Positions 1 to 64,000 of a stretch of 64,000 nucleotides of DNA are shown here, piece by piece. Numbering within the stretch: the first letter of the stretch is position 1; each line of letters starts with the position of its first letter. Origin of the DNA: Botryllus schlosseri. Its lineage: Eukaryota. The translations under genes and the position numbers were made by a program. A model generated the notes under the pieces. The model ran no database searches, had not been told where the DNA came from, and worked only from the letters and a program-made list of their open reading frames with translations. The stretch spans positions 13,454,001-13,518,000 of the forward strand of contig CM119378.1 in NCBI GenBank assembly GCA_051294905.1, given 5' to 3'.

Positions 1-3000
1 CCATCTCTGGCACGGGAAGTATCCTGTTCAGGGAAGGTTCATAAAATTTCGGATCATTACACAATTCATCCGATGAACCCTACGGTATAACTTTTCTCCA
101 AGGAGCATCTTCAGGAGTTTTTCCAGGTTCACACGAGTCATTTCTTTGCTTGCAGACTGAATTTTAACAATAATTTCACCCCAAATCAAATACAGCAATG
201 TTGATGATTAATCCCACCATAGAAAATGAGAAATTTGCATTGGCAAGGTTGATGTTCAGCATGAAATTTTCATCATGGCATCAGTTTAATGAGATTAGGA
301 GAGTCATCACAGAGATTTGTCTGTTCATCTGCCCATACTTAAGGTGTACTATAACCAGCTGCTGCTCAATAAAGACAGATTTAATCATCCACAATTACCA
401 GCCGTATCCCATCTGTGGCTTACTCAATTTGCTCATACAGGATCATGTCTAGTACCTTCATTCTTAAATGTCGCTATGTTACATCAAATAACAGGTGATA
501 TTGTAGAATATATAATATACACGGGGATGACTTTCAAAGTATATCTTACAACAGTAAATCATAAGGATAAAATGTTAGCTCGTACTTAATTCGCATTCTC
601 TACAATTCTTGCATTCAGCGGTTGTGGAATTCCAACAGTTTTGAATGTAATATCGATCATCATAGGGCTCAATTGGATATTCCTCCTCGCATTCATAGAT
701 TTCAACTGTTCCATTGTAGCAAAGGTCACCAGTGGTAGCAGCGGCGCACCATTCAACAAGACACGAATCCGTCTCGTGCGGGGAGTACACCGTCTGACCA
801 GGCTGAAAGTTTTCGACGTTACGATTAGACGGTGTAGCCTACTAAAATTTCAAACTGCATTCCATGGTTTGGATTTGTGATGCCATAGTCCGCTGGTTCT
901 ACTTGACAGAATTCAGAACTCGAGAGCGTAAAATTAGATCCAGTCAAAGTGTAGTAGTCAAAATAAACTGATTACATAGCGCAAATACCGGAACCTACTT
1001 GTGAACTCATAAATATTATACTTAATTTCATAACAACCACCTTGATCATACTGCCGTAACGTGATTTCAATACAACTTATTTGAGGAGGCATATTGGTAT
1101 TTACCGAATGCTGATCGAAATCAAGTAGAATAAGATAATCCAATTATATTTGTCACTAAATGCATTCAGCATATCAAGATACAGTGTTGGGCACTTCATG
1201 AATTATTTTTTGTTCTTGACATAACTGAATGAGATCATAACTTTGCTGCAATGTTCACATCATCGTTGACCCTATAGTGAAAACAAGAAAAAAGCAAAAC
1301 TAACTAAAGAAACGGGAGTTATGATGGCATAATAACAGTTGAAATATTCTAAAATTGATGCAAATTCTCAAGAAGACCTGTATCTGCATGGAAGCACCAA
1401 ACTCTGTCTTGCAAATATCACATTTTTCTAAAAAGAAATATAGAAAGATCAAAATTTAAACCTCTACCCGCCACCAGAATAGCAGACACTTACTGCATGT
1501 ATGGCAAATGTTTTGACTTGAAAACCACGTACATTGCGTATTCCTTTCCGGTGCGGCAATGCATTTTTGAGTCATCTCATCAAGGATGTATCCCTACCAA
1601 ATTTGATATTGTGAATTATATTATATCCATTCCATGCATATATGGAGTTAATTCTTACACTCGGGCACTTCGGAAAGCATCCTTCAACACACCATTGTGT
1701 ATCCCGAGGTTGAAGACATTCGCAGCATGTGTCAGTGATGCAGGTAGCGCAAGGTCGGTAGTGCCACAAACATATGTCTTCGTCGTCATTATATTGTTCG
1801 CACATTATAGCTGAAAAACAGGAATAAATATTCGGATAGAGTTTACCAACATTTTCATAATTCAAACACCAAAAGATTGCTATACCTTGAAATGGTAGGA
1901 AGGAGTCGAAATCAGTTGGAAAAGTCTATCAATTTACTGCCACTATATAAAAAAAAACGGTCTTTTGAGGCAATATTCTAGCCTAGAATACCCGATATAT
2001 CCACAATATCGGAAGATCCAAAAGGAAATAAAACTCTTCTGTACTTACGACATAAATTATTAGTTCTCCAGTTGATGGCTACTCCCTTGTTTGCACATAC
2101 ATGTGCATAGTGTGCAATAGATGTGCAGAGACATTCACAGTCCCCTCCACTGTCACAGCCACAAGTGTCATACACGCAGATGTCAAAATACTCTCTAGGA
2201 TCCACCTGAAGGAAATACATTTAGGAAGATGAAGGATATTGTCTGAAACCAGGTAACGTACCACAGAATGGCATTCTGCAAATGGTCCACGAACGTCGGT
2301 GATAGTATGACACTTTCTACCTGCCCAGTCCTTCCTTGACGGATCACTACAGGTAGCATTCGCTTGGATGAGCCATGTTGTGTCGGGACACATTTTGTTT
2401 TGTCCAATCAACTGAAATACACGATAAAGTAAGAACTATATCCAGAGGTGGTCAGCAGGGTTGTAATGACTCGAGTCACGATTTTCTGATGACTCGAGTC
2501 ATTTTCTCAAAATACGGAAATGACTCGACTCGAGTCAATATGTGTATTGACTCGACTTGGACTCGTGTCATTACGCATGACTCGAACCAAGCCATATGAC
2601 TCGAGACTCAGACGGCCAAGAGCGACGTTTTATTGTAATTTCAAAGAGTAGTAAACTATAACCACCCTATTGGGAGTTCGTCCATTGGTACTGGTACTTG
2701 AAAATGCGAGCAGAAACTATTAAAACTGAGGAAAATTAGTATATTATGCATGCGAACCCGTCGATGTCACCAAACAGAGTTATAACAGTGGGTTTAGCAA
2801 GACTTTATCTGGAAATCGAGCAGTCAACCCAGTGACTTGGACTTGGACTCGAGTCATAATACCATGACTCGGACTCGAACCTCTGCTCGATGACTTGGAT
2901 TCGGACTTGACTCGGTAGCGAATTGAAAATGACTCGACTTGACTCGAGTCAAAACTAAAAAAAAGTGAGATTGACTTGTGACTCAGAGCCTTGTGACTTG

Positions 3001-6000
3001 GTTACAACCCTGGTGGTCAGTAAGGAAGTACTTCTACTTTTTCGAAGTACACAATAAGGCTTTGCCTGTAAAGGTTAAAAGGCTGGATGTGATACTTCAA
3101 AACTTGCAAAAAAAAATCCACAAACTGGTCGCGTGTAGCTTCGACACAACAGGTTAATCTGCAGTAGATATGTTGGTTTGGGATAAATGTTACAATCTAG
3201 TAATCTGTTGGTTTTCTGTTAATTGGCTCTCCAGATTACGAAGGAAATTAATAGTCCTCATGAAATTTGTTTGTACTCAACTCTACTAACATCTCACACA
3301 TATCTCTATATGAGAATCATAAAGACTTCAGCTTCTAAACTGACAGAATAGCATAATGGTGAAACGTCCGGCTTCTCAATAGGTGGGTTGTCGGTACATC
3401 CACGATCAAAGACATGATCATTAAATCTGGTATCCGTGGCTTCCCCATTTAGCGTTTATCATTCTGAAATAGCATGGAGGGGTGGTACAAGACTTAAATG
3501 CCTTACAAGGCTATTTCTACACTGTGATTGTCCAGCGGCATATGTACATCATGCACTCATGGTATGCATAATGCATATGCAGTATGCACAGATCGTGTGT
3601 TTGTATATCATGAGACGGTGTATAATATGCCACAAGGACAAAAATATAAAAAGTATTCGAACTATTCCAATACCTTCCAACTATTCCCAAATTGAACTAC
3701 ATCTTCAGTTTTCAGGCCAGTTGATTCCGTAAAATCATTTCCATCAACTCCGTCAAAGTTGCCACAGAGTCCACACGTTTTTCCCTGTTTTGTTAAAATA
3801 TCAAGTTGGTCGAAAGACACATTTTGACAGAAATGTTGAATATTGTGATGCAGACCTGAAATTCTTCTGTGAGTCGAATGTATACCCTTGTACCATTATC
3901 CCATAAAACGGTCAATCCGATGCATGTTTCGATCACAGTGAAAAGTCCTTTCTGCTTTATGACGAAGGTATCTGCTGCGCTATGATCTGTGTACCCGGTG
4001 ATGGCACCAGAGCTTTCTCGGTGGATCTGGGAAGCCTTTGCTCCACCAATTTTTTCAATAATAGCCTCTTTGTCTTGTTGAAGTATTATTCGTTGATTCT
4101 GCATGCATACCATTACATGAATTAAATATTATTTGGTTGAGAAATGTACACTTCTCGCAACAGCAGAGTGCTGTGGTCTTGATCCTTGCATGCATTTTGA
4201 AATTATATTAATGTATTCATAGTCGAACCAATTGTATTTGTATTTACCCTGTCTGCAATTGCAAGGGTAAGTGCCCAGTGAAATGCATCAGAACATTGTG
4301 ATCAAACACTAACCTTAGGCTACTGATATAACAAGAATATGCAAATGTACGCCATGCGCATTGGGCAGTTGCACACTGAATGAAAAATAGCAGAAGATAT
4401 CATAAAACAGATATTGGATAAGCAATACAATGAAGTGGCCCGTGTCAGTAGACAAAATACATATGTCAACACTTGCTGCATTATCCTCTGTTACGATAAA
4501 TCGTCCCGAACTCCTGAATAAATATAATGCTCTATGCTTGTCTGAAGCAGACCTTACCTTCACAGATATTATGATAGACTTGGAGCAAGTCATACCAGTG
4601 GAGCCGCACCGTTTGTTACTTGTGACAACGCTGAAGAGTCCTTGATGTGGATTATTTGCACAATAGTCCTTAAAACAGAATATTACAGTGAAAAGCAGAA
4701 TACTTTTAAAAGAGATGGAAAATTTACAGTTGAAAGGATATATTCACAGTCGCCTTCAAAATCATATCGAAGTCCGTCGAATGATTTGTAATGTGATGCT
4801 CCAACTGCTGAGCACGTACTTGGACAGACCAGGTTTGTACTTTTGAATACTCCACCAGAGCAAGTGCTGCAATGCAACAGTATACTTCAAAAAATTACTA
4901 TAAATTATCATTTCCATGAGTTAGGGTGATTAGGTTTTGTTGATCAGGTAGGCATAAAGGCATGAATTTTGTGAGTTTGGGAAATAACACTCACAAATAT
5001 ACATCATTCAAAACTTAGTGCGAAGTTACTGTAAACCAGGGGTCACCAACACGCGGCCCTCGAAGTCATATTTTGCGGCCCGCGGCCAGATTTGAGATTC
5101 CGGAAGAACATTTAGTTAAGCATTTTGTAATGCTGAAATTGATTTCGGTTTATAAATAATGTTGTTGTTCTTCAAAATATGCTATTCGCGTAAGCCCGAC
5201 ATGACCATTCCTCACTAGCTGATACGGCCTCGGCGATGGCAATAGCTTTCCATGAAAGTAGAATTATTTGATATTATATGCAATGGCGCAGACACTGCCA
5301 AGACCGAGACGCTTAGATAACAAGTTATGTGGCTACTCCACAAGATCAAGCTTCACGACGAGATACAAGTAGCTAACCCCAATATCGACTCTTTGATCGC
5401 TGAAAAATATTTTCAGGTATCATGCGCAGCTCAGAGCTCAGAATAGAATGAAAGTGATGATTGTAAAAGTGATTATTGTTATATTTGCATTTCTTTAATA
5501 AAAGATTATTTCGTGTGGAAATTATGGCTATGCCCGTCGCCCATGTTAAAGACAATAGCAATGTACTGATGTAGTTTTAAAATGTGATTGTTAAACTGTG
5601 TGGCCTCATTTATCTCGATATTGAATTCATGCGGCCCGTGGCCTCCACGTAACTTGAAAAGTGACCCCCAACCCGTTTTGAGTTGGCGACCCCTGCTGTA
5701 AAGACATACCGTAATTTAATTGTTACACAAACCACTGACACTCCATAGACCAGGGGTAAGCAAACTTTTGAGCTCGCGGGCCGCATTCAACATTTGAATC
5801 CATTCTCGGGCCGCACTATATAAAATGAGGATACTAAGCCAAAATTCAATAATTATTATTTGATTATAAAGTGAACGAAAACATGAAAATAATATATCTG
5901 TATTTGTATATTTAAAACAAACCAAATATTGATTTGATAATAACGTACACGAGTTGGAAATATTGACGAGAATTTAAAAGCTGGTCGTCCTCATGGTCAA

Positions 6001-9000
6001 AATTGAGGACGACAGTCGGTTGTCCCGATTCTCAGAACTGGATGTAAATTTGAGTCTGTGAGCAGCGATCTGTTCATAGATTTTCTGATTGGACTTTTGG
6101 TTTAACTCCAGGACACACAATGCTGACAGCATCATAACTATTTAATTTAAAATACAATTCTACTTCTTCAGAGACAAAGAGCGAATCTATCTAACACACT
6201 CGCTAATCGGTTTTCCAAGTACATGTACAACACTAAAATAATAAACTTGCTCGTGTTGCCAATCTAAAATCACACTCGTGTTACGAATTAAGTCATTTAC
6301 GTTTCACCTCCTGTTTCTGTGATGTTTAGCAATTGAAACCTTTCAAAATGCATGGGCCGCGAGACCGGGGCTATCGCGCCATCGATAAAATATATATATA
6401 CTTACTATGGTAGGAATATAACTTATCATTATCATGTTGAAATATATTAGGAAAAAGTTTAATCAATAAGTAGCCTACAAACAGTAATCTGATTTTTTGC
6501 ACACATTTGATCAAATATTTTTACAACGTTTCTTCAGGCTTTCGTGGGCCGCACAAAACGGGCCGTAGTTTGCCCATCCCTGCTATAGAATATAAAGTGA
6601 TATATCTAGTGGAGCACAATTAGACTTACATTTTGTTGCAATCATCCATGATCCAATCACCATGTTTGATGTATTTTTCCCCATTAAAGCAGCTACATTC
6701 CTCTTTTATAACGCAACTGCCATCATTTGCCCGATAAAATCCCGGTTTGCAAGCACAGCCTGGCGTGAACAAATAGCCTACTTATTGGATATGCAGGATT
6801 GAATGCTCAAGAACTCAAATTTACTCACCAGGAACACATGCGTCAGGTAAACATATTTCTTCGGGATATTCACAACTCGCTTCACATGCCGCTCCATCAA
6901 AACTGTTTGCGTCATCGCAGGAATAGTACTTTTCATTCTGATGCGAACAAGTAGTGGTTGCATCTGGCAAAGGTAGAGGGAGAGATGAGAGATGTGATAT
7001 GCAGAGATTGATCAAACGAGGAAATTTCGGACATCTGATTTCAAGTATTAGGTCCATGAGCAAGTATTAAATGTAATTAAATGTGACCAACAAGATAGCG
7101 TAATGGGTGAACGTCCAGAGTCTTGATCGGTGTCCCCGGCCGGGTCAGACCAAAGACATGATGATTTGTAAAACTGGTACCGTGGCTTCCCTGGTTGGAG
7201 TTCAGCACTTCCGGGATTGACTCAGAAAGATTTACAAGGCTATATCAGCACCTTCCTTGTCCAGCAGCATATGCTGATCATGCACTCATTGTATGCATAT
7301 GCACAGACCGCGTGTATGTATATTGTATATGACATGAGTTGATGTATATTCCGCCAAAATTTAAATGACACAATCCCGGTTTCTAACATGAACCAGAAAA
7401 TCACATCCAGCAAGTTTGGTAACCANNNNNNNNNNNNNNNNNNNNNNNNNNNNNNNNNNNNNNNNNNNNNNNNNNNNNNNNNNNNNNNNNNNNNNNNNNN
7501 NNNNNNNNNNNNNNNNNNNNNNNNNNNNNNNNNNNNNNNNNNNNNNNNNNNNNNNNNNNNNNNNNNNNTCGACTACTATGGTCATTTACACCAGGCCGAT
7601 ATTCTTCTTATTTTTTCGTAACTGCCGACTTATAGCACGGCCCACCTCTAGGCTTTTGTATATGTAATAGGTACTTATGAATGTAGCTTGAATATTCCCA
7701 ATGCGTTTTGAAAGGCTTCGTAGGCTAACGCTTATGCTTTTTGCCATAATATTTAACATGCCTTGTTACGACTCATATTAATCATCATACAAAGAAGAGA
7801 GGATTATTGGCCTTACTTTTCGAGATGCATTCCATCATTCCACGTTCACATTCACTGAAATAAATATGCTTGTTTGTCAATCGAGTCATATTGCTGCTGG
7901 ATACTCTACTCACGAAAACAATTATTATCAAACAAACTCTAAATTAATAAGGGCGCTTTAAACAGACATGCAGCCAAGACGTAATGCAAAATTTAAAAAT
8001 ATGAATACGCAGCAGTCTTGGCTTGATGCCATAATGTCAATTATACATATGCTGGTTGAAGCAAAAGAAACAGATTAAAGAAGTTCTGCCTGTCATATTG
8101 TGACTAAAGTGAGGTGAGTAGCCTGCTTGTGTGTAATTCAACATTATTGACACAGCTACAGATATAGGCTACTATGGGACTTGGGACATTTATCATATAA
8201 AAATCTCTGTAGTTTGCAGAGGTGGTCAGTAACGAAGTACTTCTACTTTTTCGAAGTACTCAAGTAGTTTTCCTCTACTTCTGGTACTTACTCAAGTAGG
8301 TCTGATTTTCGTTACTTCTACTTCTACTTCGTAATATTTTGTGATCTACTTACTTACTTTTCGATATTTTCAGTTTGTCAAGTAGAAGTAGTTCAATCTT
8401 CCAATCAGGAAGATAGCCTGAGGAATTTCGGGGCTGTTTTCACGGCGTATCAACATTTAATTTTCATAAAAGTTTAGTAAAGCCCAGAATTTTAGCATAC
8501 CACCTTTGAGCATTTCTGGACTAAAAACATGAAATACATTTTAGAAGAAGTATTTATATTTCACTTTCAATTCCCAGTGTCATGTACTTTGAGTTATAAT
8601 TATTATCGGTTCTTTTGTCTTGATAACATACATGTTGAAGGAAAAAAGCAAATGGAGTAATGCCTTTAATTTAAGCTACACAATATGGCATTTTTACGGT
8701 CCACCATATTTTTTATTAACGTTTACTAATCGCGCAAAGTATTTACACCATATCCTATGCAACTTCTCCGTATTGCTCTTCGACTAAACTACGGGCCTTA
8801 TAATATGGGGAATGGCGCTATACCATGCTATTTTCTGAAACGTGCTGTTCGAGAAAACGGAGGATTAGAATCGCATTTCCATATCAATACTATCATTTTC
8901 ATCCCATGATGTGGACGAATACTTATGCTATCGAAAATTGGATACCTGCTGGTATGCATCAATACGAATCATGCTCGTCACCTATCGCATATAGCTCAAT

Positions 9001-12000
9001 TTGCACCTTTTTAAAATCCATGTGAACGAATTAGGATCGTTTTCATAACTACTTACTTACTTGAGTACTTTTAAAGTCAGTCAATTCTATTTCTACTTCA
9101 AGTAGTTTTAGGTTGCCTATAGAAAAAGTATTTAAACTCGTACTTGAGTAGATTTTTTCGTCGCTACTTCTACTTCTACTTGAGTAGATTTCTTGACTAC
9201 TTTGACCACCTCTGCTAGTTTGTTATGTAAAACATACGAGACTGGATCAAGTAAACAGGATTTCTCCACAATTTTTTTAACGAGCACAACGTCGAAAACG
9301 CAACACTCTTTTAGCGAGTGGATCAACATAAAAATCATAAACTAATTTCACACCACAGTAAGATAATTGAAATTAACACAAGAGAAGTGTAAATAATAAA
9401 GGTGTGTTCATATGCTAACCATTCCATATCATCGATCCATGTGGTCCCAATTTGGTACCATGTCCCTTCAAATAAACAAGGACACTCATCTCGTCGAACA
9501 CATTCACCTAATATTAAACGCGAGAGGTGAGTTTGTTATTACTAATTTTTTCTCACTCTCACAACCTTTGTCATTCTCATAATGTCCTTCCGGGCAGAAG
9601 CAACCCTTGTGAGTTGAATCCTTGCATAAGTTTGAAAATGATGAGCAGGATGAAACACATTCGTTTGAGACTCGGTACACGGATGGTTCCTCGCAGTGGA
9701 TGCCTAGCATGATAATTATGCACATGACAGCTGACAGGTCACTGGTCACCCACAGAATTCTTACCACATTCTCCAACAGCTGTCAAAATAACGTCTAATT
9801 CAGAAGTTGCCCTTGCCGAGCATGCAGCGAAAAATCCAGCCTTTATAGAGCAAGCGTGAGCCTTTCTGTCTTTTGAAGTAGACAAGTGACAAACGTCTTC
9901 CCTGCAATTGGTTGCTTGCTCCAAATATCTGGGGCAATTTGTGAAAGACTCAATCACATTGCAAATCGCAGTTGCTGCGGGATCTAAAATTGTAATTAGG
10001 ATATGTTTTCAAGAAGCAACAAGTGATATGCAAGCTTGTATTACAGGGTCAGGACTTTCAGTCCAACAGACAGGAGCTGTTTCTATTCGAAACATGATTG
10101 AATCCTGCCTCAAGCTTTTCCAAAACATCTATATCTGGACAGGATTTTGGATGATCAATTTGGTTACTTTTTCTGCTTTGGATTAAATTTCCTGAACCGC
10201 TTTTTTAAATTGCATCATACCTTTGGAGCATCAAATCCCAAAACTGCCATTTCTCTGTCTAGGTAAGCAGTGTTATTTAATCAATTGAATTAATATCTAA
10301 GACGCAGTTCTACCATGATTCCAGTTCTGCTTAATCAGATTGAATCACAAATATGGTACATAGCATTCTTAATCTGTAATTGTATAGTTAGAATAGGGGA
10401 GTTTGCTGCGAGAGAGAGATGGCGTTGGAGTGAGCGTTGAAGAGAGAAAAGTAGTGTGAAAGAGGGCGAGGTTTGATGGATGGTATGGTGCAATGAATGC
10501 AGTCCTCAAATCAATATTCAAGTTTATTACCGCCAGTCACATATTCAAGTTATTATATTGTTAAGCTGATATTTATCACTAAATATCACTAACAACAACA
10601 CCATTATTAAACTCAAGGCAGGATCTTTTCTAAAAGAACTTTAGGGAAGAGGGTGAAATGAGTTTGAATGCTACATATTGGATTTAATATTCCAAGTGCA
10701 TGATAGATATTTTAGAATATGATTTTTTCACGTTTCGACGCCATTACCAATGATAATCCAAGACATTTGAAAACCGTATAGCAATGGCTCAGATCACATG
10801 GCTTGTCTTGAATATTTATTCGTTTTTTCCTCAACTTTCCCGTCTCTTTGATAGCATGTCACCATTTCAGCCTTAGTAAATGATGTATTTATTGTGACGT
10901 CATGATGAATCATGTAGCGATTTTTTATGATCCAATTTTTTCCCAGCAACTTTATGGCCTACTCAGCGAACACCTGGTAACGATATTCCAGATATGATCA
11001 AGAATCCTTAAGGCTACTAAAGTATAGAATCAGAAGAAATCCTATATATTTCTACTCAATTGAAAGTAGAAGTAGTCATTTCCATGACAAACCAAGCTTA
11101 CTTCAAGTAGTAGAAGTAGGAAAGGTTTGAAGATTGGTCAACGTCCTATTTAAGCAAGTAGCTAACAAGCATTACCATTTGAGTCAGCAGTACAGATAGA
11201 CCAAACTTACTGAAGTGCTGAAACACTTCGTTACTGACCAACTCTGCTAGATTGCTGATTTACACAGTAAGTTCCTACTCACCACATTCGCTCCTGCTGT
11301 AAACAGCGGGGACATAGCCAACGCACGTTCTATCAGTTCTCCAGTTGGCAGCAAATGTGTACACACTTTTCGCCTCGAAAGATGATTGCAATTGGAAGTC
11401 GTCCGACTTTTTGCCATTGAAATTACCCGCGAGACCCATCAACCTGCCGGCGTATTCGCGCGAGACTTTAACGACGATAGAAGCAACCATGTCGTACAAG
11501 ATCTGGACACCCTTTCCTGGTATCGTGAAGAGAACGCTTCCTCCGATTTTCTGGATGTCCGGAAGTCCTGTGAAGAATATGTAAGCAATGTGCAGATGCA
11601 ACATTAGAATAAATGATATATCATGCTATTTATATACAGAGGTGGTCCAAGTATTCAGCAGTGTTGCTTGAGCGGTAGTAGAAGTAATACTGTAAATTTC
11701 TACTCAATTGAAAGTAGAAGTAGTTATTTCCGAGAGATGTAGAAGGAGCAAGTAGCAAATGAATCGGAAGTGGCTACAAGAAAAAGGCAAGATGAATCTG
11801 AGTCGCTGACGCGAAATGACTAATGGCACTAAAAATATGTGCTATCCTCTAATCTAAACTATATTGAGATAACGTTATACAGGGGCTATTTCACTCGGTT
11901 CTTACGAATTTCACTCATAAAAACAATGCTAAGTCGACTCAAAACTACTTCATACTTTTCAGAATCCCAAGTGTAAATAGTAAACCTTCAAGTGGAAGTG

Positions 12001-15000
12001 GAGTAGGCTAGTTGGAAAACATAGCTTATCAGGGATAGCAATAACTCCAGCTATAGACGTCCTTGCTTAGTACAGCGTGAAATGAAAAAATGACATGAAC
12101 CAAAGGTCACTGTTGATTGCATTGTGCAGTGGATATTGTACAATGTACAAAGTGTACATTCTCACCAGACGTAATCGGCAAACTCAACCGTTTGCCAGAT
12201 TTCATAACGTGGCCATTTCGATTCAGGGTGTATTCAACGTGCGCGTTGCCTTCCTTGACTTGAATTATCGGATACTTGTAAAAAACTCCGCCATGCTGAG
12301 AAAATGAGTAGATAAATCACGAAAGGGTCTCGACGCGACTAGGCCAAATAGATTGTGTAACCTCCTCAAACGCAATCAGGACTTGAAAATCGCCGTTTCT
12401 GTCGTGGGTGAGGACATGACTACACGTGTCCTGGTACTGGTACACCGTTCCGTCAAACGAGACGTAGTGGAAACTCCCAGTCGCTTCGGCGACTCCAAGA
12501 CAAGCCTTCTCTGTGCATTTCCAATGGCCGGCTTCACACGTGCTGAAAATTTCCCATGCGATGAATAAATAATTAGGCTACAACAATTCGATTTCGCCGA
12601 TCTACATCCGATTATATCTATATTAAGCATTTGGCAGTCTTTCAATAGGTGAGTACTGAGTAGGCTACTGAGTAGCCACTGAGATCGCAGCCTCGCTGTA
12701 TTTATGGTTGTGGGCCAATTCTCACCATGTGTTATTGCATTCCTCGAAGATTTGTTCCCCGGGATCAAAATACAATCCATTGGCTTCGCACTGACAGTGT
12801 CTCGATTTCACACAAACGCCGTCCTGTAGGTAGGTTCCTTGAAGCATAATGGAATATGATGGCTAAGCGACGTCGCACGACAAGGTCATGACTCGTGAGA
12901 CACCGAAAACTTACCTTTCACGCATTCGCATCCGGGCAAGCACCTATGCGATCCACAAATGTTAACCGTCTCTCGGCTACTATGGGCTGCGCACGTACGA
13001 GAAGAATCGACACATTCGCTCCATTGCATTCCTAACCGGCATCTTTCAACTGACATGACAATGAGCGACATGTATGACATGCGCGAGACGTAGCACAATC
13101 AGTGAAAAGTAAATACCCATGAGTTTGGTTCATAGCCCTTACCGCAGTTTGCTAGCGAGCGCCAAGCTCCAGGACTGCCGTAGTTGAATGAGCATTGCCT
13201 TGAATATTCCGTAAGGAGGTCACACAGAATATCGTCACGTGTCTGAATATCTTCCGTACACACGACGAGGAGACAGTGTTTATAGAAGCTGCTAGGATTC
13301 ACGTAGGTTACGCAATCACGGAACGCATTGCTGATTAGAACATTGCAAACTCGATGAGTACTCTGTAGAGACATGCAAACATGATGTTAGGTATATATGA
13401 AGCGATTGGGTAGTACGTAGTAGCCGAATATAATTCATCTTAAACTTGAAAACGGTCCTCACGTCTAGAATAAGACATGTTTCGATAGATGCAGTAGGGT
13501 TGACAATCGACTCGTCTATACATTCCAGGCTGTATCTCTCGATATCAGAGGGTGAGTGATTTTCTGTAAAATATTTGCGTTAATATGTTCATGTTCATTG
13601 ATCATCCTACAATAAACCAAGTGACGTTATTATTCACCTCCAACATCATCATCTGCTTTTCCATTCTGATTTCCACACAAGCCGCAAGAGCTGAAAGTCT
13701 CAGGAACTGATATCGCAACGACGTGCCTTCGGACGTCAACATCCACACGAAACTCGCTATCGTAAGTAACGGACAACACGTTCGTACCTGCAGTTACTTC
13801 AAAGCCACTTTCGAAATATGGAACGGACCTGTTAAATATCAGCGTTAAAATTATTTACGTAGCGTCTAATAAAGCTCATATATTCACTCACACTACTTTT
13901 CCGTTGAATGTGACTACATCGGATACGAGTATGTCGGTTGCACCTTGTCTTACTCGCACATGGGATATTTCCGAGATGTTATTTCGCGTTATCCATGCCT
14001 AAATTTCATGAGCGCTTAATTTCCTCACATAGGTGCATTCTGCTGCGTGGTATAAATAGAGCAGCTCTGACTCCATCTTCGCTTCGAATTGCAATTCACT
14101 CGTACGCGGTAGGCGTAGTAGCCCTACTAGTACAATTTTATTATCATTCTTATCGATTCAAGATACCATAAATGCAATTATGCTGGTTTGGTCACAATCA
14201 AACTAATGATGCTGTGGCGTTGCTGAGATGATTCTGGGCCTCTCGATTTCTATCCAAGCCATGCCTGGATACATTATGTGTATAGGTGTATGGAAAGAAA
14301 TGGCGTAAGGTGATGTATGAATCTCTGCCATATTTCTGCCGCGTTCGCCGAAAATATATCGATTCACTGATCAGATCATCAATATGAAAAAAAATTGGCT
14401 GATCATCTAGGAGTCGTTTCTAGGGTTTTCATGGGTGCTGATTACGAATATAATATTAGTTTTGCTAGATTAACTCTAGTTTAGAAGATATGTATGTATA
14501 CCCCAAAATTACCGTATCTACCGCCTAAATATTTCATTTGGTAGAAAGTAAATAGTAGCTTTTTTTACTTTTATACTGCGCATATATATCTTATTTCCTA
14601 TGAAGAACTCACATGTCGTCCTCATTAATTCAATAAATGTTAACATGACCTGATGCGAGCTACAATACTCATATGCGTATCATCTCATTTGACAATTTGA
14701 CAATTTTCTGCTGAGCGAACACAAAGTGCGTATACCATCCCTAATAAACGATAAGTTCAAAGCTGGTATCTTTGATGTAACTCAGATTCCAATACCGATG
14801 AAAGATTCCAAGTTCATATTAAGAAAGGGGCTTACTGCGTGGAATTCCTTCTAGGATGTAGTAAATAAAACTTTTTGGAAGATCACAAAGCACCCAGCTA
14901 CAAACAGTGCGTGGGTCCGAAAATTGGTATCTGCATATGGAGAACTTGGAGCAGATATCAAAGTTCACTCCCTGTTCAGTCATCTTGATATATTTCCTGA

Positions 15001-16596
15001 TCATTTTGGTGATTAGAGTGAAGAGCAAGGGGACAGGTTCCACCAAAACAACAAAAGAAAGATATCAGTACGGATGAGATGAACATATCATGGCAGACTA
15101 TTGCTATGGAACCTTTCGATAGACTGCACTAAATTGCCTACAAGCAAAAATCGTACAAGAAACAATTTTGTTTCAAGGTAAATTGTTAAAATTATATTCC
15201 GACTGAATATTTTGAATTAACAGTAGATGGTTGGCGTAAAACTGATTGAATTAATGCAATGTTATTTGAGTACTTAGGCTTATGATTGGAGTTTTTTTAG
15301 GTACTTACATGCTTTCCGCGAAAGTCCCCAACTATGGTAAATCTAATACCTCTAAATATAATGATGTTGCTGTATTTTGATTTAAAACAGTATTTAGTGT
15401 GTGAAAATAACAAGAAGATTGAATTTCTGAACTCTAGAATACGATTGCGCCTTTTTTATCCAGCCCATAATGCGAAAATATGAGATTTTAGTCAAAATAG
15501 CCCCATGGATTATCTCCAAAACCAGAGCCAATTTGAAAAAAACTAAGGTCATATTCGGAATCAGTGGCCTTCCGAACCCCCAAAACCCCTCTTACTTTGT
15601 CTGCCTAAAATATGTGTTGATAGTGGTGACAGCATGTAGCATAAAGACTAATAGTGCTTGACAATGCTGAGATGCTGAGCTATGTCAGTCGGCGAATTAC
15701 GGGCTTCGATAACAACGGTACCAAACGTCAGATGTGATGTGTTCCTGTAGACATATCGGGTCGATCACATCAAAAAGTATTGGCCTACGCCCATATAGCC
15801 CATGCGTCCAAATGTCGCATATATTCAGAACTTTTCTGGTGTCTGAACCCCTATTCTACACCGGTATCAACACGCAAATACATGAACATTAAATCATACA
15901 GTGAGATTGCGCAGTGATTAGGCTTAAACGCAGAATATTTACCGAAAAGTTATCCATGTCATTGCACTGGCCCACAGCCAGAACCTCGCATTGCCCTTGA
16001 AAGATTGAGCTAGCACCATCCAGAGTTAGGATAGTGCCCTTACCGAAAACGACACAAGTATTTGAAGTAGACGCTGACGATATTCCCCATTGTGTCATCG
16101 GAACAGCGGACGTGTATGGATGCAAAGCTGTGCAAGAAACAAATAATAAGGATAATAAATTTAAATTTCCGCTGCCAATTAGCGAACTCTAACAATGAAC
16201 AATTTCGAAAGAAACATTAATTCAAATACTGCTAGCATGAATATATTGAATACTTACTGTACTTGCAGCCGATACCAGCCCGTTCGCTGCCACATTGCGT
16301 CTCATCGTGGACGATAGATGCTGGATATAGTCCTTCATACATTGGGTCAGAACCTGACCCGTCTCCGCTCAAAACACTTGATTCGGAGTGCTGACGAGGC
16401 GAGTAAAGGCTAGAATAAGCGATGATTAAGCGCTTATAATTGCGGTACAGCATTTAATGAAAATACTTGAATGCTTCTTCACTTCGAGCAACTTCGGCAA
16501 TACCTGAATCACATTCACAAATATATTGTTTTGGCCGTTTATGAACAAAATTAATTATGAATTCTTACCCAGAAGAAAAAGATTTATAAGTCCCAT
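1..16596 (-). CDS. Gene A: secreted VWF-like/gel-mucin-like protein, 5' part (signal peptide-D1-D2-D'-D3-start of VWC-like region); continues past the left edge
   Basis: 31 exons with GT-AG sites and consistent phases: 16569-16596, 16467-16503, 16258-16409, 15943-16127, 13892-13998, 13638-13828, 13463-13563, 13143-13362, 12915-13049, 12726-12837, 12362-12542, 12166-12295, 11283-11567, 9765-9983, 9566-9703, 9420-9507, 7817-7854, 6829-6963, 6630-6759, 4728-4866, 4558-4668, 3856-4098, 3674-3784, 2262-2411, 2049-2205, 1659-1810, 1494-1593, 1378-1427, 586-802, 84-156, <1-23 (4,138 nt). Motifs: [10 protein letters not shown] (D1), HYVSFDG (D2), HYKSFDG and [10 protein letters not shown] (D3), [18 protein letters not shown] (C8-3), [10 protein letters not shown] and ILDEMTQKC (TIL3). 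The first two micro-exons ([17 protein letters not shown]) are less certain than the rest. Confidence 0.9.
2456..3012. mobile_element. hAT-type MITE with internal GACTCGAGTC palindromic repeats, inserted into another MITE
   Basis: TIR CAGGGTTGTAA/TTACAACCCTG; perfect 8-bp TSD GTGGTCAG (2448-2455, 3013-3020). Partial or degenerate copies near 22330-22450, 36026-36420 and 57894-58060. Confidence 0.88.
3345..3640 (+). mobile_element. tRNA-derived SINE, family 2 (degenerate copy)
   Basis: A-box TAGCATAATGG at 3349-3359. The body (atcaaagacatgat..ctggta.ccgtggcttccc..ttacaaggcta..ttgtccagc.gcatatg..catgcactcat.gtatgca) aligns with the copy at 7092-7370. Confidence 0.65.
5037..5695. mobile_element. 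hAT (Buster-like) MITE
   Basis: TIR CAGGGGTCACCAAC/GTTGGCGACCCCTG; TSD CTGTAAAC/CTGTAAAG (7/8). Confidence 0.82.
5751..6582. mobile_element. hAT (Buster-like) MITE
   Basis: TIR CAGGGGTAAGCAAACT/AGTTTGCCCATCCCTG; TSD CCATAGAC/CTATAGAA (6/8); subterminal GGGCCGC repeats. Confidence 0.75.
7092..7370 (+). mobile_element. tRNA-derived SINE, family 2
   Basis: A-box TAGCGTAATGG at 7096-7106; homologous to 3345-3640; core gccgggtcagaccaaagac..aaaactggtaccgtggcttccctggttggagttcagcac. Confidence 0.68.
7426..7568. other. Assembly gap (143 N) inside a gene A intron
   Basis: Run of n; the flanking exons 6829-6963 and 7817-7854 are phase-compatible. Confidence 0.98.
7569..7660 (-). mobile_element. 3' fragment of tRNA-derived SINE family 1
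   Basis: Reverse complement of about 17695-17785 (tcgactactatggtcatttacaccaggccgat..cgtaactgccgacttatagc.cggcccacctctaggctttt). Confidence 0.8.
8217..9214. mobile_element. hAT-type MITE with AGTA/TACT-rich subterminal repeats (full-length copy of the most abundant family here)
   Basis: TIR CAGAGGTGGTCA/TGACCACCTCTG; TSD GTAGTTTG/CTAGTTTG (7/8). Fragments near 2443/3013, 10990-11246, 11637-12005, 23195, 24740-25170, 31770-32040, 35357, 41091, 48706 and 52905. Confidence 0.85.
14753..15110 (+). pseudogene. Fossil DNA-transposase C-terminal fragment inside a degraded element (about 14270-15620)
   Basis: With stops and frameshifts it reads [73 protein letters not shown]. This matches a widespread invertebrate TE motif I recall as HSHLDFFP..SDEQGERFHQ..MADYCW. 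Subterminal IR ggtgctgattacgaatat/atattcggaatcagtggcc. Confidence 0.75.
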
Positions 16597-16801
16597 AATT
16601 TGCCGGCGACTCATCGAGTTGGTTTAGCAATTCGAATCTTTTCCGAAGCTTTATCAAATCACCATGGATGTAGTTTATTATGAAACGGATCACTATTTCA
16701 GGCTCAAGTGCACTGTATGCGGTTTCCAACCAAATGTTATATCAGGCATATGCTCTACACTTCCCACTAGTGCGAGGCGGATCGAAGTCCCTAGTCCAGT
16801 G

Positions 16802-17112
16802 CAGGGCTGGGCACAATGATTACAATCTGAATCGAGTATTAATTTTAATGATTCCAGTCGAGTAGTAAAAGATTGTCAAGAAGTGCAATGAAATCGGTAT
16901 GGTCGAACAAATGCTCAAGTATCTTTAATGAGACGGATAACAGGCATTATGATCTTTGTGGTGGCATAAAAGATTCATATTTGAAGTTCTTTGAGATAGT
17001 ACATTTTGTTGTGACGTCATAATGAGTGACACCCGAATACTCGACTCGAAGCGTAATACGTGATTCAGAATCGAATCACGCAAGTAGGCCTACTTGATTT
17101 TACCCAGCCCTA
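16802..17112. mobile_element. hAT-type MITE about 200 bp upstream of the gene A start codon
   Basis: TIR CAGGGCTGGG/CCCAGCCCTA; perfect TSD GTCCAGTG (16794-16801, 17113-17120). Confidence 0.85.
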
Positions 17113-17115
17113 GTC

Positions 17116-17496
17116 CAGTGGCTGCCAAAGTGGGCGCCAGCGCCGCCAGGTATGTACAGTACACACATTCAAACGCATGTGTATTGTGCACCCAAGACGA
17201 TGAAGATTGTCGCATACCGCGTCAAAACGACGTACGATGATTTAGAAGAGAAACTACTGTGTGCGATTGTTTTCACTGATTGTGTCTGTCCTAGATTTCG
17301 TACTAACATGTGACTCTGAAATAGCGTACATAACGTCTATCAGGCTGTCATTAAATTAGATCAACACAAAAAGCTTACGCGACGATGTAGTAGTGACTGC
17401 GCAATGAACCAAACAACTTTTGTCTATAGAAGGGGCGTTCGATACCACGTTTGCAGCCCAGGGGAGCGTTGTGTGCAGAAAGTTTGGGAAACACTG
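17116..17496. mobile_element. Degenerate hAT MITE
   Basis: Imperfect TIR CAGTGGCTGCCAAA/TTTGGGAAACACTG; no clean TSD. Confidence 0.45.
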
Positions 17497-17543
17497 GCAT
17501 ATAGATATAGTTCGACTCCTATCGTGTATTTCAAAGCGGATGT

Positions 17544-17820
17544 GGCGAGATAGCGCAGTGGTATAATCCGCGGCTGCAACACCGATGGGTGCGGGTTCGA
17601 GTCCGACCGAGGTCGACTTCCGAATTCCGATACCTAAGTGTTGGAGGTTTACCTAGGCTCCTCCTCGCCACCTCATCCGCGTCAGCGGTGTCTTACAAAA
17701 GCCTAGAGGTGGGCCGCGCTATAAGTCGGCAGTTACGGAAATTAAGATGAAAATCGGCCTGGTGTAAATGACCATAGTAGTCGAAAAACACCATGAATAC
17801 CCCAAAACAAACAAAACAAA
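17544..17820 (+). mobile_element. tRNA-derived SINE, family 1 (tRNA-like head, body, A-rich tail)
   Basis: A-box TAGCGCAGTGG and B-box GGTTCGAGTCC (17594-17604); imperfect anticodon arm CGG-CTGCAACA-CCG; the body has a second copy at 7569-7660; (CAAAA)n-like tail at about 17802-17820. Confidence 0.75.
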
Positions 17821-19611
17821 GCGGATTCCGGCCCCAGCCGTATCAGAAAAAAGCATGAATCCGGCTCCGGCCAAAAAATCCGACGGATATCAAGTCTATG
17901 GATTAATTATCTATGCCCCACAGTTCATTGGAGAGGTGAATATCATTTTAAAACTTTGATATTACCACATATGATCGTCGCATAGCATAGTGTACGGTTG
18001 GTAATATTGCGGTTTTTATCCAGCAGTAGTCAAAAATTTGCAATTTTCCAGCGCATCGATATTTACTATAATGAGGCTAGCACGAATGGTATGAGATAAA
18101 TATGACGGTGTCTTGATGTACCTAGCGTGTAATGTTGAATGTAACATATCATTCCAGCTAGCCTCGTCATAATGAAAAAATTAACGAAGCAGTCGCGCGT
18201 TTCGTAACTGAATAATGCAATTCAAGTTGTCGACCAGGACCCGAAATAAACCATCAATATTATAAATTGGGTCGAGTCTGTAATGCATACGAGACATCGA
18301 AATGTTAACTACAATCCTATCTACAAGCAGAGTGATGGCGCCTGGCCACAACACCTTGATGCCTGGTACAGTGCCCAGATGGGCCCATCATGTATGATTT
18401 CGACGATATATGTCCTGCCCATGTCCAATTGTCCATATTGTCCATTGTCCAGTTGTCCAGATATACTATAAATCAAATTCTCTGCTGAAGTCTCAAACAT
18501 TGCTAACTGTGATTACATAATGCAAGAGGCTCCGGACAACAAATGAACGATTCCCCACTCCGCTGTTTATGATTGAATATCAGGCGAACTCTCCAGTTAA
18601 TATACCGATCTTCCCACGCTCATCTCATCTCAGCAGCGGAACAATAGGAAGATTTGGTTATTTCAATATTATTACTGCGAAATTCCTACGGATCGGATGC
18701 GGAATATTTAGGTCTATAGTCCTATACGATGCAGATTCCATAAACAGTAAGGCTTGGTTGTTTATGGTAATATCGATCTGTCTGAGAACAATGATCGTGT
18801 GGCTCTCGAATACAGGTTGACTTAATTTTGGAAGTATAAAAGAAAGTATTTAGGACAACAGTCAATTTGGGTAGAACTATGGCATTCTCTGTTATTAAAT
18901 TGACGTTCAGGGCCATGCGACTTACGCAATGAATTCGATGTACCCCGTTTTTGTTTGATGGCTCTCACGCTATGTCTGATAACCAGGCCAAGACCGAAAA
19001 ATTCATGCACTGCGTCACAGGCCTCGGCACAATGTCCAGAACACAAATTTGGCACCACATTTCTGTGCTCCTGCATATAATAGGCCTGCACATTGAATGC
19101 ATATTGCATATTCATACAATGCACATATCCAATTCCCTAACCATTCGCAGTTTATCCCATGCTATGCTAACGATATTCAGGGCAAAGCTCTAAACGTGGA
19201 ATGCTCGCGATATATTCACGTATTTGATTCACAGTCAAACTGGATAATACACTCACAATCTGCGCATGAATCCTGCCCCCTTAGGAAAATGACGAGATTG
19301 AAGTAAATCTAAATTTTTAGAAATTTTTACCCTATACTAGGCCTATACATGACGAGGTTTGATTTTATGCTTGCCTCGTGAAAAATGATCGGTTCTTAGA
19401 TATCATAGAAAAAGTGCTAAATGTGAACTTGAAATATTTCATGAGCGTGAAGCCGTATAGTTTGAATATTCTCGTTATAAAAATCGAGAAAAGTAGAATT
19501 TAGGCAGTGTTGTAGGCTACGTACATTTTACAAAACAACTGCGTCTATTATATATATCGTATTGGATTTATATTGTATAATGTACCCTGGACTTTTTTTA
19601 TGCATATAGAG

Positions 19612-20226
19612 TAGGGCTGTTCAAAATTAACTTTTTCTTCCCGATTCAAGCCGTTCACCTCTTAAATCGTCAGGTTGCAGTAGAAAACCTTGCTCACCAA
19701 ATTTCACTCGATTCCAATCAGTAAAGGCATCCGCAGATCCAATTAAAATTTTTAATTTATTATGGAAAATTAAAAAAAAAAATTCCAAATTTTTCTGCCA
19801 ACCCCATGAAATTGTTGAGCCGTCTTCAAAGACGTTGCAAAACAAATTTGAGTCAATTCCGACCAGTAGAAGCGGAGTTATGTGAGTTTTTCGATGATAA
19901 TCCTCGGATTATCCTTGATTGGTGGATAATCCGCGATTTATCAACGAAAAACTCACATAACTCCGCTTCTACTGGTCGGAATTGACTCAAATTTGTTTTG
20001 CAACGTCTTTGAAGACGGCTCAACAATTTCATGGGGTTGGCAGAAAAAATTGGAAATTTTTTTTTTAATGTTCCATAATAAATTAAAAATTTTAATTGGA
20101 TCTGCGGATGCCTTTACTGATTGGAATCGAGTGAAATTTGGTGAGCAAGGTTTTCTGCTGCAACCTGACGATTTAAGAGGTGAACGGCTTGAATCGGGAA
20201 GAAAAAGTTATTTTTGAACAGCCCTA
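19612..20226. mobile_element. Near-perfect 615-bp palindromic (foldback) hAT-type MITE
   Basis: Arms of about 300 bp are reverse complements (TAGGGCTGTTCAAAA..TTTTGAACAGCCCTA) around a loop of about 9 nt (cggattatcc-ttgattggt-ggataatccg); perfect TSD ATATAGAG (19604-19611, 20227-20234). Confidence 0.92.
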
Positions 20227-21517
20227 ATATAGAGCTTATAAATCGTTGTTAGTCAATTATGATTGCTTATGGTCTGCGACCACGCACAGCGAAATAATCG
20301 AGGTAAATCCCAATTGCGTCCAATGAAGTGGTATGCGATCAAATGACGTTGCGTCACCGGTAACACACACTTTACGCATTCTCACGCATGTTGCGGTTAT
20401 CGTTCGCGTCGCCAAAATAGCATTTTATTGAGCTTCTCGTGTTTTCCAAAGATTCGTATAGCTTTATCACGCCGAATGAAGCACAAAAGAGGATCATAAC
20501 AAGCATAGATCATTTTCGTTTTCGGGTCCCGATACCGAAATTGGTAACCAGATACATGCGAATTGTCTTTTGCCATTGATCCTCGACAACAGAGGGGCTC
20601 ATTAAATCTCAGTCTACATGCGGTCTGCCATTTTTGAATTCACGCACACGTTCATTAATTTTATCCTTTCAAATCATCGCACGATTGCAATAGAACGCAA
20701 AGGAGCTGAAAATAATAGGTTATTATCAAGTTCTCGTTCACAACACTTTCGAAGTGGGAGCCTTGTAATGGAATGGCTTTGCACTAGATGATTTTCATGA
20801 CAAATGATGCCTAGCGCAATTTGTCAATGAACCAGAAACGGGTTTACTACACTAGACCTTCGGGTGTGACTTGCTTGCTTTCTCCCGACACAAGTAATAG
20901 TGCCTACATCAGAAACAAGTACAGTTTATGTCAAAATGCCTAAAATATCAGTTTGACGCATTGGCAGATCCATGGGCCAGTCAAATTTCGGTAGATCTTC
21001 GTACATTACAATAAAGCAGAATATGCTGCGGTAGATTTATCTCAAGTAAAAAATTTCTTCACGTTTCCCGCAATATGTTGTCACTCGATTTATTGCTTTT
21101 AATATTGTTACCCCCCTGAAATAGAAAGAACGCATAATGTACCAGATTAAGTCTAATTATAATCGCAATTACGAGAAAAAGTGTCGTCCAACATGGGACG
21201 TTGCGTTAGCGGTCGCAGAAAGACCGTCGGCATAGGCATAAAATGATTGACGCATCTTGGCCGAAGCTTTCGATACCGATACGTCCAGGCGCCGAATAGT
21301 CCAGTTCTTGCAAACTGAGCCCAGCAATACACAGCAGACCTGCAATATACTCAAGTAACAATAATATTGACCTAACAACTTTAAAAAAATTTCGCGCTTC
21401 GTGCGACTGGTGGCCGCGCGATGGTTCGTCAATGCAACGTGGCCCTTTGGCCGAAAAGGTTGGCCACTCCTGTATTAAGCAAATAAAAGATCAATGGCCG
21501 CCTAAAAATTGAACTTT

Positions 21518-21709
21518 TCAAGGTTTCGCAGAAGCAAAATCGGCGATAATATCTTCAAAATCAAGTTTTTGAACGTAGCGTCTTTCTATAGAAAGAATCG
21601 ATAGAGCTGATAGTCGATCATCATTCGTGGTAGAACGTAAATACGACTTTATCATTTTGAGATTTGAGAAACTCATCTCACAGCTCGCAATTGAAACATC
21701 CATAGTAAG
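21518..21709 (-). pseudogene. hAT transposase C-terminal dimerisation-domain fragment
   Basis: LTMDVSIASCEMSFSNLKMIKSYLRSTTNDDRLSALSILSIE matches the hAT dimerisation consensus (V..AS.ERSFS.LK.IK.YLRST....RL..L.ILSIE); a hAT-like end CAGGAGTGGCCAACC lies nearby (minus strand, about 21471). Confidence 0.8.
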
Positions 21710-22770
21710 ATAATGTTTTGAACACGAACACAGCGTCGAATCAAACAGGTGTGATTTAGCTAGCCAGTAGCCACTGCAAAACATCGAACGCTGTTGCATT
21801 ACGATCAAACGTGGTTTCACTGCTTCGCACCGGCCTCTTGAATCTGTCAATCCTTCTGTCACGCGCAACATCTTGTCGAAAAAAACACTGATTCCAGTCT
21901 CGATCGTAACAAATTAGGTCGTGATTAGCGATATCTCCGTGCTTTGTGCACCGTACCGTACATTTTTAGGTTGAACATTGTAATTCCAATCCAGGATTCG
22001 GGTATACTTCTGATAAGTAGGCCTAGGCTATTTATTAATCTCATGGCCAAATATCTTCAAATAATATGAATGTGTCCTAGTGATTGAAATGTCGGAACGC
22101 CGAACGGCCCATTGTTGTTACATCGTTGGAGCGTACCACCATCTTTAAGTGACTTTATATAATAACATGGTTTAGCGACCAAAAATGTATAACTAACAGA
22201 TTGCCAATGGTTACCATAACTACTTGCTTAGATAGCGAAATACCAAGCTGCGACCTTCTGATCTATTACTGTTCCCCTGATACGCGATTAGTTTGTTGGG
22301 TCCATGGTTCTAACAAATTCAGGGCATTCCGAGTAACTCCGAGTCCACTCGAGTCATTTTCATTTTGCCATCGAGTTAGCTCGAGTCTGATTAATTATAA
22401 GAAAGCTCGCGTCTGAGTAATTCCAAGAAAGCTCGCGTCCGAGTCCAACTCACAAATTTCAGTCACGAATCGTCTAAGGGTCAGGTTTTGTCATCATGAA
22501 TTGGAAATGTGACGAAATAGTGAATCTTCCACTGCATGGTAGCGTGTGCAGTTGATTTGATAGTGCAGTTTGATGAATACTTTCAGGCTTTCGGAGCAAT
22601 TTAAGAGGGAATTTTCACTTTATAACCTGAAATGATATATGTGACACTTATATATTGTCAAAATAATACGTCGTCGCGGGGCGCGTTTTTGAGACCTCTG
22701 GTGTAGCTCCTACGATCACCATAAACTGAGCTGATAAAAGAAAATCACGACCAGCTACATGCAGGTATCA

Positions 22771-22776
22771 TTTATT
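22771..22776 (-). promoter_or_regulatory. Probable polyadenylation signal of gene B
   Basis: First AATAAA on the minus strand, about 190 nt downstream of the stop codon. Confidence 0.55.
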
Positions 22777-22962
22777 TGCACCAGCGTGGGACACATACGA
22801 TCACATCCCCGATAAAAAGTTGGTATTGCACACGAAGATGAAACGCATCCTCCACTATTCTACTAATTTACAAGTGCAAATAAAAGTCAAAATAAAGAAA
22901 GAGGTGAACAGTAATCAGTATCGTTTCCGGTCAGTATATTGTGTCGAGGGCGGTTGTTTCAA

Positions 22963-24680
22963 TTACTCTACTGTCGCGGTCATGTCGCCGGAAATCTCAC
23001 TGGGGTTTTCCCCGGTGCATGTGGAGCAATCAGCGCACGCGCAGTCGGTGATTGTGTCGTATTCGTATTCCTCCGATGTGCCGTCTTCGCAAGTCAGGAC
23101 GACAGCGCGGGTTTCCGTCTTGGTCGGATTGCATCGCGAACAACCGGCAGCAATGGCTCCTGCGTAATAGTCAACATACGGTAAAACTAGGCGATAGGTG
23201 GTGAAGTACTTGTACTTTTTCGAGTTACTCAAGTATAGGTTTTGCCAACTTGCACTACTTAGTCAAAGGATTGTGTCTTTAGAATACTCCCACTTCTACT
23301 TGAACAGTTTTTAGGAAAAACTAGACATTGGTTTGTACCAACCTTGCATTATTATGCGAGTGAAATTGTCATGAGAAGCCGCTGTAATTACAATAAATAA
23401 ATATCGTCGCTGTGGAATCAAAGTGGCATATGTTCACTTTTTTCAAATTTCGAGAAAATCAAGTTTGTTGCGAAATTTTCATTTTTTCGGACATATCTTG
23501 GTCACGGTTATGGTTTTCACATTGTTTCAAACTTAACCATGACCAAGATATAGTTAAAAACTTAATTCTTCCAAAATTTGTAAAATAGACATAAGGCACG
23601 ATGTGTTTTGACTGATTCCACTTCTACTGGAACACTTTTGAGGAATAATTACCTCTTACAATTTGGATTTTGAAAAGTAGAAAGTAGTGTCGATGTTGTA
23701 AGCTGGAAACTGGAAACACTTTTATGAGTGAATTGTCTTAAGAACCGCACGGAATGGCTGCTATACTATGGTAACTGAACATATTTTCAAATATTGCCCT
23801 ATTTACAGTGTCATTCGTCCTTTTGCATTACTCGCTAAGATAGATTCTGCAATTTCGAAAGTATCCAATACTGATCAAACCCGCGACCATGTCTACTTTT
23901 TGGAACTATTTAGAAAGACGAAAACATCAAGATGGCCGTTATCGTTATCGTCCTCGGGTTAGGGTAAGTTTTTGGGTTATACAGTCACATGCTGAAGTGA
24001 CGCATGCTGATGTGTTCCATGCTGAACTGTCGTTTTCCATTGTGTCGCATGCTCATATGTCGGGCAACCCTCTGTGGTCCGTGGACATATGAGCATGCGA
24101 CATTACAGCATGCGAGACTTCGGCATGCAACAATTTCGCATGCGACACATGAGCATGTGGGTTAAATTACGGGTTAGGGGTAGGTTAGGGTTGGATTTAT
24201 GGTTTGGTTAGGTTTAGGCTTTAGGTTAGGTTAGGCTAGGTTAGGTTAGGTTAGGCTATGTTTCGGGTTAGGGTAAGTTTTTGGGTTATACAGTCACATG
24301 CTGAAGTGACGCATGCTGATGTGTTCCATGCTGAACTGTCGTTTTCCATTGTGTCGTATGCTCATATGTCGGGCAACCTCTCTCTGTATCTCATACAGTC
24401 CGCATGCTGAACAATATACTAAAAGTCAATGAAGGGAGCGTGGCAGGCTCCTTTGCCTTTGTGAGTCCCGAATTTTCTCCCTGTCCACGCCTGCGACTAT
24501 ATAGCCTATAGCCTATATATATTACAGAGATTTTAAACGAACCGTTAACAGAAGTGGTGGTGACGGCGCAGTTTCCGCCGCAGGTGGCAGTCTTGACCAT
24601 GTCTGGAGACGAGCACAATTTTCCTCCGATGTTGATCTGGAAGAGCTGCTCCACTTCTTGCACCACGCAGCCTTCGATGT
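22963..24680 (-). CDS. Gene B C-terminal cystine knot (CTCK) and acidic tail
   Basis: Exons 24543-24680 and 22963-23186: CVVQE..LCSS..TCGGNC..GCSRCNPTKTE..TCEDG..DCACADCSTC-TGENPSEISGDMTATVE*. The CxGxC and CxC knot motifs are present. Confidence 0.9.
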
Positions 24681-27600
24681 CTGCGCGAGAATACGTAAAG
24701 GCGTGAGCGCCGACAGCAATTGTTCAGCACTGAAGTCACTTCACGACTTCATACTAGAGACTTCTAATTTCTGGGTTTGTGTACTTCCACTTACTCGAGT
24801 GCTAACACTTTTCAGACTACTTTCACTTTAGCTTCGATAAGTATTTCAAAATACAAATTACTTGCTTTTCATGTATTAGAACAGATTGGCAGCGATTTTA
24901 GGAGCGATACTGCCAAGACAATTGGACTATCCAGACCTTATATGACTGTGATGGAAACAGATTATAACCTCGAAAATCGCACCTGTTTTGATTGCAATTT
25001 CACATTCTGAGTTGGTCACAAAGATCTGTCTTGCAATTTTGTAACCCTGCACCGGATTACCAACTGCATTCGATGTCAAAAGTACTCTTTCTGCTTGATG
25101 TACTGATACTTGTACTTGGTAGCGAGTAGAAATTAACAGCATTGCTTCTACTTGAACTAGAGCACCAACAAAAACCACCTCTAATTCTAATGTCATACGT
25201 ATGGTAACATAACAATACTCAACATTCATAACTGAGGGAAAGAGAGCTTCCAAAAATAATTCCATTCTACCTAAGCAAATCAGATCACATTAGACTTGTT
25301 TTAATAAATGAGAAAAAGAATCCGACATCGTAGTTTTATAGCACAGCCAACATGTTACCGGGCAATAACTGGAATCTCATTCTTTACGGTTGTGTATCTA
25401 TTCATGTTACCCCCCGGAAAGCATCATACATTATCCCGTTAGTTTAGCAGCACATAACTCACCGGAACACATGTAGATCGGACAGCCGCAACCATCCTTC
25501 TCCTCAGACGTCAAAGCGACTGTTCCATCCTGGCATTTCGGCGGGTCGCTGCAGCCGTGGCAACCTGAAAAATTTGAATTCTTTGAATTTGCATTTTGAA
25601 AAGTAGAGTGTAGTAGAGTGTCCGTTACTAACGGATTAGGACATTCGACTCTTCAAATTTTCATGGATGTGAAGTCATATTTGGTGATAGGACTGTTGAT
25701 GTACAAAGTTCTTTTCATTTCTCTACTAGTTGCTGACGATTACCACAGACAAGTGCAAGCCGAAAATATATGGGTTTGTTTCAACATGAATATGTCATTC
25801 AATTGTATATCGAAGTGATATACCTCCGAGAATCTCTTCAAATTCTCTAGTTGCTGGCAATTACCACTAACGAGTATTAGCCGAAAGTATTTGGGTTTAT
25901 TTCAATATGAACAGATTATCCAAATGTAGTTCCAATCCAGGTTCCGTATCTCCAAGTCTCTCATCAAATACTCACATTTCAGCGGAATACACTCCTCTGA
26001 GTTCGCAGTTCTGCGAATCGTTCCCTCCGGACAGAAGCAGCCTTCCACTTCCACAGATCCGGTCACGTTGAGGATAGGGTTGTCGCAAGACAAGTCCCGT
26101 TTGGCATCCAAGTCGCATTCTCGGTATTCCTGAGACGCGTGCGGGCATGTCGCATCGAGACAGTTCAGGGCGCTGCGCCACGGGATGCATACTCCGTGCA
26201 TTTCGTTGAGAGACGCATATTGCGCTACGGAGGCCGAGCTGCAGGCGTCGCATTTCCTCGTAAGGTTGCTTTCCAGGGACAAGTCGTAGGCGCATTTCGA
26301 TTTGTAGACGCTGGGGTCGATGTAGGCGTTTGCCTCTTTGAACACGGGGTGCGTGGAGAGGACCTGAAAACAGACATATCATGTGTAATTGTTCAGTGCA
26401 TGTACACTGAATTAAAATTAACAGAAGATAATTTATACACGGCTTGTCAGAACTGTTAGATCTTGACCAACATTATACAAAGAAAAGCTACTTCCAAAAC
26501 TGCAGTCCTGATAGTTTGACAAACTCAGAATTTTACATAATAAGACACCCTCTCATTCAAAATATAACTTCCCTTACCTCACACGGATTCACATCGCACA
26601 CACTACACTTGCTGTGGCTGAGATGACATTTATTGGAGCAGTCGATGCATTCGTCGACGGGCAGCTCCCCACAGTCCGGATATTCGGCTGGTGGTGGGCA
26701 GTCAGGCTCGGTCGGGAAGCAGTTAGGTTCATCATAGTCTCTGGCGAATTTCATCCATCCTTCTCCGAATTTGTCAATGCTGACTTGGTCGGATTTGTCG
26801 GCGATCGCTCGGACGCTGAAATCCTTGTCGCGGAAATCGTCACTGACCTCGTTGTTGCATGAACCTGAATACGTTTGAAGTAAGGTGTTGAAGACTTAAG
26901 ATGAATTCAAACAGATTTATGCATATGGTTGAGTGGCTGTTTTTTTTATCAATCATGTTGTTTCGACATCAATGGTCACTTGCGACTTTCCGACTAATAG
27001 CACGTCCCATTTTGGTTCTAAGCTTTTGTAAAACACTGCTCGCGTTGATTGGATGGCAACGAGAAGCCTAGATAACACTTCAACATTTAGGTGCCGATTC
27101 TGTGGCAGACCAGTCCTACAGAAGTGCTACATGGTACTACAATAATAGTATCAGAACTACAACATAATACTAATAGTAATACAATACACCTCTGAAGGGC
27201 TGGATAAAATCAATCTACATTGAAGTATAAGCAGTCAGTAAATTGAGAATGTGACACAATATTAATCGTAACATTGAATGCTGAAGGCTTTTTGTTACAG
27301 ACTACTTAGTAACCTTCATGCTGCAACAGTATTTAAGTGATGCTTGGTGGTAACATGAAAAGGATCAACAAGGACAATTAAACCAGAATGGTTTTAGCAT
27401 GATTGATGGCCAAAACAACTGAAATATTGAGGTTAAATAATGCTCACATATTGTTTCCTAATCAGTTACCATCATTTCGTAGGAAATATTATTGCTGCGC
27501 AAAATCTAATCTGGAGCGTAGCTTTAGATTATAGGACAACAATGCGCCATTGTGTGAAACCAGTTAAAATATAACGATACAAGAGCAACTGCTGTGTGCT

Positions 27601-30600
27601 TCATATTTGGAAACGGTCATTTCCAATCATGAAAGCGTGTTCGCTTGTGGCGGTATTGAACAATCTCTTACAAACTCTACGAAAATACTTACCGCAGAGT
27701 CCCATCATCTTGCCCTCGAGCGACTCGTAAGGAAGGGTCAGAATCAAAGACTGCATCCATTGTCTCGTTTTGTAGACAATCTCCATGTTGAGAGATCGGA
27801 TTTCGATTTTCAGCTGTTTGTAACCGAATTCCCTGACCGAGACGTCCTTATCCGCCGAGACCCACGGACTGCGGGCACCGATTTCTTCTCCATCCCTGAG
27901 GAACTAGACAAAGAATTTGTATAAACATATAGGATATCGAAACGACCATGTGTGGTATACCCATCTAACAACCACATAGGCCCCACGATATTATCAGTCA
28001 AGAGAAGACGGCAGAAAAATGCACTCAGATTTTATGCAATACCTTGAGTCCGAAAGTGAAGGTGTAGTTCACTTCTCTGTGAATGACGGACATCGTTTTC
28101 AGACAGGAGAGGGACTTCATTCTGGCGCTCTGCCATCTGCACAGTTCGTTGTCGATGATGACTTCGGTTTGGTTGAAACGATATTCCTTCATCAGCGTGT
28201 AGGTGCATTTTCCTTGGTAATCGTACGAGAATCCGTCGAATGTGGTGAAATGCGGGTCGCCGTACGCCTGGCACGTGCCTAGAAATTGGTAGCAGTCGTA
28301 TCTTAAGCGGCATCCAATGGAATAAATGAAAATTCAAATATTCAGTGGCTATTCATGACAAAACATTATCCATAAAATGGACTGACAATACATATGCTGT
28401 AATCACGGATCCTATGTAGCGATGTTTTTATCTATGCACAATACGAATTGTATTGGTATTTTTGCGCTATAATATGGATCAATTCATATTGAAAACCAGC
28501 AAGATCATAACATCATATTTATCATGATGTGACACATTAGTAGTAGGAATGAAACAACTGTATTTAGGAATTACTAACATCCAATTTTCGGTAGTAGATA
28601 TCAATGATTTACCATTCAATCCATTACATTGCCATATACGAGCGACTGGACAAACTTCTAAGGACCGATGTTTGGAATAAGATATTATCCTTTAACACTG
28701 CCCTTTCCATTGTAATTTTAGCTCAGTATTAGAGGAACATATAATTATCATACATGGGCAAACCCATTCTCTGCAGCATCCCTCCTTTGTAGACGCGAGG
28801 TACGGGCTTCCACCATTGACACAAATCGGCTTTTCACTCAGGCACGTGTATGTATCGTACTCCTCAATCCTGTACGAAGACTTCTTGGCGCTTGCATACG
28901 TGCACTGCAGCATTTTACAGTGGTTGTCCTTGTTAATCCACGAAACTCCAAGCTGTGGAAGATTTGACAAATCAAGTATGCGGCTTTTAATCTACACGAA
29001 AGATTTTGTACCTTGCGCGGGATGCCGTTGTAGTCGATGCATTGCATAGTCGAGTCATCAGGAATGCAGACGTATTCAGGACAGCAGCATTTCACGGCTG
29101 ATACGTTTCTGACGGCAATTTGGCCTAGCGGGCATGTGGGCTCGACGCATTTGGTGTAATTACATCCTGTGTAGAGACAAGATCACATGTAGAGATAACA
29201 TTGGTAACATTCTAAATATGTTTCTATAAATAATCATTTATAATTCTTACAATTACCCCTATGCCATAGAAATGATATCAAGTCAATTATATCAAATGGA
29301 TGAAGCCTGCTATGATACTATACTTGCTAGAAGTAAGTGATACAACCATATCAAAGGTCATGCATCTCACCATTAACCACAGATAAGCAGCAATAAGCAC
29401 TCAAATGATCAATGTTTTGTTTACAATGTGTTACGTAGGCTGGAATTCGTTTCTACGTGAAAAGGAATCATACTGAGTTGAAAGCATAAAAAATTACTTT
29501 GGAATAGATCTGAAAAGGAAATATTACAGCAATTCTGTCAACGGTATTACGGGTATATGTAGTGATGGTCAAATTCCATGTCTTTAATTAAATTTCTGAT
29601 TTTAATCCGTCGATCAGAAACATTGTCAATTTACATTCTTTTCAAATATGGGTGTCTAAATCCACCAATGTCACATGTGATGTGTTGTGTATGCAAGTAG
29701 TCATATCAGCAACGCCCTAACACGACATAATGAAAAAATTTCTATCTATTTCTGCTAACAAAACATTCAAAGTTTGTTGATTGAAATAATAAAATCAACT
29801 TACTGCATCCTTGTTGCTTACAGCATCTGTCGACGCTCATATCCATCCAGCTGTAGACATTCTTTTCTGGGTCTTCACACGTTGTAACCTTGGCCGGGCA
29901 CGGTGTGGGTCCTGCAACACAAGACACGCTAAGTACATATGCAAGCCTACAATTTCAACGGCGATACTTACGGCAGCCATAGATCGGACAACCGCAGTCG
30001 TCTTGATCGCCAGTGTCGTAGACTTCGTCACATTCATCCTCACAAGTCTTCTTCGGGCACGGGTTTCTCTCTGTAGTAATGGTATGGAGTTGTAGGTAGA
30101 TTTGTTGTGAGCGACATGACACATACTCTTTTAGCGAGTGCATAAATAGCTTTTATTCACCAGCAACACTTTGCACGTATTACCGATGATTACAGTTGAG
30201 AAAGTTTTTAAAGACAAAATACAAGTTAGCTCTCTTGTTCACCGGACCACAACCTGGATCTCGCCTTCCGACACATGCCACCTTTTTGTCACCTGTTCTT
30301 TTACTATTTATTCAGTGTGCATGCCTCCTTTCTTTACAGTGCCTCGGCCAGGTGGGTGTCTGATTTCGAAGACTACTCCAAGTCATTTCGACACCTTCCT
30401 ATCTTTCAGTGTATCGAAGTCTTGTGGTGTATTGAAATGATGAAATTTTTAGCAATCAATTGAATTTAATATTTCTGTACGTTATTTCTTATCAAGCGTA
30501 CAGAGAACCTTTCGTTTTTATTACTATATTTGTATGTCGAGGCAGCAGTTTGACTGCTTTACATAGTCGAGTTGTTTTGACTGCTTATTATTGCATCGAA

Positions 30601-33600
30601 ATTCTTTCGGTATTTCAAATTGATGAAATTCCTGATGATTCCGATTCTATGACATACATTTAGTCACATAAGATTGACTTGTATCTTTTTCGTCCCATAT
30701 AGAAGAAAAAGGGAAAAGAAAATTGTAATCACGGATACAAAATCGTTAGTATCCTACCGCACGTTCTTTGAAGGCAGTCACATTCATCTCGACTTTCAAC
30801 ACCGGTGAAACAAGCGTCACATTCTTTCGGTTCCGTGCAGATTGTCTTGTTGGCAATGTACGGGCATCCTTCATTGATCGCGGCGTCAACCAGGCAAGTT
30901 CTAGTGTAGCATTTGTCGGCGGGATGTTCCCACTTGATGTTACGGTCGTAAGTGCTGCCGGTTTCGGTCTCGAGACAGTCTTGCGGACATTCGCAGAATC
31001 CCGGGCAGCATTCGTCGCCGGACACTGCAGAGTCCATTTTCAAGACGGTTTTCGGCGTGATGCAGTCAGATGGCTCTGCGATGTCGCATGTGATCGGGTC
31101 TGCATAGCGAAAGAGGTGTGATTATTTTTCGTCGTTTTAATAATTTGATCGTTGCGATCACATCATCATTGTGAAGGTATAATTGATGAGGATATGTAGC
31201 ACAGAACTTGAAGATTGCTTTCGCCACGATATCCATTTCAAGAAGGTATTTATTATAACTCGAAGATTTTCGGGTACCTCTTATCAAGATATATCAGCAC
31301 ACTACAATAATAGCAATGCTTCAGGTAAAAACGACAGAAAAAAGCAAAGCAAAATAATGGGAAATTTTCAGCATTTCATCTTTCAAATAAAAATAAATAT
31401 GATAAACAATAATTACAGATCCAAAAAGTAATATATCAGAGATTCATCGAGATTCAAGACGGCGGGTTGTATATAACTGAAAAAAAATTAGCAACTTACC
31501 ACAAGAGACCACAGGGCATCCACAGGCTGTTTCAGTTGTGACCGCTTTTGTGCATTTCGGGCACGGATCTGGAATGGGACAGCCGATGTCTCTCGCGGCG
31601 GGGCAGAGCGACACATCCTGAGAGCACTGGTCGTAAATCAACGATGCCATCTTGGTGTCCTGAAGCATTTTCCTTGAGGAAAATTAGGAATATTTGAAAA
31701 ATATCAATACAGAAATACATATTATGAAAGATATCCAAGGTTAGAAATCTGTATTCTGCTTGAAATCCCTGCAGTGGTGATATAAGAGGTGGTTAAAATA
31801 GTCAGCCTTGCTACTTAAGTAGAAGTATAAGTACTGCCGTAAATTACCAGTGAATTTGGTTGTCGTTTGCATACTTTTGCCGGTTAATCGAAGATGGCTA
31901 CACCATACTTTTCCAAAGTGCAGAGTAGGTACTTTTGCATAAAAAAAATGTTCTAATAGAAGTAGAAGAAGTCTACAAACATAATCTCTTCAGCAAGTAG
32001 TGCAGGTAGGCAACACCTACTACCTAGTGGAGTACATTGAAAAAGTAGTAATACCTGTAGTCGATCTTGAGGCGAATTTCGTTCCACAGAGCAGCGTTGT
32101 CGATGTTCTTGAAGTCAACCGCCGTGATGTCATAACCCAATTGAGTCAGGACCGAGTCTGGCGGAGTGCACATCATTCGTTGACAGGCGTCATTGTCCAT
32201 CCATACAGAGAAAAGCTGGAAATAGTAAGATATTGGTCAAAGAACAGCAAGATATTTAATTTTAGAAATATAAAATCCTAAAGTCAAAATAAAGCTACAC
32301 GCTCACCTCTCTCTTGACTCCCTTGTAGTAGCATGAGTTGTCACACACTGTAAAAAGAGTTGGCAAAGATTAGATAGTTTGAAGAGCTTCCTGGAGGTAC
32401 AGAACTTCAACATACGATTGAATAGTATATTCATATTGAAATGAAACCGAATATTTTTTGCTATCACTTGTCAGTTGATGACGATTACCCCTGACGAGTG
32501 TCAGCCAAAAATATTGGGGTTCATTTCAATATGGATACACTATTCAAATGTATATCCGAGAGTTTGTTCAGTGTGATGTAAAAATCTTTATACAACACAA
32601 TTAAACCTACTTACCGCAACAGTTTTTCGAAGGGAAACAGTTGTTTTCGGTGGCCAAAGTCGTGATGATCTGGTTCTTTTCTGCGGCGGTACATTGGACA
32701 GGCTCCTTCAGCGGATCTGTTTCGGAAAAAACAACAATATTACCAATTACCAGACTTGGTCAGACCAGTCCGCATTCATACTTAAAGTAAAAGTAAATTC
32801 ATACTCAATTACAAGTAGAGTGGAAATAAGAAATGAAGGTCTTGAAGGTACTCAAGTGTGTAGTTTCAAAAAGTATATTTAGCCAACGGGACCCATAACT
32901 TAACTCGTTAAATGGAGGTGTCTAATTTCTGAAATTGCATGGTGCATTTTCGTGACTGACGCAAAATGATTATGACACTGCAAATGGGTATGGGCGCAAT
33001 TATAGAAATTTGTTCAGTTGTTGTGATACAGGGACTATGTTGCCAAGTCGTTATTACAATTTCACTCCTAAAAGTAATGCGAATACATCCCAAGTACTAC
33101 TGTTTACTTTACAACGTACAAAGCGTAAAAAGAATGTCGTTTTTCCTGAAATAACAGTAAAGTAGATGTGGAAATAGTCAAAAAACTTAGTGCCTTAAGT
33201 AAGTATTGTCAGTACCACCTCAATTACGCAACCACATTTATTACTAGCTTCCACGTGTTTAAACACAGAGTATATAAAAGGTACACTGGTATATAACAGT
33301 TTCCACTTACTGCAAGCGACCGAATCGCAGCCGCACGTGTCAGGCACGATTGTCTTGTTGGTGCACGCCGGGCAGGCTTCCTCCAGGTCGTTTTTACACG
33401 CGTTACGTTCGACAGGTGTGGGGCACACGCCGTTGGCAAAGTCTTCTTCCGAAACGAAGCATTCGAAAAGCTTGCAAGGAGCGGTCCATTGAGTACCGTT
33501 CTAAACAAGCAAAATTAAATGAGACTTTTTTATTGATTGGAGTTGGCAGCGAAACCTACCGGGACTCTGGTACCGTCTTCCTTAACGCAAACCAGGTCGG

Positions 33601-36600
33601 CTTTGCAACCGTAGACGTTACAGCATTGTTCGACAGAGGCGTCTCTCTTGATGGCAAGATATTCGCTACAAAAGAAACGCACATTAAGCGACATTGGCAA
33701 AGCCTGCTTGAGAACTCCAAAGAAGTAGAATTACTTTGTTCATGACCAAATCTGGGTACAATCATTACACTTGGCGTGGGCCGAGCACTCAAAACTTCAG
33801 GAAATATTATCAGCACAGCTGCATGAAATTTACTGTGGACTGATTGTACTCTGGGTTGAGCACTGAGCACTAAATCAAAGTTTTGCCAACATACATACAA
33901 TCGTACATGCATAAAAAGTAAATTAGTACCAAATAAACTCCTCTCCATAAAAAATTAGGCATACTTGGCGACTATTGCTTTTACTGAGACTTACACATAG
34001 CAATCAGTGCATGGTTCTTTCGTGTCGTTGCAAGGCGTCGGCGTATCGACGATCTTCTTACATTTTTTGGGATCGGACTCATCAGTGGCGTTAGTGCACA
34101 CGTAGTCGATGCAGTTCTTGGACCATTTCTCTCCAGGCGAACGCGCGACACCGTCCATCATACAAACGACGCATTCTGATCGAATGAAGTAAACAGTATA
34201 CAATACAATGTCCACAGGAGGCTATGCGGCTATTTAAGAAATTGAAATCCTTATTTACCGCAGTTGTATTGCGGGCAGCATCTGTCTCCCATGCAACAGC
34301 TACGTTCTTCGTCTTTGACAGGAACACTGTTTTCTGGGCATTCTGGGCTTTCGATGCACTCAGGGGTTGTCTTTGTGACATTGTAGCATTCCTTCTCCAT
34401 GCCCGGTTCCTGCAAATATCAAACGCATAGGTACAGAAACACAAAAAAAGTATTCTAATAATCGGAGGCTAACGAAGTACTTCTTTTTTGAGAGAAGTTA
34501 AGTAGGTTTTGAAAAAAACATTTTTTAAAGCAAACTACTGACTTTTACACTCTGGATTTTGAAAACCACAAATTATTTTTAGGATATGTTGTCATCGGTT
34601 TTCGGTCGCCATGCATTATGTGAAGATATTAACCAATTCCCAAGAAACACCTGAAAAGACTTAGTGATTCGCACGGAAACCACGCTGTCATACTCTCGTA
34701 TTGCATGAATATACACGCGTCATGAAATTGATATACATTGGAATTTATATCTGGCTAAATAAAGACTGTTACGTTGGAGCTGTTACAACGAAACCTTGTG
34801 TGCGTGGTCTGTGTGTCTACAAGATAGGCTGTCACGTGTCACGTTTAAGTAATATATGGGAATGAGGACAGGCCGTCACAGGAAATATATACGCAGGGAA
34901 GTACGCAACGCAACCTTCTGGAGTCAGATTAGACATCAATAACATCACATTAACATTCGCTCTGCGTTATGCTCACCACAATCACTTGCCACACAAAACT
35001 TGGTTACTCATAAAAGGCTACTAGAATATTTGGACCACCAATATCTGCGTAAGTAGCAAATGTCATCCTGAATGGTAATATCATTCTTGTCACAATACTC
35101 CAGTAATTTTGTTTCTACCTTGTCCGATTTGCAGTAGTATTCATCGTAGCATCCTCTTTCGACATCGCCTTCAGTCCATCTGTCTCCTCTCGATCGGCTA
35201 GTCAGGATTTTTCCGTTGTACATACAGGTCGTGCATTCTGTATGGAAATATCGATAATGATGCTACCTTAATTGACTCACAATTGAATCTATCGCAGACT
35301 AGGTTCAGATAAGCCTACATCCTACATCAAATCAAACTACAGACACCAAATGTTTACAGAGGTATTCAGTAACGAAGTGCTGCTACTTTTTACAGTACTG
35401 AAGCATGTGTTGCCTACCTACCTACTCGAGTTTTAAGACTACTTCTGCTTAACAGTTTTTGAAGGAAAACTAACAACCGAGTGAACTACCATTTGCCTTA
35501 TCTTCAACTATGTCTGAGAGTATCACATGTTGAGTACCAAGATAAAGCGTGCCATGTCTTGGAAATCACTGGTTCTACCTGAAATCGTGTGAAAATTACT
35601 TTGACCTCCAACGAACGTTTGATATGTGGAGTTGTAGGGTGAAGCCTTTCATGTCTCGGAAATTGTTTCTTCGATTCAAAATCATGTGGAAATTTACAAC
35701 ATTACCGCTACTTATACTTAGAAAGCAATGCTAACTGCTTTAACCACTTCCGAGAGCATAACACGTTGAGTAGCATGGCGAATCCTACCGCACGAAAGCA
35801 GCTTTTTGCATCCGCACGGGTCTGTTCCATACACGGCTTTGTCGTACGGCGTCGAGCAGTTGGCGACAGCCGGGCAAGGATCGTCTTGGCAAGATTCTTT
35901 CAAGCATCCGTCGACGTCGATGTCGTTGGTACAGACGCAAGTCTGGCATTTCCTCGGCGTGGGCACTGTTCTTTGCCACTTCTCAGCAGGCTACGAAAAA
36001 AGGGGGTCAGAGTAGTCATCATTGGCAGGGTTGTAAAGACTCGAGTCATTCAGCATGACTCAATCAAGTCATATGAATTGACACATTCTATATGACTTAT
36101 TCAAATCTCGTATATCAGGACCAATAATTGACAAATAAACCCAGTCTTTTTTATGTTTGAATAAAGATTTTAGATTGAGAAAAATGAGAATATTATGAAT
36201 TTGAGATCTTTGATACCAACCAACAGTTTAACAGAAGTGAGTTAAACCTGACTTGAACTCGACAATGAACAGTGAACACTACAACTTAGACTAGGACTCA
36301 TGTCTTAACACTATGACTCGGACTCGCTGGTGAATTGAAAATGACTCGACTTGACTCTAGTCAAACGTATTGTCACGAGTCAAATTGACATGTGACTCGA
36401 AGCCTTGTGACTTGGCTACAATGTTCTTCATTAGTACTCAAGTAGTATTGTGATAACATCATAAATTTATACTTGAGTACAAGTAGATGTATCGATTTCC
36501 AAGTAAGTGAATGAGTTCTGGGTTTAGTGTTGCTCAAAAAAGAAAACTGTCAAGTAGAAGTTGAAGTAGCCATAGCCTCTTGAGAAACTAGTGCAAGTAT

Positions 36601-39600
36601 TGCAAAAATAATCGTATCCGATCGACCGGATATTTTACCTCGTAAGTGGAGTTAGTCAAGTCGTCGACGCAGGCGTGATTGCATGTGCATTCGTAGCAAG
36701 GCTTCTTGCATTCGTCGGCGTCGGCAATTTCCGTGGCTCGGTACGGGAAAGCGCATGTCACAGGTTCGCATCGTTCGATCTTGGCTGTAGTAAGAAAAAG
36801 CGGTTGTGGTAATGACCAGAGGACGACCAATATTAGAATTTCATGCCAATATGATATATTTTTGCCGAAAAAGCCAATATTAATATTAATTTCATTTATT
36901 TAGAATGATACCCCAGATGAGCAAGAGACTATAATGTAGATCAAAAAACACATTTTTCCAGTATTTTATCCAAACGTTGAAATGAAAAATTCAATATTCG
37001 AAATATTGATGGTGTTGTTGGACAATACTGATATATTGGCACGACTCTCCGATACATCGGTCAGCCTTTCATAAAGATTTATGTAGATGAATTGTAGGAA
37101 TTAAAATTTAAGATCAGAAATCTAGATTCGGCTTAGTAGGGTCAGATTTAAATACATTGATAATGTGATTGGACAAGCCAATAAAATTTTCAGGCTGCTA
37201 TCGACCGAATTTAAGTCTCAACCGGATACAGCGTACATCTGAATGAGATCGTAATTCAGTTTGAGAATTGGATTCAGACCACATAGCAGGAAGCGGATTT
37301 GAAAATGTTAAACTCACATATCTCCATGGCTGGGAATTTTTTTTTAATTTCCGAATTTACTATCATTTGATCGGTTCATAAATACTTACTGCATTCGGCT
37401 ACATCACACCCGCATTCGTCTTGAGTAATGGTTCTCGTGTAGCAATCTTCACACTCTGCCGGTTTTTCGCACGACATTTCGTACACGACAGGACACAGAG
37501 TACCGGCCTGCGCACACTCGTTTGTGAGAGTCTGCGGAATCTTCATGGAATTCAAGAGATTCCTGCCAGAATGGAGATGATCTGTTTTTATTCCTGAATT
37601 TTAGCAATCAAAACAAGATAGGTCTTCCGGTTTTCAACACAATTACGTTCCCAAAAGAGGGAGTAAGGAAATTGATTTCCTTGTATAATAACCAGAATAC
37701 TACTACTTCTCTGAGAACTGATGTTGCTATGATTTTAGACTAATACTACTTCTAAACAGTTTTCAGCTTTTTTTGTTACTTGAAAATTGCTAGTTCTACA
37801 TGTACTTCAGTATAAATTTATTAGTATATTTCGACTTCTACTCAAGCACTATCAATGATTACTTTGACCACTTAAGGCTTTGAATAAGTTTTATTCAGTA
37901 TCCTTAAATCTACAAATAATATAATAATATCACCATGAAATCAGCCAAAAAAGTATAGAAAAACTATACACATTGGACTGAGGATATTATTTCACATAAA
38001 TATTTAATTTATTTGGACGTCAAACTTTACCACTCCTCAATAGTTTTGCAAAAAGAATAAATGTATCTTACTTGAAGTTGGCGGATCCACGAATTTGCGT
38101 GAACTTGGATTGGACGGCCATAGTCGTCAAGTCGTTAATGTCCAGACCAGCATCGAAGCCCAGAGTGGTGACGGTTTCGTTGGGAAGCACGCACCGGAAT
38201 CGTTGGCAAGATTTTTCGCTCGTCCACATCTCGTAAAGCTGATATTGTTTGCCTTCGTATGTGCACGTCGGTTCGCACACTGTTTGAAATGGAAATATGG
38301 TTGACATGTGCGGTATGTGAAACTTCAGAAGTAATTTTAATGCATATGTGACACATTTTTTGACTAAAATCAACACTACCACGGTGATTTTTCATCTAAC
38401 ACTCGATGTACTTGATCATACTAACCGCAGCAGTTTCTGTACGGGAAGCACGAGTCTCCAGTTTCCATCAATTCGATGACTTGGTTGTCGGCGGGCTCGT
38501 TGCAAGATGTCGGCACTGGTCGGGGTGCTGTGAAATTGGAAAAATAAAACATTAGGATATGATCAACATGTCAGATCCGGGATACATTGAGTGTCTTTAT
38601 CTCTTAAAATATAATAATCAAACTAACAGAGGTTTTCAGTCATCAAAACTACATACAAGCTCAATAACGTCACTTCTTTTATCGAACGTTTTCCTCTCTT
38701 GGATCGTAAGAATCAAACGAACAGTAGTTTTGCGTAATCAAAACTTCATACAAGTCCAATAAAGTCAGTTATTCATCGAGCGTTTTCCTCTCATGGACAG
38801 CAAGAATCAAACTAACAACAGTATTGAGCAATCAAAACTTCATACAAGCTCACTGGAGTCAGTTTAATCTGAGTTGTTTGTTATATGGGATAGGAAGAAA
38901 TATTTTTACAGATAAATAGAAATACATCTTGTCACAGTTGTTATCACACAACATTCTTGTATCACATTCACGCTAGCCATTACAGAGCGCATATTATACA
39001 ATCCACCATAAAGAAGCTTACTGCAAGTAATAACCGGGCATCCGCACGCGTCCACGGATTCCTTGGTGATTTCGCATTCCTTGCATTCGGTCGGTTTCGG
39101 GCAACCGATATCTCTTGTGACTGGACAGAGGGCCGGGTCTTGGCTGCATTCCGAATAAAGCGTTTTTGCGACGCCGGAATCTCTCATCATCTTCCTGTTG
39201 GGGGCGAAAAAGAGGCATGTCAAAAATGGCGGGAATTGAACGATGCTGTATGGGACTGAATGGATCTATCAGCATAGGCAATGGTGGTTAAAGTAGTCAG
39301 TGTTGCTACTCAAGTAGAATTAGAAGTAATGCCATAAATTCCCACTCAATTTCAAAGAGAAGTGGCCTGTCAAAACTATTCCAACCAGAAGCAGAAAATG
39401 AAAGATCAAGGAATGATTGACGTAAGTATTTGCAAAAAGTAAATATGGCCGAGGGGTTGCAACTTTCAACAGTTAATAGGTGACCAACAACTAGCCACCG
39501 TAGAACTCCAGCACACAACTAGAATCAAGAAAACGATGTACTATTCGGATTCCTGTGCTTAAATTGTCATCCCAAGCTTTAATTATAATCATCGTTCAAT

Positions 39601-42600
39601 AAATATATGATAGATTGGTCAATACAGTCGGTTACAAATAAGCCTGTGTTTGAACACAAACAAGGCGACTGCATGATTCTAGAGACGTGTTTGATTTCAT
39701 CTCTATCACAATTTTGAAATTTCGTTAAATTTGCAACAGTTTGATATCTCAGCTTTCGGGGCTCACAGAAACTCAACATTTTTTGGGCTTATCAAACGGA
39801 CCGGGCATACTTGCCTGTAGCTCAGTTGGTTCACGATCTTTCCTGAAGTTACGAAATCTTCCAAGTCGTCAAAATCAACTTCGCTCTCATCCATTCCGAT
39901 GGCGGTGAGGGTGGCAGCCGGGATCACGCATCTCATTCTCTGGCAAGTCGACTTATCCCACCAGACAGAGAGTAGCTAATGCAACGAATAACGTGAGTTA
40001 TCGTATTTTTAACAAGAAGTCGACGTGCTTACCTCTTTTCTTTGTCCTTTGTATGTGCAAGCGTTGTCGCACACTGAAGCACAGAAAAACATTACGATAC
40101 GAAAAGGGCAAAAGCATGAAAATACAGCAGGTATGAATATTTACTCACGTGGTTATGTTTTTACACATCTTCCACCTCCAGTATTTTAGGAAAAAAAACA
40201 CTTACTTTTACACTTTTGAAATTTACAGTATTAGAATAGTTTTCTGATAAGTTACACCACTTCTATGAGCAAAAAATGTCATAAAAGCATACGAGATAGC
40301 CCCTGTATTGTGGTACCTGAATATAATTTCAAGGATTGTACCTATTTGCAGTGTCGTTAGTAATCATGCATTAGTCGCAATTGCAATTTTGAAAATAGCC
40401 ACCCCCCGAATAACTGCTAAATTACAGGCTACTCTTTTAAACTACTTAATCGAGTAGCTTTAAGACTTCATTTTCTAGTCCCACTTTATGTATATACGAC
40501 AGGTTCGGAAAATAGCAACTGTACTTGTAATTGAGTGGAAATTTATAGCATTACTTCTGCCTGAGCATCAAAACAGCATGTCCATGTCCTGACTAATCAA
40601 TTCTAAATGAAAGGTAAATACAAAAATATCTCACCGCAGCAATTCTTGCTCGGGAAGCATTCGTCGTCGGTGTTGAAATAGTCAATAATCTGTCCTGTGG
40701 CAGGGCTGGCGCACATGGTCGGATCATTATTCGGCGCTGACAACAATATGATATTACACCTCACACGATATTACGATTCAAAAAGCAGTACTTACGACAT
40801 TCGACTTTATCGCAGTCGCACTCATCTTTGACAACGGTCGCATTGGTGCATTTTCTACACACGGTGGGGTCGGGATCGCAGTGGTCGATTGTCTGCCAAT
40901 CCGGGCACACGCCGTTGTCCCAATCTTCGTCGGAAACTTTGCACACGAGTCGGGTGCATTTTTTCGGTTCCCAGATGGTTCCGACCTTGAAATAAAGTAA
41001 AATTTTAAATAAGTTAGGGCTAAATTACAGAGATGAATGTAGGCTAAATTATAATATACTGCAATTCCTAAGCAGTCAATTGTATACTGGCAGAGGTGGT
41101 CAGTAACAAACTACTTCTACTCGTAATTAAGTAGAAATAAAGGCATTACTTCTATGTCTGCTTGAGTAGCAATGCTGATTACTTTGACCCTTTAAGACGG
41201 ATGCCTAAGTTTACCAGTTATTACAACATGCAGTATTGCATCAACTGCTAATCTATAGTGCTAATTGAGAATCCGTAAGAAGTAAGCGTAAGGGATTATC
41301 GAACTCACCTCGGCCTTGGTTCCGTCGTCCTTGTAGCAATATTTCTCTGGCTGGCAGTCGTAGACTTCGCAGCACTGGTCGGGAATGCTGATTGGAGTTT
41401 TGAGGTAGGATCTGCATAAAGTAACTCAACTAATTATCGGAGATTTAAATAGAATCATTTTGTTTCATATTTTATGGCGGTATTGAAGATTGTGATCAAG
41501 TGGGAACAGGAATCCAAGCACTGAAATCTGAGTCCAGCATTAATTACTTTCAGCAAAGCAATGCGGATGCATTTGTAATGGCATACAGGAAAAAGCGGGG
41601 GGGGGGGATCAAAACAGTGCCTTAATACTGATGCATTGAATACAGTGTCATGCGGCAATTTAGATTTACTGGTACCAGCAACCAGGAAATATAGCGAGTG
41701 TCATTCAAAATAGCAAGATACTCAAAATAGTTAGTTAGAATTTGGCTTATCTTGTGTTAGGGTTTGAGGTTAGTTCAGCCTGTTACAGTGAGTCAGTTGT
41801 ATCGACAAATGATGAAATCCAGAACACCCTGAAATGTTATCATTAAGTTACTTATAAAGCCATCAATCTTGACACATTTTCTGTCTACCTACTTACAAAT
41901 TCTAGCTTATCATAATTTTTCAAAGGATCAGGTCATTAATCAATTGCATTTACACCAGACTCCACTCTAACGCTAATGCTAGACTTGTAATTTATTCCGA
42001 CCGGCATTATGTATCATCAATCCTTACTTGTAACAGTTGGAGCATTCCGGCTTGGTGGTGTTGCACTTGTAATCGGACGACGTGATAAGCTTGCAGTTCT
42101 GATAGTCGCTAGCATCTGGTTCATCCGTGCACACGTAATCGACGCAGTTCGCGGTCCATTTCTCGCCTGGATTCTTGAAGGTACCGTCGTCCAAACGGCA
42201 TTTGACGCATTCTAAATTTTAGTGTAATTGTGAATGAGCGGCACTCCAAAATAAGCACGGCCTACGCACTGCAATCGTATCTTGGGCAGCATTTGTCTTC
42301 AAAGCAGCAACTCCTGTTGTCGTTCTTCACGGCGACTTGATGCGCTTCACATTCTGGGTCTGTGGGACAGTCTGGCACTTGTTTCGTCACGTTGAAACAT
42401 TCCAGAGTTTTGGCCGGATCCTGTACGAGGAAAATCACGATTGCAAACTAGCATTTGTCGAGCTGAATATTAGAACAGCAAACATATGTTATCAATGTCC
42501 ACTACAAATCTAATCCATTTAATCTTCCATATCAGGATGACAAACATATGAGACCGAAATACGATTACTCATTCAGAGAGTAGATAGACATAACCGAGAC

Positions 42601-45600
42601 AGATTGACACTAATTACTAGTTCTGTATTAATTAAAGCGACTGGATACCCACGTAAATACACTGCCCTAATGGGAATGGTTCAGATGTCATTTGCTTCGC
42701 TACATTTTAAAAGTCAATTGCTGATTTCGGAAAGTGGAGTGTTTAAGACTCATATATCAGATCAAAACTTAGAGAGAACAGCAGCTTCAAATGTAGACTT
42801 GGTCAATTTGTGGCATACTTTTAACACTTAACCGCTTGTACAGGGTTTACACCTGAGTATATAGCTATGACAGCAGCGTATAGATTGTGAAGACACAATG
42901 CCCTCTATACGGGTCGCCTATATCTTTAGTATCACTTATAAATTGTCAGGCAGAGGTGCCAGCGTGCAACAATTTGTGACAATACAGTGTCCAGTTCCTC
43001 TGTAGTATGCGCTATCACTTGTAAATTATCAGGCAGAGATGGCAGTGTACGACAATTAGTGATAAAACAGTTTCCAATTCTTCCGTCCTATGTAGCTACC
43101 TTTCAGGCGTAGCTCACACACAGCTTTCAACCAGTAATTATCACTAATTACTATCCAATCAAGCTAATCAAAGCTTAATACAACCAAATACTCGCAATAG
43201 AGCAGTGGTTCCCAACCGGGGGGGGGGGGAATTTTGAAGTTTTTTGGGGAGAATCTGGCTCAATTTTTTGATGGGGAATGTGGCTTTGGCAATGTATCGG
43301 AAGATACACTGGGTTCACAAGGTTTTTAGATTTTTATGGTATAGAACTGTTAAGTAGAAATTAGTTTTTTACAATTGTATGTTTGTTTGGCGGATTTCAA
43401 GCTTGGTGTATGTGTAAATGCCTTCCGTAGATATTACATCCCCTGATAAAGTGAGGCTCAGGAGACGATTTCGTTGGGTCCGCGACAGCCTATCGATCAA
43501 ATTGCTACTAAGCAGGAAAACGTCAAGCCGAATTCAGCACAAGGCCGCTAGTGAAAATGTTTAACTTTTGACAACATATGAGTTAACGTGAAAAACATAC
43601 CAAATTCATCGATTCAACTCAAGTCCATAGCAAGCGGACTTGGTGGTTTATTTTTCGTCAGCGGCAACCCGACCGGTCAAAAACAGGTCAAATTTGACTG
43701 TACTTAACCAAAGTTTAGTGCGGTCCGCATTCGCCATCGTTCAGACATATCTGAATATGTATGTTTGGCCATTAATTGCTCAGTCGACAAATGGTTGCGC
43801 GTTAAAAAGCACATTTTTTTAGTCACAGGCAACTTTTTCATAGGGGGCAATTTTAGCTCAAATATCGGACAAGGGGGGCACGAGACGAAAAAGGTTGGGA
43901 ACCACTGCAATAGAGGAATCACACTGTTGTCGAAGCTTCTTTTGTCAAATATTTTCTATTTAGCAGTTTTTCAGACACTTTTATTCGCATTAATTTACAG
44001 TATTTTGTTCAAAGTAGTCACTGAAGTACGAAGATTGGAAGTGAACTAAAGTATCCGAACTATAGACTCCCTTTGATCGAAGAGGCTGGAAAATTTTTGA
44101 CAGAAATACCGATATATGAAGAAGATTACCAGACTATCAGGTATATACCGTCTTGTTCATGAGATCTCTAGTATCGATGGAAATAAAAACCTGACAGTGT
44201 TTAAACCGGTAGTTTGAAAGTGAAACCAACACCAGCCAACAGTGATGACTACCTTAGCTGGGTCACAATAGTAAGAAGCAAAGCATCCTTTCGTAGTGTC
44301 TCCTTCAGTCCATCTTTCACCTGATTTTCTATCAGGGACGACCTCACCGTTGAACATACATTGTGTACATTCTGAAATAATAAGTGAAATCCATTATTCC
44401 GCAACTATACCGTTTGGACATTTGCTCCATACCACAGGACACGAGGACTTGACATCCGCATTCGTCATATCGGTAGACTGGTTTGTTGTATGGCTCCACG
44501 CATGGCTCCGGATCGGGACACACAAATGGTGCGCATTCCTGTGCAAAAGAATGCAATGAAATTATTACAAATCATAGGGCACATTCACAAACTACAGGTC
44601 ATTTTCGTCAGTTCTTTTGCAGTTAAGGATCAGAAGTGATTTGAGCCGTATTATCGCAATTAACTTGGCATTAAAGACAAGATATGAAAAAATATCCGAG
44701 GCGTAACTGGCAGTATGGTTGCTCAGTAAAATTAGTAAATAGTAAATCAGGACCAAAGTGTGAATCCATTTAAAACAGTGGTTCCCAACCTTTTTCGACT
44801 CATCTCCCCCTTTTCAAGCTCAACACCGATCATCGCCCCCCTAATTTTGTGAACCGAAAAATGGGCATACAAACTGTAATCACCGGCGACTAAAAAAAAA
44901 AGTCAACTTTTCGGCTCGATGTCGAATTTTACACTTTTGCAACTAAATTTCAGTGGATTGACTAAAAAATAAAAAATAAAAAGGTCATTTATCTGATTTG
45001 ACTCCAATAGAGCCGTTTTAACGTGTCATCGCCCCTTCGCTATTTTCGCCCCCTTTGTCCATTTTCGCCTCCCTATCACCCCTTCATGATTTTCGCCCCC
45101 CTAGACCACCAAATCGCCGACTTTGGGAACCACTGATTTAAAAGGAAAGATAGATCGCACCCTGTGACGAATCCCTAGTACAGCGCATTGGAAATTTTTA
45201 TCGATCCTCGCTTAAACTGAGGTTCTACTCCCACACATATCACTATATTTTGATATAGTCCCTTCCAAGTTATTGCATACATCTTGCAACATTGAATGCT
45301 TCTACAAAAGGACACAAAATAGAGACCTCTTTCTTGCACTGATCTTTCTCATCGACGTCCTTGGTGCAGTTGCAAACTTCGCATTTGCTGGGTTCCGTGT
45401 AAATTCTCTTCCACGATTTTCCGACCTGGAAAAATTTCACAGACCATAAAAATCTGTTCGCGATTCACATCTATTCGGTCATACGTTGTATGTGGCGTTG
45501 TCGAAGTTGTCATAACACCAATCGCAAGTACAGTCAAAGCACGGCGCTTTGCACGGGTCTGCGTCTTCAATCTCGTAACGCTGGTGTCCAGGTGGACACT

Positions 45601-48600
45601 TCAGATCTGCATTGCATCTCTCGACTTTCACTGTGAAACAAAAGTAGTACACACGTTAAGCTACATTTAAAAAGTCATTGCTAATTTGGGAAATTGGAGT
45701 GCTCATGAGTCGTATATCAGATCGAAACTAGGACCATAATATGTGTCAGAGAATGTCAGAGCAGTGAGCCTTGCTAGATTTGGTCAATGGGGCGCATACT
45801 TTCAGCAGTTAATCAGACATGGCTACTTATATATTACGGTACGCACAAATAGGTGCAATTTTCAACAAAATATTCAGTTGTCGTGATACAGGGCTCTTTT
45901 GCCTGGTTGTCATGATAATATTACCAATAAAATTGATGCAAGCATATCCCAAAACGAATGTTTACACTGCAAAATTCAAAGTGCAAAAAGTATGTAGTGG
46001 AATTGATAGCAGTCTAAAATGTAGCCACTTTGGTTTTAAATAAAAGTATAAATACTTTGTTACTGACCACTTATGCTAAATGTCTTACCGCATTCAGCCA
46101 CGTCACAGCCACAAGCGTCCTGGGTGACGACGGTGTCATAACATTCGGGGCATACATCGACGGGCTTGCAGCCAATGTCCATTGCGGCAGGGCACAAGGA
46201 GATGTTTTGCTGGCACGTGCTGTACAAGTCTTGGGCGATCTTTGAGTCGACGATCATGCCCCTGTCGCGAAAACAGACTGACGATGTGGAGGGGAATGCG
46301 ACCACAAGCAGGATGGTGGGACTGGGGAGTAAAAATAACCCAACCCACTATCTAGTATCTACACATTGCAATAGCATCATTTTTTCTAATATTACCGAAT
46401 GATGGCTTTAAAAAAGTATGTAAATATAAAGTAATAATCATCACCATGAATCCACATAAAAGATTTGGCAGACTCTGATACCGCTTAAGCATTGCATCAT
46501 TGTGTATATATTTACCTGAAGTCCACCGAGGATTTGAAATCGCTGAAAACCGATTCGATATCGGTGTTTTCGAGCTCGTTGTAAGCGATACGTCCCGCGT
46601 ATCCGAGCTTGCGAAGAGTGGCTTCCGGAAGGACACATCGCATGCGAGTGCACGTTTCTTCGTCTTGCCATACTTCGAAAAGCTGTGTGTAGTCGGGCAG
46701 GGTTAAAAGCGCTCACATCGGATGTTATGATGGATTTAGAATTACTAACCTGGCGTTTCACTCCTTTGTATGTGCACGAAGTTTCACAGACTGAAATAAA
46801 GATTGAAGTTTAGGCACATCGGAATGACTTGGCTCATGATAACCCAGGTACATATGCATACAATGTAGTAGGGGTCAAAACAGACTTGCTTATGCAGTAA
46901 AGGGATACGATTGTTGATATACGATGTTCTTTTGAATTCTCTACAATTTGCTGACGATTCCCCTGATTAGTGTTAGCCGAAAATATTCAGGTTGATTTCA
47001 ATATGATTTTACTATTCAATTGTATATTGAAGCTCTGTACCTCCAAGAAGCTGTTTGAAGTGAATTAAAGTGAATTGGAGACTAAACTTCTTTGAGACAT
47101 AAAATCAGACTGGAGTCAGTTCATGGTGACAGAGCTGTATGGGACTTACCAACTACGATCAAATTTGATATTTTTAGGTATAAGAATCTATCGATGATTT
47201 GACGATAAACAAAATTAGTCGGAGAAGGGCATACTAGTAACGAAGTGATTGCTGTGGAATCTACTAATGCTTATCATAAAACTGAATCCTGTGCTGAACT
47301 GCTACAATAAATATGGAACTAACGGCACAATTCATACTCACCACAGCAGTCTTTGCTTGGGAAGCAAATATCTTCAGTCTCCAGTGTTGTAATTCTCTGG
47401 TTGACACCCGTTTCCACACAGCTTGTCGGCGGTTCCAATGGCTCTGCAATAACGGAAGACTTGCATTTCCAAGCACATCGAAGTCTCAAAGCATTACACC
47501 TACCGCAGTTCACAACTGGGCAGCCACATTCGTCGAGCGATTCGATGGTCTTTTCACAAAGAGCGCATTCGATGGGTTTCGGACAGCCCATTTCGAATGT
47601 GGTGGGACACAGCGAAATGTCTTGGTTGCATTCGGAATACAGAGATCGGGTGATTTTGGAGTCGCTCAGCATTTTTCTGAAATGGCGTATTCATAGTTGA
47701 TGCCCTTATATTGACTCTACAGCAGGGGTTCTTAACCGGGAGTCCATGAAATGTTGAAACTCAAACTATAATGCTATATAGTCAGTAATAATGACTTATA
47801 TTATTACTGCTCACCACTGGTAACAATCCCCACAAGGATGATATATACACTAATTTGCTCTCCAACTGCTAATCAGGCCATGACGAGGTCTGCGCGGAAG
47901 CGATGACGCTTTTCTTCTTAGCCATCACAATCTCAAATTTTGTGGATCAGGATCCATGTAACCACTCCAGTGTGAGGCTACAAATAGCTAAATAAGAACT
48001 CGAAAGAGTATGGTCGTAAAAGAAAAGCTACTTACCATTTAAAAAAATCATATTTAAGGGTTGGAATGTAAACATGATGGTGGTTAAGTCCATAGCGAAA
48101 GAAATTCTTACACCCTTTGTGCCCAGTTTTTCTACCGACTCTCATCAGGAGCGAATATCAGTAAATGCACGAAACTACACTTGAAATCAATGACTGAATA
48201 CCTGTAATTGAGCTTGGTCATGATATCACGGAAAGTACTGCTATCATCCAGATCGAAATAGTCAATGTCTTTCGGATTATATCCGAGCACGGTCAGTGTT
48301 TGTTCGGGGAGAACGCAACGCAGTCTCTGACAGGTGCTGGTATCTGTCCACACCGAAAAGAGCTAAAAGTACCCGTAATTAGTGTGGAAAGTATATTTTT
48401 GTTTTTTTTATTATGACTCTACCTCTTGTCTGGCGTTTCCAGAATAGCAGGCACTGTCGCACACTGGAAAGAAAATATACGGAATAGAATCTGTGCAAGG
48501 GGTAAGAATGGGAAAATAGAGTGTACCCACCGCAGCAATTTTTGCTCGGAAAGCAACTGTCACCAGTGTTGAAGTAGTCCACAATTTGATTTTCGGCTGG

Positions 48601-51600
48601 ATCAGTGCATGACACAGGTTCCGCGTTGTCATCTGCAAGGAAGATAGCATGTTAATATCCACTCGGCCCAACATGATGTTAAATAATATATATCTAAAGC
48701 TCAGAGATGGTCGGTAATGAAGTACTTCTACTTTTTCAGATTACTCAAGTAGCATTCGCCCACTTGCACTACTTACTCAATTGTATATACTTTTAGACCA
48801 ATTCCATTTATACTTTACAGTTTTTGCAGCAAAACTACATAATTTTAGAACTTTGGATTTGGTATAGTTGAAAGTGGTTCATGAAAAAATTAGTTTCTGA
48901 ATCAATTTTATGAGTTAAATTGTAATGACGATCGAGAGGAATCACTCCTGAAAATCATAACTGTATATATATTCGAAAAGTTGACCTATTTATTGCGTTG
49001 TCATTAGTCATTTTGTGTTAGCCAGGACGGTACATCTTTCAATTTTGAAAGGTGCCACGTCCGATTGACTGCTAAAATACCAAATAAACATTTTCGAACT
49101 ATTACTGAAGTACTTTTCAGATATATATATCTTTGGAATTGCTGCATCAACTTGTAATTGAATAAAAATTTACGATATTGCATCTTCTTTGGTAGCAATG
49201 CAGCCTACTTCGACCACCTCAGTAGATAAGAGGTTAGTAATACATCGCCGGAGCTAATCATTGTTTGTAATTATAATCATGTATTGTGCAGGGTCTACTT
49301 ACTGCATTGAACCACGGGGCAATCGCAGTGATTACGGACAATAGTCTTGTTCTGGCATGGGCCGCACGTGGTCTTGTCTTCGTCACAATGATCGATTGGT
49401 ACAACGTCAGGACAGATTCCTTGTGCCCAATCCTCTTCTGTGACGATGCACTGCACTCGGACACATTCTTTCGGTTCCCAGATCGTTCCGTTCTGATGTA
49501 AAAGGAGTCGATAAATACTGATGATCGAATGGATTCTTGTTTCATAAAGTCCTATTTCAGACATGGGTCCAATTTGATCATTTCAGAGCCTACTCCAAGT
49601 GATCAATTCGGCTTTTTATATTAGTTCTATCCGAACAATATGATCAGATTAATCACTGATCTTCAAGGCGGTATTTTTTGACATGTCAAAATTTTGTTAA
49701 AATTAGGTAAAAAAATTGTCAAAATTGTTTACGAAGTCAAATTTACTTTGCAGCCTGCATTTCGTTTGTATCGTAGAGATTTGCACTGTTGATGAACCAC
49801 AGCCTATATAAAGGCTATGGATGAATTGATCATTTGACATTTTACGGCTTGCAGCCTACTTTATAGGCCTACTGTTGTAGACGACCCATTATCTGCTCCT
49901 TGTGAATCATAAACGGCCAAATGAAACAAAAAGGTTGACATGGTGTTATGCTGAACGTACCACAATATCCAACTGAAGCAAGACTGCATGGGCATGGTTC
50001 TTATATCAAGAAGCGCATGATAAAAAATAGTGATGTGGACAACATTGTCAGAATAAAGCGAACATGATGTGTCACCAGCAGTGTACGGTGTAACTTCAGT
50101 GTTACCAGCCAACAACAGCTGTTGTTGAAGGTTGTTAATAGGTCCAGATTTTGTTGAAATAAAGTTTTTGTTTTTTCATGTAAAAATTTGTCAGTTTCTA
50201 AGTCAAAAAAGCTTTTTCAGGCCAAACTACTTCGTAAGGATAGACAGTTCCAACCAGAAATGAAGACAGGTACCGTACAATTCAAACATTATGTGGGAAA
50301 CACCTCATTTACATACATGAGGTCAAAATTTGGTCAAAATTAAGTTTAAGATGAAAAATATCAAAATTTTGATTTCTAGGCTAAAAAACGCTCTACTGAT
50401 CATATTAAAACACTTACCGCCACTCTCTCTCCGTTATCTTTCTCGCAGAACATTTCCGGTTTGCAATCCCACACGTCGCAGCACTGATCTGGCACGCTTC
50501 TCTTCACTTTCAGATATTGGCTGCGTTGGAAAACAGGCGATAAAATACTCAGAAGCAGGAGCTTCAAATGTCAGCTTACCCATAGCAGTTGACGCAGTTG
50601 AGTTCGGGGCTCGGGCATTCCTGCACCTTGCTTTGGACAAAGTAGCAGTTGTCGGGATCGTTCTCGTCTGGTTTGTCGGTGCAGGTGTAGTCGATGCAGT
50701 CTTTGGTCCAGTTCGATCCGGGGGCATAGAATTTACCGTCGAATCGGCAGTTGTTGCAGACTTGAAACAAAATGGGCGAAACGCGTTACAAATGCAGCAT
50801 TGCAAACTACATAGGAAGAGCTGTCACATTGTCTAAATGAAGTTGTTGCAATCTTGAATAAAAAGCGCAGAAACACTTCAGAAATGTGCTATTTCAAGCC
50901 CACATAGGAATAACTGTCACGGTGCTTAAATGCAGTTGTTGCAAACTTGAATAAAAGAAGGCAAAATGCATCCAAATAACGTCAGAAGAACTAGCTTGTC
51001 ACAATGTATAAGTCACATGATTGGACTTCACAAAATGAATCGCAGGATACAGGGGAATATTACTATGTGCAAGTAATAATCTATTCAAATAGCTCAGCTC
51101 AGATAGCAAGTCACAGCTGACAATCCAGCAGGTATCTGGCTGATGATAGAGTGAATGATTAGCTTTTTACGGTAACAAAGTATTGCAAACATATGAATTA
51201 GAGTAAGGGCCTTACCGCATTTTTTTCTAGCGCAGTACTCTCCATCTTCGTAGTAACAGCTTTGTGACTCGTCGCTCACAAGCTCGAATCCTGTCTTGCA
51301 TTCCGCAATCGTCTCGCAAGATGCTCTCTCAACAGTGACATTGAAGCACTCATCTGGAGCCTGAAAGATTTGGAATCAGTAATCATTTTCCATGACACAG
51401 CCCTGTTTGATATAATAGCTTACCTTGAACGGGAGACACTGGTAAGTGTCGTAACATCCCAGCTCCACATTGCCGCTAGTCCATGTTTGTCCAGGCTCTT
51501 TGCCTTCCAGTACTTCGCCGTTTCTCATACAATGATTGCATTCTGACGTGTATCAACAGAAGATAAGTATACCAGATCGGGTATTTTAGGCTTAAAAGTA

Positions 51601-54600
51601 ACATACCACATCTGACAAGGACGTCGCAGCCACAGTTATTTTTTTCGATAATTGGTGTGTCATAAGTGTTGGGACATTTCTCGACTTCCTTGCATGGTTG
51701 TGGTTTGCAAACCTGTCACAAAAGCAATGGCATACATGTAATTTTTAAAACCAAATGATGCGATATATGGTTTTAGGATCGAGCCATTACCTTCGATACA
51801 CAAGTAATTTCAAAATCCTTCAAATCGAGTTGCGAGTCAAGTCACACAAATCTCAAAGTGACTCGAATCTGACTAAAGTTATCCCGGCATAACCTGAATA
51901 CCACATACTTTATAAAAACCAGGTTTCTGTCTCATGCAATGTCTCAAGACGTTTCATATACCCCTTACCAATAACCCCGCCAGGATGCAAATAATCTGAT
52001 AGCATGCAATTTTAGGGTGAATAAATAATTAATACACTTTACCTCTTTTGGGCATTTATCGATGTCCATCTCACTGGTACAAACGCAATCGAAGCATTTC
52101 GCGGGCGACTCTTCAACACGGACGTAATTCTTTCCAATCTACATTTTTCGAAATCAGTTAGAGAACATGGTAGCGCCGAGTGCTAATGGCAATATTACCG
52201 GGTAGGTCTTGTTCTGGTAATTATCCCAGCATTCGTCACACCCGCAGTAGTAGCACGGCGACTTGCAGATATCGGCAGATTCGTTGACTTTCCTTACGAA
52301 AGGCAGAGGACAGTTGATCGATGGGCATTTCTCAATGTATTCTAAAAATAACAGTGAAAATTAGAACCTGAATTCAAGAGTTTTGAATCTATACCTATAA
52401 CATGATAAACATATTTTTGCTGACAAGACCAATACTTTCTGTCGATATCAAAATGTGATACACTTCAAATACAACTTTTAATCAATTTCAGTAATCTATA
52501 TTAGATATATATCATTTCGATATTTCTACAAGATCATAATTAATCTTCTGAGTCTTGAAATGCTGGAATCACCAAAACAACTCACCACATTCATTCTGGT
52601 CACATCCACACGTATCCTTGACCACTTGCGACACAAATTGACATTCGCCACATTCGGAAGGTTTCTGGCAAATGTCAATGGGCACCGGGCAGTTGGTGTC
52701 TTCGGAACCGTTTACGCATCGTTGCCAACATCCGCTCGCGCCGACGAATTCATCGCCAATCTAATTAGAATAAAGTCAATTGAGGTAAATTGGTTTCATT
52801 GATTGCCAGCCCGCTCTTTGGATATTGAATATTTCAGTCCATAAAATAGGTTCATAAGCTGTACCACACCATTTGATATCGGCATATATTGTCGCCACAG
52901 GGGGTCAGTAATTCAGTACTTCTAGTTTTATTGGTTACACAAGTAGGTTTTGCCTACAGTGGTTATGTTTTAGACGAATTCCACTTGTACTGTAACGGTG
53001 ATTTTTTACACGGCACATTTTGTAAAGTAGAAAGTAGCGTGGGGACAGGTTTGCATCCTTGTATGCGAGAAACTGCCATAAAAACTGCGTGAAATAGCTC
53101 TTGTGTTCCACTAACTGAATATGCATCTGAAATTTGCACTAATTTGTACAGTCACCAGTCATTTTGCGTTACTCGCAAATACAAATCTTGCTGTTTCGGA
53201 GGTAGTCACCACCAGTGAACTGCTAAAAGTGTCCAACCCCTCGACCAAATTTACTTTATGACAATACTTAATTTGACGTGTCTTTGAAATCGCTACTTCT
53301 TCTTGCCTTTGAAAGCGAAGCTAACTACATTAACCACCCCTGATTACCGTTACATATAAGACTGGCTATTGTAGAGAGCCAAAATTTAAATGTATGACAA
53401 TGGGAACTTCACTGGTAATATACTTATATACGATGATTGAGCCAGGTTTACAATTCACTTACCTCATAAACCTTGACTTTTCCGTCGATTGTGACTCTGC
53501 AGGCGCTGTGGCAAACTGAAAATAAGGTCGTAGTGTTTTTAACACTGCCGCACTGTTACTCTTTAGTTCATTGCACTGTCACTAAATCCGCCAAGATTGC
53601 GATATTTTGATACTTGAGGAATATACGCCGATAACACTCACCACACTCGTGGATTTCGCAACAGTCGGTCGAATCCATGGTAAGGAACGACAATCTTTCG
53701 TTGTATCCGCATTCCGGCGTCGGCGCGCAAGTGATGTTTTCGTAGTTTCTCGTCTCAAAGCATCCGTTCGAATCTCGGGTCATTCTCTCGCACGAGAACT
53801 TCATGCATTTCTTGGTCCACTTGTCGCCGATCTATTCATAATATATACGGAGGCTAATGGAACGAATTGCTTTAAGGATTTTGTCTGAGTATTACCAATT
53901 TCAGGCTCTTGACGTTGAGTTCGTTGTAATCGTAGCAGCAATCGCATTCTGCAAAGTGATATAGCATCGTAAAATGGCAAATTCAAGCATTCAAATTCGT
54001 ATTTGATAAGCGTTAAGAGCAGGATTTTGCAGATTTCTGACATAGCTAGACTGAATTGAGAATCTTTAAGGCGTGAAACACTGGAGTGTAAGATTTTTGC
54101 AAAGTTTTTCACTAAAATCTCAGAAAAAAAGGTCTTAAATGATTTTACCATAGTCTATGTTGCTTACGTAACAAGAGCTGGTGATTAAAATTTTAATTCA
54201 ATATTCCCGGTGCCACCACATACCTGTATCAAGGCAGATGATACAAATAACGTCTGGCACGATTGGCAGACAGTATATCAGACAGTATCGACAAGCCAGA
54301 AAAATGCAGAAGAATTCTAAAGTATCTTAATGCACTCTAAATTGGTTACTTAATAAGTATGGTGATCCAAATTTCAATTTATTACTCCCGCTGCCATCAC
54401 ATATCTGGATCAAGCAGACAATATTAGTATGGTCACAGAGGCTGAGAGTATATCAGATAGAACTTTCAAAAAGTCAGAGACATTATTTTGATAACCCTCA
54501 GTTTTAAAAGGGAAAGCCGAGTGTTGCTCATACTGATATAACATACCGCATTCTCCCCATGGACAGCAATCTCCCGGACGGGTCTTGTTAACCCAGACGA

Positions 54601-57600
54601 ATCCGGGTTCGCATGTTGGCGATGGGCCAGTAGTGCACGGCGCTTGGATTCTTGTCACGACCGGGCATTCGGTCGGGTCAAGCTTTTCCAGATTGTCGAC
54701 GCAGGTGTCCGTGTAACAGCAATTCGATTCTTCCTCGTCTTTGCACCATTCGTTAACCTCACCAGGCTAAACGGAAAAAAAATGATTCTCAAAATGTGAA
54801 TATAATACGGGCACGTGATAACATTACCAGGATGTGTGGCATCAGAGTCCATTCTCCATTTTCTTTGATGGTGCATGTCTCGCACACTGAAATGCAAGGC
54901 AAAAGAAAAATCAGCAAGCCTTCAATGTATCCCTATTTGTCTAACTATAATATGTCACATACCTCCAAATATATACCCACTACTTTCATCATATTAAGTG
55001 TAATCACTAGGGCTAGGCTAAATCAAGCAATATGTATCACGAATCATGTTTCTCAATGTTGAGCTATGGCTATCTGGGTATAGTACATGGAGATTATATA
55101 TTACTGCACTTAGCTTTATACACAATCTAATTGCAAATTTGAGTAGGATACCGATTGCATTCACGATATAATCAGAGAGTACTCACGGCAATAATATTCC
55201 TCAGGACAGCAGTCGTCACCAGTCGGTCTGATTTTGAGTACTTCATGTTCCTTGCAGTTGACTTCCTCAATGTTTTGCGCGCACGGTACACGACTTTCTC
55301 TCTGCATATTTCAAAGGAACCGTGCGTTTTTAAAGGATCAAGATGATATTTTGGTCGATCTACCTGGATGAAGCATTGCGGTTCTGTGGCGAAGGGGTGA
55401 TTCTCGCAGTTGTATTCCACGCAATATGTTTTGGCGCCTCTTTCCGGTGTCGGGAGTACTCTGAAGTGTAACGGGGGCATGAATGGAAATATAAATTATA
55501 AATTGTCATTACAGAGGAAATAAATTCTTAATGTTGCTTTTTGAAGATATATCTCTCTGTTTTGTAAATCGATACTTTATTTTGTATCTCAAACACTACT
55601 GAATTAAAATACTTTTGACACCAAGGATATCACTAGGAGAAGGATTTAACTTGAAACAAACCATAGCTAAAAATGCTTACGGGAACACTTTTCTCCATGC
55701 CTTATCTTCCGGTGTTTTTCCCGCATCGCACGAATCGTTTCGTTCTTTGCAAGCTAGAATTGAAATTTCACATTGAAATCATTGTACACGTTGACCAAGC
55801 CTATATCGGGAACATTTTCAATCTGTTGTTTTTATGCAACACATACACTTAGATAAGAGATGAGTATAGTTTGGGATTTCACAAAAATAAATTTAATGAT
55901 TTTGGCAAGATTAGGATCGGATACATCCTATTTTTAAAGCAAGATTTCAATTTAGAATAGGACATGATAATTTACAATTCTCATGTGACTATTCAATAAA
56001 GTTTCCGTCATTATCGGATATGTGCAATGTGCATAGATTGAAATTGATGCATCTCTAATCCAGAACATCTCAATATCATCCACATGCAATTCCGAGAAAA
56101 AATCATCCTACTATTTTCGCATTCACGGCAGTTCTTGCACGCAGCTGTGGTAGAGTTCCAGCACGATTGGTCGTAGTATCTGTCATCGTACGGCGGGATC
56201 GGGTATTCGTCGCACTCATACAGTTCAATGGTTCCATTGTAGCAAAGATCACCGGTGGTGTCAGCCGCGCACCATTCAACGAGGCAAGAGTCAGTCTCGT
56301 GTGGGAAATAGACAGTTTGACCAGGCTGAAATTTGACAATGTATGAATTGGTTTGCTATTGATGAATAAATGTAAATTCGCGAAAACCAACCTCAACTCG
56401 CAATACAGCGCCTGAAGGTGTCTTACAGAGATCACACTTTTCTGCAATAAGGATGTTTCGAAGTTAGAGCACATCCGACCCATTTTTCAACATGGAAATA
56501 ACCAGAGTTGCCATCGACATATATAAAAAATAAGGATAGCCAAACAATAAGCAGGTGAAAAGGCTCATCGCACCCTCATTGCCGATAATAGGTGGAAAAT
56601 AAGGACACAAGTCAAATATACAGAAAAATCTAGCGAACAAGTACGGTATGGCAACCCTGGATATAACGAGACCTACCGCAAGAGTGGCACATATTTTCCC
56701 GCGAGAACCACGTACACTTTGAGTTCCTTTCGGTTTCGAGAATGCATTTCTGCGTCATCTCATCGAGAATGTAGCCCTGAAACGTTTTTTCATGTTGAAA
56801 CAAAGACGTTAAGACAAAAACGCGGTATTTCGACTTACGGATGGACACTTGGGGAAGCACCCTTCAACACACCATTGCGTGTCAACAGGTTGAAGGCAGT
56901 CGCAGCATGTGTCGGTGATGCAAGTGGCACAAGGTCGGTAGTGCCAGAGGCAGATGTCTTCGTTGTCATTATACTGTTCGCACATGATCGCTGAAAAAGC
57001 ATTTGTATTTCACCAGTGAAATCAACTAATATCTATTGTGACAAGCACTCGTATCCGAAGAGAAAATTCAACGGATTTACGACACTATTTCATTGGCGTT
57101 GGTTGAGAATATAATAGTATTTAGTCATGAGGAAGTATTTCTATTTAGGTTTCACACCAAGTAGTTGCAAATTATCTCCAGGACAACCACCTCTGGTTGT
57201 CCAGCTACCGCAATGTCTTCGTATTAACATGTTATATTAGATAATTCGCACTCAAAAAAGCACGCAACCATCAAGCTAAGCAATATTGAGAAGTTGCTAA
57301 ACATGTTGCATTATATGTAATAGTTCATGGGGAGGGGTGACAAACCAAACACCAGTCGAATCAAAAATTAACTTACGGCATAGACTGTTGGTTCTCCATT
57401 CGATGGCTACCCCCTTGTTGGAGCAAGTGTGTGCGTAGTGAGCAATCGCCGTACAGAGGCATTCACAGTCACCACCGTTATCGCACCCGCACGTATCGTA
57501 CACGCAGATGTCAAAATATTCCTGCGGGTTCACCTAAAATTGCCAAAAACCTCAATGTAAATTTTCTTTCTCGCAATGTCCAGCAGTAAAGATTCATACC

Positions 57601-60600
57601 ACTGAATGACAGGCTGCGAATGGGCCTTCGGAGTCGAGGATGGTGTGGCACTTTTTGTTGGCCCAGTCTTTTCTGGATGCGTCCGAGCACGTAGCGTTGG
57701 CTTGTGTTTCGAAGGTTGTATCGGGACACAATGCTCTTTGTCCGGTGAACTGGAAATGTAGATAGCAGATATGACACAAGCAGTGAGAGTAGACATGGTG
57801 AAATTATGACAGGTTACCCATTAGATTACATTGATTTATTGTAATTGCCCCAATTTACCTAGTACTGAGTAGTCAATGGACACTAGGTAGAGGCAGGGTT
57901 GTAATGACTCGAGTCACGATTTTTTGGTGACTCGACTTGACTCGAGTCATTTTTTCAAATGTGTAAATGACTCGACTCGAGTCAATTTGTGTATTGACTC
58001 GACTTGTACTCCAGTCATTGTGCATGACTCGAACTAAATCATATGACTCGAGACTGGGGCGGACAAGAGTCCAAGACAGACATATTGCAACTTCGAAGAA
58101 TAGTAATAAAGTCACCGTATTACTGATATTTCGTCTATCAGTCCCGATACTTGCAAAATAGGGCAGCGTAATTCCTAGTTACCTTCCAGCTGTTTCCAAA
58201 TTCGAGTACGTTCTTGGTTTTCAAACCAGTCGATTGCATCAGGTCATTTTCGTCGACGCCGTCAAAGTTTCCACACAGACCGCACGTCGTTCTCTAGGAG
58301 CCAAAAGAATCATTATTATCAACAAAAAGGCCATTGCATTCATTTTGGATATCCACCTGGAATTCTTCGGTGAGACGGATGTAGACTCTTGTGCCGTTGT
58401 CCCACAAGACGGTCATGCCGATGCAGGTGTCGATCACGGTGAAGATACCTTTCTGTTTGATGGTGAATGTTTCCGCGACGCTGTGATCGGTGTCGCCAGT
58501 CACGCCGCCAGCATTGATTTGACGAGACTTCTCTCCTCCGATCTTCTCGATGATGGCTTCTTTGCCTCGTTGCAGAATGATACGTTGATTCTGAATGATA
58601 CAGTTGCAGGTATGCCACAGAGATTAGCAATGGGCATTGCTCAGTGAGCAACAAATACGGTATCACAAAGTTCAAAATTGTGGGAAGGGGTGAAAACTAC
58701 CGATTTCAAAGAATTTTAAATATATGTGCGGTAAAATCAAGTGATTACAATTTTGGATATCGTGGCAACACACAACCACAATCCATTAACCGGGAAAAAC
58801 AACTTTTATGCGGAATGCAACAATATTTATAAACCATTATGACATCACGTCGTCATTGTGACATCACAAACGTAAGTGACGTCACACCGTTAAAATTGGA
58901 TATTTATATGTACTCCGAAAAATGTTGATTTATTGATGAATTAAATTTTAGTAAAAATTTAACCTTGACCGAGATGATGATCGATTTCGAGCAGGCCATT
59001 CCAGCGGTACCACATCGTTCGTTACTGGTTACTACGCTGAAGAGACCTTGTCGCGGGTTGTTGGGGCAATAATCCTGAAAAAACGGATCGTTCGGTTCAT
59101 TATATGCGATCTAAAGAATTGCGATATTCGTACGGTTGCCAGAATGTATTCGCAGTCGCCCTCGTAGTCATATCTGAGTCCGTCGAATGATTTGTAATGC
59201 GACGCTCCCACAGCCCAGCATGTTCTCGGGCAAACGAGATCCGTGCGCTTGAATTCGCCGCCGGAACAGGTACTGTAATCAATGCATTGGAATTACATGC
59301 TGAAATGTCAGGAATGAAGTTGCAACGAAAATTGAGTTGCTCTGGTGTTAATGCTTATATGGCAACATCCAATTACCGTATTCCACAATAATATTTGAAC
59401 AGCTTCTTGGAGGTGCAGAACTTCAATATACAATTGAATAGTATATTCATATTATTGAATAGTATATTCATATTGAAATGAACCCGAATATTTTCGGCTG
59501 ACACTCGTCAGGGGTAATCGTCAGCAACTAGTAGCCTAGAGAATTCGAAAGAACAGCGTATATCAACAATCGTAACACAAAATATGACGTCACCAGCACG
59601 AAATGTCGAATACGAGAGCGTTCAATGTACTATTTTAGATGATACACGAACTCTTTTTGTTGACAGAGCCTTGGCTGGTGTATTTTGATAAAAGTCGACT
59701 CCAAGGCACACCAATGAAAGTAGTTGCTGACGATTACCGCTGACGAGCGTCAGCCGAAACTATTCGGGTTCATTTCAATATGAATATACTATTCAACAAT
59801 AATATTTGGCTGTATCGATTCCTTCATATTTTCACTGGTGAAATATAACCAAAGTATATCATCACCGGACATACAACCTCGTCGAAATCGTTATGTGCAA
59901 TAGGCCATTTCGTGCAACCATAATCGCCGATTTAAAACGTTCGAAATTGCACGCACCGTACGCAAGTATTACGTCCGGGTTATGCAACACAAAGCATTAA
60001 TCAACGCCTACACTCCTACATGCATTGAAATTCACCTTGCGCCATTAACGTAAGGGCGTGGCGCATTACCGCATAATTCACATCAACGGCGCTTGATACA
60101 GGCGCACAACTAAAATAGATCGGTCAATGGCATCTCCACGACCTCAATGATAATGAACATAATGTTGAATAGGTCGAGAATGTTAATTAATCGGCTTAGA
60201 CGTACGGTCGCAGAGTGACTGATGTATCATGTATGGATGTGAAAGCTAATTGCGGGAAACTTGCGTATGGCTTGTGTTGTGCAATTTACCGATGGCTGCG
60301 GATCATCAAGCCTTTACTGATCAAACAGCGTGCAAAGTGGAAAGGGTAATTCCTATACCATCGAAGGTATAAAAGAAACAGGTGGTGTTGATAACTCCTT
60401 TCAAGTTGCAACGTTTATACAATTTGAGCATTAGGACAAGTAGCCTAGCCTTGGCGCTGTGAACTGATTCATTCATTCCATCTATTGTTCTCGTCCCTAG
60501 TTCGAAACATTTAATCAACGATTGCACCATCGATATGAAACCATCTCGTCCTGGATGGTTCGGTTTCATAATCGCATTGGGCGTGTCCAGCATACCGATT

Positions 60601-63569
60601 CGCGGAGCCTTGCTGTATATTTCCCTATTTAAACTTACAGGCTCCCAGCACTCAAGCGTTCGGAATAATTTCTGGCTAATGTCGACAAACATGATAAACT
60701 TCGCGTACCCTTATTAACGGATGTCACAAACGTGTCTCGATTTTCAATCAGTAAGAGAGCCGCTTCAAGTAATCTCTAATGTTGGGCATTGTGATGTCAT
60801 CAGCGATATCATGTCATAATTCGATAAAGTAACAAACAGTTTCCCCGTCAATTTTCTAGTTTGGCACCCTGAATTTCGTTGACGTGCTACTCAGATATTC
60901 ATCATTTTAGAACACTCACACTTTGTTGCAGTCGTCCATGAAATATTGTCCGTGCTTGAAGTATTTCTCTCCGTCGAAGCAGCCACATTCCTCTTTGAGA
61001 ACGCAGCTTCCGTCGTAAGATCTGTAGAATCCGGGTTTGCAAGCACATCCTGAGGGATGAATGATGTATTTAGTGAACAAGCGACCATATTTGATCTATC
61101 ATATCAAGCAATCGTTTCAGTGGTTTATTCATCTGTAAGATTATTTTTGCTCACCGGTCATGCAGACACCGGCGGTGCAGAAGTCTTGCGGGTATTGACA
61201 ATTTTTCTCGCATGCTGCGCCTTGGATGTCAGTCGGGTCTTCGCAGGAGTAATACTGCTCGTTTGCGCCGTTGCATGTAGTGGTCACGTCTGAAGTGAAG
61301 GAATATATATTAACTGATGAAGTGGGAAAGTGGCGAGAATGATTTTATTACATCATTGCGAATCTACGTTTCGTTTATGACCTTACAACCAGGTTTAGCG
61401 CACACTCATATTTACATTGTTTACCATGTACGTTGTCGTCTCGATAACGCCTATAGTTCGAAATGTGTGGTATGTACCGCTGTAAATACGTAATATATAA
61501 TTGGACCGCTAGATTAAACGGTACAAGCCAAAAGAATAGGCTACTTATGTGTAATACTACGGCATATTAAATAAAGACAATCAACTTACTCGTTGAGATG
61601 CACTCCATAGCTCCGCCGTTGCAAGTACTGCAATATGATTAACGGGTTACTCGTTTGTATTGATTTCGATAAAAACTTAACGAAACTGGTGCAATTAGAT
61701 GTCAACAGTTTTACATTGAATTCATGAGTCGATTGCTAACGCCGATATGTAAACGCTTGCTTCCACATTCTCGAAAACTAACCATTCTTTGTCTCCGATT
61801 CTCGTCGTTCCAGCCTCGTACCATTCGCCTTCGTAGAGGCACGGGCATTCATCTCTCTGTACGCATTGACCTGGGCACAAGCGAGCGTGTTCAGTGCGCT
61901 GCCGCAATTCAATAATTTACCACCCGCTACCTCTGCCATTTTCGTATTGTCCCTCTGGGCAGAAACACCCAGCGTGTACGTCGAGCAGACAATAGCCGGA
62001 GAAGGAAGAACAGGAGTTGATGCATTCGTTCGATTCGCGGTACACGAACGGCTCCTCGCACTGTACGGCTGTGAAATTCGGTAACTGATATCGACAATAC
62101 GGTACGGCATTAACCCAAGATTTACTCACAGCACTCGTCTTCCAATGTCGAGACAAGGTCGAAGGCGAAGGTTTTTCGCGCTGTGCATGCGGCGTAAAAT
62201 CCGGACTTCATGGAGCACGCGTGAGTAGGCCTTTGGTCGAGTAGCGGAACCAGACAGGCGTATTCTTTGCAGTCGCCGAATCGCTCGATGGAGCCGGGGC
62301 AGTCGCTGAACATGTGGATTTTGCCGCAAATGGCGGTGGTGTCGGCGTCTACGAAAAGAAAAGTACGGGGTGTTAAAGTTTATGAGTTTATACTTTATAC
62401 TGTATGTATAACATTGTAAATATAAATCGTGTACTTCACCGAACTCCACCCTAGCGTTGGGTACAAATACGGCAAACGGTACTTCGTTGTACGGCATTGT
62501 GCACCAATTGCAATGGGTAAAAACGATCCCAGGGGTGGATTGGGTACTATTTTCGTGTACCCGCCTCTCACCAGTAGGCGTGAAAAGGTGACACAAGGGT
62601 ACACAGTAATTGTAAACATAGCCCATGCAACACCTCTGGAATATATCTCTATAAGGAGTGGTAGTGGCGTATTTGACTCGTTATCACACATTTAGGGTTA
62701 CCATACGTCCTTAATTTTTCATGTTTTTAAAAATGTCCTCTGAGGACGCCTGAATATCCACCTTTTTGGCAGTTCTTCCTCTTTTACAGCTAGGATAATG
62801 CACAGGTTCGACTGAAAATCGGCACAAATGACGCTAAATAGCAAATCCGGACGTTCGAGTGGGTAATTCGGTGGTTGATTGAAAGTGGCAACCTTTTTTA
62901 GTCAACTCCACAAATTCCCCAGCCAAAGTAGCAAAATCGGCATTTTTTTTCAGTCTTGACCAACTAACTTTGCTGATTTGATAAAAGTGTCGTCCTTTCC
63001 CGATTCCAAAATATGGTAACCCTAACACATTGGAATGAGTGTTAAAGTATAATTTGGTATCAGAAAGTGGTGATGGCCTGATTACACCTTGCAAGGTGGA
63101 AATCTGGATGCACCTATTTTCCATCCATGTATTTACAGAGTAGGCCTATATTCACCAACTTAGCTAACTATACACTTCCAAAATCCAAAGCTCGCAAACT
63201 CAATATACGATTCTGAGATTATTTTTGAAAGAAATATACTTCGACGCCGTTGTCTTGAAGACACGACGACCTTAATTTAGAACTTACCACAAGTCATTGG
63301 TGGCATTACGAATCGACTTTCGCTACATTTCTTATCGACCTTCCAGTTGTTAGCGAACACGTCTTTGGTTTTCGCCAGCGCGGAGGACTGGAGCCGGAAA
63401 TCGTCGTAGGATCTTCCGTTGTAGTTGCCGGCCAGACCCATGAGCTTTCCGGAATATCCAGGCGACACTTTGACGACGATCGAGGCTACGCGGTCGTAAA
63501 GGATTTGGACGTCTTTTCCTCTGATGGTCAGCAGAACGCTGCCGACTACTTGCTGAATGTCCACCATTC
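22963..63569 (-). CDS. Gene B: giant VWF-like protein (D2 part-D'-D3-about 23 VWC-like modules-D4-cystine knot), about 3,880 aa in the window; 5' end beyond the right edge
   Basis: 80 exons (listed in the sub-features) form one open frame ending TAA at 22963-22965; the summed length of 11,645 nt is phase-consistent. All introns are GT-AG except one GC-AG. VWD, C8, TIL, VWC-like and CTCK cysteine patterns are recognisable. Exons 63569-55364 match gene A exons in length and phase. Confidence 0.93.
23412..23621. mobile_element. Small hairpin MITE
   Basis: Terminal IR GTGGAATCA/TGATTCCAC plus a 17/18 inner IR (23493-23510 vs 23534-23551). Confidence 0.6.
23954..24382. repeat. Direct repeat of about 120 bp (x2) flanking a GCATG-rich hairpin and a (GGTTA/TTAGG)n tract
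   Basis: 23954-24073 matches 24263-24378; hairpin atgctcatatgtc..gacatatgagcat; ttaggttaggttagg tract at about 24170-24260. Confidence 0.8.
25463..31099 (-). CDS. Gene B: last VWC-like modules and D4 assembly (VWD4 with GDPH, C8, TIL) plus short Cys-rich linker
   Basis: Exons 30758-31099, 29972-30070, 29804-29911, 29012-29166, 28754-28952, 28043-28278, 27693-27903, 26578-26864, 25976-26363, 25463-25564. Motifs CTCQAYGDPHFTTFDG, MMGLCGSCNN, CIPWRSALNC, EGCFCPEG. Confidence 0.9.
31500..36784 (-). CDS. Gene B super-repeat R3 (11 exons, 524 aa, 5 VWC-like modules)
   Basis: Exons 36639-36784, 35789-35990, 35119-35237, 34259-34409, 33995-34175, 33560-33665, 33311-33500, 32615-32716, 32307-32347, 32055-32215, 31500-31672. 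Confidence 0.9.
32385..32560. mobile_element. Palindromic MITE family (internally deleted copy)
   Basis: gaatagtatattcatattgaaatgaaaccgaatatt..aatattggggttcatttcaatatggatacactattc; same family at 46950-47060 and 59396-59795. Confidence 0.7.
37390..45630 (-). CDS. Gene B super-repeat R2 (15 exons, 686 aa, 6 VWC-like modules)
   Basis: Exons 45485-45630, 45327-45425, 44433-44538, 44253-44371, 42270-42420, 42028-42211, 41309-41411, 40796-40985, 40635-40736, 40033-40073, 39815-39975, 39022-39194, 38426-38527, 38072-38279, 37390-37562. Confidence 0.9.
38617..38860. repeat. Minisatellite, unit about 94-95 bp, about 2.6 copies
   Basis: Units start atcaaac at 38617, 38712 and 38806. Confidence 0.8.
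42930..43095. repeat. Tandem duplication, unit about 83 bp, 2 copies
   Basis: tatcactt.taaatt.tcaggcagag at 42930 and 43013. Confidence 0.75.
43203..43907. mobile_element. hAT (Buster-like) MITE
   Basis: TIR CAGTGGTTCCCAACC/GGTTGGGAACCACTG; perfect TSD CAATAGAG. Confidence 0.9.
44776..45135. mobile_element. hAT (Buster-like) MITE with ATCGCCCC subterminal repeats
   Basis: TIR CAGTGGTTCCCAA/TTGGGAACCACTG; perfect TSD ATTTAAAA. Confidence 0.9.
46089..52341 (-). CDS. Gene B super-repeat R1 (16 exons, 681 aa, 6 VWC-like modules)
   Basis: Exons 52199-52341, 52043-52138, 51607-51712, 51424-51542, 51216-51360, 50580-50760, 50418-50520, 49303-49492, 48531-48632, 48423-48463, 48202-48362, 47504-47676, 47342-47443, 46750-46790, 46516-46682, 46089-46261. 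Confidence 0.9.
50809..50970. repeat. Tandem duplication, unit about 93 bp, about 2 copies
   Basis: acatagga..ctgtcac....taaatg.agttgttgcaa.cttgaataaaa at 50809 and 50902. Confidence 0.7.
52586..55753 (-). CDS. Gene B: non-repeated VWC-like modules between D3 and the super-repeats
   Basis: Exons 55681-55753, 55364-55460, 55187-55301, 54828-54886, 54547-54766, 53896-53948, 53642-53831, 53463-53515, 52586-52760. They show the xGxxW...C...CC..x.C pattern (PGEVNEW, IGDKWTKKC, TRPGDCCPWGEC). Confidence 0.88.
56112..63569 (-). CDS. Gene B N-terminal block: VWD2 (second half), C8-2, TIL2, E2, TIL'/E', D3 assembly and first VWC-like module
   Basis: Exons 63288-63569, 62130-62348, 61931-62068, 61783-61870, 61590-61627, 61155-61289, 60920-61049, 59134-59272, 58964-59074, 58357-58590, 58183-58293, 57600-57749, 57377-57533, 56839-56990, 56677-56776, 56392-56441, 56112-56325. 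Motifs [55 protein letters not shown]. Confidence 0.92.
59396..59795. mobile_element. Palindromic MITE with inverted arms of about 75 bp
   Basis: 59454-59530 is the reverse complement of 59722-59795; homologous to 32385-32560 and 46950-47060. Confidence 0.8.
62693..63024. mobile_element. hAT (Blackjack-like) MITE
   Basis: TIR TAGGGTTACCATA/TATGGTAACCCTA; flanked by ACACATT on both sides (7-bp duplication). Confidence 0.75.
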
Positions 63570-64000
63570 CTGAATCATTCCAAAGTAAATTTGGATCAGC
63601 ACAAATTTAGTGGTGCTTAGTTTGCATTGATATATCTCGAGAATGGCCAGTTGATCCAAACAGTGCTTGTGAGATAGGTCGTATTGAATGCGGTGGGATG
63701 CGACAGGTGTAATGAGTTAGTATCCAAAAAAAGAAGTTGGCGTCTCGACGAGGTGTTATAAATCATGAATTCAATGTATTGATATAACTCCTTAGAAATC
63801 ATAACGACAAACTTAGCAAAATGCAAGCATATATACCATAAAATAGGCAATATTATCCTCCGAATTCGTTTTTGTAAAAATAAAATAGTCACGGGACACG
63901 TGCTGACCTTACGCAGTTTCGTGAATTGGGCGAACTTGGACATCATTTTCACGCAGTGTGTCACCATGTGTTAGAAAGCAGAAACACCCGGCCAATATAA

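What the first reader, a model, noticed from the sequence alone, without database searches (positions are those of the whole stretch)
22963..63569. Giant VWF-like polymer protein with a rearranged architecture: about 23 VWC-like modules between D3 and D4, no VWA or PTS domain
Seen: the spliced CDS runs D2-D'-D3-about 23 VWC-like modules-D4-short linker-CK, about 3,880 aa without its N-terminus. Established: VWF has A1-A3 between D3 and D4 and its C domains after D4; gel mucins have PTS/CysD there. Here that slot holds about 2,400 aa of acidic, Cys-rich modules, with almost nothing between D4 and CK. Inference: a stiff, disulfide-polymerised filament rather than an O-glycan gel. It is a candidate structural fibre of the tunicate endostyle feeding net (endostyle-specific vWF-like genes are known in Ciona) or of an adhesive/tunic matrix.
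Basis: partly seen in the sequence, partly recalled or inferred. Interest (0 to 1): 0.82.

Follow-up and report, generated by a model that had tools for sequence, protein, structure and literature searches.

The report
Sea-squirt mucin-type polymer with VWC-rod core
A real, transcribed sea-squirt gene of about 80 exons encodes a ~3,850-residue secreted protein. It has the polymerising head and tail of mucins and von Willebrand factor, but its middle is a 2,500-residue chain of 23 small cysteine-rich modules instead of a sugar-coated or collagen-binding region. This layout is unusual and its function is untested.

Summary
On the minus strand, 63569 to 22963, I built a 79-80 exon open reading frame of 3,846-3,856 aa. 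Its order is: end of VWD2, C8, TIL, E, TIL', E', VWD3-C8-TIL-E3, 23 full Cys-rich modules plus about 12 half units, VWD4-C8-TIL, one 34-aa half unit, cystine knot.

- **No VWA or PTS.** The longest Cys-free run in the 2,536-aa array is 55 aa, so neither domain fits.
- **Transcription.** RNA contigs from three runs confirm 12 consecutive GT..AG junctions across the repeats, with no exon skipping.
- **Array structure.** It consists of three old super-repeats of about 686 aa, 35-50% identical to each other.
- **"VWC-like" is only moderately supported.** Pfam stays below threshold. A profile-profile comparison with vertebrate VWC domains gives 89.5% probability with clean controls. The fold search ranks VWF C4 first, but weakly.
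- **Relatives.** A colinear orthologue in another species keeps 103 of 105 aligned cysteines. A tandem paralogue starts about 6 kb downstream.
- **Head and D4** resemble vertebrate MUC5/MUC2 most closely, at about 31-35% identity.

I read it as a PTS-less, disulfide-linked polymer with a rod-like core. The endostyle-net role is plausible from tunicate literature but was not tested here. It is a new variant of a known kind. Two overlapping notes of this scan (s1-234260, s1-234272) agree with what I found.

The parts
22963..63569 (-). Gene 1 as far as the window holds it: 79-80 exons, 3,846-3,856 aa, with the N-terminus (D1 and most of D2) beyond the window end
   Evidence: DP gene model curated with paralogy and RNA junctions. 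One continuous frame and one stop.
63288..63569 (-). Last exon of VWD2. It carries GLAGNYNG where VWF and mucins have CGLCGN.
   Evidence: Pfam VWD E 1.7e-7, profile positions 95-154. Motif scan.
60920..62348 (-). C8-2, TIL-2, E2, TIL', E' (aa 94-360). No furin R-x-K/R-R site.
   Evidence: Pfam TIL on 61920-62207 and 60919-61095. tblastn colinear with dog MUC5AC. Motif scan.
58183..59272 (-). VWD3, with CGLCGNFDG and an insertion of about 18 aa
   Evidence: Pfam VWD E 8.6e-9 and 1.1e-5. Alignment with four vertebrate D3 assemblies.
56112..57749 (-). C8-3, TIL-3, E3.
   Evidence: Pfam C8 E 9.9e-17. Exon search. Of 44 Cys columns shared by four vertebrate D'D3, 38 are Cys here.
52586..55753 (-). 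Modules A1-A4, four unique VWC-like modules (aa 811-~1154). The 30-nt exon 54253-54224 is doubtful.
   Evidence: Segmentation. The first A1 exon is conserved in gene 2 at 156-84. Doubtful exon.
46089..52341 (-). Super-repeat 1: half unit, B1-B4, then two rounds of half unit plus B5 (six full modules)
   Evidence: Internal blastp, 35-50% identity at offsets of about 686 and about 1,372 aa. Alignment. RNA junctions from 49493 down to 46089.
37390..45630 (-). Super-repeat 2, six full modules. One intron is lost (208-nt fused exon 38279-38072).
   Evidence: RNA junctions 45630-44252.
31500..36784 (-). Super-repeat 3, five full modules. One intron is lost (202-nt exon 35990-35789). A single RGD sits in B2c.
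28754..31099 (-). Tail: half unit, T1 (a whole module within the 342-nt exon), three half units, T2
   Evidence: AF2 model of T1. Orthologue L001 is colinear and keeps all cysteines here.
25976..28278 (-). D4 assembly: VWD4, C8-4, TIL-4
   Evidence: Pfam VWD E 6.1e-14, C8 E 4.1e-7, TIL E 0.0037. Best library hits are the D4 of vertebrate mucins.
25463..25564 (-). The only unit between D4 and CK: a half unit of about 34 aa
   Evidence: Also present in P0002 and L001.
22963..24680 (-). C-terminal cystine knot in two exons (24680-24543, 23159-22963) plus stop. The motif is C-S-R-C where vertebrates have C-x-C-C.
   Evidence: Pfam DAN E 3.8e-6, Cys_knot E 0.0012. Alignment.
1..16100 (-). Gene 2, a tandem paralogue: VWD1 (with CGLCGN), C8-1, TIL-1, VWD2 ... 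E3, then the first A1 exon. It runs off the low end of the window.
   Evidence: tblastn of gene 1 gives 42-86% identity per exon, mostly 65-86%. Mucin N-termini. Translations. DP model.

Best explanation
This gene encodes a secreted, PTS-less member of the gel-forming-mucin / von Willebrand factor superfamily. It most likely forms disulfide-linked linear polymers whose repeating unit is a long, acidic, disulfide-stapled rod.

**Shown here**
- One transcribed gene.
- Head of D2-D'-D3-E3, with D1 inferred from the paralogue.
- Core of 23 VWC-like modules plus about 12 half units (2,536 aa, 314 Cys).
- Then D4, one half unit and a cystine knot.
- No VWA, PTS or CysD domain and no furin site.
- The disulfide framework is conserved in an orthologue.

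**Inferred from how VWF and MUC2/MUC5 assemble (my own knowledge)**
- Tail-to-tail dimers form through the cystine knot in the ER.
- Head-to-head disulfides form through D3 in the acidic Golgi. D1-D2 helps and stays attached, as in mucins.
- With few O-glycan sites, the product would be a thin filament or mesh, not a hydrated gel.

**Sub-hypothesis (about 0.25-0.3)**
- It is a structural fibre secreted by the glandular zones of the endostyle into the feeding net or pharyngeal mucus.
For: - **Gene model and frame:**
- **Pfam D assemblies and CK:**
- **RNA:** three runs give 12 consecutive GT..AG junctions. One 2,198-nt contig crosses the repeats without skipping, at assembler word depth 70-144.
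- **D'D3:** 38 of the 44 Cys columns shared by four vertebrate D'D3 are Cys here. They include the Cys after WRTxxL and the one before VEGC. From memory, I take these to be the counterparts of VWF Cys1099 and Cys1142.
- **CGLC motifs:** CGLCGNFDG in VWD3 and CGLCGN in VWD1 of the paralogue.
- **CK** aligns with mucin and lamprey knots.
- **No room for VWA or PTS:** longest Cys-free run 55 aa, Ser/Thr/Pro at most 33%.
- **Modules related to VWC:**
  - hhalign 89.5%, E 2e-6, with controls scoring 10.2 or less.
  - Nearest ESM clusters are VWC/VWC2L/chordin-like families.
  - Fold hits are led by VWF C4 and C6, NELL2, single-VWC venom peptides, chordin, BMPER and KCP.
- **Purifying selection:** orthologue L001 keeps 103 of 105 aligned Cys at 31-72% non-Cys identity, and the HSP breaks at intervening non-coding sequence in L001 match the query's exon boundaries.
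- **Endostyle idea, literature only:** the CiVWFL genes are endostyle-specific (PMC8462739). Botryllus BvWF is expressed in endostyle zones 2 and 4 (PMC2527998).
Against: - No signal peptide was seen, because the N-terminus of gene 1 lies outside the window and that of gene 2 was not resolved.
- D2 has GLAG instead of CGLC in both paralogues.
- The knot lacks the middle Cys of C-x-C-C in this gene and in both relatives. Dimer and multimer chemistry may therefore differ from VWF.
- VWC homology is below Pfam's threshold and weak by fold: TM 0.41, Z 3.7.
- Polymerisation, rod shape and tissue are all untested.
- No named tunicate protein appeared among the 30 library hits of the D4 exon. A link to the published endostyle vWF-like genes is therefore unproven.
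Confidence: 0.62

Rival explanations
1. It is an extracellular regulator of BMP/TGF-beta-type ligands, like kielin/chordin-like protein, BMPER/crossveinless-2 or chordin. The many VWC modules would bind growth factors. The D and CK domains would only tether or oligomerise it.
For: The segment 'VWC array followed by VWD-C8-TIL' matches the KCP/BMPER layout (my own knowledge). The nearest ESM clusters include VWC2L and chordin-like 2. Fold hits include chordin, BMPER and KCP.
Against: - The full mucin-type D1-D3 head and the CK tail are polymer machinery that KCP and BMPER lack.
- The D4 exon finds mucin, FCGBP and zonadhesin D assemblies, not BMPER or KCP.
- Most modules lack the canonical CxxCxC and CCxxC motifs.
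- Five modules carry a 53-55-aa insert.
Confidence: 0.1
2. It is a haemocyte or wound adhesive: a clotting or encapsulation polymer used like VWF or insect hemolectin in tunic injury or allorejection.
For: Botryllus vWF-like transcripts appear in macrophage-like blood cells during rejection (PMC2527998). One RGD lies in module B2c. The protein has polymer-forming ends.
Against: There are no VWA (collagen or GPIb-type binding) or discoidin domains. The RGD occurs in one of three repeat copies only. No expression data by tissue were available.
Confidence: 0.13
3. It is an ordinary gel-forming mucin or VWF orthologue whose PTS or VWA exons were missed, or the model joins two genes.
For: Gene models built without full-length cDNA can miss exons. 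I found one missed exon myself. One 30-nt exon remains doubtful.
Against: - The largest intron is 1,832 nt.
- No intronic minus-strand ORF of 50 aa or more is rich in Ser/Thr/Pro or of VWA size.
- RNA contigs join consecutive repeat exons.
- The frame stays open through 79 exons.
- The orthologous contig has the same order: B5, tail modules, D4, half unit, CK.
Confidence: 0.03

Closest known systems
Vertebrate gel-forming mucins MUC5AC / MUC5B / MUC2
   Same: D1-D2-D'-D3 head, D4 and CK tail, and no furin cleavage after D2. These are the best sequence matches. The head is 31-33% identical over about 700 aa and D4 is 25-35%.
   Different: No PTS or CysD domain. The slot between D3 and D4 holds 23 VWC-like modules. 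The VWC domains that mucins carry after D4 are reduced to one half unit.
von Willebrand factor
   Same: Overall logic of D assemblies, C-type modules and CK. CGLC is present in VWD3. The C-type modules would form an extended stem. The best fold match of a module is VWF C4.
   Different: No A1-A3 domains. No propeptide furin site. The C modules lie before D4, not after it, and number 23 rather than 6. D2 lacks CGLC, and the knot lacks one of the interchain cysteines.
PTS-less relatives of mucins: alpha-ovomucin, otogelin, spiggin (from my own knowledge; domain lists for otogelin and others in PMC4948705)
   Same: Mucin-type D assemblies and CK without an O-glycan domain, used as structural or adhesive extracellular polymers.
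   Different: None of these is described with a long VWC array between D3 and D4. Otogelin has an AbfB-type domain there.
Kielin/chordin-like protein and BMPER
   Same: A run of VWC modules directly followed by VWD-C8-TIL.
   Different: They lack the D1-D3 head and the CK tail, and they act as BMP modulators rather than polymers. The D4 here is of the mucin type by sequence.
SCO-spondin (Reissner fibre)
   Same: N-terminal VWD assemblies, a very long array of small Cys-rich modules instead of PTS, and a C-terminal CK. It forms a fibre, not a gel (my own knowledge; domain note in PMC4948705).
   Different: SCO-spondin's array is LDLa, TSR and TIL modules, and none of these was seen here.
Ciona CiVWFL1/2 and Botryllus BvWF
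   Same: Tunicate vWF-like genes with endostyle zone 2/4 expression (PMC8462739, PMC2527998). They are the natural candidates for relatives.
   Different: The two Ciona genes lie on different chromosomes, while the two genes here are in tandem. No named tunicate protein was among the D4-exon hits.

Membership tests
Gel-forming mucin / VWF superfamily | Three or more VWD-C8-TIL assemblies | tested here: met
   Pfam VWD, C8 and TIL for D2 (end), D3 and D4. D1 is present in the paralogue.
Gel-forming mucin / VWF superfamily | C-terminal cystine knot | tested here: met
   Pfam DAN E 3.8e-6 (above its cut-off) and Cys_knot E 0.0012. Aligns with mucin knots. One interchain Cys position is not Cys.
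Gel-forming mucin | PTS (Pro/Thr/Ser-rich O-glycan) domain | tested here: not met
   Ser/Thr/Pro reaches at most 33% in any 60-aa window. The longest Cys-free run in the core is 55 aa. No intronic ORF is Ser/Thr/Pro-rich.
von Willebrand factor proper | VWA domains A1-A3 between D3 and D4 | tested here: not met
   Pfam found no VWA on 40 exon pieces. There is no room for a domain of about 180 aa with few Cys.
von Willebrand factor proper | Furin site after D2, and C1-C6 between D4 and CK | tested here: not met
   No R-x-K/R-R anywhere in the protein. Only one half unit of about 34 aa lies between TIL-4 and CK.
VWC domain (PF00093) | Pfam gathering score | tested here: not met
   Best E values are 0.035 and 0.13 (14.8 and 13.1 bits against a cut-off of 27.6), and SVWC gives 0.055. 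These were exon pieces only, because spliced modules could not be submitted.
VWC domain (PF00093) | Profile-level homology over the whole domain | tested here: inconclusive
   Full modules against 27 vertebrate VWC give prob 89.5%, E 2e-6, 59 columns, with controls at 10.2 or less. The exon-fragment alignment gives only 26.7%, E 7e-4. A VWC HMM scores about 0 against the protein.
VWC domain (PF00093) | Two-subdomain VWC fold | tested here: inconclusive
   AF2 with an 18-row alignment gives pLDDT 71.7. The top PDB hits are VWF C4 (TM 0.41, Z 3.7) and C6. Collagen IIA VWC gives Z 2.3. None is significant.
Kielin/chordin-like / BMPER | VWC array followed by a single VWD-C8-TIL, with no D1-D3 head and no CK | tested here: not met
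   The array-then-VWD order is present, but so are the D2-D'-D3 head and the CK.
Ciona vWFL1/2 orthologue | Reciprocal best match to KY.Chr1.1785 or KY.Chr10.1161 | not testable with these tools
   The sequences could not be fetched. The length filter of the search for homologous proteins excludes full-length proteins when the query is an exon.

The most novel reading that the evidence does not exclude
This protein and its tandem paralogue are the long-sought structural fibre of the ascidian endostyle feeding net. It would be a mucin-derived polymer that swapped its O-glycan domain for a rod of 23 VWC-type modules, some 100 nm long. Head-to-head and tail-to-tail disulfide linking would then yield thin filaments of fixed spacing rather than a gel.
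Probability: 0.2. Interest if true: 0.75.

Novelty: new variant of a known kind. Interest (0 to 1): 0.5.

Why it matters
Mucins and VWF share one polymerisation machine and differ in what sits between D3 and D4: a sugar brush, or adhesive A domains. This gene shows a third solution in the sister group of vertebrates, a long chain of small disulfide-stapled modules, with the usual post-D4 C domains almost gone.

If the protein polymerises as its ends predict, it offers two things. It is a natural test of how the spacer sets polymer mechanics. It is also a concrete molecular candidate for tunicate extracellular fibres (feeding net, clot or tunic). I found no compositional or proteomic study of the net in the paper library.

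It also documents how large VWC arrays grow: by duplication of a seven-to-nine-module, multi-exon cassette.

Tried and rejected
- **Pfam on 40 exon pieces.** D domains and CK were found. Core modules stayed below threshold.
- **Module-exon profile against PDB sequences.** No hit even at E 10.
- **Single-sequence AF2 of the T1 exon.** Failed, pLDDT 36.
- **Module HMM against the 30 library hits.** Nothing.
- **Vertebrate VWC HMM against the protein.** Scores near 0.
- **blastp of the model against all hits.** No match anywhere in aa 760-3250.
- **The search for homologous proteins with the T1 exon.** No candidate. With P0002 it found only itself.
- **The one representative-library search (D4 C8-TIL exon).**
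  - 30 hits, and no named tunicate protein among them.
  - The window's own protein is not there.
- **Looking up SRR10746996/7 in papers.** Nothing.
- **Filtering sequencing runs by the word 'endostyle'.** Not possible; the filter takes fixed library terms only.
- **Homology-bonus DP.** It ran exons into introns. I went back to the plain model and corrected it by hand with RNA junctions.
- **Rejected readings.**
  - Assembly duplication: the repeats are only 35-50% identical.
  - Missed PTS or VWA exons.
  - Two merged genes.
Full report
**Observation**

Cys-rich stop-free segments lie overwhelmingly on the minus strand, 93 against 37. I trained codon log-odds on those segments, scored GT and AG sites, and chained exons by dynamic programming. 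This gave a first open frame of 76 exons and 3,782 aa, running from an acceptor at 63569 to a stop ending at 22963.

I then curated the model in five ways:
- alignment of the internal repeats;
- RNA junctions;
- local splice-site searches;
- one exon, 56776-56645, that the model had missed and that is conserved in the neighbouring paralogue;
- removal of a doubtful 30-nt exon.

The result is 79-80 exons and 3,846-3,856 aa. All introns are GT..AG. Median intron length is 300 nt, many introns are 57-61 nt, the largest is 1,832 nt, and half are phase 1.

**Domains at the two ends**

Pfam on exon pieces gives the following:

| Domain | Window coordinates | E-value |
|---|---|---|
| VWD | 63280-63606 | 1.7e-7 (profile positions 95-154, the end of the domain) |
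| TIL | 61920-62207; 60919-61095 | 0.012; 2.8e-5 |
| VWD | 59035-59292; 58141-58293 | 8.6e-9; 1.1e-5 |
| C8 | 57300-57533 | 9.9e-17 |
| VWD | 28028-28333 | 6.1e-14 |
| C8 plus TIL | 25905-26378 | 4.1e-7; 0.0037 |
| DAN / Cys_knot | 22966-23262 | 3.8e-6 / 0.0012 |

- tblastn of dog MUC5AC places the first exon at the end of VWD2 and the rest colinearly through D' and D3.
- An alignment of D'D3 with four vertebrate proteins keeps 38 of the 44 universally conserved cysteine columns.
- There is no R-x-K/R-R site in the whole protein.
- VWD3 has [12 protein letters not shown]2 has GLAGNYNG and VWD4 has GLCGSCNN.

**The core**

Between E3 and VWD4 lie 2,536 aa (aa 811-3346) with 314 cysteines. Composition is 12.4% Cys, 17.0% Asp+Glu and 10.4% Lys+Arg.

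- Chunked blastp shows three super-repeats at offsets of about 686 and about 1,372 aa, 35-50% identical to each other.
- Inside them is a 175-aa sub-repeat present 2, 2 and 1 times.
- I segmented the core into 23 full modules, each 74-94 aa, or 124-126 aa for the five B5 copies:
  - A1-A4;
  - B1, B2, B3, B4, B5 and B5' in super-repeats 1 and 2;
  - B1-B5 in super-repeat 3;
  - T1 and T2.
- About 12 short units with 4-6 cysteines resemble the second half of a module. One further such unit is the only sequence between TIL-4 and the knot.
- The longest Cys-free run in the core is 55 aa, which is the B5 insert. The richest 60-aa Ser/Thr/Pro window is 33%. None of the 50 minus-strand intronic ORFs of 50 aa or more looks like VWA or PTS.
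- The claim 'no VWA or PTS' therefore rests on lack of space as well as on lack of Pfam hits.

**Are the modules VWC?**

All 23 modules align to one pattern: C-x2-4-C, D/N-G, G-x-x-W, C-x3-C, three single Cys, then C-(G)-C-x3-4-C.

*Against:*
- Pfam gives only VWC E 0.035 and 0.13, and SVWC 0.055.
- A profile of module exons finds nothing among PDB sequences.
- A VWC HMM built from Pfam-verified vertebrate domains scores about 0 on the protein.

*For:*
- hhalign of the 23-module alignment against 27 vertebrate VWC domains gives 89.5% probability, E 2e-6, score 31.8 over 59 columns. The reversed template and 30 column-shuffled templates score 10.2 or less.
- The nearest ESM Atlas clusters are VWC, VWC2L, chordin-like and NELL families. 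The score is 0.83, which is a lead only.
- An AF2 model of the single-exon module T1 with an 18-row alignment reaches pLDDT 71.7.
- Its top PDB matches are VWF C4 and C6, then NELL2.
- By VIA-align, VWF C4 is first at Z 3.7 and collagen IIA VWC scores Z 2.3.
- In Swiss-Prot models the top matches are single-VWC venom peptides, mucin and otogelin C domains, chordin, BMPER and KCP, all with TM about 0.4.

*Weaker repeat:* the same profile comparison on exon fragments gives 26.7%, E 7e-4.

*Verdict:* these are divergent VWC-type modules. This is probable, not proven.

**Transcription**

RNA runs of the same species hold 6-13% of the sampled words of a 9-kb stretch. On 44100-50099, contigs from three runs give 12 consecutive junctions, all CT..AC on the plus strand. 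The exons they bound are:

- 49303-49493
- 48531-48632
- 48423-48463
- 48202-48362
- 47504-47676
- 47342-47443
- 46750-46790
- 46516-46682
- 46089-46261
- 45485-45630
- 45327-45425
- 44433-44538
- 44253-44371

One 2,198-nt contig spans them without skipping. These junctions corrected two of my exons and confirmed the rest. They also show that intron positions are conserved between repeat copies.

**Relatives**

The one exhaustive library search used the C8-4/TIL-4 exon and gave only 30 hits.
- The named hits are vertebrate MUC5AC, MUC5B, MUC2, zonadhesin/FCGBP and a lamprey protein. Also named are a sea-urchin scavenger-receptor (SRCR) protein and a spider-mite 'von Willebrand factor-like' TIL protein. 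None is a tunicate protein.
- None matches aa 760-3250 of the model.
- Two short Logan hits led to an 8.7-kb genomic contig of another species (L001; L002 is its twin). It is colinear with aa 2893-3834: half unit, B5, tail modules, T2, D4, half unit, CK. It keeps 103 of 105 aligned cysteines at 31-72% non-Cys identity. The HSP breaks at intervening non-coding sequence in L001 match the query's exon boundaries.
- A 1.5-kb marine metatranscriptome contig (L003/P0002) is 39% identical over C8-4 to CK and has the same short linker.
- All three relatives have C-S-R/T/S-C where vertebrate knots have C-x-C-C.

In the window itself a tandem paralogue occupies about 16100 to 1 on the same strand. It carries VWD1 with CGLCGN, C8-1, TIL-1, VWD2 with GLAG, D', D3, E3 and the first A1 exon. 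Per exon it is 42-86% identical to gene 1, mostly 65-86%.

**Interpretation**

- The ends are those of a mucin-type polymer.
- The best-supported mechanism is CK dimerisation plus D3 multimerisation. D1-D2 would stay attached because there is no furin site.
- That mechanism is inferred from VWF and MUC2/MUC5 biology, not shown here.
- The core replaces the O-glycan brush, or the A domains, with a chain of small disulfide-stapled modules. A thin, extended, acidic filament is therefore more likely than a gel.

*Caveats:*
- no signal peptide was seen;
- D2 lacks CGLC;
- one interchain knot cysteine is missing across the family.

*Tissue:* notes from other agents of this scan call the genome an ascidian (I did not test this). 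Tunicate vWF-like genes are endostyle-specific in Ciona (PMC8462739). In Botryllus they are expressed in endostyle zones 2 and 4 and in blood cells during rejection (PMC2527998). Ciona has 17 multi-VWD proteins, most of them unstudied (PMC4948705). This makes the endostyle reading reasonable but untested. A clotting role and a KCP/BMPER-like growth-factor role remain open rivals.

**Novelty and score**

Every part is a known domain type in a well-known superfamily, and tunicates are known to have many multi-VWD genes. The arrangement is different: 23 VWC-type modules between D3 and D4, almost nothing between D4 and CK, and no PTS or VWA. I did not find this arrangement in the proteins or papers I could reach, and it is conserved in at least one other species. 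I rate it a new variant of a known kind, interest 0.5.

Noticed in passing
window 1-16100, minus strand: A tandem paralogue (gene 2) with D1-D2-D'-D3-E3 and the first A1 exon. Per exon it is 42-86% identical to gene 1, mostly 65-86%. It runs off the low end of the window, and its signal-peptide exon was not found. The N run at 7426-7568 lies in one of its introns.
   Followed up: partly
window 23033-23159 (CK exon); L001 7449-7577; P0002 C-terminus: The knot motif C-x-C-C of vertebrate mucins and VWF reads C-S-R-C here, C-S-T-C in the orthologue and C-S-S-C in the metatranscriptome relative. The loss of this interchain-type cysteine is therefore a family trait, not a local mutation.
   Followed up: partly
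window 63430-63460 (gene 1 VWD2) and 11283-11567 (gene 2 VWD2): Both paralogues have GLAGN(Y/F)NG where VWF and mucin D2 have CGLCGN. VWD1 of gene 2 (13633-13854) and VWD3 keep CGLC.
   Followed up: partly
window 46906-47055; copies at 59398-59574, 59724-59796, 25686-25838, 32382-32555: A repeat of about 150 bp, 77-85% identical between copies and once found as an inverted pair, sits in several introns. It has very high RNA word depth (thousands), so it is probably a dispersed MITE-like element expressed elsewhere. Two further high-depth spots, at 44700-45100 and 49700-50100, have little or no copy in the window.
   Followed up: partly
window 38072-38279, 35789-35990, 30758-31099: Introns lost within repeat copies. 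A 41-nt and a 167-nt exon are fused to 208 nt in super-repeat 2. A 99-nt and a 106-nt exon are fused to 202 nt in super-repeat 3. T1 lies whole within a 342-nt exon.
   Followed up: no
window 35119-35237 (module B2c, aa ~2654): The only RGD in the protein. The equivalent positions in the other two super-repeats read SGE and PGQ, so it is not a conserved feature.
   Followed up: no
aa 1580-1632, 1739-1793, 2266-2318, 2425-2479, 2951-3003 of the model (window 31500-48362): Five B5 modules carry a 53-55-aa Cys-free insert between the two halves of the module. It is partly acidic and has a conserved pattern (L-G-Y/F, D-F/Y, K-M-L). The orthologue L001 has it too. Its fold and role are unknown.
   Followed up: partly
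P0007 (lamprey XP_078475850.1): This lamprey 'uncharacterized' protein has the classical order D1-D3, PTS, D4, then eight VWC domains and CK. It is a useful contrast for where VWC arrays normally sit.
   Followed up: partly

What the first reader, a model, noticed from the sequence alone, without database searches (positions are those of the whole stretch)
22963..23186. Cystine knot carries Arg at the VWF Cys2773 position and an extra tail cysteine
Seen: GCSRCNPTKTE aligns to VWF QCSCCSPTRTE, so the second Cys of CSCC is Arg (codon at 23134-23136). The end reads CACADCSTC versus VWF CKCSPRKC. The total is still 11 Cys, with one relocated to the tail. Established: VWF dimerises through C2771-C2773', C2773-C2771' and C2811-C2811', and C2773R is the type 2A (IID) von Willebrand disease mutation that impairs dimerisation. 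Inference: this protein uses a rewired inter-chain disulfide scheme, possibly branching or hetero-pairing with gene A.
Basis: partly seen in the sequence, partly recalled or inferred. Interest (0 to 1): 0.72.

Follow-up and report, generated by a model that had tools for sequence, protein, structure and literature searches.

The report
Cystine knot with moved dimerising cysteine
The tail-end "cystine knot" of a large von Willebrand factor/mucin-like secreted protein really carries an arginine where human VWF needs a cysteine to pair up its chains, and has an extra cysteine further down; the change is genuine, expressed and shared by an old neighbouring gene copy, so it is a natural variant of a known dimerising module, not an error.

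Summary
Observation confirmed. On the minus strand the last two coding exons (24680-24543 and 23159-22966) encode a C-terminal cystine knot with 11 Cys. It reads G-C-S-R-C-N-P where VWF, MUC2 and norrin have C-x-C-C, and its tail is C-x-C-x-x-C-x-x-C. The Arg codon is CGA at 23136-23134.

One correction: RNA shows the last exon starts at 23159, not 23186.

It is not an error or a rare allele:
- An independent DNA assembly and RNA contigs carry it.
- A divergent expressed allele has AGA, still Arg, with 13 of 15 coding differences synonymous.
- The tandem paralogue, gene A, has the same CSRC and CADCSTC. Its knot lies 28.5 kb beyond the window, and synonymous sites between the copies are saturated.

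Six other VWF/mucin-type knots in this genome keep C-x-C-C. The C-x-x-C-x-P form is the gremlin/DAN pattern, which explains the Pfam DAN hit.

Each chain still has three non-knot Cys, so the VWF pairing (C2771-C2773') is impossible and another must be used. Which one was not determined. Branching and obligate pairing with gene A have no support.

Verdict: a new variant of a known kind, of moderate interest. Orthologues in other species could not be reached. The scan holds no earlier record of this on other DNA.

The parts
25463..25564 (-). Third-last coding exon of gene B: small Cys-rich module (GCHGC...CGCPIYMCS) just before the knot
   Evidence: AG/GT boundaries and phase 1 that joins in frame to the next exon. 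Boundaries inferred from sequence only, not checked in RNA.
24543..24680 (-). Penultimate exon: first half of the cystine knot, with Cys 1-4 including the C-G-G-N-C ring motif
   Evidence: Sequence. The donor end is confirmed by RNA loose ends that read ...TCTGTTAAC onto 23160. Gene A has the same exon at 67% identity.
23160..24542 (-). Last intron (1383 nt), GT..AG, carrying interspersed repeats
   Evidence: Spliced RNA contigs and reads. The homologous intron in gene A is only about 63 nt.
22966..23159 (-). Coding part of the last exon: second half of the knot (7 Cys) plus a 17-residue acidic tail
   Evidence: Pfam DAN 27.5 bits (cut-off 22) and Cys_knot 19.9 bits (cut-off 24).
23140..23142 (-). 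Cys codon TGT, equivalent of VWF C2771 / norrin C93 / gremlin C141 (unpaired within the chain)
   Evidence: Gap-free alignments to 4nt5, 7qcu and 5bpu. The gremlin primer sequence shows C141 is the first Cys of C-S-F-C-K-P.
23134..23136 (-). Arg codon CGA at the VWF C2773 position; AGA in the alternative allele and in gene A
23131..23133 (-). Cys codon TGC, equivalent of VWF C2774 (intrachain partner of the first knot-domain Cys)
   Evidence: the intrachain pairing is taken from PMC8626975.
23017..23043 (-). Tail C-A-C-A-D-C-S-T-C: knot Cys 8 and 9, then two extra Cys at +3 (23028-23026) and +6 (23019-23017)
   Evidence: Identical in gene A apart from one residue (C-S-C-A-D-C-S-T-C).
22963..22965 (-). 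Stop codon TAA
22756..22962 (-). 3' UTR with AATAAA at 22776-22771 and a poly(A) addition site near 22756
   Evidence: Poly-T loose end at 22756 in X6, and RNA depth falls off there. Signal located.

Best explanation
What it is. This is the genuine, expressed C-terminal cystine knot (CTCK) of gene B. Gene B is one of two tandem, anciently duplicated genes for large secreted proteins of the VWF/gel-forming-mucin superfamily. Its layout is VWD-C8-TIL assemblies, a long array of Cys-rich modules, a D4-like VWD-C8-TIL, a small Cys module and then the knot.

What is kept and what has changed. The eight intrachain Cys of the VWF-type knot are all in place. The three remaining Cys are arranged differently:
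- the C2771 equivalent is kept;
- the C2773 equivalent is a conserved Arg;
- the tail has two Cys (+3 and +6 after the C-x-C) instead of one.

Likely mechanism. I infer that the domain still makes disulfide-linked tail-to-tail dimers in the ER, as VWF, mucins and norrin do, but with re-partnered bonds. The most likely scheme is one symmetric tail-tail' bond on the dyad plus two reciprocal bonds from the C2771-equivalent Cys to the other tail Cys of the partner chain. That restores three interchain bonds.

Shown versus inferred. Shown: the sequence, its expression, its splicing, its conservation, and its uniqueness among this genome's knots. Inferred: covalent dimerisation and the pairing.
For: - Real and expressed: an independent DNA assembly, RNA contigs, raw RNA reads, a spliced junction and a poly(A) site.
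- Under purifying selection: the divergent allele has 15 coding differences, 13 of them synonymous and none at a Cys, with Arg kept through CGA>AGA.
- Conserved in gene A: 66 of 93 residues and 11 of 11 Cys are identical, and the Arg codon is AGA. Synonymous sites are saturated (pS 0.79) and dN is 0.24.
- Register fixed by gap-free alignments to MUC2, VWF and norrin.
- Superfamily context: VWD, C8 and TIL hits on neighbouring exons.
- An odd number (3) of non-knot Cys per chain, as in VWF and norrin. In those proteins all three make interchain bonds clustered at the dyad (PMC6333368; PMC3828517).
- The +3 tail Cys matches norrin C131 spacing and the +6 Cys lies next to VWF C2811 (+5).
- Split-domain complex prediction scored 0.39 against a best control of 0.01, called weak support.
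Against: - No structure or biochemistry exists for this domain.
- The complex prediction was run on the two exon peptides as separate chains. Its score cannot separate re-assembly of one domain from dimerisation, no contacts were returned, and it was calibrated on pairs of single chains.
- In VWF the same Cys-to-Arg change cripples dimerisation, so compensation by the tail Cys is an assumption.
- The two tail Cys form a C-x-x-C that could simply close on itself.
- Arg conservation between A and B is no stronger than the domain average. Non-Cys identity is 67%, and the 14-residue identical run has P = 0.14 by shuffling.
- No orthologue from another species could be examined.
Confidence: 0.5

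Rival explanations
1. Gremlin-like scheme. The two tail Cys (C-S-T-C) close an intrachain loop, and the single remaining Cys (the C2771 equivalent) makes one symmetric interchain bond, or stays partly free. The result is a dimer held by one disulfide instead of three.
For: - The C-x-x-C-x-P motif is that of gremlin, whose first Cys (Cys141) alone makes the covalent homodimer (PMC5085234).
- This genome's own gremlin-like gene has C-S-F-C-K-P.
- Pfam scores the exon higher as DAN (27.5 bits) than as Cys_knot (19.9 bits). Gene A scores 35.3 bits for DAN.
- VWF p.Cys2773Arg still dimerises 27% of monomers. The authors suggest alternative bonds such as C2771-C2771'.
Against: - Gremlin has no tail Cys.
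- A single bond would be a weak link for a protein built like a force-bearing polymer.
- In VWF and norrin the tail Cys is interchain.
Confidence: 0.25
2. The knot is not a polymerisation module here. It is a DAN-like, non-covalently dimerising or ligand-binding (for example BMP-binding) domain at the end of a protein rich in VWC-like modules, and its extra Cys bond elsewhere or stay free.
For: - DAN-type motif and Pfam hit.
This comparison is from my own knowledge and was not tested.
Against: - The gene has the D-assembly head and the D4-C-CK tail typical of VWF/mucin polymers.
- All VWF-type intrachain Cys and spacings are kept.
- Three unpaired Cys per chain in a secreted protein would be unusual if they were not bonded.
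Confidence: 0.12
3. Obligate A-B heterodimers or branched polymers: the changed Cys set makes gene B pair with gene A or link more than two chains.
For: The two genes lie in tandem and share the unusual pattern.
Against: - Their Cys patterns are identical, not complementary.
- The count of unpaired Cys equals that of VWF, so nothing forces a third partner.
- Co-expression was not tested.
Confidence: 0.08
4. Artefact, rare allele or decaying pseudogene.
For: None found.
Against: - The codon is CGA or AGA in every data set, across four studies.
- A Cys codon is two changes away from CGA.
- Gene A is the same.
- The transcript is spliced and polyadenylated.
- Allelic differences are 13 synonymous to 2 non-synonymous.
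Confidence: 0.01

Closest known systems
VWF C-terminal cystine knot (CK/CTCK) domain, PDB 4NT5
   Same: - All eight intrachain Cys, with the same spacings from the C-x-G-x-C ring to C-x-C.
- The C2771 equivalent is present.
- Gap-free alignment.
- It sits at the very C-terminus after a D4-like VWD-C8-TIL and a small Cys module.
- Three non-knot Cys per chain.
   Different: - Arg instead of C2773.
- Tail C-x-C-x-x-C-x-x-C instead of C-x-C-x-x-x-x-C.
- No VWA domain was found on the exons scanned; this scan was not exhaustive.
Human VWD type 2A/IID mutant p.Cys2773Arg
   Same: The identical residue change at the identical position.
   Different: In VWF it is pathogenic: 73% of monomers stay undimerised and odd-numbered multimers appear (PMC6333368). 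Here it is the conserved wild type and comes with an additional tail Cys.
Norrin and gel-forming mucin (MUC2, 7QCU) cystine knots
   Same: - Same fold family by sequence.
- Norrin's C-terminal interchain Cys131 lies at +3 after C-x-C, like the first tail Cys here.
- This genome's mucin-type knot (L015) shares CEDGS..EYEY and also has two tail Cys.
   Different: They keep C-x-C-C and the reciprocal C93-C95'-type bonds. Ke et al. call the three-disulfide dimer a conserved feature of norrin, mucins and VWF.
Gremlin / DAN-family cystine knots (Pfam PF03045)
   Same: - The C-x-x-C-x-P motif, with the first Cys unpaired within the chain (gremlin Cys141, covalent homodimer).
- Pfam DAN scores above its cut-off.
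   Different: DAN proteins are small stand-alone BMP antagonists without tail Cys. This knot ends a giant VWD-C8-TIL protein and has two tail Cys.

Membership tests
CTCK / eight-membered-ring cystine knot (Pfam PF00007 Cys_knot, SMART CTCK) | Ring motifs C-x-G-x-C and C-x-C, with six knot Cys in canonical spacing | tested here: met
   C-G-G-N-C lies in exon 24680-24543 and C-A-C in the last exon. Alignment to VWF, MUC2 and norrin is gap-free.
CTCK / eight-membered-ring cystine knot (Pfam PF00007 Cys_knot, SMART CTCK) | Extra CTCK-specific pair (VWF C2724-C2774 equivalents) present | tested here: met
   The first Cys (E-G-C) and the Cys before N-P are both present. The bond itself is inferred from PMC8626975.
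CTCK / eight-membered-ring cystine knot (Pfam PF00007 Cys_knot, SMART CTCK) | Score over Pfam's gathering cut-off | tested here: inconclusive
   The last exon alone scores 19.9 bits against a cut-off of 24. The spliced domain has no reference and could not be scanned.
VWF/mucin/norrin-type dimerising CK (three interchain disulfides) | C-x-C-C: both reciprocal interchain Cys (VWF C2771 and C2773) | tested here: not met
   The C2773 position is Arg in gene B, in its alternative allele and in gene A.
VWF/mucin/norrin-type dimerising CK (three interchain disulfides) | A Cys shortly after the final C-x-C (VWF C2811, norrin C131) | tested here: met
   Two such Cys, at +3 and +6.
VWF/mucin/norrin-type dimerising CK (three interchain disulfides) | Covalent homodimer formation | not testable with these tools
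   There is only a confounded split-chain prediction: 0.39 against a best control of 0.01, called weak.
DAN family (Pfam PF03045) | HMM score over cut-off and the C-x-x-C-x-P motif | tested here: met
   27.5 bits for gene B's last exon and 35.3 bits for gene A, against a cut-off of 22.
DAN family (Pfam PF03045) | Small stand-alone secreted protein consisting essentially of the DAN domain | tested here: not met
   The knot is the last domain of a gene of more than 40 kb with VWD, C8 and TIL domains.
VWF/gel-forming-mucin superfamily (D assemblies + C-terminal CK) | Repeated VWD-C8-TIL assemblies at the N-terminus and a D4-like assembly before the CK | tested here: met
   - VWD: 63280-63606, 59035-59292, 28028-28333.
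- C8: 57300-57533, 25905-26378.
- TIL: 61920-62207, 25905-26378.
All.
VWF proper | A1-A2-A3 (VWA) domains between D3 and D4 | tested here: inconclusive
   No VWA hit on the 20 exon-sized ORFs scanned. The central region is filled by Cys-rich modules, but not every ORF was scanned.

The most novel reading that the evidence does not exclude
A VWF/mucin-type polymer protein has evolved a different three-bond lock. The reciprocal C2771-C2773' pair is replaced by bonds from the retained Cys to a new tail Cys. The tail C-x-x-C may additionally act as a redox-sensitive switch that lets the tail-to-tail link be opened or exchanged, including A/B mixed dimers. If so, this would be a natural suppressor of the 2A/IID-type defect.
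Probability: 0.2. Interest if true: 0.55.

Novelty: new variant of a known kind. Interest (0 to 1): 0.35.

Why it matters
VWF, mucins and norrin are all described as using the same three interchain disulfides (PMC3828517), and losing C2773 causes bleeding disease in people. Here a natural protein of the same superfamily has fixed exactly that loss, keeps it under purifying selection in two old gene copies, and has an extra Cys nearby. It is a ready-made test of how far the dimer lock of cystine knots can be re-wired, and of whether a tail cysteine can compensate for the missing C2773. Beyond that it is a modest, lineage-specific variation on a fold already known to be plastic.

Tried and rejected
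- Orthologues, representative library. phmmer of the last exon against 1.84 billion representatives gave only low-complexity false hits (P0001-P0004, with no Cys at the match) and one 112-aa knot fragment with canonical C-S-C-C (P0005).
- Orthologues, the search for homologous proteins. It found no candidate, but its length window (49-156 aa) excludes full-length kin, so this blank means little.
- Orthologues, metagenome scan. A scan with the A/B alignment gave 359 pattern matches and no relative.
- Penultimate exon against Pfam and PDB. No significant hit. It is too short, and its identity as the knot's first half rests on the Cys pattern, the splice junction and gene A.
- Complex prediction. 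The spliced domain has no reference, so I gave the two exon peptides as separate chains, two copies each.
  - Score 0.39, best control 0.01, verdict 'weak support'.
  - The runs agree in at least 77% of contacts, and the partner's pLDDT is at least 63.
  - In the tool's calibration the mark was reached by 51 of 78 solved complexes and 2 of 108 mismatched pairs.
  - The design cannot separate intradomain re-assembly from dimerisation and no contacts were returned, so I do not count it.
- AlphaFold of the spliced knot: not run. It would need about 95-110 typed residues without a reference.
- Zhou & Springer 2014 (PMC3962159): not held. The geometry of the three VWF bonds is therefore taken from PMC6333368 and the norrin paper.
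- Special conservation of Arg: rejected. The 14-residue identical run around it is not exceptional (P = 0.14).
- Base error, rare allele and pseudogene: rejected.

Full report
**What is at the coordinates.**
The finding lies on the minus strand at the 3' end of a large multi-exon gene, gene B.

- The open frame 22966-23262 ends in ...AIAAG-C-S-R-C-N-P-T-K-T-E-T-R...L-T-C-E-D-G...D-C-A-C-A-D-C-S-T-C...T-A-T-V-E, then TAA.
The neighbouring Cys codons are TGT (23142-23140) and TGC (23133-23131).
- The upstream exon (24680-24543) reads I-E-G-C...K-L-C...T-C-G-G-N-C... and supplies four more Cys.

**Gene model and expression.**
Four public runs were laid on 22700-23400.

- RNA-scale contigs (X6, X12) and raw RNA-seq reads (X23, 12 reads) all leave the genome at 23160. 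They continue with the reverse complement of the end of the penultimate exon (...TCTGTTAAC).
- The junction is therefore ...GTT AAC G|GA GCC ATT..., and the last exon begins at 23159.
- The mature sequence across the junction is ...S-V-N-G-A-I-A-A-G-C-S-R-C...
- A poly-T loose end at 22756 marks the 3' end, with AATAAA at 22776-22771.
- Depth in the raw RNA run is tens of reads at about 6% sampling of the run.
- The total of 11 Cys (4 + 7) stands.

**Is the Arg real?**
- An independent genome-scale assembly (X5) matches the reference over the whole stretch.
- The raw RNA reads (22 of 22) and one of two X12 contigs carry G>T at 23136, which turns CGA into AGA. That is still Arg.
- This haplotype differs from the reference at 15 coding positions in 194 nt. 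Of these, 13 are synonymous, one is E>D in a loop, one is S>R in the post-knot tail, and none touches a Cys.
- CGA is two substitutions away from either Cys codon.
- Error and rare allele are excluded, and the exon is under purifying selection.

**The paralogue.**
Searching the window's own genome (495.5 Mb) with each knot exon finds one close relative of each. They lie at G000:C8:13425520-13425870, 28.5 kb beyond the window's low end and on the same strand. This is the 3' end of gene A, whose 5' part (D1-D2-D'-D3-like exons) lies at about 578-16188 of the window.

- Gene A reads ...A-I-E-A-G-C-S-R-C-N-P-T-K-T-E-T-R...C-S-C-A-D-C-S-T-C....
- Its splice sites sit at the same positions, but the intron is about 63 nt.
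- Over the 93-residue knot the copies share 66 residues and all 11 Cys.
- The Arg codon is AGA in A and CGA in B.
- Synonymous differences are saturated (pS 0.79) and dN is 0.24.
- The duplication is therefore old and the Cys pattern has been kept.
- The Arg is conserved no more than an average residue. Non-Cys identity is 67%, and the 14-residue identical run around it has P = 0.14 by shuffling.
- No third close paralogue exists.

**Register.**
- phmmer of the last exon against all PDB chains hits MUC2 (7qcu), VWF CK (4nt5, 9qrv) and norrin (5bpu and others). All alignments are gap-free and place C-S-R-C under C-S-C-C or C-H-C-C.
The first Cys equals C2771, Arg equals C2773, and the second Cys equals C2774.
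- In the tail VWF has C-K-C-S-P-R-K-C (one Cys at +5) and norrin has C-H-C-E-E-C (one at +3). Gene B has C-A-C-A-D-C-S-T-C (Cys at +3 and +6).

**How unusual is it?**
Pfam scores the exon higher as DAN (27.5 bits, over the cut-off) than as Cys_knot (19.9 bits). Gene A's knot scores 35.3 bits for DAN. I took a census of knots in this genome with PF00007, PF03045 and the exon itself.

| Knot type | Number | Motif |
|---|---|---|
| VWF/mucin-type | six | C-x-C-C |
| Slit-like and CCN-like | two | C-C |
| Gremlin-like gene | one | C-S-F-C-K-P |
| Genes A and B | two | C-S-R-C plus two tail Cys |

- The C-x-x-C-x-P form is therefore the ordinary DAN-family form. In gremlin-1 its first Cys (Cys141) is the unpaired one and makes the covalent homodimer (PMC5085234; the mutagenic primer shows S-C-S-F-C-K-P).
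- The mucin-type knot L015 shares CEDGS..EYEY with A/B. It keeps C-x-C-C but also has two tail Cys (C-S-C-S-A-S-C-E-C).
- A second tail Cys may thus have preceded loss of the C2773-type Cys. This is inference only.

**What the protein is.**
- Exon-sized ORFs of gene B hit VWD (three places), C8 (two) and TIL (two).
- In between lies a long array of Cys-rich modules that Pfam does not name.
- The order in the window is VWD-C8-TIL, TIL'-E'-like exons, VWD-C8-TIL, modules, VWD-C8-TIL, a small Cys module, then the knot.
- This is the VWF/gel-forming-mucin plan, without detected VWA or mucin (PTS) regions.
- Other agents' notes call this genome a sea squirt. I did not check that.

**Mechanism.**
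Established knowledge:

- VWF has intrachain bonds C2724-C2774, C2739-C2788, C2750-C2804 and C2754-C2806. Its interchain bonds are C2771-C2773', C2773-C2771' and C2811-C2811' (PMC8626975; PMC6333368).
- Norrin has the same scheme (C93-C95', C95-C93', C131-C131'). Ke et al. call the three-disulfide dimer a conserved feature of norrin, mucins and VWF (PMC3828517).
- VWF p.Cys2773Arg leaves 73% of monomers undimerised. The authors suggest the remainder forms through alternative bonds such as C2771-C2771'.

In genes A and B the eight intrachain Cys are intact, and three Cys per chain are left over: the C2771 equivalent and the two tail Cys. The VWF pairing cannot form. An odd number of spare Cys means at least one intermolecular bond or a free thiol.

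- My best reading (0.5): one symmetric tail-tail' bond plus two reciprocal bonds from the C2771-equivalent Cys to the other tail Cys.
- Main rival (0.25): an intrachain C-S-T-C loop plus a single gremlin-like symmetric bond.
- I could not discriminate between them.

**Limits of the tests.**
- The spliced domain has no reference, so it could not be handed to the structure tools.
- A split-chain complex prediction gave 0.39 against a best control of 0.01, 'weak support'. The mark was reached by 51 of 78 solved complexes and 2 of 108 mismatches in calibration. The runs agree in at least 77% of contacts, and the partner's pLDDT is at least 63. By design it is confounded and it returned no contacts.
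- Orthologue searches came back empty for technical reasons.

**Verdict.**
- It is a real, expressed, conserved variant of a known dimerisation module, with a precedent for its central motif in the DAN family.
- 'Rewired' is a sound inference that remains untested.
- 'Branching' and 'pairing with gene A' are unsupported, because gene A's pattern is identical and not complementary.

Noticed in passing
window 578-16188 (minus strand) and G000:C8:13425520-13425870 (L002 1465-1878): Gene A is a tandem paralogue of gene B on the same strand. Its D1-D2-D'-D3-like exons fill the low end of the window. Its knot lies 28.5 kb beyond the window start. Its D4-like C8-TIL exon is 73% identical to gene B's.
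   Followed up: partly
window 23204-23323: A short stretch of the last intron is piled up by many DNA contigs. Summed depth reaches about 2900 against about 80 for the flanks in X5, with many loose ends at 23278 and 23311-23323. This points to a high-copy interspersed repeat.
   Followed up: no
window 23950-24420: The last intron holds two near-identical copies of about 110 nt. They flank a run of CCTAA/CCCTAA-like units, which is (TTAGG)n-like on the other strand.
   Followed up: no
window 22756-23159: A second haplotype of gene B is very divergent.
- It has 15 differences in 194 coding nt, and more in the 3' UTR.
- Some reads show 3-nt and 7-nt deletions at 22942 and 22946.
- It is the only form seen in RNA run X23, and one of two forms in X12.
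   Followed up: partly
window 23131-23400: One X6 contig runs unspliced from the last exon into the intron at about a fifth of the depth of the spliced form. This is either retained intron or pre-mRNA, or DNA carry-over.
   Followed up: no
L015 (G000:C2:6736738-6736989) and L005: A mucin-type knot with C-S-C-C and two tail Cys is followed in the same open frame by a long Thr/Pro-rich stretch. It is the knot most like those of genes A and B.
   Followed up: partly
L020 (G000:C5:9146290-9146631): A single-exon gremlin-like DAN gene (95.7 bits) with C-S-F-C-K-P and no tail Cys. It served here as the in-genome comparator.
   Followed up: no
window 7426-7568: A run of 143 N lies inside the gene A region.
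   Followed up: no

What the first reader, a model, noticed from the sequence alone, without database searches (positions are those of the whole stretch)
31500..48362. Five copies of an unusual VWC variant carrying a conserved Cys-free insertion of about 40 aa
Seen: in ordinary modules the segment between two particular Cys is about 11 aa (IVTEEDWAQGI). In five modules it is 53-55 aa: VLPEQTLTVLGYNPKDIDYFDLDDSSTFRDIMTKLNYRKMLSDSKITRSLYSE; VLPEATLRKLGYAGRIAYNELENTDIESVFSDFKSSVDFRGMIVDSKIAQDLYST; VIPAATLTAIGMDESEVDFDDLEDFVTSGKIVNQLSYRKMMRDSGVAKTLYSE; VLPNETVTTLGFDAGLDINDLTTMAVQSKFTQIRGSANFKNLLNSMKIPQTLTNE; TPPDSVLTQLGYDITAVDFKNIDNAALWNEIRLKIDYRKMLQDTKMASLIYDQ. The consensus P..TL..LG[YF]..acidic..[YF]R.M..DS.I...LY is kept despite strong divergence. 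Inference: a small amphipathic helical subdomain I do not recognise, spaced regularly along the filament. It could serve as a lateral cross-linking node, a Ca2+ site or a force-unfolding element.
Basis: partly seen in the sequence, partly recalled or inferred. Interest (0 to 1): 0.75.

Follow-up and report, generated by a model that had tools for sequence, protein, structure and literature searches.

The report
Lineage-specific insert in VWC-like modules
Five cysteine-rich modules of a sea-squirt von Willebrand-factor-like gene carry a real, transcribed and conserved cysteine-free insert of about 42 extra residues that matches no known domain. It is a narrow-lineage variant of a known module, and its fold and function remain unproven.

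Summary
On the minus strand, five modules (J1-J5) have 53-55 residues between two cysteines where ordinary modules of the same gene have 8-11. Spliced transcript contigs from two studies join the 161/167-nt exons exactly as predicted, all with GT..AG. The insert cannot be skipped in frame.

All copies descend from one ancestral module. They sit as J-K-J pairs in a super-repeat of about 8 kb. The genome holds exactly 10 copies, all in three tandem paralogs.

The insert is under purifying selection: dN/dS is about 0.2 against an orthologous exon of another species.

No known family matches it. Pfam, PDB sequences and an exhaustive profile search of 1.84 billion proteins found only two short fragments from the same or a close species.

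The fold is unresolved, because the insert is split by an intron and no spliced sequence could be folded. A low-confidence half-module model and the hydrophobic periodicity suggest two or three short helices.

Verdict: a new variant of a known module. Cross-linking, Ca2+ binding and force-sensing roles are untested. Another window of this scan also listed this stretch.

The parts
48423..48463 (-). J1 exon e0 (41 nt; CxxxC start of the module)
   Evidence: Joints 48362>48423 and 48463>48531 in spliced contigs of runs X1 and X2. Splice sites.
48202..48362 (-). J1 exon e1 (161 nt). It encodes W..C-x4-C and then the first 38 residues of the insert (48314-48202).
   Evidence: Joint 47676>48202, GT..AG on the minus strand, in X1 and X2. 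Translation.
47504..47676 (-). J1 exon e2 (173 nt). It encodes the last 15 residues of the insert (47676-47631) and then the 8-Cys C-terminal half.
   Evidence: Joints 47676>48202 and 47443>47504. Translation.
47342..47443 (-). K exon (102 nt, 34 aa, 4 Cys), the spacer module between J1 and J2. Like exons lie at 48531-48632, about 40630-40734, about 38424-38525 and about 32610-32717.
   Evidence: Joints. Peptides.
46750..46790 (-). J2 exon e0 (41 nt)
   Evidence: Joints 46682>46750 and 46790>47342.
46516..46682 (-). J2 exon e1 (167 nt), carrying the longer 55-residue form of the insert
   Evidence: Joint 46260>46515 (cut +1) in X1 and X2..
46089..46261 (-). J2 exon e2 (173 nt)
   Evidence: Joints 45630>46089 and 46260>46515.
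40033..40073 (-). J3 exon e0 (41 nt)
   Evidence: Inferred from homology and splice sites. No reads were laid here.
39815..39975 (-). J3 exon e1 (161 nt), with a GC donor (CAG|gcaagt)
   Evidence: Inferred from homology with J1; no reads were laid here.
39022..39194 (-). J3 exon e2 (173 nt)
38072..38279 (-). J4 fused exon e0+e1 (208 nt; the intron between them is lost)
   Evidence: Database fragment P0001 is 95% identical to it.
37390..37562 (-). J4 exon e2 (173 nt)
32307..32347 (-). J5 exon e0 (41 nt)
32055..32215 (-). J5 exon e1 (161 nt)
   Evidence: An orthologous 161-nt exon with the same splice sites lies in contigs L011 and L012 of another species.
31500..31672 (-). J5 exon e2 (173 nt)
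30756..31103 (-). K-like plus 'T' module in one exon. T is a J-like module without the insert (9-residue loop LVDAAINEG). It was used as the foldable stand-in.
   Evidence: AF2 model. Fold matches.
49298..49492 (-). Ordinary I module with the 11-residue loop IVTEEDWAQGI. Sister copies lie at 40791-40985 and 33306-33500.
   Evidence: Exon end 49303.
22966..62379 (-). Host gene, a VWF- or mucin-type polymer protein. VWD at 59292-59035. C8 at 57533-57300. An array of VWC-like modules in three super-repeats. VWD at 28333-28028. C8+TIL at 26378-25905. Cystine knot at 23262-22966.
   Evidence: Pfam hits. Module map.

Best explanation
Shown:
- The five segments are genuine, constitutively spliced coding sequence of a secreted VWF-like polymer gene of a sea squirt.
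- They are one evolutionary invention. In one module type (J), the loop that follows the C-x4-C pair grew from about 10 to 53-55 residues.
- That module was then copied by tandem duplication. First came a J-K-J pair, then the whole super-repeat of about 8 kb, then the gene, giving three tandem paralogs and 10 copies.
- The insert has been kept under purifying selection.

Inferred:
- The loop corresponds to the loop after Cys4 of VWF C-domain numbering.
- The insert forms a small compact knob, largely of short helices: P-x-x-T-L-x-x-L-G-Y, then an acidic connector, then F-x-x-I-x-x-x-L, then D-S-K-I-x-x-x-L-Y.
- The knob loops out of the end of subdomain 1 of a VWF-C-type module.
- Disulfides of the module bridge across it. 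It therefore hangs beside the chain, does not carry tension, and offers a conserved acidic and hydrophobic surface.

Most likely role (inference only): a non-covalent contact site on the rod of C-like modules, for self-association or packing of the polymer or for a partner protein.
For: Real and expressed:
- Spliced contigs in runs X1 and X2, from two studies, join e0-e1-e2 of J1 and J2 with GT..AG on the minus strand.
- Their depth equals that of neighbouring exons, and no skipping joints were seen.
- e1 (161/167 nt) and e1+e2 (334/340 nt) are not multiples of 3, so the insert cannot be skipped in frame.

Single origin and duplication:
- Module order B-C-D-E-F-G-H-I-K-J-K-J is repeated.
- A profile search of the whole genome finds exactly 10 copies, all within 135 kb of contig 8.
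- The paralog gene has the same order.

Selection:
- Between the within-gene copies, synonymous sites are saturated (pS 0.64-0.91), while pN in the insert is 0.35-0.53.
- J5 against the orthologous exon of another species: dN 0.21, dS 1.05, ratio 0.20.
- J2 against its paralog: 8.5 of 91 non-synonymous sites differ, against 19.5 of 26 synonymous sites.
- Of six transcript polymorphisms in the insert, four are synonymous. The other two are V>A and I>V.

Folded rather than disordered:
- The insert is 38-45% hydrophobic and has 3-5 Pro+Gly.
- Hydrophobic columns are conserved at i, i+4, i+8.
- AF2 of the e0+e1 half places helices at 37-42 and 57-69.

Loop-out topology:
- The insert-free sister module T is modelled with strands 66-72 and 81-87 flanking the 9-residue loop.
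- VWF C4 has the same C2-x4-C4 spacing, and a 2-8 disulfide tying SD1's second hairpin to SD2 (10.1101/2022.08.20.504523).
Against: - No confident structure exists. Both AF2 models are poor, with mean pLDDT of 54.7 and 51.3.
- The whole insert was never folded, because its two exons could not be joined in any tool.
- The co-fold of the two halves gave no answer.
- Chou-Fasman averaging and the strand-like alternation around [LIV]x[YF][RK] do not favour a purely helical unit.
- Disulfide pairing in this 12-Cys module is unknown, so tension shielding rests on analogy with VWF C4.
- Pfam VWC does not recognise any exon.
- Nothing bears on a binding partner, tissue or function.
- The raw RNA runs X19 and X23 show no expression.
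Confidence: 0.5

Rival explanations
1. The insert is a flexible, acidic spacer or hinge with no fixed fold. It lengthens the link between the two subdomains of the module, or decouples them, and is conserved only in composition and a few anchor residues.
For: - AF2 confidence over the insert is only 56-61.
- The middle (acidic) part varies in length by 3-6 residues and in sequence between copies.
- Chou-Fasman propensities are flat.
- No fold library matches.
Against: - dN/dS is about 0.2 and hydrophobic positions are conserved across copies whose synonymous sites are saturated.
- Hydrophobic content is 38-45%, with little Pro or Gly and no low-complexity runs.
- Low pLDDT is expected anyway for half a module with 11 sequences.
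Confidence: 0.25
2. The acidic centre of the insert ([IVL]-D-[FY]-x-[DN]-[LI]-[DE]-[DN]) is a Ca2+ site. It would help condense or pack the polymer in secretory granules, or stiffen it outside the cell. This could coexist with the main explanation.
For: - Net charge is -1 to -6, with 5-10 Asp+Glu per insert.
- The first Asp and the later Glu/Asp-Asn/Asp pair recur in most copies.
- From general knowledge, Ca2+ and pH control the packing of VWF and mucins.
Against: - There is no canonical EF-hand, TSP3 or cbEGF motif.
- The acidic positions are not invariant: J4 has LDINDLTTM and J2 has IAYNELENT.
- No Pfam Ca-binding family matches.
- Ordinary 11-residue loops of sister modules are just as acidic (IVTEEDWAQGI, TDKPDENDPDN). 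Acidity may simply be inherited.
Confidence: 0.12
3. The insert is a force-unfolding (sacrificial length) element in series with the chain. It would give the filament extensibility.
For: It is a Cys-free stretch of about 55 residues inside an otherwise disulfide-locked rod.
Against: - The insert starts one residue after a Cys and ends directly before another. In sister modules those two Cys are only 8-11 residues apart, in what the model shows as two neighbouring strands.
- In VWF C4 the 2-8 disulfide spans this region, and the loops are described as topologically protected from mechanical unfolding.
- Tension would therefore bypass the insert, if the pairing is conserved.
Confidence: 0.05
4. 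The insert is a known three-helix UBA-like unit (helix-LGY-helix), acquired by exon shuffling.
For: - Pfam RuvA_C, a UBA-like fold, touches 14 residues (QALNALGYNSKDVD) of one paralog copy at E 0.21.
- The L-x-x-L-G-Y motif after a short helix resembles such folds (own knowledge).
Against: - The match is non-significant, covers 14 residues and hits one of nine copies.
- No other place in the genome resembles the insert, so no donor exists.
- The insert is not a symmetric cassette exon but is split by a phase-2 intron.
- The AF2 half-model shows no three-helix bundle.
Confidence: 0.05
5. The segments are not part of the mature message, being retained intron or mis-joined ORFs.
For: None found.
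Against: - Spliced contigs from two studies include them with canonical junctions.
- The frame is kept across all five modules.
- Selection is purifying.
Confidence: 0.01

Closest known systems
VWF C domains / VWC (chordin-like cysteine-rich) modules, in particular VWF C4 (PDB 6FWN)
   Same: - N-terminal C...G..Y..G..W motif in several module types.
- The C2-x4-C4 spacing also seen in VWF C4 (ASPENPCLINECVR), followed by a loop and a 'CP'.
- Tandem arrays between D assemblies and a cystine knot.
   Different: - Pfam VWC does not hit any exon.
- The C-terminal half has 7-8 Cys (CP-x6-8-C-x5-6-C-x2-C-x9-C-x-C-x4-C), not the C7...C8C9xxC10 ending.
- None of the solved VWC structures that matched the model was found to have a 53-55-residue Cys-free loop at this place. 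VWF C4 has about 15 residues there (own recollection of the sequence, not tested).
RGD hairpin of VWF C4
   Same: It is a precedent for a VWC subdomain-1 hairpin presenting a binding motif while disulfides shield it from tension.
   Different: The RGD sits on the first hairpin and is a tripeptide. Here a whole unit of about 55 residues sits after the second hairpin, and no binding motif is known.
Ciona CiVWFL genes (KY.Chr1.1785, KY.Chr10.1161), endostyle-specific VWF-like genes
   Same: They are sea-squirt VWF-like secreted proteins. Such genes mark the protein-secreting endostyle zones 2 and 4 in Ciona (PMC8462739; PMC13635237).
   Different: - Orthology to this gene was not tested; PMC13635237 calls the orthology between Ciona and Botryllus VWF genes unclear.
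- The profile of the insert found no long annotated protein in 1.84 billion representatives. An insert this similar is therefore not in the proteins held there.
- The tissue of expression of this gene is unknown.
Gel-forming mucins / VWF polymer family (VWD-C8-TIL assemblies plus CTCK)
   Same: The host gene has VWD, C8 and TIL upstream and downstream of the array, and a C-terminal cystine knot.
   Different: I saw no PTS or VWA region in the window. The long middle part is made only of VWC-like and small Cys modules.

Membership tests
VWC / VWF C domain (Pfam PF00093 and relatives) | Sequence match to the family profile | tested here: not met
   hmmscan against Pfam found no VWC family at E <= 1-10. 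It was run on J exons, I exons and the complete one-exon T module. J itself could only be tested exon by exon.
VWC / VWF C domain (Pfam PF00093 and relatives) | Ten-Cys pattern C1..C2xxC3xC4..C5..C6P..C7..C8C9xxC10 | tested here: not met
   - Read directly: C-x3-C...W..C-x4-C-[loop]-C-x6-CP-x6-C-x5-C-x2-C-x9-C-x-C-x4-C, which is 12 Cys.
- The C2-x4-C4 form without C3 does occur in VWF C4.
- The C-terminal half differs from the canonical pattern.
VWC / VWF C domain (Pfam PF00093 and relatives) | Two-subdomain fold (FN1-like SD1 plus SD2) | tested here: inconclusive
   - The model of the insert-free T module has pLDDT 52-71 over the module.
- Foldseek's best match is CCN3 VWC at E 0.073.
VWF / gel-forming mucin polymer proteins | VWD-C8-TIL assemblies | tested here: met
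   - VWD at 59292-59035 (E 8.6e-9) and at 28333-28028 (E 6.1e-14).
- C8 at 57533-57300 (E 1e-16) and at 26378-25905 (E 4e-7).
- TIL matches are weak, at E 0.004-0.012.
VWF / gel-forming mucin polymer proteins | C-terminal cystine knot for dimerisation | tested here: met
   For 23262-22966, DAN scores E 3.8e-6, above its cut-off. Cys_knot scores E 0.0012.
UBA-like three-helix domains (e.g. RuvA_C, PF07499) | Profile match over the roughly 45-residue domain | tested here: not met
   Only 14 residues of one copy matched, at E 0.21 and 12.6 bits against a cut-off of 24. Eight other copies gave nothing.
EF-hand or other canonical Ca2+-binding motifs | Recognisable Ca2+-loop motif or profile match | tested here: not met
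   No Pfam family matched. Acidic positions are not invariant in the alignments.
Ciona CiVWFL endostyle genes | Orthology and endostyle-specific expression | not testable with these tools
   - No Ciona sequence or tissue label was available.
- Run identities are coded.
- Protein searches returned no annotated tunicate protein.

The most novel reading that the evidence does not exclude
The insert is a newly evolved, autonomously folding mini-domain of about 55 residues with no relative elsewhere. It was born inside a hairpin loop of a VWC-like module in one ascidian lineage, perhaps by extension of exon ends into an intron that sat in that loop. E/F-type modules of the same gene carry an intron in the equivalent loop. 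As paired knobs on a VWF-like filament, it would set lateral contacts of a secreted net or gel, for example the feeding mucus filter.
Probability: 0.15. Interest if true: 0.65.

Novelty: new variant of a known kind. Interest (0 to 1): 0.35.

Why it matters
VWC and VWF-C modules are usually seen as small, rigid, disulfide-locked beads. Their hairpin tips carry short binding motifs, such as RGD in VWF C4 or the BMP-binding surfaces in chordin-type repeats.

Here one such loop has been expanded five-fold into a conserved, cysteine-free unit. That unit has been kept through at least three rounds of duplication. If it folds on its own, it would be a clean example of a young domain arising inside an old one. 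It would also be a handle on how an invertebrate-chordate VWF-like polymer makes contacts beyond its covalent end-to-end links.

The practical reach is modest. The unit is confined to three neighbouring genes of one sea-squirt lineage, and nothing yet links it to a tissue, a partner or a material property.

Tried and rejected
- Folding the whole insert was not possible.
- AF2 on the J4 e0+e1 half (alignment A2, 11 sequences) gave pLDDT 54.7. That is too low for a fold search.
- Co-folding the two exon halves as two chains (complex prediction) gave 'no answer' (score 0.01). It is not evidence either way.
- AF2 on the insert-free one-exon sister module (A7) gave pLDDT 51.3 overall and 52-71 over the module. 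I used it only for a cautious fold comparison.
- Protein searches found nothing beyond P0001 and P0002. These were the profile of exon 1 against 1.84 billion representatives, the J4 exon and alignment A2 against 5.8 billion proteins, and the T exon. P0003 and P0004 are low-complexity repeats, not relatives.
- The ESM Atlas feature search of the insert gave no usable hit.
- PDB sequence searches with profiles of both exon halves gave only chance hits: zinc fingers and enzymes at E >= 0.06.
- The RuvA_C (UBA-like) lead could not be followed further. No RuvA alignment could be fetched, because the control genomes give no loci. I rejected it as evidence.
- Hydrophobic-moment and Chou-Fasman profiles were indecisive between helix and strand for the middle of the insert.
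- A search for a donor of the insert elsewhere in the genome, with an insert-only profile, found nothing outside the 10 copies.
- The raw RNA-seq runs X19 and X23 showed no reads on the exons, only on intronic repeats. They say nothing on splicing.
- MAFFT placed K exons against the C-terminal part of the module. I dropped them from the folding alignment.

Full report
**What is there**

The finding lies in a multi-exon gene on the minus strand. Stop-free, Cys-rich segments run from about 62,400 down to 22,966. Pfam finds these parts:
- VWD at 59292-59035 and C8 at 57533-57300, upstream of the array.
- VWD at 28333-28028, C8+TIL at 26378-25905 and a cystine knot at 23262-22966, downstream.

Between them lies an array of small Cys-rich modules with no PTS or VWA region that I could see. 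Other notes of this scan call the genome a sea squirt; I did not test that. A second, paralogous gene starts near 13,386 and runs off the window.

**The observation**

All five quoted peptides are present. Each 'J' module is built from:
- e0, 41 nt.
- e1, 161 nt in J1, J3 and J5, and 167 nt in J2 and J4.
- e2, 173 nt.

J4 has lost the e0/e1 intron. Modules are phase 1-1 and 375 or 381 nt long.

The insert begins one residue after the second Cys of a C-x4-C pair and ends directly before the next Cys. It is split 38 + 15 by a phase-2 intron.

**Is it expressed?**

Contigs of runs X1 and X2 come from two studies and are spliced. They join 48423-48463, 48202-48362, 47504-47676, 47342-47443, 46750-46790, 46516-46682 and 46089-46261. 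Every joint is GT..AG on the minus strand. Word depth is about 7-10, the same as neighbouring exons, and there are no skipping joints.

Neither e1 nor e1+e2 is a multiple of three, so the insert cannot be an in-frame cassette. J3-J5 rest on homology.

Two raw RNA-seq runs showed no reads on the exons. Expression is thus sample-specific.

**Origin and spread**

The module order is B-C-D-E-F-G-H-I-K-J-K-J, repeated. The insert modules sit as pairs J1-K-J2 and J3-K-J4, plus a single J5. The e1-to-e1 periods are 8,387, 8,441 and 7,760 bp.

Profile searches of the whole 495-Mb assembly find exactly ten copies, all within 135 kb on contig 8:
- five in this gene;
- three in the neighbouring gene;
- two in a third, truncated and very recent copy.

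J1 pairs with the paralog's first copy (61% identity), J2 with its second and J5 with its third. The 'five copies' are thus descendants of one ancestral module. Their spacing is a by-product of duplication.

An insert-only profile finds no donor elsewhere in the genome.

**Selection**

Between the within-gene copies, synonymous sites are saturated (pS 0.64-0.91). The insert has pN 0.35-0.53, against 0.25-0.44 for the Cys frame.

Two contigs from ENA metagenome assemblies (L011, L012) carry an orthologous J5 e1. The exon has the same 161-nt length and the same splice sites, while the introns cannot be aligned, so it comes from another species. Against it, the insert part has dN 0.21 and dS 1.05, a ratio of 0.20.

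J2 against its paralog differs at 8.5 of 91 non-synonymous sites and at 19.5 of 26 synonymous sites.

Of six transcript polymorphisms inside the insert, four are synonymous and two are conservative.

**Is it known?**

- Pfam gives nothing for any copy, apart from a 14-residue touch of RuvA_C at E 0.21 in one paralog.
- Profiles of both exon halves hit only chance sequences in the PDB.
- The ESM Atlas gives nothing.
- An exhaustive HMM search of 1.84 billion representative proteins finds just two real hits. P0001 is 95% identical to the J4 exon. P0002 is the other-species J5 exon.
- Two word-indexed searches of 5.8 billion proteins return the same two.

No annotated long protein in those collections carries a recognisable copy. 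Absence from other tunicates is still not shown, because no tunicate genome could be searched.

**Fold**

This is the weak point. The insert spans an intron and no spliced sequence could be given to the tools.
- The J4 e0+e1 half folds at pLDDT 54.7. It shows strands in the N-terminal part and helices at 37-42 and 57-69, which are insert positions about 4-9 and 24-36.
- Conserved hydrophobic columns at 30/34/38 and at 43-44/49/53 fit helices.
- The stretch around [LIV]x[YF][RK] alternates like a strand, and Chou-Fasman averaging is flat.
- Composition speaks against disorder: 38-45% hydrophobic and few Pro or Gly.
- The two-chain co-fold gave no answer.

**Where the insert sits**

I folded the one-exon, insert-free sister module T (30756-31103). 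Its pLDDT is 52-71 over the module, and strands 66-72 and 81-87 flank the 9-residue loop.

Its matches are coherent though weak:

VWF C4 also has the C2-x4-C4 spacing, an RGD on the first SD1 hairpin, and a 2-8 disulfide linking the second hairpin to SD2. Its loops are described as topologically protected from force (10.1101/2022.08.20.504523).

By analogy, the insert is a loop-out at the end of SD1 inside a disulfide-closed loop. That argues against a force-unfolding role. This is inference: the pairing of the 12 Cys here is unknown.

**Mechanism and comparison**

I commit to a compact, partly helical knob that presents an acidic and hydrophobic surface for non-covalent contacts of the polymer. 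I put the descriptive core at about 0.9, the fold at about 0.5 and the role at about 0.3.

The rivals are a flexible spacer (0.25), a Ca2+ site (0.12, and compatible with the main reading), a force element (0.05), a UBA-like acquisition (0.05) and an artefact (0.01).

The nearest known things are VWF-C4-type VWC modules and the endostyle-specific CiVWFL genes of Ciona (PMC8462739; PMC13635237). Orthology and tissue of expression are untested.

**Verdict**

It is a new variant of a known module, of moderate interest. The same stretch was also listed from another window of this scan.

Noticed in passing
window 1-13386 (-) and G000:C8:13,366,000-13,454,000: There are three tandem VWF-like paralogs. 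Gene 2 has two super-repeats and three J modules. Gene 3 is a truncated, very recent copy whose J2 exon is identical to gene 2's (L004 = L005, 72.6 kb apart).
   Followed up: partly
window 44253-44264 and 42409-42420 (-): The exon pair E'/F' encodes DPAK|DPAK across a phase-0 intron. That intron lies in the same Cys-Cys loop where J modules carry their insert. It suggests a possible route, extension of exon ends into an intron, for the insert's origin.
   Followed up: no
window 39807-39814 (-): J3 exon e1 appears to use a GC donor (CAG|gcaagt) instead of GT. No reads were laid on it.
   Followed up: no
window 38072-38279 (-): J4 has lost the 60-nt intron between e0 and e1, giving a 208-nt fused exon. 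A near-identical ORF fragment (P0001) exists in a Logan assembly.
   Followed up: partly
window 44776-44888 and 47010-47055: Short intronic repeats draw high depth in all four runs, up to about 300 word depth in the contig runs. The raw RNA-seq reads fit them only partly. They are probably a dispersed, transcribed repeat.
   Followed up: no
window 47444-47503 (-): Many introns here are about 60 nt. This one is stop-free and in frame, so plain ORF finding fuses J1 e2 with the next K exon into a false 117-123-aa ORF.
   Followed up: yes
window 24361-24254 and 24052-23948 (-): Two copies of a stretch of about 33 aa (AYDTMENDSSAWNTSACVTSACDCITQKLTLTR) lie between the C8/TIL exons and the cystine knot. 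Whether it is exon or intronic duplicate is not known.
   Followed up: no
L011:150-364: In the other-species ortholog of J5, the e0 exon seems 6 nt longer and lacks the first Cys of the CxxxC pair (reading VNVPIEHCYSKSNKIY). That would change the Cys count of the module. The splice sites are inferred only.
   Followed up: no
window 7426-7568: A run of 143 N (gap or masked).
   Followed up: no
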